Source: an uncultured Anaerolineales bacterium (GTDB lineage Bacteria; Chloroflexota; Anaerolineae; UBA3071). Taken from it: a stretch of 32,150 nt of DNA. A model generated the notes under the pieces. The model was given only the letters and a program-made list of their open reading frames with translations, did not search any database and had not been told where the DNA came from. Where the stretch lies: contig CAZPMV010000004.1 in assembly GCA_964587335.1 (NCBI GenBank), positions 1 to 32,150 on the forward strand. Reading direction: 5' to 3'. The translations under genes were made by a program, and so were the position numbers. Every line of letters starts with the position of its first letter. The first letter of the stretch is position 1. Positions 1 through 32,150 of this stretch are shown in pieces.

Positions 1-105
1 CTCCACCGTCTTCGATTCCACCACTGTGCCGCGCATACCTGGGAGTAAGTCAAATGTGATCTCGTCTTTGCCATAAGGTACGGCGTATGTCTTCTTCTCG
101 TCCAT
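1..105 (-). CDS. N-terminal ~35 codons of a LarA-like (DUF2088, lactate racemase family) protein; continues off the left edge
   Basis: Minus-strand ATG at 105..103 gives MDEKKTYAVPYGKDEITFDLLPGMRGTVVESKTVE, open to the window edge. The 'PYGK..I.F.LP' start resembles LarA/DUF2088 N-termini. The start overlaps the stop of the upstream ORF (TGATG). It is absent from the ORF track because it is truncated. Confidence 0.4.
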   Translation of the reverse strand, partial: MDEKKTYAVPYGKDEITFDLLPGMRGTVVESKTVE

Positions 106-494
106 CAAGCCACCTGTCCTTGGGCCAGAGCGAGAGCAGGTAGTCTCTCGACATAGGTGATGGGTTCAGAACGCCTGGCACGAGGACGGGTGTATGAAGA
201 CACCTTGAGAAACTGATTCACCGGTGGAGAGGTGATAAGTTCGATCACCGTCTGACGCAGCCTTGAGGGGATGCGTTCTAGTTTGAGGCGGAAACTGCGG
301 GGGCCGATTTCAGCAGGCTCAACAAGATGAGAAACGTTATCCAGGATCAGGCTCATCGCTTTCTTTTCCTCAGTCATGAAGCGCAAGGTGATGTAATCGG
401 CGATCTCCACAGCACAGGTCGCGGCGCCGCTCTCGAAGAATATCTCCAGAATGTCGGCTTCTTCAACATAATCACACTTGTACTGGTCATTCAT
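105..494 (-). CDS. DUF2283-like small protein (antitoxin-like N-terminal domain plus ~70-aa extension)
   Basis: 129-aa ORF. The N-terminus 'YVEEADILEIFFESG...VEIADYITLRF...MSLILDNVSHL' follows the DUF2283 (YuzE-like) pattern. It lies 6 nt downstream of a toxin-like ORF and its stop overlaps the larA-like start. The region is AT-richer than the rest of the window. Confidence 0.5.
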   Translation of the reverse strand: MNDQYKCDYVEEADILEIFFESGAATCAVEIADYITLRFMTEEKKAMSLILDNVSHLVEPAEIGPRSFRLKLERIPSRLRQTVIELITSPPVNQFLKVSSYTRPRARRSEPITYVERLPALALAQGQVA

Positions 495-500
495 GATCTT

Positions 501-707
501 TCATTCTCTTTCCAAATAGCCAGGCCACGCGGTCACAATGAAGTTGTTGCCCTTAGCTGTGAAAATCGCTTTGACCAAGATGCAGTCAAAGTCACCTGGG
601 AGATCTTCACAACGACGCATATAGGTATACTTGTAAGGCAGGATGACATCCTGGTGACGGTGTCCTTTTCGCACCGTATCCAGTACATCATCAAGGTGCT
701 CGCTCAA
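501..707 (-). CDS. small toxin-like protein ('ERWxHIxxxH' type); the annotated TTG start is probably not the true N-terminus
   Basis: The 68-aa ORF starts at TTG. The same frame stays open upstream to 851 and reads ...GRYWDCRGREVYLTEERWKHITEGHEEL before the TTG, which looks like genuine protein, but it contains no ATG/GTG/TTG. An out-of-frame ATG lies at 790..788. See the finding at 501-851. Confidence 0.45.
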   Translation of the reverse strand: MSEHLDDVLDTVRKGHRHQDVILPYKYTYMRRCEDLPGDFDCILVKAIFTAKGNNFIVTAWPGYLERE

Positions 708-934
708 CTCTTCATGTCCTTCGGTGATGTGCTTCCACCGTTCCTCAGTGAGGTAAACCTCACGCCCCCGGCAATCCCAATACCGTCCATTTGCACACTG
801 CCTCGTCTCCCCAAGTTGACTTCGCCACCGGACAGTTCTTGAACACGAATGTCACGAATGGGCAAATCCAATGTTAGATGCCCACAACAGCCAACCTTCC
901 TCGTCCAATCGCTTTGCTACCTGCTATCCGTCTC

Positions 935-1657
935 TCACAACAGCCGCAAGGCAGTCGCCGTGGAGAAGACGATGAGTAGTTGTCCCACGATGTAGGTCAT
1001 CCAGACCAAGTCGCCTATGAGCAAGAAATGGCCTCCCTGGAACAGCCTGTGTCCCAGGACCAGGTCGGAGACCACGAACAGCACCGCGCCCAGCGCCAGC
1101 GGCACGAAACGGGGCTCCTGCAATGCCAGGCTCATCGCCAGCCCGGCCATGGCCGCTATCAGCAGCGCATAGGCCAGCGACGCATAGTTGAGCACGGCTG
1201 GCTTCTGCGGCGAGCGGACGAACGTCCCCCAGAGGGGAACGACCAAGAGGTAGAACGCAATCAGCACGGCGGCCTGCGCTGTACCGCCCGGCAAGCCCAG
1301 CACCTCCCCCAGGCGCAGGTAGCCGACGACATACAGCACTTGGGCCACGCCAAAGACCCCCATGCCGAACAGTACGTGCTGTGGCAGCGGCAAAAGTTCG
1401 GCCATGATCACGTCGCCGAGGAACGAAAAGGCCATGCCGAAGAAGACGAGAGCGGCGTAGCCAGCCAGTGGTGTGCCTGCCGCGCCAGCCCGCCACCAGA
1501 TCAGTGCACACAGCACCAGAATACCCGACGAGAGCAGCTTGTTGGCGCGGGGGATGCGCTGCATCCGCTTCGCGTCGAGCCGCCCAAAGGCGAAGCCCAG
1601 GGCCAGCAGCGCGGCCCAGACAGCCAGCAACGCATACAGTACGATGGCATAGGACAT
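935..1657 (-). CDS. YhhN-family (lysoplasmalogenase-like) polytopic membrane protein
   Basis: 240 aa, about 8 hydrophobic segments, with 'FSFLGDV' and 'FVVSDLVLG' motifs typical of the YhhN/TMEM86 family. Confidence 0.75.
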   Translation of the reverse strand: MSYAIVLYALLAVWAALLALGFAFGRLDAKRMQRIPRANKLLSSGILVLCALIWWRAGAAGTPLAGYAALVFFGMAFSFLGDVIMAELLPLPQHVLFGMGVFGVAQVLYVVGYLRLGEVLGLPGGTAQAAVLIAFYLLVVPLWGTFVRSPQKPAVLNYASLAYALLIAAMAGLAMSLALQEPRFVPLALGAVLFVVSDLVLGHRLFQGGHFLLIGDLVWMTYIVGQLLIVFSTATALRLL

Positions 1658-1689
1658 GATGTATGTCTCCGGTTCCGTGTTTCAGAGTT

Positions 1690-1935
1690 TCAGGTTTCGG
1701 GTTCCTTGACGTACCAGACAGGGCCAGATTCGCGGAATTTGGGACCCTCGAAGGAGGTGTGCTTCAGATACTCGATGAAGTTGTAGAGACGGCGTGAGAG
1801 TGTGTCGCAACGCCTAACCAGGTCGTCACACTCAGCCTGCGAGATGTAAGCCCATATCCAGAGCAACGTAAGCCTGGGAACGCACCTCGCCGTTGGAACC
1901 TTTGGAAGTGTAGACGAAGTTATGGAACCTGAAAC
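1690..1935 (-). pseudogene. truncated, frameshifted remnant of a four-helix-bundle protein gene (23S rRNA intervening-sequence protein / Avd-like family)
   Basis: One minus-strand frame reads FRFHNFVYTSKGSNGEVRSQAYVALDMG. After a 1-nt shift near 1846-1852 it reads YISQAECDDLVRRCDTLSRRLYNFIEYLKHTSFEGPKFRESGPVWYVKEPET*. Together these match the C-terminal two helices of the family ('GS..E....l.la.d.gYi'). No N-terminal half or start codon is present; the remnant begins right after the Ldh_2 stop codon. Confidence 0.6.
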
Positions 1936-1941
1936 CCGGAA

Positions 1942-3048
1942 CTACTCCAGGTCGTATTCCACCTCCGTCTCCTCAGCGATCTTCCGCAACTCGGCAACGA
2001 CCTTCGGATGCAGTGGGACGCCGTGAGCCCGCCGCTCGTCGGCCATCTCGAATTCCTTCTCACCGTGAATGTAGATGCGCTCCTGCCCCTCTACCTTGGC
2101 TGAATTCGTCAGACGCCGGATGATGTCATCCATGGTGGCCTCGAACCCCTCGATTGGACGGAAACCGTCCACCCGCAGCGCGCCGAAGAAGTGACCCACG
2201 TTCGCCGGCAGCGGCTTGCCATCCGGCGTCTTGGGATAGATGCTGGTGGCGTACCCCGCGCCAGGCAGCACGCCGCAGAGCACATCCACCAACAGCGCCA
2301 GGCCGTACCCCTTGTGGCCTCCCAGTTCCTCGTCCGCTCCGCCCAGAGGCAGGAGCCCACCGCCCGCCCGCGCCAGCAGGTTGCGCAGCACTCGCCCAGA
2401 GTCGGCGGTGGGCACGCCCTGCTCATCCGTGGCCCAGCCTATCGGCAGCGGCTTCTCCTGGCGGTCATACACCTCCAGCTTGCCGCGCGGCACGGTGGAA
2501 GTAGCCATGTCCAGCACGAAGGCCCGCTCCTCGCCTGCCGGCGCGGCCACGCTGATGGGATTGGTGCCCAGCACAGCATCGCGGCCGAAAGTCGGCACTA
2601 CCAGCACGGCAGCGTTGGTCATAGAGAAACCGATGCAACCATGCTCCAGGGCCATCATCGAGTAATAGCCAGCGATGCCGTAGTGGTTGGAATTGCGCAC
2701 GGTGACGAAGCCCGCGCCCACCTGCCGTGCCTTCTCGATGGCCAAGCGCATGGCACGCACCGACACCGGCTGGCCGAGCCCTGCACCACCATCGATCAGC
2801 GCCGTGGCCGGCGTCTCGTGCACCGCTTTGATCTGGGGACGGGCCACCATCACGCCATCCCGCAGACCGTTGACGTAGCGTCTGAGCCGCGCCACACCGT
2901 GAGAATCGATCCCCCGCAGATTGGCGGTAACCAAGCTGTCAGCCGTCACTGCCGCGTCTTCTGGCGGCACATCCAGCTTGATGAACACCCGCGTGCAGAA
3001 ATCCTTGAGCGGCTCTGCCCAAACGACAACTCCGGCGTTTCTAGACAT
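1942..3048 (-). CDS. Ldh_2 family malate/L-lactate/ureidoglycolate-type dehydrogenase
   Basis: 368 aa. 'LRGIDSHGVARL', 'VRNSNHYGIAGYY', 'GTNPISVAAP' and 'GGHKGYGLALLVDVL' are hallmark Ldh_2 (PF02615) motifs. Confidence 0.9.
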   Translation of the reverse strand: MSRNAGVVVWAEPLKDFCTRVFIKLDVPPEDAAVTADSLVTANLRGIDSHGVARLRRYVNGLRDGVMVARPQIKAVHETPATALIDGGAGLGQPVSVRAMRLAIEKARQVGAGFVTVRNSNHYGIAGYYSMMALEHGCIGFSMTNAAVLVVPTFGRDAVLGTNPISVAAPAGEERAFVLDMATSTVPRGKLEVYDRQEKPLPIGWATDEQGVPTADSGRVLRNLLARAGGGLLPLGGADEELGGHKGYGLALLVDVLCGVLPGAGYATSIYPKTPDGKPLPANVGHFFGALRVDGFRPIEGFEATMDDIIRRLTNSAKVEGQERIYIHGEKEFEMADERRAHGVPLHPKVVAELRKIAEETEVEYDLE

Positions 3049-3113
3049 CTTTGTCTCCTTTCATTTATATGTAGAACAGCGCTGAAAGGTCTGACAGGTC
3101 TGAGGCAATCTGA

Positions 3114-4064
3114 TCAGGCTGCTTCAGACCCCTTAGACCCCTCAGTTTCCTCAGTTTCTTTCATCACTCCATCCGCCACTAGCACCTTCTTCAAAGCCAT
3201 GACCGCACATTCTATCATGCTTCCGTCCGGCTCTCGCGTCGTCAGCCGCTGCACCGCCAGACCCGGCGCGATCATCCAGCGCACCAGGGGGTTATCTTGG
3301 TGGCTGGTGCTCAAGCGCACCAGTTCATAGGCGATGCCGGTGACCACGGGGATCAGCAACAAGCGTGCCATCAGGCGGTACAGCCAATGGTTGAAGTGGA
3401 AGGGAGCGAAGAGAAGGATGGACACCATAACTACCAACAGCGTGAAGCTGGTGCCACAACGGGTGTGGGCTGTGGGGAACGGGCTAATCTCCTGCAGTGT
3501 CAGCGGGCGACCTGCCTCGTAGGCGTTGATCGTCTTGTGCTCCGCTCCGTGGTAGGCGAAGACGCGGCGGACATCGGGCATGAAGCCGATGACCCAGACA
3601 TAGCCAACGAACAGCACCAGCCGAAACGCTCCCTCCAACAGGCTGCTTAACAGGTGCGAGGCAACGAAATGCTCTAGCCACTGCGCCACCAGGCTAGGAA
3701 TGAAGAAAAAGACGCCGATGCTGATCGCCAACGCCAGGGCCATCGTCGTCCAGGCTATCGGACCGCTGAATTCGACGTCCTCTTCCTCGCTCAGAGCCAC
3801 ATCGGCCGAGAAGGTCAGCGTGCGCATGCCCAGCACCAGCGCGTCCCAGAGGACAGCCAACCCTCGCACGAAAGGCAGCTTGGCCCAGCGGCTAGTATAG
3901 ATGAAGGCCTTCAGCGGCTCATCGTGCTGCACGATGTTGCCGTTGGGATGGCGCACGGCCACCGCCATGTGCGTGCGCCCGCGCATCATCACGCCTTCGA
4001 TGACCGCCTGCCCGCCGTAGTGGAAGTTGCTGTCAGGTTTCTCTCGGTCGTTATCTTTCGACAT
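3114..4064 (-). CDS. DUF1385 (YqhQ-like) membrane protein
   Basis: 316 aa with 'YGGQAVIEGVMMRG' near the N-terminus and 'YHGAEHKTINAYE', both DUF1385 signatures, plus several TM segments. The last ~15 codons are encoded by period-9 tandem words. Confidence 0.9.
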   Translation of the reverse strand: MSKDNDREKPDSNFHYGGQAVIEGVMMRGRTHMAVAVRHPNGNIVQHDEPLKAFIYTSRWAKLPFVRGLAVLWDALVLGMRTLTFSADVALSEEEDVEFSGPIAWTTMALALAISIGVFFFIPSLVAQWLEHFVASHLLSSLLEGAFRLVLFVGYVWVIGFMPDVRRVFAYHGAEHKTINAYEAGRPLTLQEISPFPTAHTRCGTSFTLLVVMVSILLFAPFHFNHWLYRLMARLLLIPVVTGIAYELVRLSTSHQDNPLVRWMIAPGLAVQRLTTREPDGSMIECAVMALKKVLVADGVMKETEETEGSKGSEAA

Positions 4065-4135
4065 GCTGTTCTCTGTTCCTTTAGTAGCTTAAGTCAACGG
4101 GGGAAACAAGGCGACGAGTTAATGGGGGATCACGA

Positions 4136-4987
4136 CTATGGCATCTCGACGGGCTCCACGACGAACTGGCCCGGCTTTCCAACCACCACACGCACCCGCC
4201 CAGCCACCATCGTTGGATCATGCTGAAAGATGAGCAGCGCATCGGTGCGCTGCGCCCAATCGCGCAACCGACGCTTGCTCTCAATGCTCTCCATCGGCTC
4301 CGCATCGTAGGCGGGTACCCAGGCCAGTCGCTCCAGCGACACTGCCCAGCCGCAGGCATCGCTCAGAAAGACCGCTGCCTCTCCTTCGCTTTCGATGACC
4401 ACCACCTGGTGGGCCCGCGTGTGACCCCGTGTCACCCAGCAGCGCACCTCGGGCGTGACCTGAGTGTCGCCATGAAGGATGCGCAACTGCCCTGTGACCT
4501 CCAACGGCACAAAGTTCTCAGCAAAGTAGGTGCCCCGTGTACGCTCGTTGGGGTAACGGGCGTCGGCCAGCTCTCGCCGCTGTATCCAGTACTCTGCATT
4601 GGAAAAGGTGGGCACGACCTTTCCGTCCTGATAGAGCGTGTTGCCGCCGCAGTGGTCGCTGTGCAAATGCGTGTTGACGACCGTGTCCACGTCTCCGGAC
4701 CGCACGCCCAGCCGCTCCAGTTCGCTGAGCAGCCGCCGCTCCCCGTGCAAGTTGAGCCGTTCCCGCGCCTTGGCCGTCAACTTGTCGCCGTATCCCGTGT
4801 CTACCAGGATGATCTTACCCGCTGAGCGGATGAGCAGACAGCGCACCACAAGAGGAATGCGGTTGAGTTCATCGGGCTTGATGATCCGCTCCCAGAGCAC
4901 ACGGGGCACCAACCCAAACGCTCCACCCGCATCGTGCAGGGCAATGCCATCGCTCACCACCTCGATGTCCGCATTGCCGATCAGCAC
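4136..4987 (-). CDS. MBL-fold metallo-hydrolase (lactonase-like)
   Basis: Contains the 'VNTHLHSDHCGGN' HxHxDH motif. The ORF-track start at 5086 would overlap ptb by 106 nt. The GTG at 4987..4985 overlaps the ptb stop (GTGCTGA) and gives a typical 'VLIGNADIEVVSDG' start. Confidence 0.85.
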   Translation of the reverse strand: MLIGNADIEVVSDGIALHDAGGAFGLVPRVLWERIIKPDELNRIPLVVRCLLIRSAGKIILVDTGYGDKLTAKARERLNLHGERRLLSELERLGVRSGDVDTVVNTHLHSDHCGGNTLYQDGKVVPTFSNAEYWIQRRELADARYPNERTRGTYFAENFVPLEVTGQLRILHGDTQVTPEVRCWVTRGHTRAHQVVVIESEGEAAVFLSDACGWAVSLERLAWVPAYDAEPMESIESKRRLRDWAQRTDALLIFQHDPTMVAGRVRVVVGKPGQFVVEPVEMP

Positions 4988-5886
4988 AGCAGCACTCCCA
5001 AGGCGATGCTGGTCAGCTTCGTCTCCGAGGGAGCAGAGCGCGAGGCCACCACCAATGGTGCGCTTGCCCCGATGACCACGCCGCACATCTTGCCCTTAGC
5101 GAAGTAGATCATCCCCTTGGCCAGCATGTTAGCCGCCTCCACGTCCGGGGCGATGAGGACATCGGCCCGTCCGGCGACAGGGCTGTTGATGTTCTTGGCA
5201 GCCGCCGACTCGGGAGAGATGGCATTGTCCAGCGCCAGCGGCCCGTCTACGATGGCTCCCCGGATCTGATGGCGGTCGGCCATTTTGGCCAGGTTGGCGG
5301 CATCCAGAGTGGCCCGGATCTTGGGATTGACCATCTCCGTTGCCGCCAGGATAGCCACCCTGGGCAGTTCCACGCCCAGCGCCTTGGCCACGAAGATCGC
5401 ATTGCGCACGATGTTCACCTTCTGCTCCAGCCCGGGAGCCACAACCACGCCACCGTCGCTGACGAAGAGCAACCGGTTGTAGCCCGGCAGCTCGATAACG
5501 GCGACATGGGTCAGCAGGTTGCCAGTGCGCAGCCCTGTCTCCTTGTCCAGCGCCGCCTTGAGGAAGGCACTGGTTTCGACCCTGCCCTTCATGGCGACCT
5601 GCGCGTGGCCCAGGCGCACCAGTTCCATCGTCTTGCGGACACCAGCGTGGACGTTAGCTTCATCCACGATCATCATGCGGCTGACATCCAGACCCTCTTC
5701 CGCGGCGATGCGCCGAATTGTAGCCCGATCGCCCACCAGGATACAATCGGCGATGCCTGCCTGTTCAGCCGTCTGCGCCGCCTCGAGGATCTCTGGATCG
5801 TCGGCACCAGCAATGGCCACGCTCTTGGGGCCCTTGTCCCGCGCCGCTGCCAGCAGTTGTTCGAAAGAGGTGATAGCCACAGTCAT
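4981..5886 (-). CDS. ptb: phosphate butyryl/acetyl-transferase (PTA_PTB family, Ptb-like)
   Basis: 301 aa; length and motifs ('LFVSDGGVVVAP', 'GPLALDNAIS', 'ADVLIAPDVEAANMLAK') fit the short Ptb-type enzymes. Confidence 0.8.
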   Translation of the reverse strand: MTVAITSFEQLLAAARDKGPKSVAIAGADDPEILEAAQTAEQAGIADCILVGDRATIRRIAAEEGLDVSRMMIVDEANVHAGVRKTMELVRLGHAQVAMKGRVETSAFLKAALDKETGLRTGNLLTHVAVIELPGYNRLLFVSDGGVVVAPGLEQKVNIVRNAIFVAKALGVELPRVAILAATEMVNPKIRATLDAANLAKMADRHQIRGAIVDGPLALDNAISPESAAAKNINSPVAGRADVLIAPDVEAANMLAKGMIYFAKGKMCGVVIGASAPLVVASRSAPSETKLTSIALGVLLC

Positions 5887-5894
5887 CTCCTATC

Positions 5895-6848
5895 CTACCC
5901 AGCACCGCTCTTGCCTGCACTGCGACGGCGTGTGAACCTGCACCACCAGCGCCGCCGGCGCAGCCGCCGCAGCGTCTGTTGGGCCACCTCGCTGACAGGC
6001 CCCTGCAGCGCCAACTCGCCATCGTTCAGATGTGCCTGCAGGGCCGCTTCGACGGTCTCATCAAGCACCACCCCGCCGCCGCGGCCAAGCCCCTGTGCCG
6101 CATACCAGCGCACCTGTGGATCTGGGTCATCAAGAGCCTTGGTGAGCTCAGCGACGGCCATGGAGTTCAGAGCCATTCTCCCCAAGGCCCAGGCTGCGGC
6201 CGCACTCCGGCGCACAAGAACGTGTTCCTGTGCGTCGCGCAGCCGCACCAGCAGAGCGTCCACCGCTGCGGGATCGCCCGACCGCCCCAGGGCCCAGGCT
6301 GCCGCTCGCCGCACCCCTGCCGCCTCGTCGCGCAGCATCTGCAGGAACAAGGGGATGCCATCGACCGCTTCCATATACCCCAAGGCTTCAATGGCGCTGG
6401 TGCGCACGCCCACGTGATGGCTGCGAGCTGCCTCCAACAGTGCAGGCACAGCCCGTTTGTCTCTCAACGTGCCCAGCGCTTCAGCCGCTGCTGCCTGCCG
6501 AGCCACCGGTAGTGTGCGCAGCGCCTGTAGGAGCGATTCCAGGGAGGCACGGCTGCCCAGGGCGGCCAGTGACCGCCCCGCTTGCCAGCGAACGAATGGC
6601 TCCTTGTCCGCCAGCGCGCCCACCAGCGTCATGATCTCATCCCGATCCACAGGACCCTGCGCCAGCGCAGCGGCCGTCTGCCAGCGCCGCCGGGGATTGG
6701 GGTCCGCCAGAATGGACACGGGATCACCATCGAATTGGGGTCGCGAACGGCGTAGCCGTTTGGTCCAAGAGCAGAAACGCTGCCCTAACTTCACGAGAGA
6801 CTCCTCGCATACACTGACCGAGCAAGCACGGACCGGCAAGCGGGCCAT
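5895..6848 (-). CDS. HEAT-repeat (PBS-lyase HEAT-like) protein
   Basis: Repeated '..VR..AA.ALG...D..AV..L' units, at least 6 copies. The ORF-track start at 6920 coincides with a TTGACA -35 box, so I place the start at ATG 6848. An alternative is GTG 6794, preceded by GAGGAG. Confidence 0.75.
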   Translation of the reverse strand: MARLPVRACSVSVCEESLVKLGQRFCSWTKRLRRSRPQFDGDPVSILADPNPRRRWQTAAALAQGPVDRDEIMTLVGALADKEPFVRWQAGRSLAALGSRASLESLLQALRTLPVARQAAAAEALGTLRDKRAVPALLEAARSHHVGVRTSAIEALGYMEAVDGIPLFLQMLRDEAAGVRRAAAWALGRSGDPAAVDALLVRLRDAQEHVLVRRSAAAAWALGRMALNSMAVAELTKALDDPDPQVRWYAAQGLGRGGGVVLDETVEAALQAHLNDGELALQGPVSEVAQQTLRRLRRRRWWCRFTRRRSAGKSGAG

Positions 6849-6892
6849 TCGGTCCACCCCCTCGCCGCTCTCCTGGGCAATTTGCTGGTGCA

Positions 6893-6920
6893 AGTATACC
6901 ACGTTCGCGCCCACTGTCAA
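6893..6920 (-). promoter_or_regulatory. sigma70-type promoter for the HEAT-ptb-MBL-DUF1385-Ldh_2 gene string
   Basis: The minus strand reads TTGACA (6920..6915), a 16-nt spacer, then TATACT (6898..6893), with TGg upstream of the -10. Confidence 0.6.
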
Positions 6921-7014
6921 CTATGCCAGTCAGAAAGGCGCAGGAGAAAGGTTACCATCCCCCCATCCCCCCTTGCCAAGGGTCTTGCGCCACACCCTCA
7001 ATACTCCATGCCGT

Positions 7015-7043
7015 TTGCAGAATCATCCCGCTTATGCTAGAAT
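7015..7043 (+). promoter_or_regulatory. sigma70-type promoter with extended -10 for the 1072-aa secreted protein gene
   Basis: TTGCAG (7015-7020), a 17-nt spacer, then TGcTAGAAT (7036-7043). The 12-mer ATGCTAGAATGG is repeated identically at 29969-29980. Confidence 0.6.
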
Positions 7044-7138
7044 GGCTTTCGGCTTTGCCCAGAACAACGCTTGTCGGTGCTTTTTGCTTGATCTTGTGGT
7101 TACCTACGTAATACACTCTCAAGGAGCAACGTAGTGTC

Positions 7139-10357
<3,219 letters not shown>

Positions 10358-10370
10358 CTCTGTGAGAGAG

Positions 10371-10464
10371 GTAGACAAGTACATAAGTAGACAAGTACAC
10401 AAGGAACATCCGGTCGTCCTTTCATCCCCTGTGTACTTGTTTCCTTGTCCACTTGTTTCCTTGT
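10371..10464. repeat. paired tandem duplications in inverted orientation (possible terminator or alternative hairpins)
   Basis: GTAGACAAGTACA occurs twice (10371-10383, 10387-10399). ACTTGTTTCCTTGT occurs twice (10435-10448, 10451-10464). ACAAGTACACA (10391-10401) is the exact reverse complement of TGTGTACTTGT (10430-10440). Confidence 0.7.
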
Positions 10465-10490
10465 TTCCCTAACGAAGTTGGAGGACTACA

Positions 10491-11924
10491 TTGACTCTAT
10501 CACGCTTTAAGACGCTTTCTTCAGCGCTGCTGCTTCTGCTGGCAGTGATACTGGCGCTGAGCGGCTGTTGGGCGCCGCCCCCAGCCACGCCGACCAAACC
10601 GCTGCCGCCCTTAGTGCAAGCCACCTCGACGACGACGCCCAAGGCCACGGACACCCCCGAACCGGCGGCAACGGCTGCCGTGCAATCCACAGCCACGCCA
10701 ACGCCTGTGGAACCCACAGCGACGTCAACACCAGGTGCCCCGCTGCCCACGTCCACCCCTGCCCCGACACGCACTCCGTTGATGACCACTGTACCTCTGG
10801 ATACGCGCATGGCTTCGCCCGATTTCGGCGTCCAGGCCTTCCTCTGGTGGCGGCCAGAAATCGCCGACCGGGACCTCAACCTGATCCGAGAGGCCGGCTT
10901 CAATTGGGTCAGGCAGACCTTTGACTGGTACGACATCGAGGGGGCTGGCAAAGGGGCGCGCAACTGGCAGCAAGCCGACGAGGTTGTTCGGCTGGTCAAC
11001 GAGAAAGGGCTCAAGCTACTAGTGCGCGTCAGCATGGATCCGGAGCATCCCATGGAGTGGGCTGGGCCACCGCCGGCCAATGCCGACCATCTCGCCGACT
11101 TCCTCTTCGACATGGCCACCCGCTACCAGGGCACGGTGCATGCCTATCAGATATGGAACGAACCGAACCTGGCACGGGAATGGGGCGGCAAGCAGCCCGA
11201 TCCCGCTGGATACGTCATGCTGCTCAAGAAGGCCTATGAGGCCATCAAGCGAGCAGACCCCAACGCTGTGGTCATCACGGCGGGCATGGCTCCTACAGGC
11301 ACGAACGACGCCACCGCCATGCCCGACGATGTGTTCTACGAAGCCATGTATCAGGCCATGGGGAGCAACAGTGATGGCTACTTCGATGTGCTGGGCGTTC
11401 ATGGCTCCGGCTTCGCCGCTCCGCCTGAACTGGATCCCGCAGACGCGGCGGCGAATCCCGAGTACGGCGGTTACCGCTTCTTCTGCTTCCGACACATAGA
11501 GGACATTCGCGGCATCATGGAGCGGCACGGCGATGCTAAGAAAAGAGTTGCTATCCTGGAGTTTGGCTGGACGACGGATTCTGTCAATCCCGACTACAAG
11601 TGGCATGGCGCGGATGCGGGTATCACTGATGAGTTGAAGGGCAGGTACCTGATCTGCGCGCTTGAGTATGCCAAGCAGCATTGGCAACCCTGGATCGGGC
11701 TCATGAGCGTCATCACCATGCCCAACCTGGCCTGGCTCGAGGACGGCAACCCGCAGGACGAGGAGCAATACTGGTGGGCGATCATGGAGCCGAGCCCGAT
11801 AGACCAGAAGCACCTGCGGGCTGCGTACGTGCTGCTGCAGAACTACCTCTTGCGAGAGCAAGGGATTGAGCCCCCGCCTCTGCCAGGCGGCGGCAGCACC
11901 GAGGGTATGTGCCCGACGATGTGA
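10491..11924 (+). CDS. lipoprotein with PT-rich linker and clan GH-A glycoside hydrolase domain (paralogue of the C-terminal domain of the upstream gene)
   Basis: TTG start preceded by GGAGGA. Lipobox 'ALSGC'. Motifs '[11 protein letters not shown]', 'YQIWNEPN' and 'ILEFGW' run parallel to 'GFNWVKQQVEW', 'EVWNEQN' and 'TEFGW' in the 7139..10357 protein. Confidence 0.8.
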
Positions 11925-11930
11925 CACAGA

Positions 11931-11966
11931 AGCCCCTGGCCAGGTTGCCGGCCAGGGGCTTTTCCT
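11931..11966. terminator. GC-rich hairpin between convergent genes
   Basis: AGCCCCTGGCC (11931-11941) pairs with GGCCAGGGGCT (11950-11960), giving an 11-bp perfect stem and 8-nt loop, followed by TTTCCTC on the plus strand. Confidence 0.6.
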
Positions 11967-11992
11967 CATCTCCAGTACCTGATCACCAGACC

Positions 11993-12670
11993 CTACTCCA
12001 CCTCCTGCCAGTCAAGCCAATGGCAACTGGCGTCCCTGTAAGGCCCCTGGTGATGATGCGGCACAGACACCACAGGGCTGGCAGGGCGACCCGCCTCGTC
12101 CAGCACGACGAGGCTGTAGGTGATGGCCATGCCATCTGGCGGGAAGAGCGGAAAATCGTAGTGACCGAGGTCGCCCGCCCCGGATTTGGTGGTGGTGAAC
12201 GCCTCGTTGCCCCACTGATCAGTGTTGCGCAGCCGCACGTCGGGCAGAGGGTTGCCGCGAGCATCCCACACGTCGCCCATGACATAGAGCCCAGGGCAGC
12301 CACCCGTCGTATGGCGCACCGAGCCCACGGGCAGAAAGCGGTAGCTACCCACAGGGGCAGACGTAGGCGACGGAGTGCCCGTTGATTCCACAAGCGTGGG
12401 CGTAGGAGAGGATCTCAGACGCGTCGTGGGAGTGGACGTGAGCGGAGGGGCAGGTGTGTTGGTGGGGACAGCAACCGTCGGCGCCACCATTGCCGTGGGA
12501 ACCGCAGAGGCCGCGGTGGGCGAGACGACGGCAGCCGCGGGTGTTGGCGGCTGCCAGGCCGGGCCCGAAGGGCCCAGACGACTATTCGAGACCCGCCACG
12601 CGGCATAGGCTCCCACACAGGCAGCCAGGACCACGATCAGAAAGCCAACTGCCAGCCCTCTGGAACGCAC
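11993..12670 (-). CDS. membrane-anchored Pro/Thr/Ala-rich protein with a ~110-aa C-terminal domain of unknown function
   Basis: GTG start preceded by GGAGGA at 6 nt. N-terminal TM segment 'LAVGFLIVVLAACVGAYAAW', a ~90-aa P/T/A-rich linker, then 'YRFLPVGSVRHTTGGCPGLYVMGDVWDARGNPLPDVRL...'. No family recognised. Confidence 0.6.
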   Translation of the reverse strand: MRSRGLAVGFLIVVLAACVGAYAAWRVSNSRLGPSGPAWQPPTPAAAVVSPTAASAVPTAMVAPTVAVPTNTPAPPLTSTPTTRLRSSPTPTLVESTGTPSPTSAPVGSYRFLPVGSVRHTTGGCPGLYVMGDVWDARGNPLPDVRLRNTDQWGNEAFTTTKSGAGDLGHYDFPLFPPDGMAITYSLVVLDEAGRPASPVVSVPHHHQGPYRDASCHWLDWQEVE

Positions 12671-12685
12671 CGAACATCCTCCGAC

Positions 12686-12714
12686 TTGCGCGTTTTTCCC
12701 TTTGATGCTACAAT
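12686..12714 (+). promoter_or_regulatory. sigma70-type promoter with extended -10 for tRNA-Val
   Basis: TTGCGC (12686-12691), a 17-nt spacer, then TGcTACAAT (12706-12714). The tRNA begins 13 nt downstream. Confidence 0.6.
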
Positions 12715-12726
12715 CTTGTCAGTCTC

Positions 12727-12800
12727 GGGCGAGTAGCTCAGTTGGTCAGAGCGCACGGTTCACATCCGTGAGGTCATGGGTTCGAGTCCCTTCTCGCCCA
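12727..12800 (+). tRNA. tRNA-Val (anticodon CAC)
   Basis: Hand-folded cloverleaf. Acceptor GGGCGAG/CTCGCCC, D arm GCTC-AGTTGGTCA-GAGC, anticodon arm CACGG-TTCACAT-CCGTG, T arm ATGGG-TTCGAGT-CCCTT (one U-U mismatch), discriminator A. No encoded CCA. Confidence 0.9.
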
Positions 12801-12808
12801 CTGCGAAA

Positions 12809-12852
12809 GGCCGCCGTCCTCAACCATGCTAGGGACAGCGGCTTCCTTGTTG
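12809..12852 (+). terminator. hairpin plus T-rich tract downstream of tRNA-Val
   Basis: GCCGCCGTCC (12810-12819) pairs with GGACAGCGGC (12833-12842) with one mismatch, followed by TTCCTTGTTG. Confidence 0.5.
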
Positions 12853-12871
12853 TAGGTTGTAGCTAGTGTAG

Positions 12872-14776
12872 CTAGCTCACGCGTTCCTTCTTGTACAACT
12901 CGATCACGTCCCCGACCTTGAAATCCCCAAACCCTTCCAGGCCGATGCCGCATTCGAAGCCAGTTCTGAGTTCCGTAACGTCATCCTTGAAATGCTTCAA
13001 GGAATCCACCCGCCCCTCGTAGATGAGGTCGCCATCGCGAGCAATACGTGCCAGCGCGTTGCGGGTGACGAGGCCATCGGCTACGTAGCAACCGGCGATC
13101 TTGCGCCGCTTAGGTAGGCTGAATACCGCCCGTATCTCGGCATGGCCGATGACCATGTCTTCATACACCGGTTCCAGCAGCCCCTTGAGGGCCTTATCCA
13201 CATCCTCCACCAGCTTGTAGATGATGTCATAGATACGGATGTCCACACCCTCAGAGTCAGCCATCTTCAGGGCCCCGGGATCCGCAACGACGCGGAAGCC
13301 AATGATGATCGCATTGGAGGCAACGGCCAGCATGACGTCCGACTCGCTGATGTTGCCAGTCGTCTGGCGCAGCAGCTTGACCTTGAGCTCCTCACCCCCC
13401 AGTTCTTTCAGGGAGTTGACGATGGGCTCAATGGAACCTTGCACATCAGTCTTGACGATCAGGTTCAGTTGCTTGACCTTGCCATTTTGCACTCCGGCAA
13501 AGAAATCATCCAGACTCACCATCTTGGGCCCGGCGGCCTGCGATTGGGCCTCTCGCTGCTGGGCAGCCCGTTGTGCAGATATCGATCGGGCTGTCTTCTC
13601 GTCGGGCATGACTTCGAAGATATCGCCAGCCACAGCCACCTCGGGAAGTCCCATGATGGCCACGGGCATGGACGGAGACGCGTCGCTGATCACCCCTCCC
13701 TTGTCATCGAACATGGCTCGCACACGGCCATGGTTCGTGCCCACGAGAACGATATCGCCCTGACGCAGAGTGCCACTCTGGACCAACAGCGTGGCCACGG
13801 GTCCCCGCGTCCTATCCAGCTTGGCTTCAATCACCGTCCCGATGGCCGGGCCATCGGGATTCGCCTTGAGCTCAGCTACCTCCGTGACCAGCAGGATATT
13901 CTCCAACAGCTCCTCAATGCCTTGCTTGAACTTGGCCGAGACGGGCACGCAGATCACGTCTCCGCCCCACTCCTCAGGTATCAGGTCAAGATCGGCCAAC
14001 TCCTGTTTCACCCGATCCGGGTTGGCTCCGGGCCTGTCTATCTTGTTCAGTACCACAAGGATCGGCACCTGTGCGGCGCGGGCGTGGTCAATCGCCTCCC
14101 TGGTCTGAGGCATGACACCGTCGTTGGCAGCCACCACGAGCAGGGCCAAGTCTGTCACCTCAGCGCCCCGTGCTCGGATGGCGGTGAAAGCTTCGTGTCC
14201 CGGTGTGTCCAGAAAGGTGATCTTGCGCCCGTCGACATCCACCTGATAGGCACCGATGTGCTGCGTGATTCCTCCAGACTCCGCAGCGACCACGTTGGTG
14301 CTGCGAATCACATCCAGCAGCGTCGTCTTGCCGTGATCCACGTGCCCGAGCACGGTGACTACCGGTGGGCGGCTCTGGAGCTTCTCTTCCGACGTTTCGG
14401 CCTCCATCAGTTGCTGACGCAAGGTCTTCGACTCTTCTGGCTTCTCGGGCTCTTCCAACTCGGGTGGTTCCTCCAACTTGACTCCGATTCCCAATTCCTC
14501 TCCCACGACGGCGGCAGTATCGAAATCAATGGTCTGGGTAATCGGCGCCATGATGCCGTAGCTCATCAAAATCTTCATGACCTCGATGGGGCTGCACTGC
14601 ATCTGGTTGGACAGATCACGCACTGTGATGAACCCAGGAATGACGATGCTCGTCGGCCGCGATGGCGATGCCGCTGTCCTTGGCGGCGCGCCAGCTGCAC
14701 GGGCAGATGAACCGCGCTTGGGCCTGCCCCTGGTCGGCCTTCGTCGTCGGTTTTGCCTCCTCTTCTTCCTTGCCAT
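12872..14776 (-). CDS. infB: translation initiation factor IF-2
   Basis: G-domain motifs '[12 protein letters not shown]', 'DTPGHEAF' and 'NKID'. The length and C-terminal '[10 protein letters not shown]' are typical. I prefer ATG 14776 (GAAGGAGAG 7 nt upstream) over the in-frame GTG at 14782. Confidence 0.95.
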
Positions 14777-14870
14777 GTCCACTCTCCTTCAGGTAATAGC
14801 CCGGCCCTTTGGCCACCTTTCTCTTCCCGCGAGCCGCTGTCACCAGCGTTCCGCCCGAGGAAGCACCCGG

Positions 14871-15203
14871 CTATTCCGCTACACTTCCCCGCAACTCACC
14901 ACGCGTTGGATCTTCAACCTCAACAAGCACTTGCGCAAACTCGGCTAGCTTCTCCCTCTCTTCGGCACTCAGTTTAGTCTTCAGGGCACGGTCCAACTGC
15001 TGCTGCGCCAAGGCCCGTTCCCAGCATTCCCGGGTACGGCAGAGGTAGGCCCCCCTCCCAGCTTGCTTGCCGGTGAGGTCCACCTGCACATCCCCAGATG
15101 GCGTGCGCACGATGCGAACCAGCTCCCGCTTACCCTGCACTTCACGGCAGGCCACGCACGTGCGCTGCGGCATGCGTTTTCTGCGTTTGCGCCCCTTGGC
15201 CAT
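14871..15203 (-). CDS. ylxR: YlxR/RnpM family (DUF448) RNA-binding protein
   Basis: 'MPQRTCVACREVQGKRELVRIVR...GRGAYLC' is the DUF448 signature. It sits in the conserved position between nusA and infB. ATG 15203 (MAKGRKRRKRMPQRTC) lies after the nusA stop; the track start at 15239 would overlap nusA. Confidence 0.85.
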   Translation of the reverse strand: MAKGRKRRKRMPQRTCVACREVQGKRELVRIVRTPSGDVQVDLTGKQAGRGAYLCRTRECWERALAQQQLDRALKTKLSAEEREKLAEFAQVLVEVEDPTRGELRGSVAE

Positions 15204-15211
15204 GATTGACA

Positions 15212-16855
15212 CTAAAGATATTCGTCGCCTTCGTCCCAACCGCCACTCCCGCGTTTGCGACGGCGAATGGCTATCGTCTGGCCGAGCTCTTCATCGTAGA
15301 CCACATGCCGCCGGCGATCAACGTCTCGCCTGCGCTTCGCGGCCTTTTCCCGCTCTTCGTCTTCGTCTTCACCTTCATCCTCGAAGGATGCTTCACCCAC
15401 ATCCCCTAAGTCAACCTCGTCTTCTTCCTCAGCCACTTCAGGTGGTACCTCAGCTTCCGGTGACAGTTCTTCGACTTCGAGGGGCACGCCAGCTTCCGGC
15501 GCCACCTCTTCGACCTCCTGGGATACCACTTCAGCTTCCTCGGGCAGTCGCGCCTCCTCCACCTTGGCAGTGTCCTCCACCTCCTCCACTGCCTCTGGCG
15601 CCTCAGGGGCGGCAACCTTACCCTCCTCTTCGGGTTCCCTTTCGGCTTCCATCGGGACTTCTGCAGGCTCAGGCTCGGCCTCCAACTCAGCCTTGACAAC
15701 GTCTCGTCCTTCCCTTAGGATGCCCTGAACAGTCTCCAGCAAGCCTCGCTTCCGCTCTTCCTCAGCAAGAACCTGCTGCCGTGCTAACTCGAGTAGCCCT
15801 TCTCCGCCGGCCTCCGTATCTCCCTTGATGTCAATACGCCAACCGGTGAGCTTGGCAGCCAGACGAGCATTTTGCCCTTCCCTGCCGATGGACAGAGAAA
15901 GCTGCCTGTCAGGGACGATGACGACAGCCGTACGGCCATTGTCGCGTTCATCCAGCAACACAGAGAGCGGCTTGGCCGGGCTGAGCGCATTGCGGATGAA
16001 GGTTCGCGTGTCCGCACTCCAAGCGATGACGTCGATCTTTTCACCGTTGAGTTCAACAACGATGTTCTGAATGCGATTGCCGCGCATGCCTACACAACAG
16101 CCGACCGGTTCCACACCAGGCTGCAATGCTGCAACCGCCACCTTGGAGCGATGCCCTGGCTCGCGTGCAAGGGCCTTGATCTCCACGATGCCCTTGCTTA
16201 TCTCAGGCACCTCATTCTCCAATAAGCGGCGCAGCATGTGACGGTGAGTGCGGCTGAGGCTGAGTATCGTTCCGCGGCTGCCCCGCTTCACCTCCATCAA
16301 ATAAGCTCTGACCAGGCTGCCTCGATGGTAACGTTCGTTGGGAAGCTGGTCCTCCCTACGCAACACGCCCTCGGATTGCTCGATGTTAATGATCACATCG
16401 CCCGTGCGAGGGACAAAGCGCTGCACCCTGCCGGAGACAATCTCCCCCTCTCGCTGGGAGAAGTGCTCGTAGGTGTTCTCGCGCTCCGCTTCGCGTATGC
16501 GCTGCATGATGACCTGCTTAGCCGTCTGCGCGGCGATGCGCCCGAAGTTGTCCGGCGTGCTTTCGAGGGTCACAGACCCCTCGAGTTCAGACTGAGGGTC
16601 TATGTCCCTCGCCTCAGCCAAGGATACCTGCAGTCGCGGGTCGGTGACTTCCTCCACCACCTCTTTCTCGACATAGATATGCATCTCCCCCGTCACGGGG
16701 TCAACCTGTGCCTGGATGTTATCGCCAGACACGCCGTAGTTGCGCTTGTAGGCCGATACCAACGCCACCTCGAGGGCTTCCAGGACTGTCTCCGTGGGCA
16801 GCCCTCTCTCCGTGGCCAGGTGACGGATGGCTGCCACCAGTGGCTGGTTCTTCAT
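15212..16855 (-). CDS. nusA: transcription termination/antitermination factor NusA with a ~190-aa acidic C-terminal extension
   Basis: The N-terminal, S1 and KH1/KH2 regions are recognisable ('ALEVALVSAYKR', 'GEIVSGRVQR', 'AREPGHRSKVAV', 'CVGMRGNRIQNIV', 'IGREGQNARLAAKLTGWRIDI'). AAGGAG lies 6 nt before ATG 16855. Confidence 0.95.
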   Translation of the reverse strand: MKNQPLVAAIRHLATERGLPTETVLEALEVALVSAYKRNYGVSGDNIQAQVDPVTGEMHIYVEKEVVEEVTDPRLQVSLAEARDIDPQSELEGSVTLESTPDNFGRIAAQTAKQVIMQRIREAERENTYEHFSQREGEIVSGRVQRFVPRTGDVIINIEQSEGVLRREDQLPNERYHRGSLVRAYLMEVKRGSRGTILSLSRTHRHMLRRLLENEVPEISKGIVEIKALAREPGHRSKVAVAALQPGVEPVGCCVGMRGNRIQNIVVELNGEKIDVIAWSADTRTFIRNALSPAKPLSVLLDERDNGRTAVVIVPDRQLSLSIGREGQNARLAAKLTGWRIDIKGDTEAGGEGLLELARQQVLAEEERKRGLLETVQGILREGRDVVKAELEAEPEPAEVPMEAEREPEEEGKVAAPEAPEAVEEVEDTAKVEEARLPEEAEVVSQEVEEVAPEAGVPLEVEELSPEAEVPPEVAEEEDEVDLGDVGEASFEDEGEDEDEEREKAAKRRRDVDRRRHVVYDEELGQTIAIRRRKRGSGGWDEGDEYL

Positions 16856-17009
16856 CACTGACTCCTTAAACCCTGATAACCTCGAAAACGCTACTGCCCT
16901 CTACCGATTACAAGGATGTCGATTCTCTAACCTGCGGCAGACATGCCGTTCCTCGCCAGCGATTGTGAACTGCTCACTTGTCGAGTCATGAATGCCAGTA
17001 AAACCTATC

Positions 17010-17046
17010 CCCTTACAGCAAGAAAAGTGGGGGTCACCCACTTTCC
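17010..17046 (-). terminator. intrinsic-terminator-like hairpin; either the terminator of the upstream operon or an attenuator in the nusA leader
   Basis: Minus-strand RNA GGAAAGUGGG-UGACC-CCCACUUUUC (8 Watson-Crick pairs plus G-U and G-C), followed by UUGCUGU. It lies ~50 nt 3' of the 17094 stop and ~165 nt 5' of the nusA start. Confidence 0.45.
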
Positions 17047-17072
17047 AAACGCGGACTCTCCGAACCAGCCAG

Positions 17073-17101
17073 AGTATAGCACAGATCAGTGATCTAGGCA
17101 A
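17073..17101 (-). promoter_or_regulatory. sigma70-type promoter with extended -10, upstream of nusA
   Basis: The minus strand reads TTGCCT (17101..17096), a 17-nt spacer, then TGcTATACT (17081..17073). The -35 box overlaps the stop codon of the preceding gene. Confidence 0.5.
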
Positions 17102-18011
17102 ATGCGGACTCGAGACATCCTGCTTCCTTCAAATCCTGCCACGCCGCTCGTATCTCCGCATCATCGAAATACCAGTCGAACTCGCAGACACGGACGGCAT
17201 CGGCTGGCAGGCAACGGGCGATGCCAGCGAAGTGCACCTCCCCCATACCCGGGAGCAGATGATCGCGCACACCGATGCTATCATGGAAATGCACCCCCAC
17301 GATGCGCTCACCGCAGACTGCTAGCCACTCCTCGTGGCTGTCGAACCCCAGATTGGCCAGCACCTGCGCATGTCCTGTGTCGTACCAGAACCCGACCACA
17401 TCCGGGTCATGTTCCGCCAGCAGAGTGCGCATCTCGGCCAGCGTGGGCATTTCGAAGAAACAGCGACGGTTTTCGAGCCCCAGCCGCACGCCAGCTCGGG
17501 CAGCATGGTCGGCCAATTCGCTCAGGCTGCGACGGGCGGCAGCAAAGTGGAGTGGCTGCCGCTCTGCCCGCTGCCGCACCACCTGCTCATGCAACGCCAC
17601 ATAGGCCGATGAGCCAGCCTGCCCCACCCGATAGCGTTGCTCCAACGCCCAACAGAGGTGAACGTCCATCTCCACCCACCCCAGGTGCAGACAGACCACC
17701 CTCGCCCCCATAGCCTTGGCGAAGTCAATGGAGCGATAGCCCTGAGCTACAGCCCAGCGCCGTTCATCTTCGCACAACGAAGCCAGCAGTTTGTCCCCTT
17801 TGACGCCGCTGTCGTGATAGATTGAGGGTGCCGGGTAGTGCAGGCTCGCTACGCTGACCTCGCCGGGCTGCAAGCCTTCCACCATGGCCGGCGTGACGTA
17901 GTGGCTCAATTCGATGGCGTCAAAGCCCAGGGCTTGGGCCGAAGCCGCGAAGGGGCGTACGTGATCGAAGCGGTGCTGCATCCACATGGTGGACAGCACA
18001 ACGTTGCTCAT
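17094..18011 (-). CDS. sugar phosphate isomerase/epimerase (xylose isomerase-like TIM barrel, AP_endonuc_2 family)
   Basis: 305 aa. 'FDAIELS', 'VRLGLEN', 'FWYDTGHA' and 'HFHD' are spaced as the metal-ligand pattern of this family. Confidence 0.75.
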   Translation of the reverse strand: MSNVVLSTMWMQHRFDHVRPFAASAQALGFDAIELSHYVTPAMVEGLQPGEVSVASLHYPAPSIYHDSGVKGDKLLASLCEDERRWAVAQGYRSIDFAKAMGARVVCLHLGWVEMDVHLCWALEQRYRVGQAGSSAYVALHEQVVRQRAERQPLHFAAARRSLSELADHAARAGVRLGLENRRCFFEMPTLAEMRTLLAEHDPDVVGFWYDTGHAQVLANLGFDSHEEWLAVCGERIVGVHFHDSIGVRDHLLPGMGEVHFAGIARCLPADAVRVCEFDWYFDDAEIRAAWQDLKEAGCLESAFA

Positions 18012-18862
18012 CGGACCCTCCCATACTGCTGACCGACAATGGCCTGCCCCGCCGGGCTGAGGACGAAATCAACGAACGCCAGCGTCTCGCCGTCCGGCTC
18101 AGACGGTGCGACCAGGTACAGCGGACGGGTCAGGTGATAGATGCCACCCTGCACGGTATCCGGCGTGGGGTACGCCCCTTCGATGCGCAGCACCTCACCC
18201 TGCCTCTTTGTCTCCTTGTCCTCTTGTCCCGAAGGCGTCAAGTAGCCCATAGAGACATAGCCTATGGCCGTGCTGTGACGGGTGACATATCCGATCACCG
18301 CCGTGCTGGAAGGCATAACGATGGCCGTCAGCGTGACCGGCTGCTCGCCCATCAGTTGCTGTTCGAGCGCAGCCCGCGTGCCCGACCCATCCTCGCGGCT
18401 GACGACGAGGATGTCGCCAGCCTTGCCGCCGACGTCTTGCCAATCCAGCGTCCAGCCTGCGTAGATGCTGCGCAACTGCAGCAGTGTCAGCTCGTCCACC
18501 GGGTTACCAGGATGTACAACGATGGCGACTCCATCCCAGGCAATAGGAGTTGCAGCGTAGGGCTGTGGCGTTTCATCTTCTGCAGACAGCGGCAACCAGG
18601 AGCATGCAGCCAGGTCAATCTCGCCCATCTGCAGTCGCTCCAGGCCCAGGCGCGAACCGCCCCCCTCAATCTCCAGCCGAACGTGCGGGTGGCTTTGGGC
18701 ATAGGCCGTGGCCAGGTCCGAAAGCAGCGGCATCATGGCCGTGGAGCCGGCAATGCGCAGCATGAGCGGCGCGGGCGGCGTTACCGCAGTACCGCAGGCT
18801 GCCAACAAAGTGCCCAATACCCAACATCCAATAACCAATATCCAAGCAAGACGCTGGTTCAT
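18008..18862 (-). CDS. PstS-family (PBP_like_2) phosphate-binding-type lipoprotein
   Basis: Lipobox 'LLAAC'. 'LRIAGSTAMMPL', 'GGGSRLGL' and 'SREDGSGTRAALE' match PstS-like binding proteins. ATGA overlaps occur at both ends. No pstC/A/B genes are in the window. Confidence 0.75.
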   Translation of the reverse strand: MNQRLAWILVIGCWVLGTLLAACGTAVTPPAPLMLRIAGSTAMMPLLSDLATAYAQSHPHVRLEIEGGGSRLGLERLQMGEIDLAACSWLPLSAEDETPQPYAATPIAWDGVAIVVHPGNPVDELTLLQLRSIYAGWTLDWQDVGGKAGDILVVSREDGSGTRAALEQQLMGEQPVTLTAIVMPSSTAVIGYVTRHSTAIGYVSMGYLTPSGQEDKETKRQGEVLRIEGAYPTPDTVQGGIYHLTRPLYLVAPSEPDGETLAFVDFVLSPAGQAIVGQQYGRVR

Positions 18863-19680
18863 CGCAGCAAGGTAAAGAGGAGGATGGTCACTCCGACAAC
18901 GGCGCAGTAGATGGCGAAGGGATAGAGACGACCGCGTTGCAGGTAGCGCAGCAGGAAACGGATGCAGCAGTAGCCGCTGGCCGCCGCAGCCAGGAAGCCT
19001 ACGATCAGGGCAGGCAGTTGCCCGCTGGCCCCGGCTGCGCCGAAGAGATCCACTAGCTTGAACAGCCCGGCGCCGAAGATGATGGGAGTGGAGAGCAGGA
19101 AGGAGTAGCGGGCGGCGACTTCGCGCCGCAGCCCTCGCGCCAGCCCCATGCCTATCGTGGCTCCAGAGCGGGAGATGCCGGGGGCGATGGCTGCTGCCTG
19201 CGCCAGCCCGATGAGCAGCGCGTCGGCCGCGCCCATCTGTTGCAGCCTCTTATTGCGGCGACCCCAGCGCTCGCTGGCGGCGAGGATGGCCGCCGTCAGC
19301 AGCAGGAACCCGGCCGCGGCGGGCGGCGTGTCGAACAGCGTTTCGAACCACTCCTCGAATAGCCAACCGACAAGCGCCGCCGGCAGCGTGCCGATGACGA
19401 TCCACCAGGCCAACCGTTCATCCCCCTCCCATTCTCCATTGTCCAATCTCCTGTTTACAATTCCCCTCACCCAGGCCTTCGCCAGCCGCCACAAATCCTC
19501 CCAGAACACCGCCAGCAAAGCAGCCAGCGTGCCCCAGTGCACCACGGTATCGAAGACCAGCCCTGGCGCGGGCCAGCCCAGCAGCCACGGCGCCAGCACT
19601 AGATGGCCGGAACTGCTCACCGGTATGAACTCGGTGGCCCCTTGGATGAGGCCGAGGATGAGAGCTCTGATTAAGTCCAA
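18859..19680 (-). CDS. uppP: undecaprenyl-diphosphate phosphatase
   Basis: 'GLIQGATEFIPVSSSGHLVL' and 'PGISRSGATI' are BacA/UppP signatures. TTG start with AGGAGG 8 nt upstream. Confidence 0.95.
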   Translation of the reverse strand: MDLIRALILGLIQGATEFIPVSSSGHLVLAPWLLGWPAPGLVFDTVVHWGTLAALLAVFWEDLWRLAKAWVRGIVNRRLDNGEWEGDERLAWWIVIGTLPAALVGWLFEEWFETLFDTPPAAAGFLLLTAAILAASERWGRRNKRLQQMGAADALLIGLAQAAAIAPGISRSGATIGMGLARGLRREVAARYSFLLSTPIIFGAGLFKLVDLFGAAGASGQLPALIVGFLAAAASGYCCIRFLLRYLQRGRLYPFAIYCAVVGVTILLFTLLR

Positions 19681-19877
19681 GGTGAATACCTCCTATGCGT
19701 TGATGGTTTGAGATGCGCTGCGCGCCGTGGCGCGTCAAACGTAAAACGTGACGAGGCATCACATCGGTTACGTTTTGCGCTCCACGTTTTACGTGGTTTC
19801 TATGCCCTGCCAACCCGTCTTGCCAGAAGTTACTTCCCTATCGCCGATTCTGATTGCACGCATTATACACCAAGTTC

Positions 19878-19916
19878 AGAGAAAGGAAAACCGCCCATCT
19901 CCGAAAAGATGGGAGG
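19878..19916 (-). terminator. intrinsic terminator of the beta-helix protein gene
   Basis: Minus-strand CCUCCCAUCU-UUUCGG-AGAUGGGCGG (10 bp, one mismatch), followed by UUUUCCUUUC. Confidence 0.6.
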
Positions 19917-19978
19917 TTCTTCGTGTCCCGTGCTCTCTTGCCGCTTGCTCCTCTGCTCCTCTGTGCCCTTGTGCCCTG

Positions 19979-21430
19979 TCACCTCAGGACAAGCGGCAGG
20001 AACAGGTCATAGCCAGCGGGTGCTGCCGTCGGTGTGTCCGTCGGCGTGGCCGTGGGCGTTGCGGATGGTGTGGCGGTCAGTGTGGACGTCGGCGTTGCGG
20101 TCGGCGTGGCGGATGGCATCGCGGTCGGCGTATTGGTGGGCCCAGCGGTCGGGGTTGCCGTTGGGGTTGCGGTTGGCTCTGGCGAGCGATATTCGTCAGC
20201 GCCCAGGTCGTGTCCGCTGCCGGCGGGGCGGTCGTCGCCATCAATATCCTCGCTGATGCCCGAGTCCACACCTTGATCAATAGCTGCCGAGCCTGCGGTC
20301 AGGTGATAGCCATCGGCCTCGAAGGCGGGATCGCCGCTGGTAGCTTGGGAGATGTCCACCGTTCCCGCGCCGCTCCAATTGCTGTCACTGTTGGCATGCC
20401 ACAGCACACCGTTCAGCGTGACCGTGCTGCCCGCTTCCACGTCAATGCCCACCGTCTGGTTGGCCAGGATGATGTTGGTCAGTTCGACGCTGCTGGGGCC
20501 GGCCCAGGATTCGAGGCAGATGCCGGTGTCGTTGGCGCCGCTGTTGTGGTGGATGGTGCTGTGGAGCAAGTGGGGCGAAGAGTCGGTCACGTACACGCCG
20601 CAGCCGAGGTTGTGGGGCACTGCGAACATATGATTGTAGGCGACGACATCGTTCACCAGGCGGGCGTTGCTGCCAAAACCGAAGTGGATGCCGCTGCCAC
20701 TGAAGCCGGCTGTGTTCGAGGTGATGACGTTGCGGTCGAGGTGGGCAGGGCTGTTATCGAGGAGCAGCCCACCGCCGTCGCCATAGCTGCCGCCAGAGGT
20801 GGAAACGGCGCTGTTAGCGGTGATGACGTTCCTTCTGAGCGTGGCACTGCTGTCTTGCAGGTACAGTCCGCCGCCAGCCTGAGCGGTGTTGCCAAACACC
20901 CGGCAATCCTTCAGCGTGGCCGCAGCGGACATCACGTAGACGCCGCCTCCGGCATCTTCTCCCCAGTGGCCGCCGCCCAGGCTGGCAGCGTTGCCGCCGG
21001 TGATACGCAATCCTTCCAGGGTGGGGGAGATGTTACCGGTGATGTAGACCACGCGTCCCTGCCCCTGAGCGTCCAGAGTGGTAGGGTTAGCCTCCGGGTC
21101 CGGGGTGTCCCAGTTGGTCGTCGCATAGCCGCCGCGGATGGTGACGCTCTTGTTGACGTAGACCACCTGGGCCAGCCCACCATGGTTGTTCACATCGTCG
21201 TAAACGCCGCTGGCGACCTTGATGACATCACCAGCGTTGGCAACGTCTACAGCCTGCTGAATGGTAGCGTAATCGCAGCTCGGTGGGCCGGCCGGACAGA
21301 CGTGCAACTCGGCGGCAGGCGCGGCTGCAACAGGGTCAGACCGGATTCCCAGACCCCATGGCAGAGTCACAACCAGCGTCAGACCCAGACCCAGAGCGGG
21401 TAGAACGAGCCGGTGTTTGCTTTTCGACAT
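19979..21430 (-). CDS. secreted right-handed parallel beta-helix repeat protein with PT-rich linker and a short hydrophobic C-terminal tail
   Basis: Signal peptide 'HRLVLPALGLGLTLVVTLPWGLG'. Repeated PbH1-like units ('GGGLYLQDSSATLRRNVITANSA', 'GGGLLLDNSPAHLDRNVITSNTA'). 'DIDGDDRPAGSGHDLGADEY' is typical of the end of such domains. The C-terminus is (T/A/S-P-T)n followed by 'AGYDLFLPLVLR'. Confidence 0.8.
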   Translation of the reverse strand: MSKSKHRLVLPALGLGLTLVVTLPWGLGIRSDPVAAAPAAELHVCPAGPPSCDYATIQQAVDVANAGDVIKVASGVYDDVNNHGGLAQVVYVNKSVTIRGGYATTNWDTPDPEANPTTLDAQGQGRVVYITGNISPTLEGLRITGGNAASLGGGHWGEDAGGGVYVMSAAATLKDCRVFGNTAQAGGGLYLQDSSATLRRNVITANSAVSTSGGSYGDGGGLLLDNSPAHLDRNVITSNTAGFSGSGIHFGFGSNARLVNDVVAYNHMFAVPHNLGCGVYVTDSSPHLLHSTIHHNSGANDTGICLESWAGPSSVELTNIILANQTVGIDVEAGSTVTLNGVLWHANSDSNWSGAGTVDISQATSGDPAFEADGYHLTAGSAAIDQGVDSGISEDIDGDDRPAGSGHDLGADEYRSPEPTATPTATPTAGPTNTPTAMPSATPTATPTSTLTATPSATPTATPTDTPTAAPAGYDLFLPLVLR

Positions 21431-22962
21431 AGTCTCGAAATTATGTGCTTGGCTTACAGCTAGAGCGTGATACCAGTGAAAGGCGTTTCTTCGAGTATAG
21501 TTGGATTGCAGTATCCAACACTACTCGTAAGGAGAACGCCAAAGATGAGTATAGCTGAAGCCAGGACAGAGCGCAAAAACCGGACGATTACGCTCTATTT
21601 GGGCAGCACCTTGGCTGAATACGGAGCCACCTATCTGACAGCCGAAGGTATCCAAGCCGTAATCGAGAGAGTTGAGGTGGCAGACAGTATCAATTGGGGC
21701 TGTCTCGCTAGGGAACATCACGAGGGTTGCCCTCGGCTGTTACGTTTCACCTACCACAACAGTTATGTTCGTTGGGTCAAGCACTTCAATGGAACACGGT
21801 CGTCGGTTACGATACTCCGGGTCAGATGTTTGGACTGCGGTGCTGTTTTCACCGTTCAGCCATCGTTTGTCATCCGCTACAAGCGCTACGGAACAGATGC
21901 GGTAGAGAAGTTGATGGTCTTGTTGTTCATCACCGAAGACAGTTATCGCATGACTGGTGTCAGCCAAGCATTGGGCATGGACACCAAGCAAGCAGGTACC
22001 TGGATAGCCCTGGAAACGGAACAACCGCATGCCATTCAACCCAGAGCCTTGTGGGGACTCGTGCAATGGTTGGGACAGTTGTCGCCCGCTCAACTGAACC
22101 TGGCTTTGGGAGTAGATCCACCGGAATACATCCTCGAAGACGAGAAACATGTCAAAGAATGCGGGCAAAAAGCCTATGTGCCGATGATCTATGCTCCCAA
22201 AGAAGCCTTGATCTGGTGGGTAGACTACCTCCATAGTGCTTCTGAGGATGCGATAAGAAACAGTTTAGAACGATTCAAGGCTATCAGTGACCGTCTGAGT
22301 CATATCGTCGGTGCCACCGTAGATGGATGGGAAGGTGCCCAGAATGCTCTACGGGCTGCTTTTCCAGGCATTGCTTTGGAAGAATGCCATTTCCATGCTC
22401 TGCTCAAGCTCGGAAAACACTTGGCAACCTATAGGCGTCAACGAAAACAAGCAGGCAAGCCTGTCTCGGACACAGAAGAGGCCAACATTCGCGAGGCCTT
22501 CACGAAAGTCCTCAAAGCACCTACGCCCGAAGCCTACCAGGAAGCATTGGACGAATTGCCGGATGCATTCAAGCACCCTACCATGGCTTCTCGTAAACAG
22601 TCCCTGGTAGAGAAGCAAGCATTGTTCCAGGCCTGGACTACGGACGATAATCTGGCAGTGGTCTCTACGGCTCTGGATCAGTGTATGAAGTTCTTGAAGC
22701 GCAAGTTTCAGAACATGCAGACCTTTCGTGGAGACGAGAGCGGCTTGGCAACCGTAAACGCTTGGGCGATTACACGCAATTGCTGGCGATTTCTCAAAGG
22801 GGCGATACGCGCCGGTCTATCACCTCTCGAATTGGCTGGCGCTGGTTTCCTGGGCATTCCCTGGCTGCAACTGGTCAATTTGGTGTTGGCTGCTTGGCCT
22901 ACATTGCATTTGGCAGCGCCTGTGTTATGCCCAAGCACATAATTTGCTACTATGTCAGAAAA
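21421..22962 (+). mobile_element. insertion sequence (~1.54 kb) with terminal inverted repeats; family not assignable by eye
   Basis: AAATTATGTGCTTGG (21438-21452) is the exact reverse complement of CCAAGCACATAATTT (22931-22945). Imperfect extension outward (TTTTC-GACATAGT on both sides) reaches 21421 and 22962. The element encloses a single transposase ORF and is visibly AT-richer than its flanks. No target-site duplication was found. Confidence 0.8.
21545..22942 (+). CDS. DDE-type transposase with an N-terminal Cys-containing finger
   Basis: ATG 21545 is preceded by AAGGAG. Contains 'RVRCLDCGAVFTVQPSF', 'YILEDEKHVKECGQKAYVPMIY' and 'VGATVDGWEGAQNALRAAFPGIALEECHFHALLKL' (a D...D...FP...C.FH arrangement reminiscent of ISL3 or ISKra4-like enzymes). 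The stop codon lies inside the right inverted repeat. Confidence 0.75.
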   Translation: MSIAEARTERKNRTITLYLGSTLAEYGATYLTAEGIQAVIERVEVADSINWGCLAREHHEGCPRLLRFTYHNSYVRWVKHFNGTRSSVTILRVRCLDCGAVFTVQPSFVIRYKRYGTDAVEKLMVLLFITEDSYRMTGVSQALGMDTKQAGTWIALETEQPHAIQPRALWGLVQWLGQLSPAQLNLALGVDPPEYILEDEKHVKECGQKAYVPMIYAPKEALIWWVDYLHSASEDAIRNSLERFKAISDRLSHIVGATVDGWEGAQNALRAAFPGIALEECHFHALLKLGKHLATYRRQRKQAGKPVSDTEEANIREAFTKVLKAPTPEAYQEALDELPDAFKHPTMASRKQSLVEKQALFQAWTTDDNLAVVSTALDQCMKFLKRKFQNMQTFRGDESGLATVNAWAITRNCWRFLKGAIRAGLSPLELAGAGFLGIPWLQLVNLVLAAWPTLHLAAPVLCPST

Positions 22963-23173
22963 TCGAGGTGTGCCTCAAAGTTGTTCAGCAGCAAACGCAA
23001 AGAACATTGATTCCTTGAGAGACACCTTAAGAACCCCCGTGCCCTCTGTGCCTCAGTGGCGAGTCTGGCAGTTCTTTCAGTGGAGTCGTTTTGCGCTTTA
23101 CGTTTTGCATCTGGTGTGGCGGTGATGCTTTCTCCCCGCCGGTGACCGAGCCCTGTGCTCTCCATACCCGCAT

Positions 23174-23202
23174 TTGACAAAGCGAACATCTGTTCGTATA
23201 AT
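23174..23202 (+). promoter_or_regulatory. consensus sigma70 promoter of the radical SAM gene
   Basis: TTGACA (23174-23179), a 17-nt spacer, then TATAAT (23197-23202). Both hexamers match the consensus perfectly. Confidence 0.75.
23183..23196. promoter_or_regulatory. LexA operator (Cheo-box type, CGAAC-N4-GTTCG)
   Basis: CGAACATCTGTTCG is a perfect palindromic match to the Gram-positive-type SOS box. It lies entirely within the -35/-10 spacer. Confidence 0.65.
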
Positions 23203-23256
23203 GGCAGCCAGCGGGGAAACATCCGAAGCGAATGATCGGACAGGAGACGGGAACCG

Positions 23257-24405
23257 ATGGATACTCATCAGAAGCTCGACTTGCTGGGTCAAGCAGCCAG
23301 TTTCGATGTCTGCGCGCCGTCGGGCCGCTCGGCGGCGATGGCGCGAGGGTGCGTACAGCAACCACCAGATGTTAGGCCCTACATCTCCCACGTGCAACTG
23401 CCGAGCGGGCAGAAGAAGCCGGTGCTGAAGGTGCTGCTCACCAGCTTCTGCGAGCGCAACTGCCACTACTGCGCCTTCCGCGCTGGACGAGACCTGCCTC
23501 GCGCAGCTTTCACTCCCGACGACCTGGCCGCCGCGTTCGACCAGATCCAGCACCAGGGGCTGGTGCAAGGGCTCTTTCTCAGCTCCGGCGTGACCGGCAG
23601 CGTGCGCACCATGGACCGCATGATCGCCACAGTGGAGATCGTGCGCCAACGCTACGACTACCGCGGTTATGTCCACCTTAAGATACTGCCCGATGCCGAA
23701 GAGGCGCAAATCGAGCGGGCGGTACGGTTGGCAGATCGAGTCTCGGTAAACCTGGAAGCGCCGAATGCGGAGCGCTTGGCAACATTGGCGCCGCGCAAGG
23801 AGTTCGGCCAGGGCCTGATGGACCCGCTGCGCCGGGCGGCGGCAGCCATCGCCCGCGGGCAGGGCCGCTGGGCGAAGCTGGGGCTAACGACGCAGTTCGT
23901 GGTCGGCGCGGTGGGGGAAAGCGACCGTGAGCTGCTGACCACTACGCAGCGACTGTACGACGATCTGCGTCTGGCGCGGGCCTACTTCAGCGGTTTCAGC
24001 CCCATCCCCGACACGCCATTGGAGGAACATCCCCCTGCCCCTCCTGCCCGGCAGCACCGCCTGTATCAGAGCGACTTTCTCATGCGCTACTACGGCTTTC
24101 GGTTCGACGAGTTCATCTTCGACACTGAGGGCAGCCTGCCAGTGAACATGGACCCCAAGATCGCCTGGGCCCAGGCGCATCCGGAACGCTTCCCCATGGA
24201 GGTCAACCGCGCCTCCAAGGCTACTCTGCTGCGGGTTCCCGGCATCGGCCCCGTCTCCGCCCGCCGTATCCTGCAGGCTCGTCAGCAAAGCAAGCTGTTC
24301 TTCCTGAGCGATCTGCGCAAGCTCGGTGTGGTGACTTCCCGCGCTGCTCCCTACGTCCTGCTGAACGGCAAGCGTCCGCCGCTGCAACTGAGCCTCTTCG
24401 CTTGA
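23257..24405 (+). CDS. putative DNA modification/repair radical SAM protein (TIGR03916-like) with C-terminal helix-hairpin-helix
   Basis: 'KLDLLGQAASFDVC' start, 'LKVLLTSFCERNCHYCAFR' (CxxxCxxC), 'GLFLSSGV', 'GYVHLKILP', 'ADRVSVNLEAP...LAPRK', 'RLYQSDFLMRYYGF', 'DPKIAWAQAHPERFPMEVN', and the HhH motif 'LLRVPGIGPVSARRIL'. Confidence 0.85.
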   Translation: MDTHQKLDLLGQAASFDVCAPSGRSAAMARGCVQQPPDVRPYISHVQLPSGQKKPVLKVLLTSFCERNCHYCAFRAGRDLPRAAFTPDDLAAAFDQIQHQGLVQGLFLSSGVTGSVRTMDRMIATVEIVRQRYDYRGYVHLKILPDAEEAQIERAVRLADRVSVNLEAPNAERLATLAPRKEFGQGLMDPLRRAAAAIARGQGRWAKLGLTTQFVVGAVGESDRELLTTTQRLYDDLRLARAYFSGFSPIPDTPLEEHPPAPPARQHRLYQSDFLMRYYGFRFDEFIFDTEGSLPVNMDPKIAWAQAHPERFPMEVNRASKATLLRVPGIGPVSARRILQARQQSKLFFLSDLRKLGVVTSRAAPYVLLNGKRPPLQLSLFA

Positions 24406-24495
24406 ATTGGACGCGGACAAACGCGGAAGGCAGCAGACTCTGGGTCAGCGGAAAAGCGGAAGAAGCGGAATGAAAGCAACCTTCTGGAGAGAACA

Positions 24496-24942
24496 ATGCC
24501 TTACGAGATCCCGCCTCGTCAGAGGCCCAAAGACGACAACGGCTACTTCGAGCAACTGACCAAGGCAGTCTTCCGGGCTGGCTTTAGCTGGAAGGTCATC
24601 CGCGACAAGTGGCCCAACTTCCAGCGCGCCTTCGACGGCTTCGACATCAAGAAAGTGGCACGCTACGATGCCCGCGATCTGGATCGGCTGCTGGCCGATG
24701 AGGGGATCGTCCGCAATGGCCGCAAGGTTGAGGCCACCATCCACAACGCCAATGTGATACAGCAACTCATCGCCGAGCATGGTTCGTTCTACCATTACCT
24801 ACGCAGCCTGGATGGGCTAGACTACGCGGCCCGTCGCGAGGACCTGCGCCGCCGCTTCAAGCACCTCGGCCCCACGGGCATATTCGTCTTTCTCCACTGC
24901 GTGGACGAGGATGTGCCGAAGTGGGAGGAGCGGAACGTCTGA
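24496..24942 (+). CDS. tag: short DNA-3-methyladenine glycosylase I (Tag, Adenine_glyco)-like protein lacking the N-terminal Cys/His segment
   Basis: 'GYFEQLTKAVFRAGFSWKVIRDKWPNFQRAFDGFDIKKVARYDARDLDRLLADEGIVRNGRKVEATIHNA' aligns by eye to E. coli Tag residues ~30-125 ('LFEMICLEGQQAGLSWITVLKKRENYRACFHQFDP...AGIIRHRGKIQAIIGNA'). It is only 148 aa. Confidence 0.7.
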   Translation: MPYEIPPRQRPKDDNGYFEQLTKAVFRAGFSWKVIRDKWPNFQRAFDGFDIKKVARYDARDLDRLLADEGIVRNGRKVEATIHNANVIQQLIAEHGSFYHYLRSLDGLDYAARREDLRRRFKHLGPTGIFVFLHCVDEDVPKWEERNV

Positions 24943-24992
24943 TTGCGGATTGACGATTGCGGATTGCGGAATGGGACATCTGCGAACTGTGG

Positions 24993-25021
24993 TTGACAAG
25001 ATCTGACTCTGATGATATACT
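24993..25021 (+). promoter_or_regulatory. near-consensus sigma70 promoter of the 326-aa lipoprotein gene
   Basis: TTGACA (24993-24998), a 17-nt spacer, then TGaTATACT (25013-25021). Confidence 0.65.
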
Positions 25022-25087
25022 AATGGTCAGTGCAGGAACCACATCGCTTCACATGTTTCCCCGGGAAGAGGGGAAGGAGGTTGTCGC

Positions 25088-26068
25088 ATGCGTGCCTCAC
25101 GTTCTGTCCTCTTGGTCGCTACGTCGGTCATCCTCTGTTTGGTCAGTCTGACGTCGGCAGGCTGCGGTGGGTGGCGGGAAGCCCCATCTACGGAACCAGA
25201 ACCATTCCACGTCAACTTGCCCCGTCTGCACGTGACCTACGACGAGCAAGGCGAGCCCAGCATTCGAGGGGTCGGCCTGAGCACTGTCGAGCGGTTGGTG
25301 CGATCTGACCTGACGAGGCTCCGCTTCCCGCCAGAGCAGGTTCGGCAGTTGATGGAGTGGAACATCCAACACATCGAGCTGGCCCTGACAGCGGATGGGC
25401 TGTTCGTTTTCGTGAACAACAGACTCTTGCCGTACCTGGCCTGGGATGAGCAAACCCTGGCAAATGTGGGAGCGATGGCAGACAGACTGGATGTGCTACT
25501 GCCATCCGCTGCTCGATTCGTCCGCCTGCAGAACGTCTTGCCCCTGATACTACGCGGCGTTGGTGTGGGCATCGTCTTGGAGCTTCCCCTGGCTCCCGGC
25601 CAGGAGACCATTCCCTTCGAGGGTCATCCCAACGGCCTGCCAGTGACCCCGCCCGCGGAGGCTGCGGAGAAGCCGCTTACTCTCCACCTCCCCCTGCAAT
25701 ACGACCAGGCAGGAGAACCGTCTGTTAGCGGCATCAGAGTGCAGGAACTGGAGAAACTGACGGGGCAGCCCGTAGTGATCGGCAAGCTGGATCAAGCCAC
25801 CATGGGCACTATCCAGCAGGCCGAAGTCGAAACCGTGCTGGTGAAGATGGAAGCCAAGGGTCTTGTGCCCTACGTCAATGGCCAGCCAATGCCCTACATC
25901 GCCTGGGCGGACGAGCATCTGCTGAACCTGATTGAGCTCATTGAGGTCACATCTCCTGACGATCCCATCCTGGGCAATCCTCACCTGATTGACCTTGTGC
26001 GCCGCGCCGTGCCGGGGGTCAAAGAGGCCGACATCCAACTGTTCGTCGAGTTCCCTGCGCAGCCGTAA
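25088..26068 (+). CDS. probable lipoprotein with two homologous ~95-aa repeats; function unknown
   Basis: GGAAGGAGG lies 7 nt before the ATG. Signal peptide ends 'LTSAGC'. Repeat 1 'LHVTYDEQGEPSIRGV...GLFVFVNNRLLPYLAWDEQTLANV' parallels repeat 2 'LPLQYDQAGEPSVSGI...GLVPYVNGQPMPYIAWADEHLLNL'. Confidence 0.7.
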   Translation: MRASRSVLLVATSVILCLVSLTSAGCGGWREAPSTEPEPFHVNLPRLHVTYDEQGEPSIRGVGLSTVERLVRSDLTRLRFPPEQVRQLMEWNIQHIELALTADGLFVFVNNRLLPYLAWDEQTLANVGAMADRLDVLLPSAARFVRLQNVLPLILRGVGVGIVLELPLAPGQETIPFEGHPNGLPVTPPAEAAEKPLTLHLPLQYDQAGEPSVSGIRVQELEKLTGQPVVIGKLDQATMGTIQQAEVETVLVKMEAKGLVPYVNGQPMPYIAWADEHLLNLIELIEVTSPDDPILGNPHLIDLVRRAVPGVKEADIQLFVEFPAQP

Positions 26069-26133
26069 CCGACGCCTGACCTCACCTGACAGGGGCTGAG
26101 TGACTGACAGGCGCTGGGGAGACCAAACAAACC

Positions 26134-26946
26134 ATGAAGCGCTGGACGTGGTGGCTCATCGGCCTGATCGTACTGGCCATCCTGGTGGCCGCTGGGTATG
26201 CCGCGTGGCGCTGGCGCCCGCAAGAACGCTTGGAGACGACACCCACGCCCGTTCCTCTCACATCCACCCCTGAGCTTGCCGCCGTCGCCGAGGAAGAAGA
26301 GACGTTCTCCAAGATGCGACAGCAGATGGTAGAGCGCACCATACGCGCCCGCGGCGTCAGCTGTCCAGAGGTGCTGCGGGCCATGGAGACGGTGCCCCGC
26401 CACCGCTTTGTGCCAGATCGCTACCTGACAGAGGCCTACGCCGATCACCCGCTGCCCATCGGCTACGGCCAGACCATCTCCCAGCCCTACATCGTGGCGC
26501 TGATGACGGAATTGCTGAGGCTGGAATCAGACGAGCGAGTACTGGAGATCGGCACCGGCTCCGCTTACCAGGCGGCGGTGTTGGCCGAACTGGTGAACGA
26601 AGTCTACTCCATCGAGATCGTCCCCGAACTGGCCGATAGCGCTGCCCAGCGGCTGAAAGCGCTAGGCTACGACAACGTGCGCACGAAGCAAGGCGACGGC
26701 TACTACGGGTGGGAGGAATACGCCCCCTTCGATGCCATCATCGTCACCTGCGCGCCGGACCACGTGCCACAGCCGCTGGTCAACCAACTGGCCGAAGGCG
26801 GGCGACTGGTCGTTCCCGTCGGCCCGCCAGGTGGCTATCAGACGCTGTGGCAGTACGTGCGGGAAGAGGACGGGCTGAAGGCCTACAACCTCGGCGGGGT
26901 GCGCTTCGTGCCCCTGCTGCGGGAGGCGCCACAGTCAGCCGATTAG
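26134..26946 (+). CDS. pcm: protein-L-isoaspartate O-methyltransferase with an N-terminal transmembrane anchor
   Basis: 'VPRHRFVP', 'HPLPIGYGQTISQPYIVALM', 'VLEIGTGSAYQAAVLA' and 'GGRLVVPVG' are PCMT motifs, preceded by 'WWLIGLIVLAILVAAGYAAW' and a ~45-aa linker. Confidence 0.9.
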   Translation: MKRWTWWLIGLIVLAILVAAGYAAWRWRPQERLETTPTPVPLTSTPELAAVAEEEETFSKMRQQMVERTIRARGVSCPEVLRAMETVPRHRFVPDRYLTEAYADHPLPIGYGQTISQPYIVALMTELLRLESDERVLEIGTGSAYQAAVLAELVNEVYSIEIVPELADSAAQRLKALGYDNVRTKQGDGYYGWEEYAPFDAIIVTCAPDHVPQPLVNQLAEGGRLVVPVGPPGGYQTLWQYVREEDGLKAYNLGGVRFVPLLREAPQSAD

Positions 26947-29528
26947 GCCGATTGAGCCAATGATTCATCGGTTGCATCGGCTTCGTCGGCTTCATCAGCT
27001 TCATCGGCTTCATCGGCTGACTCTACCAGCCCCCAGACGCTCAGCGCCGCGGCAGCGTAGCAGGCAGCGCCTGCGCCAAGCACTGCGCTGAAGCCCCACG
27101 ACACCGCTCCTAGCGCAGCCAGAATCGAACTGAGCACCGACGTGCAGCCGTTGACCGCCCAGGCCCAGGGGATGAGCCTGGGCGCTCCTCGTTCCAGCAG
27201 TCCGATCCCTTTGGGGAAGGGCACGCCCATCAGAAAGCCGAGCGGGGCCAGCGCCAGCACAGCGATGACGAAGCGGCAGCCCAGTGGCAACCCCAGCGTC
27301 AGCCGGAAGAGAGGCGACAGGAGCAGCGGACAGAGAACGATGGCCGCGACCAGCACGACGAGCATCAGTCGGTGCGGCAAGAGCGGCGCGCAGAAGCTGC
27401 CCAGGCCCGAAAAGAGCAGCAAGGCGAACAACACAGCGGTCATGGCGTACACAGGCTGACCCAGGAAGAGGATGAACCGCTGGATCAGTGGGATCTCCAC
27501 GAACAGATAGGCCAGCCCCAGCAGCCCGAAGTACAGGAAGGCCCGCCCCCTGAGCTTGCCGAGTTCCCACGGATTCCCCCGATCACCCTCAGACCCTGCA
27601 TCGGAATGTCCGGTTCTCCTCACCAGGAGGGGCCCCAGGATCAGCACCGCCGAGGCCAACAGCGCCAACGCCAACAGCGCCAGAAACACGAAGTAGCCAC
27701 TGCCGCCGAAGGGCTGCCACGTCTTGCCCAGCGTTCGCAGGATGGCCGGCGTCTGCTGCCAGCGGAAGAAGTGGAAGAAGAAGGGGTGATCGTCAGTCGG
27801 TGGGGCGACGGCGAAGGGATAGCCGGCATAGAAGGTTCGCCGGTCGTCGGCGGCCAGCAGCTCGCCGAAGGCCTGGGCGTAGGTCGGCTGCGCCAGCACG
27901 TTATAGCGGTTGATCTCCTCGGCGCTGATGCTAGGCCCGACGACGAGATCGAAGCGACGGGCAGCGCAGAACTCCCGCACAGCGTCCACTTCCGCCAAAG
28001 TGAAGCCGCTCTTTGTGACCAAGAACGTACCCGTCTGCACACCGCGGAAGGCAATCACACTGTCCGCCGGATGGCTGACACCCGCTCTCTCCAGTGCTTC
28101 CAGGATCAACGCCAGCGTGCGAACGCTCTCGCTGGGTGGGGTCTGCAGCCAGCGCGTCACCACCAACAGGCCGTCGTCCTCCAAGTGGGCCAGATACTCG
28201 CCGAAGGCCTCAACGGTGTGCACGTAGTCCTCGGCCAGGCTGTAGACGCCAGAGGTCACGGGGCGATAAGATCCTGTGAGCGCCAGTTGCACCAGATCGA
28301 ATAACTCGCCACTGCGGCGCAGGTAACTGCGCCCCGCTTCCGTCACTACGGTAACCCGCGGATCTCCGTACACATCGCCGGCGGGCGGGGACATGCCGTA
28401 GCGAGCAGCAGCCAGCAGCAGCGGGTTGCTTTCCACGGCGGTGACGGCAGAAGCGCCCTCCGCCAGAGCGGCCCACACGTCCAGCCCCCCTCTCGGTTCC
28501 AGGATGAGGGCCCGCGCCCTCGGCCGCAAGCGGTAAGCCATCGCCGCTGGCAAATAGCCGCTGAACGCCAACTCGGCTTGCGGGTCGATAATGAGTGGCA
28601 CGGGGGAGAGGTCATCGCCGTCCACGCTCAGGCCAAGCTGTGGTGGGGGCGCGCCGCTGTAGGTGTAGCTCAGTCCTGGCAGTTGCCGCACGCCGGGGCT
28701 CTCCAGCAGGTCCACGCGGGAGAAAGCATTCCAGTCGCTGAAGACGACCCGAGCACCCGGATAGTGCAGTGCCTGGCTCAGTCCCTTGTAGGGCGAAAGC
28801 TGGACATCGAGGAAAGATGGCTGCACCAGCGTCAGCCAGGCCAACAGCGCCGTGCCCGCCAGGTAGCCCAGGGGCAGCAGACCACGGAAGCTCCCGCCGG
28901 ACGGCCACGTCCGCCGCCTGTCCGCCGACCTTGGCCGTCCGGCGGCAGCGTGTCGTGATCTGGCGAAAGCGGCCGCACTGAGCCAGCCCAGGAGCCCCGC
29001 TGCGGCGATAGTGCCTGGCCCGCCCAGCCGGGGCAGCAGCAACACAGCCAGCAAACAGCCCGCTGCCGAACCGGCCAGGTTGGCAGCGTAGAAACGGTTG
29101 GTCCGCTCGGGGGCCGCAGCCAGCGGGACGGACATCGCCAGCCCACTGAGGGCGAAGGGCACAAGCAGCGCCAGGTAATGCAGCAGCAAGTAGGCGACTT
29201 GCAGCCGGTCCCAGGCGATGCTATAGGAGTCGAAGGGTAGGATGTTGGTGAGCAGGTAGCTGGCGGGCACGCTGAGGCCAAAAGCGGCTGCCAGCCAGAC
29301 CAGGCGGCGGGGCCAGCGCCCGTGTGCCAGCCGCGGCCAGAGCGTCAGCGCCGATCCGCTGGCGCCGAAGCCCAGCAGCGCCAGGCTCACGGCCATGAAG
29401 GCGAAATGGTAGAACTGGGCCACAGAGAAAATGCGCGTCAGGCTGATCTCGAAGACAAAAGTGGCTGCCGCCAGCAAGAAGAGGCCCAGATAGATGGGGG
29501 TCACGGCCTTCCCTTTTCGCATGATCAC
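26943..29528 (-). CDS. polytopic membrane protein with a central spermidine-synthase-like (SpeE-fold) domain
   Basis: 861 aa. N-terminal TM block 'FVFEISLTRIFSVAQFYHFAFMAVSLALLGFGASG', central 'ALILEPRGGLDVWAALAEGASAVTAVESNP...FDLVQLAL...GLLVV', and a C-terminal TM block. The start may be ATG 29522. The last ~25 codons are encoded by the 9-mer array. Confidence 0.8.
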   Translation of the reverse strand: MIMRKGKAVTPIYLGLFLLAAATFVFEISLTRIFSVAQFYHFAFMAVSLALLGFGASGSALTLWPRLAHGRWPRRLVWLAAAFGLSVPASYLLTNILPFDSYSIAWDRLQVAYLLLHYLALLVPFALSGLAMSVPLAAAPERTNRFYAANLAGSAAGCLLAVLLLPRLGGPGTIAAAGLLGWLSAAAFARSRHAAAGRPRSADRRRTWPSGGSFRGLLPLGYLAGTALLAWLTLVQPSFLDVQLSPYKGLSQALHYPGARVVFSDWNAFSRVDLLESPGVRQLPGLSYTYSGAPPPQLGLSVDGDDLSPVPLIIDPQAELAFSGYLPAAMAYRLRPRARALILEPRGGLDVWAALAEGASAVTAVESNPLLLAAARYGMSPPAGDVYGDPRVTVVTEAGRSYLRRSGELFDLVQLALTGSYRPVTSGVYSLAEDYVHTVEAFGEYLAHLEDDGLLVVTRWLQTPPSESVRTLALILEALERAGVSHPADSVIAFRGVQTGTFLVTKSGFTLAEVDAVREFCAARRFDLVVGPSISAEEINRYNVLAQPTYAQAFGELLAADDRRTFYAGYPFAVAPPTDDHPFFFHFFRWQQTPAILRTLGKTWQPFGGSGYFVFLALLALALLASAVLILGPLLVRRTGHSDAGSEGDRGNPWELGKLRGRAFLYFGLLGLAYLFVEIPLIQRFILFLGQPVYAMTAVLFALLLFSGLGSFCAPLLPHRLMLVVLVAAIVLCPLLLSPLFRLTLGLPLGCRFVIAVLALAPLGFLMGVPFPKGIGLLERGAPRLIPWAWAVNGCTSVLSSILAALGAVSWGFSAVLGAGAACYAAAALSVWGLVESADEADEADEADEADATDESLAQSA
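26966..27021 (+). repeat. tandem 9-mer array (CATCGGCTT consensus, 6 clear copies) ending in CATCGGCTGAC
   Basis: CATCGGTTG CATCGGCTT CGTCGGCTT CATCAGCTT CATCGGCTT CATCGGCTG AC. Two to three more degenerate period-9 units lie at 26941-26965. The array encodes the ADEADEADEADEAD tail of the convergent 861-aa ORF. Confidence 0.9.
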
Positions 29529-29567
29529 TCACCGTTGTTGCTGCCCAACTCCGACAATTCGTCTGAC

Positions 29568-29895
29568 CATCAGCTTCATCGGCTGACTGTCAGCGGAAAA
29601 GTGGAAGGAACGGAAGGAAACAGAGAAGATCGACAGAAGCATGAACTCCCATCGGCTTCATCGGCCACATCAGCTTCATCGGCTGACTGTCAGCGGAAAA
29701 GCGGAAGGAACGGAAGGAACGGAAGGAAACAGAGAAGATCGACGAAAGCATGAACTCCCATCGGCTACATCAGCTTCATCGACTCCATCGGCTTCATCGG
29801 CTACATCAGCTCCATCGGCTTCATCGGCCACATCAGCTCGATCAGCTACATCGGCTCCATCAACTCCATCGGCTTCATCGGCTTCATCGGCTGAC
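29568..29895 (+). repeat. composite repeat: CATCGGCTT-type 9-mer arrays (2 + 4 + 15 copies) interrupted by two copies of a ~65-75-bp core
   Basis: Core 1 spans ~29586-29649 and core 2 spans ~29686-29758. The cores are identical except for 2 substitutions and one extra GGAAGGAAC unit. Each starts inside the palindrome GCTGACTGTCAGC (29582-29594 and 29682-29694, exactly 100 bp apart). Fifteen consecutive 9-mers run from 29759 to 29893. Confidence 0.9.
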
Positions 29896-29950
29896 CTGAA
29901 CTATAGCAGAAAGACAGCCGCTGGTCAAGACGAAAGCAAGCTCTGGGTTT

Positions 29951-29978
29951 TTTGCTTTCGCCGAAGTCATGCTAGAAT
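29951..29978 (+). promoter_or_regulatory. candidate promoter with extended -10 for nfnAB-like genes
   Basis: TTTGCT (29951-29956), a 16-nt spacer, then TGcTAGAAT (29970-29978). The -10 region is identical over 12 nt to the promoter at 7034-7045. Confidence 0.45.
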
Positions 29979-30142
29979 GGGCGCGGACCGAGTAGCTATG
30001 ACTTGTGTCATGGCATGCGGCGGGAGAATTCGCTATCATTGGAAGGGTTTGTGTGTTCATCCACTGACGGAGTGAGCTTCTGTACCGAACACCTGAATCC
30101 TCATCACGAATAGCACGAACAGTACAGTAAGGAGGCAACATA

Positions 30143-31003
30143 GTGTACAAGATTCTGGCCCGAGAGGAGCTGGCCCCGATCACCAAGTTGATGGTCATCG
30201 AAGCGCCGGAGGTGGCGCGCAAGGCCCAGCCAGGCCAGTTCGTCATCGTGCGCATTGACGAAGAGGGCGAGCGCATCCCCCTGACCATCGCTGATTTCGA
30301 CCGCCGGGCGGGCACCATCACCATCATCCTCCAGGAAGTGGGTAAGTCCACGATGCAGATGGGCATGCTCGAGGTTGGAGATGGCTTCCTCAGCTTCACC
30401 GGACCGCTCGGCGAACCCAGCAAGATCGAGAACTACGGCACGGTGCTCTGCGTGGGAGGCGGCGTCGGCATAGCGCCCCTCTTTCCTATCGCCTGTGCCC
30501 TACGGGAGGCAGGCAACTACGTCATTTCCATCATTGGGGCTCGTCACAAGGAGTTGCTCTTCTGGGAAGAGAAGATGCACAGCGCCAGCGACGAGCTGAT
30601 CGTCTGCACCGATGACGGCTCCTACGGGCGCAAGGCTCTGGTCACCGTGCCCATAAGAGAGCTCTTGGAGCAACGTGACGACGTGAGTCGCATCTGGGCT
30701 ATCGGGCCGGCGATCATGATGAAGTTCTGCAGCCTGACGGCCCAGCCGTTTCATGTGCCCATCATCGTCAGTCTGAACTCCATCATGGTGGATGGGACGG
30801 GGATGTGCGGCGCCTGCCGCGTGGAGGTGGGCGGTCGTACGCGCTTCGTCTGCGTAGATGGACCGGAATTCGACGGACGAGACGTGGACTGGGACCAACT
30901 GCTGGCCCGCCAGCGCATCTATCTCGGAGAGGAGAAGCTGGCGCGGGAGAAGTTTGAGCATGAGTGCTGCAGCAAACATAAGAGCTCAGGGAGTGCAGTG
31001 TAA
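30143..31003 (+). CDS. nfnA: sulfide/dihydroorotate dehydrogenase-like FAD/NAD-binding protein (NfnA / ferredoxin-NADP reductase small subunit type)
   Basis: GTG start with AAGGAGG 7 nt upstream. 'GQFVIVRIDEEGERIPLTIAD', 'CVGGGVGIAPL' and the C-terminal 'DGTGMCGACRV...FVCVDGPEF' [2Fe-2S] motif. Confidence 0.8.
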   Translation: MYKILAREELAPITKLMVIEAPEVARKAQPGQFVIVRIDEEGERIPLTIADFDRRAGTITIILQEVGKSTMQMGMLEVGDGFLSFTGPLGEPSKIENYGTVLCVGGGVGIAPLFPIACALREAGNYVISIIGARHKELLFWEEKMHSASDELIVCTDDGSYGRKALVTVPIRELLEQRDDVSRIWAIGPAIMMKFCSLTAQPFHVPIIVSLNSIMVDGTGMCGACRVEVGGRTRFVCVDGPEFDGRDVDWDQLLARQRIYLGEEKLAREKFEHECCSKHKSSGSAV

Positions 31004-32150
31004 TGCCTGAAACAACGAAAACTAAGCCGAAACGACCCAAGCCGGGGGCCATTCCCCGTCAGGAGATGCCGCGACAGGCGCCAGAGGTACGGCGCGCCAA
31101 TTTCAACGAAGTGGCCCTGGGCCTGACCATGGAGATGGCGCAGCTAGAGGCGCAGCGCTGCCTGCAGTGCAAGAAGCCGCTCTGCATTACTGGCTGCCCT
31201 GTCGAGGTGCGCATTCCCGAATTCATCCTCGCTCTGAGCGAAGGCAACATGCCCGAGGCCGTGCGTTTGCTCAAGGACAAGAACAACCTGCCGGCCATTT
31301 GCGGGCGGGTCTGTCCACAGGAGACGCAGTGCGAGGAAGTATGCGTGCTGAGCAAGAAGTTCGAGCCTGTGGCCATCGGCCGGCTGGAGCGGTTCGTCGC
31401 CGACTGGGAACTGGCGCAGGGGGTGGAACCGCCGGAGCCGTTGCCAGCCACCGGCAAGCGGGTGGCTGTCATCGGGGCCGGGCCTGCGGGACTCACCTGC
31501 GCGGCCGATCTTGCCCGCTGCGGCCATCAGGTGACACTCTTCGAATCACTGCACGCCCCTGGTGGCGTGCTCATGTACGGCATCCCCGAGTTCCGCCTGC
31601 CCAAGCGCACTGTACACGCTGAGGTGGATTACGTCAAGAGCCTGGGCGTGGACCTTCAACTGGACGCTGTGGTGGGCAAGCTGTACACGCTCAATGAACT
31701 GCTGGGCGAACGGGGATACGACGCCGCATTCCTGGGCACAGGGGCGGGGCTGCCCCGCTTCATGCGCATTCCCGGCGAGAACTACAATGGCGTCTATTCG
31801 GCCAACGAGTTCCTGACCCGCGTCAACCTGATGAAAGCCTACCTCTTCCCTGAGTATGACACACCGGTGAAGGTGGGCAAGCGGGTGGCGGTGATCGGGG
31901 GCGGCAACGTGGCCATGGACAGTGCCCGTTGTGCGCTGCGGCTGGGCTGGCAGCGTTCCCTGGCCGAGGGAAACGAACCGCCTGAGGTGACCATCGTCTA
32001 CCGCCGCTCGCGGGTGGAGTTGCCCGCTCGTTTGGAGGAGGTGGAGAACGCCGAGGAAGAGGGCGTGGAATTCAGGCTGCTCACCAACCCTGTAGAGATC
32101 TATGGCAACGAGCAGGGCTGGGTGCGAGGCATGCGCTGCATCCGCATGGA
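31003..32150 (+). CDS. nfnB: NADPH-dependent glutamate synthase small-chain homologue (NfnB/GltD/SudA type); 3' end beyond the window
   Basis: My own translation (absent from the ORF track because there is no stop): MPETTKTKPKRP...EAQRCLQCKKPLCITGCPVEVRIPEFI...ICGRVCPQETQCEEVC...KRVAVIGAGPAGLTCAADLAR...LHAPGGVLMYGIPEFRLPK...VAVIGGGNVAMDSAR. TAATG overlap with nfnA. Confidence 0.85.
   Translation, partial: MPETTKTKPKRPKPGAIPRQEMPRQAPEVRRANFNEVALGLTMEMAQLEAQRCLQCKKPLCITGCPVEVRIPEFILALSEGNMPEAVRLLKDKNNLPAICGRVCPQETQCEEVCVLSKKFEPVAIGRLERFVADWELAQGVEPPEPLPATGKRVAVIGAGPAGLTCAADLARCGHQVTLFESLHAPGGVLMYGIPEFRLPKRTVHAEVDYVKSLGVDLQLDAVVGKLYTLNELLGERGYDAAFLGTGAGLPRFMRIPGENYNGVYSANEFLTRVNLMKAYLFPEYDTPVKVGKRVAVIGGGNVAMDSARCALRLGWQRSLAEGNEPPEVTIVYRRSRVELPARLEEVENAEEEGVEFRLLTNPVEIYGNEQGWVRGMRCIRM

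Follow-up and report, generated by a model that had tools for sequence, protein, structure and literature searches.

The non-coding DNA of the window (the whole stretch analysed, 32,150 nt from an uncultured Anaerolineales bacterium) carries short tandem arrays of 2-15 copies that are about 12-fold over-represented. We favour, with a probability of roughly 55 %, the reading that these arrays are simple sequence repeats specific to this lineage, with units of 7-9 nt, a Chloroflexota counterpart of the STRRs of cyanobacteria and of the heptamers of Xanthomonas and Nostoc.

Over-representation of tandem duplications in intergenic DNA

To quantify the arrays, duplications with a period of 7-16 nt and at most one mismatch were counted, and expectations were derived from dinucleotide-preserving shuffles of each spacer. 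The intergenic DNA of the window (~3.3 kb) contains 17 such duplications versus 1.3-1.4 expected, with a maximum of 5 in 200 shuffles, and exact duplications were found at 6-7 loci versus 0.26 expected. Chance near-repeats of 8-9 nt with one mismatch allowed amount to ~1.3 per 3.3 kb. The shuffled control that an earlier sequence-only reading of this DNA had asked for shows a real excess (17 versus 1.27 expected), and a rerun with gene calls from independent assemblies gave the same count (17 versus 1.41 expected). In the coding DNA of the window, 30 duplications were observed versus 17 expected, and 3 versus 2.8 when only exact copies were counted.

The repeats listed by the sequence-only reading are present within a few bases of where it had placed them. 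The window aligns without gaps to at least four independent assemblies of strains that are 99.2-99.9 % identical, so collapse or expansion of the arrays during assembly can be excluded, and array lengths agree across independent MEGAHIT, Logan and JGI assemblies.

Distribution among relatives and strains

The array habit is strong in the window, in L208 and L212, and in one Caldilineales and one Anaerolineae MAG. Among close relatives, 9 duplications were observed in L208 (0.9 expected) and 3 in L212 (0.4 expected), whereas L209, as close a relative, lacks the habit (1 versus 0.7 expected); the more distant relatives L210 and L211 (60 % identity) lack it too (1 versus 0.6 expected). At 80 NusA loci of other bacteria (1.45 Mb) there was no excess (151 observed, 141 expected), and in this survey the excess was limited to L001, L003, L012, L208 and L129. 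Arrays cover 10-19 % of the first 70 nt after 67 stops of the lineage, in contrast to 1-3 % after 271 control stops. These controls bear out the earlier suggestion of a lineage-specific propensity: most other bacteria lack the habit, as do some relatives that are just as close. So patchy a distribution is better explained by a process or agent that can be acquired and lost than by an indispensable signal. When orthologous spacers were compared with relatives of ~80 % identity, conservation of the words themselves held only in part, as most were replaced or had no counterpart while some sites keep the word or a related array.

Across 2-4 strain assemblies, no indels or SNPs were found in the arrays. 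The arrays are thus not visibly unstable between strains, which counts against our preferred reading. Spacers within 20143-32150 (1,228 nt) contain 0 SNPs versus ~9 expected from the flanking genes (80 SNPs in 10.8 kb), but the test is weak because SNPs are strongly clustered; the SNP-free spacers look like constraint rather than neutral filler, with the same reservation.

Placement of the arrays relative to genes

The arrays outside the three major hairpins described below, together with one spaced repeat, are as follows:

843..861: ACACGAATG/TCACGAATG twice, period 9; 73 nt 3' of the YhhN (minus strand) stop, in a 440-nt spacer ahead of a 129-aa minus-strand gene
1677..1700: GTTTCAG-type word three times, period 7-8; 19 nt upstream of the YhhN (minus strand) start, on the 5'-leader side
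1890..1907: CCGTTGGAA/CCTTTGGAA, period 9; 34 nt 3' of the Ldh_2 (minus strand) stop
4066..4079: CTGTTCT/CTGTTCC, period 7; upstream of and adjoining the DUF1385 (minus strand) start codon
6954..6974: CCATCCCC twice; divergent spacer between a HEAT-repeat gene (minus) and a GH5/SH3 gene (plus)
12849..12876: GTTGTAG twice, directly followed by CTAGTGTAG twice (AABB); convergent tRNA-Val/IF-2 spacer, overlapping the IF-2 stop
19726..19794: ACGTAAAACGT-type words in inverted orientation, arms 19739-19750 and 19783-19794, 100 % complementary (I10, I24); word family also in L208 and L212
19945..19978, minus strand: TGCTCCTC twice, then TGTGCCCT twice (AABB); abuts the stop of a beta-helix gene (minus), upstream of its intrinsic terminator (19913-19894)
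24411..24471, plus strand: ACGCGGA twice with a 3-nt spacer, kept at the orthologous site of L212, then GTCAGCGGAAAAGCGGAAGAAGCGGAA, from a dispersed word family; between a radical-SAM gene and tag
24941..24970, plus strand: GATTGCG/GATTGAC four times, period 7, beginning within the tag stop codon; at the orthologous site L208 has a related array (GGAATGC twice, GGATTGC), L212 another word family and L209 no array
26075..26111, plus strand: CCTGAC and CTGACAGG words at 10-20-nt spacing, not detected as tandem
29568..29893: compound array in a divergent promoter and leader region; a 100-nt unit twice, each with CATCGGCTT words and GTCAGCGGAAAAGCGGAAGGAACGGAAGGAA, then the CATCGGCTT 9-mer 15 times
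30105..30122, plus strand: CACGAATAG/CACGAACAG, period 9; 20 nt upstream of the DHODB_Fe-S start

Array coverage is 13-19 % over the non-coding positions 1-90 nt past stops and 12-15 % at 21-60 nt ahead of starts, and the only non-coding compartment avoided is positions -1 to -20 before start codons. Divergent promoter spacers and a leader of roughly 360 nt are filled with arrays as well. The compound array at 29568..29893 probably serves as 5' leader to the 861-aa gene, since it lies downstream of a predicted, conserved minus-strand promoter (29928-29900). Arrays also extend into ORFs at two dispensable C-terminal protein tails, where in-frame 9-mers lengthen the ORFs past their conserved ends. 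Relative to the upstream gene, array orientation has no purine or strand bias (15 versus 13).

The initial description of the repeats as lying 3' of most stop codons thus captures the dense region 1-90 nt after stops but misses 5' regions, promoters and ORF tails. Once strands are assigned, four of the listed items (1677-1700, 4066-4079, 30105-30122 and 29568-29893) lie 5' of the nearest gene, and two more (3124-3158 and 26964-27019) are not intergenic but encode C-terminal tails within ORFs. The 7-mer copies at 24411-24430 are separated by their 3-nt spacer, and 26075-26111, the weakest entry, is a spaced direct repeat and no true tandem array. Genes with hairpin terminators had been thought to show less of the pattern; however, the 19945-19978 array lies between a stop and the 19894-19913 terminator, and in L208 a 17-nt tandem duplication precedes the orthologue of the 11931-11966 terminator. 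A general signal linked to stop codons is not supported, because divergent promoter spacers and 5' leaders are equally array-dense; a 3'-end role is plausible where arrays fold into strong gene-end hairpins.

Array-built hairpins at gene ends

Arrays make up the three longest inverted repeats of the window, all of them located at gene ends:

10364..10470, plus strand: longest inverted repeat (I1), 41-nt arms, z -4.1; left arm GTAGACAAGTACA(N3) twice, right arm CTTGTTTC four times; between two co-directional GH5 genes, beginning 13 nt past the stop
3082..3158, minus strand: hairpin (I2) across the DUF1385 stop (3114-3116), z -2.6; arms 3082-3117 (AGGTCTGAC twice) and 3110-3145 (AGACCCCTT twice), 36 nt, 78 % complementary; CCTCAGTTT twice (3140-3158) within the last codons of the ORF
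26933..27022: hairpin (I3) on the overlapping stops of PCMT (plus) and the 861-aa membrane protein (minus), z -5.3, 0/200 shuffles; left arm GCCGATT-type words, period 9, right arm TTCATCGGC six times, translated as an (ADE)n tail 22 aa past the conserved C-terminus

Array hairpins fold with z-scores between -2.6 and -7. Unrelated words form such hairpins at the convergent PCMT junction of three genomes (z -5.3, -4.3 and -6.0), and L209 has no such hairpin there. Judged by position and predicted folding, this subset probably provides terminator or stabiliser structures at transcript 3' ends.

Could the arrays as a whole be primarily functional cis-elements at the RNA level? They would then act as stem-loops in 3' UTRs or between cistrons, or as platforms for protein binding, with a function in transcription termination, in 3'-end protection or in tuning how the flanking genes are translated; tandem duplication would be a mere means of building or lengthening stems. 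Such RNA-level action has been proposed or shown for REP elements. The stop-codon position of the three top inverted repeats, their strong folding and the PCMT junction, where structure is kept while sequence is replaced, agree with this possibility, as do the spacers without strain variation and the arrays between stop and terminator, which are therefore transcribed. For STRRs, too, action of this kind has been proposed or shown (PMC2670836). Most arrays of the window, however, have no complementary partner or excess structure (for example at 843-934, 24406-24495 and 24935-25087, with z between -0.3 and -1.2), divergent promoter spacers are equally dense, words are oriented at random with respect to the gene, and the close relative L209 manages without arrays. 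We therefore regard a primarily functional role as possible but unlikely.

Unit length, layout and vocabulary of the words

Units of 7, 8, 9 and 10 nt occur 11, 11, 9 and 1 times, and this restriction to 7-9 nt is independent of the sequence; so narrow a range fits a slippage-type origin. Most arrays have exactly two copies, and arrays of 3-15 copies are also present. Where different two-copy words adjoin (AABB), successive local duplications are needed, and whole spacers are tiled in this fashion.

In the ~90 kb of lineage sequence sampled, 68 distinct exact units were found, most of them once. The proposal of a different word at each locus does not extend to this wider sequence: the vocabulary is limited, and members of several word families turn up at more than one unrelated locus and in related genomes as well. 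The 18-mer TCAGCGGAAAAGCGGAAG common to 24445 and 29690 was confirmed through L081 coordinates, and 10 common substrings of at least 12 nt (5 free of ascertainment) were found between loci or genomes versus 0.5 expected. Independent local slippage cannot account for words of 16-22 nt, such as CATCGGCTT(n)GA, GTCAGCGGAAAAGCGGAAG and AATGACC(n)+TTCGTC(n), that are identical between non-orthologous loci and different genomes. Some mechanism must also copy or disperse words, or selection must act on their sequence, and this too counts against our preferred reading.

Shared words would be explained if the arrays were small mobile or dispersed elements with a body of tandem words, comparable to REP/BIME, MITE or the small dispersed repeats of cyanobacteria, whose copies are spread by transposase or recombination. 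Besides the composite words shared across genomes, CATCGGCTT arrays invariably finish in CATCGGCTGA, a dispersed element of roughly 150 nt coexists (window 22959-23090; L129 648-794), GTAG...CTAC palindromes are also present in these genomes, and mobile DNA typically has such a patchy distribution in close relatives. Nevertheless, most words occur once, copy number varies at every locus, and the AABB tiling of entire spacers is unlike discrete insertions. Moreover, no terminal inverted repeats, target-site duplications or fixed boundaries were seen, nor a RAYT or IS200-type gene within the window, which makes mobile elements an improbable source.

IS256-, ISL3- and IS4/IS5-type transposases create target duplications of 7-9 nt, which equals the unit size here, and a DUF6431 ORF in the window has weak IS256/ISL3 similarity. 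Two-copy words, the majority, might accordingly be footprints of 8-9-bp duplications left by excised IS or MITE copies. This is highly improbable, given the arrays of 3-15 copies, the hairpins formed by complementary arrays, the same words at several loci, the direct adjoining of different duplications and the fact that one target-site copy is normally lost when an IS excises in bacteria. Chance, low-complexity composition or assembly artefact, to which the weak items 26075-26111, 23043-23058 and CTGTTC x2 and the chance rate of near-repeats would point, was rejected as next to inconceivable, as no spacer shuffle reached the observed count, strain alignments are gap-free, array lengths agree among assemblies and control genomes have no excess.

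Comparison with known repeat classes

REPs are imperfect palindromes of 20-40 nt with one or a few conserved sequences and a GTAG head, and are linked to RAYT. Like REP/BIME of proteobacteria, the arrays are extragenic, often 3' of stops, dispersed, found in both orientations and able to form stem-loops; unlike them, they are periodic, highly diverse in sequence and mostly unpaired, with no RAYT gene seen in the window. The GTAG...CTAC palindromes of these genomes are separate from the arrays.

The initial view that the arrays match no described class was too strong, as they agree with published intergenic simple sequence repeats of 5-11 nt, which are likewise intergenic, stop-proximal and sometimes paired (PMC2670836, PMC4692102, PMC4679880). 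For Chloroflexota, we found no description of such intergenic repeats in the literature. The STRR heptamers of heterocystous cyanobacteria have tandem units of ~7 nt and several word families per genome; they are intergenic or intercistronic and hairpin-capable, and it has been proposed that they act in transcript stability or in translational coupling (PMC2670836). The window arrays share the short tandem units, multiple word families, intergenic position and hairpin capacity. They fall outside the STRRs in the strict sense, because unit lengths (7, 8 and 9 nt in equal shares), words (unrelated to STRR1-3), copy number (mostly 2-4) and host (Chloroflexota, Anaerolineae group) differ.

The Xanthomonas/Nostoc heptamers GGGAATC and GGGGA(C/T)T are 89-93 % intergenic, on average 28 nt from the upstream and 160 nt from the downstream ORF, and lie mainly between co-directional genes; inverted-repeat pairs occur among them, and in related species they occupy the same gene pairs with varying length and sequence (Rehm et al. 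2015, PMC4692102). The window arrays are also intergenic, nearer to the upstream ORF and in part inverted pairs, but consist of many words without G-run bias instead of one dominant G-rich, quadruplex-capable word. In marine Beggiatoaceae, TAACTGA forms abundant intergenic direct repeats with 2-6 copies, and their distribution across the phylogeny is sporadic (MacGregor 2015, PMC4679880). Abundance, intergenic direct repetition and sporadic distribution are shared, whereas TAACTGA is a single word a few nt upstream of starts and the window arrays specifically avoid the last 20 nt before starts.

Long simple sequence repeats with 5-11-nt motifs are, as summarised in PMC4679880, a statistical class longer than expected by chance, sporadic across phyla and most commonly heptameric (Mrazek, Guo and Shah 2007). 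They are attributed there to polymerase slippage with a step set by polymerase-DNA contact, and coding DNA tolerates repeats whose unit length is a multiple of three. The features listed in that summary were all seen in the window arrays, which have fewer copies and are in many cases paired with complementary arrays; Chloroflexota is not among the lineages it names.

Proposed origin and significance

If the arrays are simple sequence repeats, a stutter-like duplication during DNA synthesis with a 7-9-nt step, by polymerase slippage or template switching, would generate them; template switching would produce inverted copies too. Arrays would survive where they are harmless, in 3' UTRs, intercistronic spacers, leaders and dispensable protein tails, and would be purged from coding DNA and ribosome-binding sites. 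An array facing one of complementary words would form a long stem-loop exactly at the gene end, and some may have been co-opted as 3' stem-loops with a terminator or stabiliser role, as proposed for STRR and REP elements. Taken together, the arrays are a real feature in a new lineage. As repeats they are of a type described before in cyanobacteria and Xanthomonas, and they do not constitute a novel signal.

Short tandem arrays are in excess in the intergenic DNA of the window

The window (~61% G+C) is gene-dense, and Pfam domains could be assigned to most of its ORFs.

Genes of the window (Pfam assignments for the ORFs)
YhhN, Ldh_2, DUF1385, a metallo-beta-lactamase-fold protein, PTA_PTB, a HEAT-repeat protein and two GH5 proteins
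tRNA-Val, IF-2, YlxR, NusA, BacA and a beta-helix protein
a DUF6431 ORF (weak IS256/ISL3 similarity), a radical-SAM/HhH protein, Tag and PCMT
an 861-aa membrane protein, and DHODB_Fe-S with a GltD-like protein

An Rfam search of the window at a permissive threshold matched tRNA-Val alone. A NusA search of genome contigs from GTDB representatives gave no genome nearer than 54-60% identity. The nearest relatives of NusA and of the radical-SAM protein are found in Anaerolineae and Caldilineales MAGs (54-61% identity), which makes the source an uncultured member of the Chloroflexota. Gene calls based on ORF length alone mis-assigned spacers in this 61% G+C DNA and masked the signal. They were therefore replaced by a gene set built from Pfam support, from the calls of other assemblies and from filtering by GC3.

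Using this Pfam-supported gene map, we searched for adjacent copies with a period of 7-16, discarding low-period units. Exact duplications were detected at 6-7 loci in ~3.3 kb of intergenic DNA, with 0.26 expected from 200 dinucleotide-preserving shuffles per segment, and the 28.9 kb of coding DNA contained three (2.8 expected), two of them in the final 10-25 codons of an ORF. When up to one mismatch was allowed, the intergenic count increased to 17 versus 1.27 expected (shuffle maximum 5 in 200 shuffles), compared to 30 versus 17 in coding DNA. Gene calls from independent assemblies gave the same intergenic excess (17 versus 1.41), and a value of 17 was not attained in any of 100-200 dinucleotide shuffles. 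The tandem duplications described in the sequence-only reading are thus real, at 17 versus 1.3-1.4 expected, and stand out against both shuffled and coding DNA.

Seven contigs of other assemblies (ENA, Logan, JGI) align to positions 1-4746 and 20143-32150 with 99.2-99.9% identity and zero gaps. The array lengths are therefore reproducible, and an assembly artefact is excluded. The repeat habit in the window is real and lineage-specific.

No difference in copy number between close strains was found across the arrays covered by seven strain contigs. Of 91 variable sites, three lay in spacers (2,228 nt) and none in arrays, with 66 strain variants in 4,850 nt of third codon positions. Between 20143 and 32150, the 1,228 nt of spacer contained no SNPs versus about 9 expected from the flanking genes, a test that is weakened by strong clustering of the SNPs (35 in the GltD-like gene). 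The missing variation speaks against contingency loci of the hypermutable type and may point to constraint. Phase-variation repeats, with their strain-variable copy number, differ from the arrays in the same respect, since the strain alignments are gapless. The GltD-like gene itself (30982-32150), which accounts for 35 of the 91 strain SNPs (32 at third codon positions), may have received a segment by recombination with a more divergent strain.

Arrays occupy non-coding DNA except the ribosome-binding segment

Around 67 reliable stop codons from loci of the lineage, arrays covered 3-5% of the final 120 coding nt, and coverage was 10-19% at +1 to +70; in control genomes it was 1-3% after 271 stop codons. 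Coverage by compartment was based on trusted gene calls and non-coding positions alone in the window and in L208 and L212, two loci of roughly 80%-identity relatives. Here, coverage was 13-19% at +1 to +90 after stops; before starts it was 0-3% at -1 to -20, 12-15% at -21 to -60 and 2-6% beyond. Divergent spacers were equally dense (7.6 arrays per kb in the window and 5.0 in L208). In co-directional spacers, arrays lay nearer to the stop (median 24 nt versus 102 nt) and in the first half in 9 of 12 cases, which is not significant at n = 12. The arrays thus occupy non-coding DNA, sparing the ribosome-binding segment and perhaps also that of the promoter, and this distribution creates the impression of a position 3' of stop codons. 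The placement originally proposed holds for the dense coverage after stops, but not as a preference, given the similar values at -21 to -60 before starts and in divergent spacers.

Several single sites had to be reassigned. Strand assignment places 1677-1700, 4066-4079 and 30105-30122, taken for 3' repeats, a short way upstream of start codons; 3124-3158 and 26964-27019 lie within ORFs, and 26075-26111 is not tandem. The idea that genes with a classical terminator show less of the pattern is contradicted by the array at 19945-19978, which stands between a stop codon and such a terminator. Within ORFs, the (ADE)n tail of the 861-aa protein is a 22-aa extension past the conserved C-terminus of an 80%-identical orthologue, and the repeat-encoded tail of DUF1385 lies outside the Pfam domain, beyond its end.

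The compound array at 29568-29893 is also not a post-stop array: it lies in a divergent spacer downstream of a predicted good minus-strand promoter (TTGACC-17-TATAGT, 29928-29900) that is conserved in L208, and is probably a leader of about 360 nt. On the minus strand, each 100-nt repeat copy ahead of the gene for the 861-aa protein has a terminator-like hairpin, CGATGGGAGTTCATGCTTTCGTCG, with a T-rich run after it (29631-29654, 29740-29763), and the 9-mers contain in-frame ATGs (MKPMKPMELMEPM*). These features may represent an attenuator or a leader. The ATG mini-ORFs of this leader showed no ribosome-binding sites, and a leader-peptide attenuator based on these Met-rich mini-ORFs was set aside for that reason.

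A minority of arrays form hairpins

Units of 7, 8, 9 and 10 nt occurred 11, 11, 9 and 1 times, respectively. Copy numbers were mostly 2-4, with extremes of 6 (26964-27018) and 15 (29758-29892). Distinct two-copy words frequently abut in an AABB layout (12849-12876, 19946-19977, 3124-3158), and in L003, a Caldilineales MAG, three word families tile entire spacers. Words showed no purine, strand or orientation bias relative to the upstream gene or transcription (15 versus 13). The three longest inverted repeats of the window are built from arrays and located at gene ends.

Array-built inverted repeats of the window
arms 10364-10404 and 10427-10467; folding z -4.1
arms 3082-3117 and 3110-3145, spanning the DUF1385 stop; folding z -2.6
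arms 26933-26963 and 26992-27022, spanning the overlapping PCMT and 861-aa stops; folding z -5.3

Stronger folding was observed at related loci (z -6.4 at 5191-5301 of L178, from the window's organism or a near relative; z -7.0 in L001, a further locus with array excess). The hairpins at 3082-3145, 10364-10467 and 26933-27022 have strong stems and no clear T-run, and gave no hit in an intrinsic-terminator consensus scan. In total, three or four array sites in the window form hairpins; the majority have neither a complementary partner nor excess structure. A strict search for a reverse-complement partner of every array (11/12 bases) was positive at 10371 alone, so hairpins account for a minority of the arrays.

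Words recur at unrelated loci and turn over between relatives

An exact metagenome scan for CATCGGCTTCATCGGCT returned 120 loci, nearly all unrelated coding matches; those from the window's lineage were L129, L178 and L198 only, which are additional sequences from the organism or near relatives.

Recurrent word families
CATCGGCTT(n) with terminal CATCGGCTGA: three window sites, L129, L178 and L198
GTCAGCGGAAAAGCGGAAG: window 24444, 29583 and 29683; L208 9060; L178 5200, with an inverted copy at 5247
AATGACC(n) followed by TTCGTC(n): L208 14730 and L198 8384
ACGTAAAACGT-type words: window 19739 and 19783; L208 2470-2560 and 14800-14843; L212 3542-3569
GTAGACAAGTA: window 10371 and L003 1603

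Five or six word families occur at 2-6 loci each in about 45 kb of the window's organism. Across genomes, 10 common substrings of at least 12 nt were found, five of them without ascertainment bias, versus 0.5 expected. The notion of a different word at each locus does not survive, as the same words recur at unrelated loci in L129, L178 and L198 and within the window. Long identical words at unrelated loci indicate that inter-locus copying or sequence-specific selection also acts.

The excess was confined to the window, L208 (9 versus 0.9 expected), L212 (3 versus 0.4), L129, L001, L003 and L012. L209, as close to the window as L208 and L212, had none (1 versus 0.7). L210 and L211, relatives at 60% identity, showed no excess, and neither did 1.45 Mb of DNA drawn from 80 other genomes. 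Dehalococcoidia, Roseiflexaceae, further Anaerolineae and about 65 loci of Firmicutes were likewise negative.

Orthologous spacers
after tag: GATTGCG x4 in the window, GGAATGC/GGATTGC in L208, ACGTGAA-type words in L212, none in L209
after the radical-SAM gene: ACGCGGA words common to the window and L212, with an opposite inverted array in L212
PCMT convergent junction: three unrelated word families forming strong hairpins in three genomes (z -5.3, -4.3 and -6.0), none in L209 (z -0.4)

Whether words or only the duplication habit are conserved, as the sequence-only reading had asked, received a mixed answer: the ACGCGGA words are kept in L212, but elsewhere the spacers mostly carry other words or none.

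Further elements in these genomes

In L208 and L209, the interval from bacA to the radical-SAM gene lacks both the beta-helix gene and the DUF6431 ORF (weak similarity to IS256/ISL3 transposases, G+C about 52-55%) found at 19979-22942 of the window; the two look like an insertion in the window's lineage. Right after this transposase-like ORF lies one copy of a dispersed intergenic element of ~150 nt (22959-23090), which shares two blocks of 92-94% identity with an unrelated locus (L129 648-794). The L129 copy has a GTAG...CTAC palindrome inserted between these blocks. Perfect palindromes that resemble REPs and begin with a GTAG head, GTAGGGGC(G/A)GGT...ACC(C/T)GCCCCTAC, were found at L129 708-737 and L208 16714-16742. 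The L208 copy is located within the coding sequence of the 861-aa-protein orthologue and encodes VGAGLKPAPT, at precisely the segment that cannot be aligned between the two orthologues.

The nusA leader of every relative examined contains a conserved hairpin with a U-run 3' of it (AAAGTGGG-N4-CCCACTTTTCTT), which looks like a transcription attenuator of the nusA-infB operon.

Positions of the nusA-leader hairpin
window 17008-17047 (minus strand is sense)
L208 6782-6813
L209 3871-3910
L003 4037-4058
L001 1770-1795

Promoter-like sites upstream of several genes and tRNA-Val share an extended -10 box TGnTAnAAT, often TGCTAGAATGG (window 6995-7045, 12690-12720, 23174-23202, 24993-25021 and 29951-29980). 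In L178, an identical 44-nt C-run/G-run hairpin sequence, CCCCCCCTCTTTCCCCCCCACTGGGGGGGACGAAAGGGGGGGAG, lies within the last codons of two consecutive ORFs (1649-1692 and 2986-3029). The DHODB_Fe-S leader of L208 (19384-19440) has an extended stretch of C-tracts and, after it, G-tracts (CCCCCACCC...GGGGGGGGCCCGGGGGGGGGGGG). It could fold into a strong hairpin, be prone to quadruplex formation or mark a weak point of the assembly.

The arrays belong to a known kind of repeat

The sequence-only reading had recognized no described repeat class. This is correct for REP/BIME and CRISPR, but the arrays agree with the 5-11-nt class of long simple sequence repeats, both in composition (head-to-tail units of 7-9 nt beyond expectation, 17 versus 1.3-1.4) and in their sporadic, lineage-specific over-representation. 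The arrays therefore belong to an already known kind of repeat, for which the lineage is new; we found no report of such repeats in Chloroflexota in the literature. Nearest in kind are the STRRs of heterocystous cyanobacteria, although the words differ from the STRR families (such as CCCCAGT, TTGGTCA and CAACAGT) and the host belongs to the Chloroflexota. Nearest in layout are the heptamer repeats of Xanthomonas and Nostoc: 89-93% of them are intergenic, their mean distance from the upstream ORF is 28 nt, some are paired as inverted repeats, and they occur between the same genes in related species with varying sequence (PMC4692102).

REP/BIME elements are 20-40-nt imperfect palindromes with a GT(A/G)G head in many near-identical copies, whereas the arrays are periodic, diverse and mostly unpaired; no RAYT (Y1 transposase) gene was found among the window ORFs scanned. 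CRISPRs combine 23-50-nt repeats with unique spacers of similar length, in contrast to the head-to-tail units of 7-9 nt. MITEs have terminal inverted repeats, target-site duplications and a fixed length; at the dispersed word families, which are few in copy number, no fixed ends were seen.

Possible origin and function of the arrays

The arrays are probably products of a duplication process (stutter, slippage or template switching) that would persist at harmless sites and be purged from coding DNA and ribosome-binding sites. In agreement with this, unit lengths fall in a narrow range, different words abut in AABB layouts, and arrays occur in all non-coding compartments and are depleted in coding DNA and ribosome-binding sites; orientation is random, words turn over fast between relatives, and the distribution is patchy. 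The same process is proposed for 5-11-nt repeats in the summary of work by Mrazek and colleagues (PMC4679880). Two-copy words as footprints of target-site duplications were also considered and judged unlikely.

Conservation of gene-end array hairpins as structures while their words are replaced suggests that a subset of the arrays may act as 3' stem-loops, a role also proposed for STRRs (PMC2670836). Both ideas can be joined in a tentative reading, to which we give a chance of roughly one in five: in this Anaerolineae-related lineage, transcript 3'-end and intercistronic stem-loops would be built de novo, with a stutter/template-switch process laying an array of 7-9-nt words and then its inverted copy. 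Selection would retain the gene-end hairpin while the word itself changes between species, and the small vocabulary shared across loci and genomes would point to a dedicated binding protein or to a means of dispersal not yet described. At one and the same convergent junction, the hairpin is formed by three unrelated word families in three genomes.

Arrays lengthen ORFs by spurious repeat-encoded tails and produce false long ORFs in spacers, which could mislead MAG annotation in this group. The finding adds uncultured Chloroflexota to the hosts of 7-9-nt intergenic tandem repeats (STRR, long simple sequence repeats), a class that is still poorly understood. Equally close relatives with and without arrays, together with hairpins of different words at the same junction, provide a natural comparison that could help to separate mutational origin from transcript 3'-end function.

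Follow-up and report, generated by a model that had tools for sequence, protein, structure and literature searches.

Organization of the locus

The stretch of DNA that was analysed (the window) comprises 32,150 nt of contig CAZPMV010000004.1 (assembly GCA_964587335.1; positions 1–32,150, forward strand), and the features placed below all lie on its plus strand. At the center of the locus is a −35 hexamer that matches the consensus exactly (TTGACA; 23174–23179), followed after a spacer of 17 nt by the −10 hexamer TATAAT (23197–23202). Within positions 21000–27000, this promoter (23174–23202) is the only TTGACA-17-TATAAT site that agrees with the consensus at 12/12 positions. Its spacer is occupied by a predicted LexA operator of the Cheo (Gram-positive) type, CGAACATCTGTTCG (23183–23196), which abuts the −10 hexamer, so that the match to CGAAC-N4-GTTCG overlaps the core promoter; it is the single exact instance of this motif in the 32-kb window and scores 20.3 bits with the position-specific scoring matrix (PSSM) described below. 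These coordinates agree with those given for promoter and box in the original prediction, which had also called the box a 14-bp palindrome. As a perfect palindrome it would be overstated: the 6-bp arms (CGAACA/TGTTCG) are complementary and the central TC is not, which leaves 12/14 positions symmetric. An exact box inside the spacer of a 12/12 promoter goes far beyond chance, and the same layout is repeated at orthologous loci. A second near-match (19332–19345) was rejected; it has one mismatch, falls within the coding sequence of a BacA-family protein and is no better than chance (23/100 shuffles gave two or more matches).

The first open reading frame starts 54 nt after the −10 hexamer and encodes a radical SAM/helix-hairpin-helix (HhH) protein of 382 aa (23257–24405) with matches to Radical_SAM (PF04055; 42.2 bits) and HHH_3 (27.5 bits). 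The CxxxCxxC cluster motif reads CERNCHYC, and none of its cysteines (C65, C69, and C72) varies across 20 homologues. The protein had been assigned by eye to TIGR03916 (COG4277), the family of "DNA modification/repair radical SAM" proteins. The HMM aligns residues 4–373 with model positions 2–380 (E = 7e-94), and the full-length homology, the cluster motif and the HhH domain all bear out a relationship; membership proper does not follow, because the score of 315.3 bits lies under the cut-off of 343.5 bits. The same holds for 10/10 Chloroflexota orthologues tested (302–338 bits), in contrast to canonical plasmid-borne members, which score 547 and 561 bits. Judged from these profiles, the protein is placed in a Chloroflexota-wide clade that is sister to TIGR03916/COG4277. 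A fold search of its AF2 model (pLDDT 75.7) against the PDB returned generic radical SAM cores only (HydE, LIAS, BioB, PFL-AE, and viperin), which neither point to a substrate nor tie the protein specifically to spore photoproduct lyase. Anti-phage defence was considered as a function and dropped, PADLOC having given 0 matches for the radical SAM, Tag-like, 326-aa, insertion sequence and DUF6504 proteins.

The radical SAM gene is followed by a 90-nt spacer (24406–24495) and by a gene for a 148-aa protein with the fold of DNA-3-methyladenine glycosylase I (Tag; 24496–24942). Apart from a short tandem repeat (AGCGGAAGA), the spacer is featureless: as originally noted, it holds no hairpin, with neither a terminator-like site nor unusual structure (z = 0.40), and no promoter-like site of at least 9/12 matches is found between 24300 and 24496. 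Directly after the tag stop codon, a (GATTGCG)n heptamer repeat (24941–24997; 4.3 copies by TRF) can fold into a hairpin (−20.8 kcal/mol, z = −2.0) without a T tract. Similar repeats follow stop codons in the related loci L086 and L088, and the hairpin may possibly form the 3′ end of the transcript. The downstream boundary of the transcription unit is marked by a separate strong promoter, TTGACA-17-TATACT with a TG element (24993–25021), which belongs to the next gene (326 aa) and is conserved in L086.

Upstream of the promoter lies a putative insertion sequence (21438–22945) with perfect 15-bp terminal inverted repeats (AAATTATGTGCTTGG / CCAAGCACATAATTT) around an ORF of 491 aa (21467–22942). 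The ORF product matches DUF6431, matches to the IS256, ISL3, and IS1249 transposases being below threshold, and the GC content over the region drops to 0.52–0.55. No target-site duplication is recognisable in the flanks of the element; the alignment with L086, a relative of 95% identity, picks up again only at 23104. The element had been described as immediately upstream. It does lie 5′ of the promoter, but 229 bp separate its right end from the −35 hexamer, and the two do not abut.

Conservation of the box and its link to LexA

Conservation of the box was assessed in 83 non-redundant Chloroflexota loci plus the window (662 kb in total) with a PSSM at a threshold of 14 bits. Since 41 of the promoters scored had also served to train the matrix, the scores at those loci are circular; the box-bearing loci outside the training set and a control set of lexA loci are independent of it. 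At 14 bits or more there were 67 matches in the 662 kb, against 0–3 in shuffled sequence, and 66 of the 67 lay immediately 5′ of the radical SAM gene, each at a different locus. A strong GAAC-N4-GTTC box is found upstream of the radical SAM orthologue at 66 loci of this set (83 non-redundant loci plus the window), and about 20% of the orthologous Chloroflexota loci are without one. Box and promoter are kept upstream of orthologues that range from 49 to 96% in protein identity and whose flanking genes are unrelated. The architecture is conserved as well: among the 66 box-bearing loci, TTGAC occurs at most 12 nt upstream of the box in 59, TTGACA lies exactly 3 nt 5′ of it in 37, TATAAT abuts it in 35, and the entire TTGACA-N3-box-TATAAT register is identical in 26.

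The one remaining PSSM match precedes a lexA homologue (locus L062) by about 77 nt, and the box again sits within a TTGACA-17-TATAAT promoter. Among the 15 non-redundant lexA loci most similar to the L062 LexA, a set whose metagenomic loci come without taxonomy, 13 carry GAAC-N4-GTNC within 150 nt upstream of the gene, and the remaining 37.5 kb of these sequences contain just one. Fernandez de Henestrosa and co-workers reportedly showed in 2002 that the Cheo-type LexA motif is also that of Dehalococcoides, a member of the Chloroflexi. In Gram-positive bacteria, both Firmicutes and Actinobacteria, GAAC-N4-GTTC is well established as the motif of LexA (PMC3323433). Because the box is present at about 80% of orthologous loci, the motif recurs at lexA promoters and there is published precedent for the family, CGAACATCTGTTCG very probably works as a LexA-type operator within this strong promoter and very probably places the radical SAM gene under SOS repression. 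The SOS side of the original prediction is strongly supported.

That the box serves another regulator, or simply accompanies strong promoters in these genomes as a structural element, is very improbable. The argument for such a reading is the fixed register of the box with the promoter hexamers, since its conservation could partly reflect constraints on the promoter. Against it, the other strong promoter of the region (24993–25021) is without a box, and the motif is essentially confined, in 662 kb, to the radical SAM gene and lexA. Its presence at nearly all of the related lexA loci and its identity with the known Gram-positive LexA consensus point in the same direction, as do the canonical family members in Proteobacteria, which bear LexA boxes of their own classes.

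The Tag-like gene and the neighbourhood of the radical SAM gene

Genes neighbouring the radical SAM gene were surveyed within about 4 kb on each side at 80 species-representative loci. In a Pfam census of 145 flanking ORFs, DUF4130, UDG, and Adenine_glyco were absent from the 25 families listed (each with at least two members); tblastn with two canonical UdgX/DUF4130 fusions found nothing in the Chloroflexota loci, and no TIGR03915/UdgX gene was present in the window or in the ~4-kb flanks of those loci. By flanking-ORF clustering and the same census, the commonest same-strand neighbour was a DUF6504 gene (12/80 loci), and no neighbour recurred in more than 12/80. In two other lineages (L023 and L049), a gene for a PF08713 (AlkC/AlkD-like) alkylpurine glycosylase lies directly 3′ of the radical SAM gene. 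Literature searches on DUF6504, and on UdgX together with radical SAM, returned nothing. From this survey, the Chloroflexota clade is judged to be encoded alone, without an adjacent DUF4130 (TIGR03915)/UdgX partner within the ~4-kb flanks, and a slot for a partner, as had been proposed, is not evident.

The 148-aa protein itself is confirmed as Tag-like. It matches PF03352 (Adenine_glyco) with 96.9 bits against a threshold of 25, over profile positions 21–114 of 177, and stays below the cut-offs of TIGR00624 (78.8 bits; cut-off 232.5) and PRK10353 (43.1 bits; cut-off 349). Its AF2 model (pLDDT 90.5) gives Foldseek TM-scores of 0.78 to S. aureus Tag (2jg6) and to 4aia, and shares the HhH fold with 2jg6 over all 148 aa (rmsd 2.4 Å, 30% identity); no solved structure of the short form was found alongside the Tag comparators 2jg6, 4aia, 2ofi, and 1lmz. 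In Tag, a zinc "snap" is formed by Cys4, His17, His175, and Cys179, and 3-methyladenine (3mA) is recognized by Tyr16 and Glu38, as known from structures 2ofi and 4aia. An alignment with E. coli Tag shows the equivalent of Trp46 (W32) and the HhH hairpin (LGPTG) to be conserved. The differences are considerable: Tag is about 187 aa long; its N-terminal ~18 residues (Cys4, Trp6, Tyr13, Tyr16, and His17) have no counterpart in the 148-aa protein, as originally observed; a 23-residue internal segment is missing; His175 and Cys179 are absent; and Glu38 corresponds to an invariant Ala24. Lacking the N-terminal segment and His175/Cys179, the protein would be unable to form the zinc snap, and its 3mA pocket would be incomplete. 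The label "truncated" is nonetheless misleading, as there are more than 1000 homologues, nearly all of 148–149 aa, and the short form makes up a large family whose members hardly vary in length. This zinc-less subfamily of PF03352 is annotated everywhere as 3-methyladenine glycosylase I; since it is without the 3mA-recognition residues, the annotation deserves checking.

The original prediction had combined the two genes into a functional two-component SOS repair module, in which a Tag-fold glycosylase replaces the UdgX/DUF4130 partner. The genes are indeed neighbours on one strand, neither a promoter nor a terminator separates them in the window and in L086/L087, their order is kept in L001 and L088, and the PF08713 genes behind the radical SAM gene in L023 and L049 hint at repeated recruitment of base-excision enzymes. 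Such a module is nevertheless improbable. A Tag-like gene lies within 4 kb of the radical SAM orthologue in 0/80 species-representative loci, and the pairing is restricted to four closely related, syntenic contigs of the window's own lineage, in which radical SAM identity is at least 79%. In L001 and L088, moreover, the spacer is 200 nt long and has a conserved promoter-like element of its own before tag, TTGC(T/G)G-16-TATAAT. Tag-like homologues with 72% identity are found elsewhere, beside HD, nitroreductase and dynamin-like genes, with neither a radical SAM gene nor a LexA box; no partner other than DUF6504 recurs in that position; and the short Tag form is without the residues that recognize 3-methyladenine. 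The adjacency of the two genes is, on this comparison of gene orders, assessed as a local arrangement rather than as a functional pair that has been conserved.

In E. coli, Tag is classically made constitutively, and the tag gene of the window could likewise be a constitutive housekeeping glycosylase gene, transcribed from a weak promoter of its own that lies either in the spacer or at the 3′ end of the gene before it, so that only the radical SAM gene would be under SOS control. The promoter-like element in L001 and L088, through which tag can be expressed independently, speaks for this arrangement, as does the wide distribution of the short Tag family, mostly unlinked to the radical SAM gene. 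For the window it is doubtful, given that no candidate promoter of at least 9/12 matches, terminator-like site or stable structure intervenes between the genes, and given that the spacer of L086 measures only 59 nt and consists of heptamer repeats and a ribosome-binding site. With no promoter or terminator between the genes in the window and in L086, tag probably shares the radical SAM transcript by read-through in these two loci.

Proposed regulation and comparison with known systems

The explanation that is considered likely for the locus as a whole is that a consensus σ70-type promoter with an embedded LexA operator controls a solo radical SAM gene, tag being a local neighbour. In undamaged cells, a LexA dimer on the promoter spacer would block RNA polymerase; upon DNA damage, RecA-stimulated self-cleavage of LexA would free a very strong promoter and allow a burst of transcription. 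The C-terminal HhH of the induced enzyme would serve as its DNA-binding domain, and the enzyme would most likely work on the damaged DNA itself, via 5′-deoxyadenosyl-radical chemistry. A more speculative reading, to which only a small chance is given, is that the clade is a self-sufficient SOS-induced radical SAM repair enzyme that has shed the DUF4130/UdgX partner, and behind which separate lineages have independently placed alkylpurine glycosylases on the same damage-induced transcript; it covers the short zinc-less Tag of the window's lineage and the AlkC/AlkD-like PF08713 proteins of L023 and L049. If so, the enzyme would handle an alkylated base or some other base lesion related to glycosylases, and no system would be simpler than the solo enzyme for finding the TIGR03916 substrate. 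Under the likely explanation of a solo, SOS-controlled gene, the Tag-like neighbour offers no basis for inferring the lesion.

SOS control of the family has already been published in other phyla, and what is new is the solo variant in a further phylum; the extension of SOS control of TIGR03916/COG4277 to Chloroflexota appears to be unreported in the searchable literature. The lack of an adjacent DUF4130/UdgX gene (within ~4 kb) offers a one-protein system for reconstitution and, because the whole Chloroflexota clade is encoded without this partner, suggests that DUF4130/UdgX has an accessory role outside the catalytic core. As a marker, the conserved promoter with its operator can also help in mapping the otherwise uncharacterised SOS regulon of Anaerolineae.

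A large share of bacteria carry the TIGR03916/COG4277 family, which turns up repeatedly among SOS genes and whose substrate and chemistry have long been elusive (PMC8565304; bioRxiv 10.64898/2026.08.19.745780). Its control by SOS or DNA damage has been published for Bacteroidetes, Verrucomicrobia, Alphaproteobacteria, Clostridium, and Moraxellaceae (SOS precedent in PMC8565304; PMC3828012). The window protein has in common with canonical members homology over the full length, the CxxxCxxC motif, the C-terminal HhH domain and LexA/SOS control, the last of these as predicted here. It differs from them in sequence (~39% identity), in the absence of about 20 residues near the C-terminus and in its TIGR03916 score (315 against 547–561 bits). 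Canonical genes adjoin TIGR03915 (DUF4130)/UdgX, whereas the window and the Chloroflexota loci have no such gene within ~4 kb. The operators differ as well: on plasmids of Caballeronia and Paracoccus, the canonical TIGR03916–UdgX operons have TACTGTATAAATATACAGTA and GAAC-N7-GAAC, the LexA boxes that their classes predict, whereas the operator of the window is of the Cheo type and lies inside the promoter spacer.

COG4277 has also been termed "SplB-like" (PMC3765255). Spore photoproduct lyase (SplB; COG1533), the other radical SAM DNA repair enzyme under SOS control, likewise presumably acts on DNA and often belongs to SOS regulons. It is nevertheless a different family: the window protein has no NCBIfam or Pfam match to SplB models, spore photoproduct lyase structures are not among its top fold matches, and neither HMM nor fold searches support thymine photoproducts as its substrate.

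The closest regulatory parallel is with the LexA-repressed promoters of Bacillus and other Gram-positive bacteria, which share with the window the exact CGAAC-N4-GTTCG consensus overlapping the core promoter; in related organisms, lexA is likewise preceded by this motif. Compared with this type, the 5′ half-site in Chloroflexota loci often begins with A instead of C, and the register of the operator is unusually fixed, with the box at spacer positions 4–17 between perfect −35 and −10 hexamers, identically so in 26 species-level loci.

A consensus promoter with a LexA-type box

The radical SAM gene of the window is preceded on the forward strand by a −35 hexamer TTGACA (23174-23179) and a −10 hexamer TATAAT (23197-23202) with 17 nt between them, the sole 12/12 σ70 match within 21000-27000. 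Spacer positions 4-17 (23183-23196, forward strand) are occupied by CGAACATCTGTTCG, the only exact CGAAC-N4-GTTCG in a motif scan of the 32 kb; thus the promoter and embedded operator are as the original prediction described them, except that the box, described as a 14-bp palindrome, is not a perfect one: its complementary 6-bp arms surround an unpaired central TC. GAAC-N4-GTTC is the LexA motif established in Gram-positive bacteria (PMC3323433).

Orthologous loci were collected from 80 species-representative genomes (orthologues 49-61% identical; with one exception the titles name Chloroflexota, for the most part Anaerolineae) and several metagenome contigs. The first three relatives viewed, whose flanking genes are all different, have the same promoter with spacer boxes TTGACAgggCGAACGTTTGTTCGTATAAT, TTGACAaatAGAACCTTTGTTCGTATAAT, and TTGACAaatAGCACATTTGTTCGTATAAT, and among 80 loci with enough upstream sequence, 41 match a strict pattern for this arrangement. 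A scoring matrix trained on these strict-pattern sites and applied at a threshold of 14 bits to 662 kb of sequence, comprising the window and 83 non-redundant Chloroflexota loci, gave 67 matches, vs. 0-3 in shuffled sequence; all but one fall immediately before the radical SAM gene, with a single match in each of 66 loci. TTGAC occurs no more than 12 nt upstream of the box in 59 of these 66 loci, TATAAT abuts it in 35, and the register is identical to that of the window in 26.

The remaining match, in a Chloroflexia MAG (L062, 1243-2300), precedes a lexA homologue by ~77 nt (E = 2.5e-43 against B. subtilis LexA); the promoter of this gene, TTGACA-17-TATAAT, carries the box AGAACAAACGTGCG. This lexA and the radical SAM gene are on opposite strands, with lexA 2 kb upstream, and the lexA box region is common to a divergent gene string (2281-3228 and 3225-3974), which reaches the radical SAM gene at 4001; the radical SAM gene has no box of its own. 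Metagenomes were then searched with the L062 LexA. Of the 15 non-redundant lexA loci most similar to it, 13 have GAAC-N4-GTNC within 150 nt upstream of lexA, and the motif occurs only once in the remaining 37.5 kb of these loci. The motif is therefore found at lexA itself, where the original prediction would place it, and has reportedly been demonstrated as the LexA motif (GAAC-N4-GTTC) of the Chloroflexi member Dehalococcoides. In low-GC marine metagenome contigs (L130-L170, GC 0.28-0.31), with LexA ~31% identical to the Chloroflexia LexA, lexA is preceded at a distance of 12-19 nt by AGTACATTTGTTCG-type sites, which match the cyanobacterial variant of the motif; these loci incidentally provided a positive control for the scan.

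The radical SAM clade and its neighbors

The 382-aa radical SAM protein (forward strand, ATG at 23257, 54 nt past the −10 element) contains CERNCHYC and matches Radical_SAM and HHH_3 in Pfam. Its assignment to TIGR03916 stands as regards the cluster motif, the HhH domain, and an end-to-end alignment, but the score of 315.3 bits is under the curated cut-off (343.5). Ten Chloroflexota orthologues score 302-338 bits, with all alignments ending near model position 380 of 415, and the sub-cut-off score is thus a property of the whole clade; two canonical members encoded on plasmids of Caballeronia and Paracoccus reach 547 and 561 bits and share ~39% identity with the window protein. The three cluster cysteines are invariant among 20 homologues. 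PDB matches to the AlphaFold model (pLDDT 75.7) are generic radical SAM cores only, so the fold offers no substrate clue; the biochemical function of the family is still unknown according to a 2026 preprint (bioRxiv 10.64898/2026.08.19.745780).

Neighbors were sought by clustering all flanking ORFs and by a Pfam census of 145 immediate neighbors. Neither DUF4130, UDG, nor Adenine_glyco is among the 25 listed families with at least two members each, and two canonical TIGR03915+TIGR03914 fusions used as tblastn queries found nothing in the Chloroflexota loci. The clade is therefore essentially a solo SOS gene, tending to sit among other damage-response genes. Its sole recurrent candidate partner is a DUF6504 (PF20114) gene of ~120 aa, which in 12 of the 80 species loci follows immediately on the same strand and often overlaps the stop codon (L026 1312-1674, L061 5212-5574, L066 2521-2889, L078 5162-5524, L035 5131-5475, and loci L006, L023, L049, L065, L072, L077, and L079); it is absent from the window. 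DUF6504 had no NCBIfam or PADLOC match, and a literature search for it returned nothing; it might be the standalone “ImuB-C” domain that has been linked to radical SAM repair genes (PMC3765255). In eight of the 80 loci a Y-family (DinB-like) polymerase gene (IMS, IMS_C, HHH) follows immediately and convergently (L020 6940-8193, minus strand; L028, L029, L030, L041, L043, L059, and L057); none of these polymerase genes has a box scoring 14 bits or more within the fetched DNA.

The short Tag-like protein and its lineage

After a 90-nt spacer, the window encodes a 148-aa Tag-like protein (24496-24942, forward strand). It matches Pfam Adenine_glyco above threshold (96.9 bits, profile positions 21-114 only) and is far under the TIGR00624 cut-off; its model (pLDDT 90.5) superposes over its whole length on S. 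aureus and E. coli Tag (TM 0.78). In an alignment with E. coli Tag, nothing in the short family corresponds to the first ~18 residues (including Cys4, Tyr16, and His17), an invariant Ala stands at the Glu38 position, and both a 23-residue internal segment and the C-terminal His/Cys zinc ligands are missing, which defines a zinc-less short Tag subfamily with putative 3-methyladenine excision activity. The glycosylase match and the missing N-terminal Cys/His segment thus agree with the original prediction, but a truncated remnant is rejected, as more than 1000 homologues are nearly all 148-149 aa long (50 invariant positions among 21 sampled).

As predicted, no hairpin separates the two genes: the spacer lacks any terminator-like site, its fold is no more stable than that of shuffled sequence (z = 0.40), and transcription from the SOS promoter probably continues into the tag gene in the window. 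Two related contigs (L001 and L088) have a longer spacer of 200 nt with a conserved TTGC(T/G)G-16-TATAAT, absent from the spacers of the window and of L086 (59 nt), another close relative.

It had been proposed that the Tag-like gene replaces the usual UDG-like partner. This does not hold, and with it goes the source of the finding's apparent excitement. A tblastn search of all Chloroflexota loci with the 148-aa query found the Tag-like gene only in the window and L001; searching from the Tag side added 80-93% identical homologues in L086, L087, and L088 with the synteny of the window (radical SAM, Tag-like, optional hydrolase, ~320-aa protein, PCMT, large membrane protein), whereas 72% identical homologues follow HD and nitroreductase genes and precede a dynamin-like GTPase, in loci that lack both a radical SAM gene and the box. 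Adjacency of the two genes is therefore confined to one lineage, and neither Tag-like nor TIGR03915 genes recur beside the radical SAM orthologues of the Chloroflexota loci, a clade that also has no recurrent UDG neighbor. What is left for a swap is anecdotal: in another lineage a second, unrelated alkylpurine glycosylase family, the AlkC/AlkD-like HEAT-repeat “DNA_alkylation” (PF08713), lies directly behind the radical SAM gene and before DUF6504 in two loci (L023 2219-3088 and L049 1748-2608, both forward strand), so that two independent glycosylases occupy this position.

Upstream, an IS-like element of 1.5 kb (21438-22945, forward strand) has perfect 15-bp terminal inverted repeats (21438-21452/22931-22945), low GC content, and a 491-aa ORF with an N-terminal DUF6431 domain and sub-threshold IS256/ISL3/IS1249 transposase similarity; no target-site duplication was seen at its flanks. 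It is absent from the 95% identical L086, to which homology resumes at 23104, and the insertion thus left the promoter intact. Before it lies a right-handed beta-helix protein (19979-21430, minus strand) with a C-terminal Pro/Thr/Ala-rich repeat (PTATPTATPT...; 12/36/48-nt tandem repeats at 20028-20131); L086 has a 1516-aa protein in this position, and the homology to it (78%) is limited to the N-terminal part of the window protein. The radical SAM leader of L088 (3495-3687) is ~180 nt, vs. 54 nt in the window, and its extra sequence contains repeated GGACCTTAGTCC-like palindromic elements, also found upstream of the promoter, which points to insertion of a small mobile repeat in the 5′ UTR.

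Downstream, tandem heptamers (GATTGCG/GAATGCG)n (window 24941-24970; L086 5938-5975, 6444-6480; L088 4797-4875, 5444-5470), which form a (GATTGCG)n-repeat hairpin after the tag gene in the window (z = −2.0), occur in several spacers between genes in this lineage, either overlapping a stop codon or beginning at one (TGATTGCGG...), and could be a lineage-specific intergenic repeat or terminator substitute. A second, independent, strong near-consensus promoter (TTGACA-17-TATACT with upstream TG; 24993-25021, forward strand) drives a 326-aa gene (25088-26068, forward strand), syntenic with PCMT in all four related contigs, whose product begins like a lipoprotein (…LTSAGCGG…) and matched nothing in Pfam, NCBIfam, or PADLOC. 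An 861-aa membrane-protein ORF (26943-29528, minus strand) is flanked by related 9-nt tandem repeats, TTCATCGGC x6 (26964-27018), encoding its (ADE)n C-terminal tail, and CCATCGGCT x15 (29568-29892), within a 100-nt higher-order repeat in its upstream region; both also occur in L086.

A model of regulation and its known counterparts

The sequence features, their conservation, the recurrence of the motif at lexA, and the family relationships are observed directly, whereas the mechanism is inferred. Quite probably, a LexA repressor sitting on the promoter spacer would keep the radical SAM gene tightly off until DNA damage and LexA cleavage release a strong burst of a DNA-binding enzyme that would act on a DNA lesion; in the lineage of the window, the short Tag-fold protein would be carried along on the same transcript. 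With the solo clade, the chemistry of the family could be studied in a one-protein system, and the promoter and box provide a regulon marker for an uncharacterized phylum.

The clade is a solo, sub-threshold TIGR03916 relative under Cheo-type LexA control in Chloroflexota. SOS control of the COG4277/TIGR03916 family is itself already known: on direct inspection, TACTGTATAAATATACAGTA precedes the canonical Caballeronia operon and GAAC-N7-GAAC the Paracoccus operon, the latter being the alphaproteobacterial LexA direct repeat read on the other strand. LexA control has been predicted for the CAC3343-3344 operon of Clostridium acetobutylicum (PMC3828012), the UDG-radical SAM pair is part of the DNA-damage response in Moraxellaceae (PMC12392091), and a LexA-regulated COG1573-COG4277 (UDG-radical SAM) operon is found in Bacteroidetes, Verrucomicrobia, and Alphaproteobacteria (PMC8565304).
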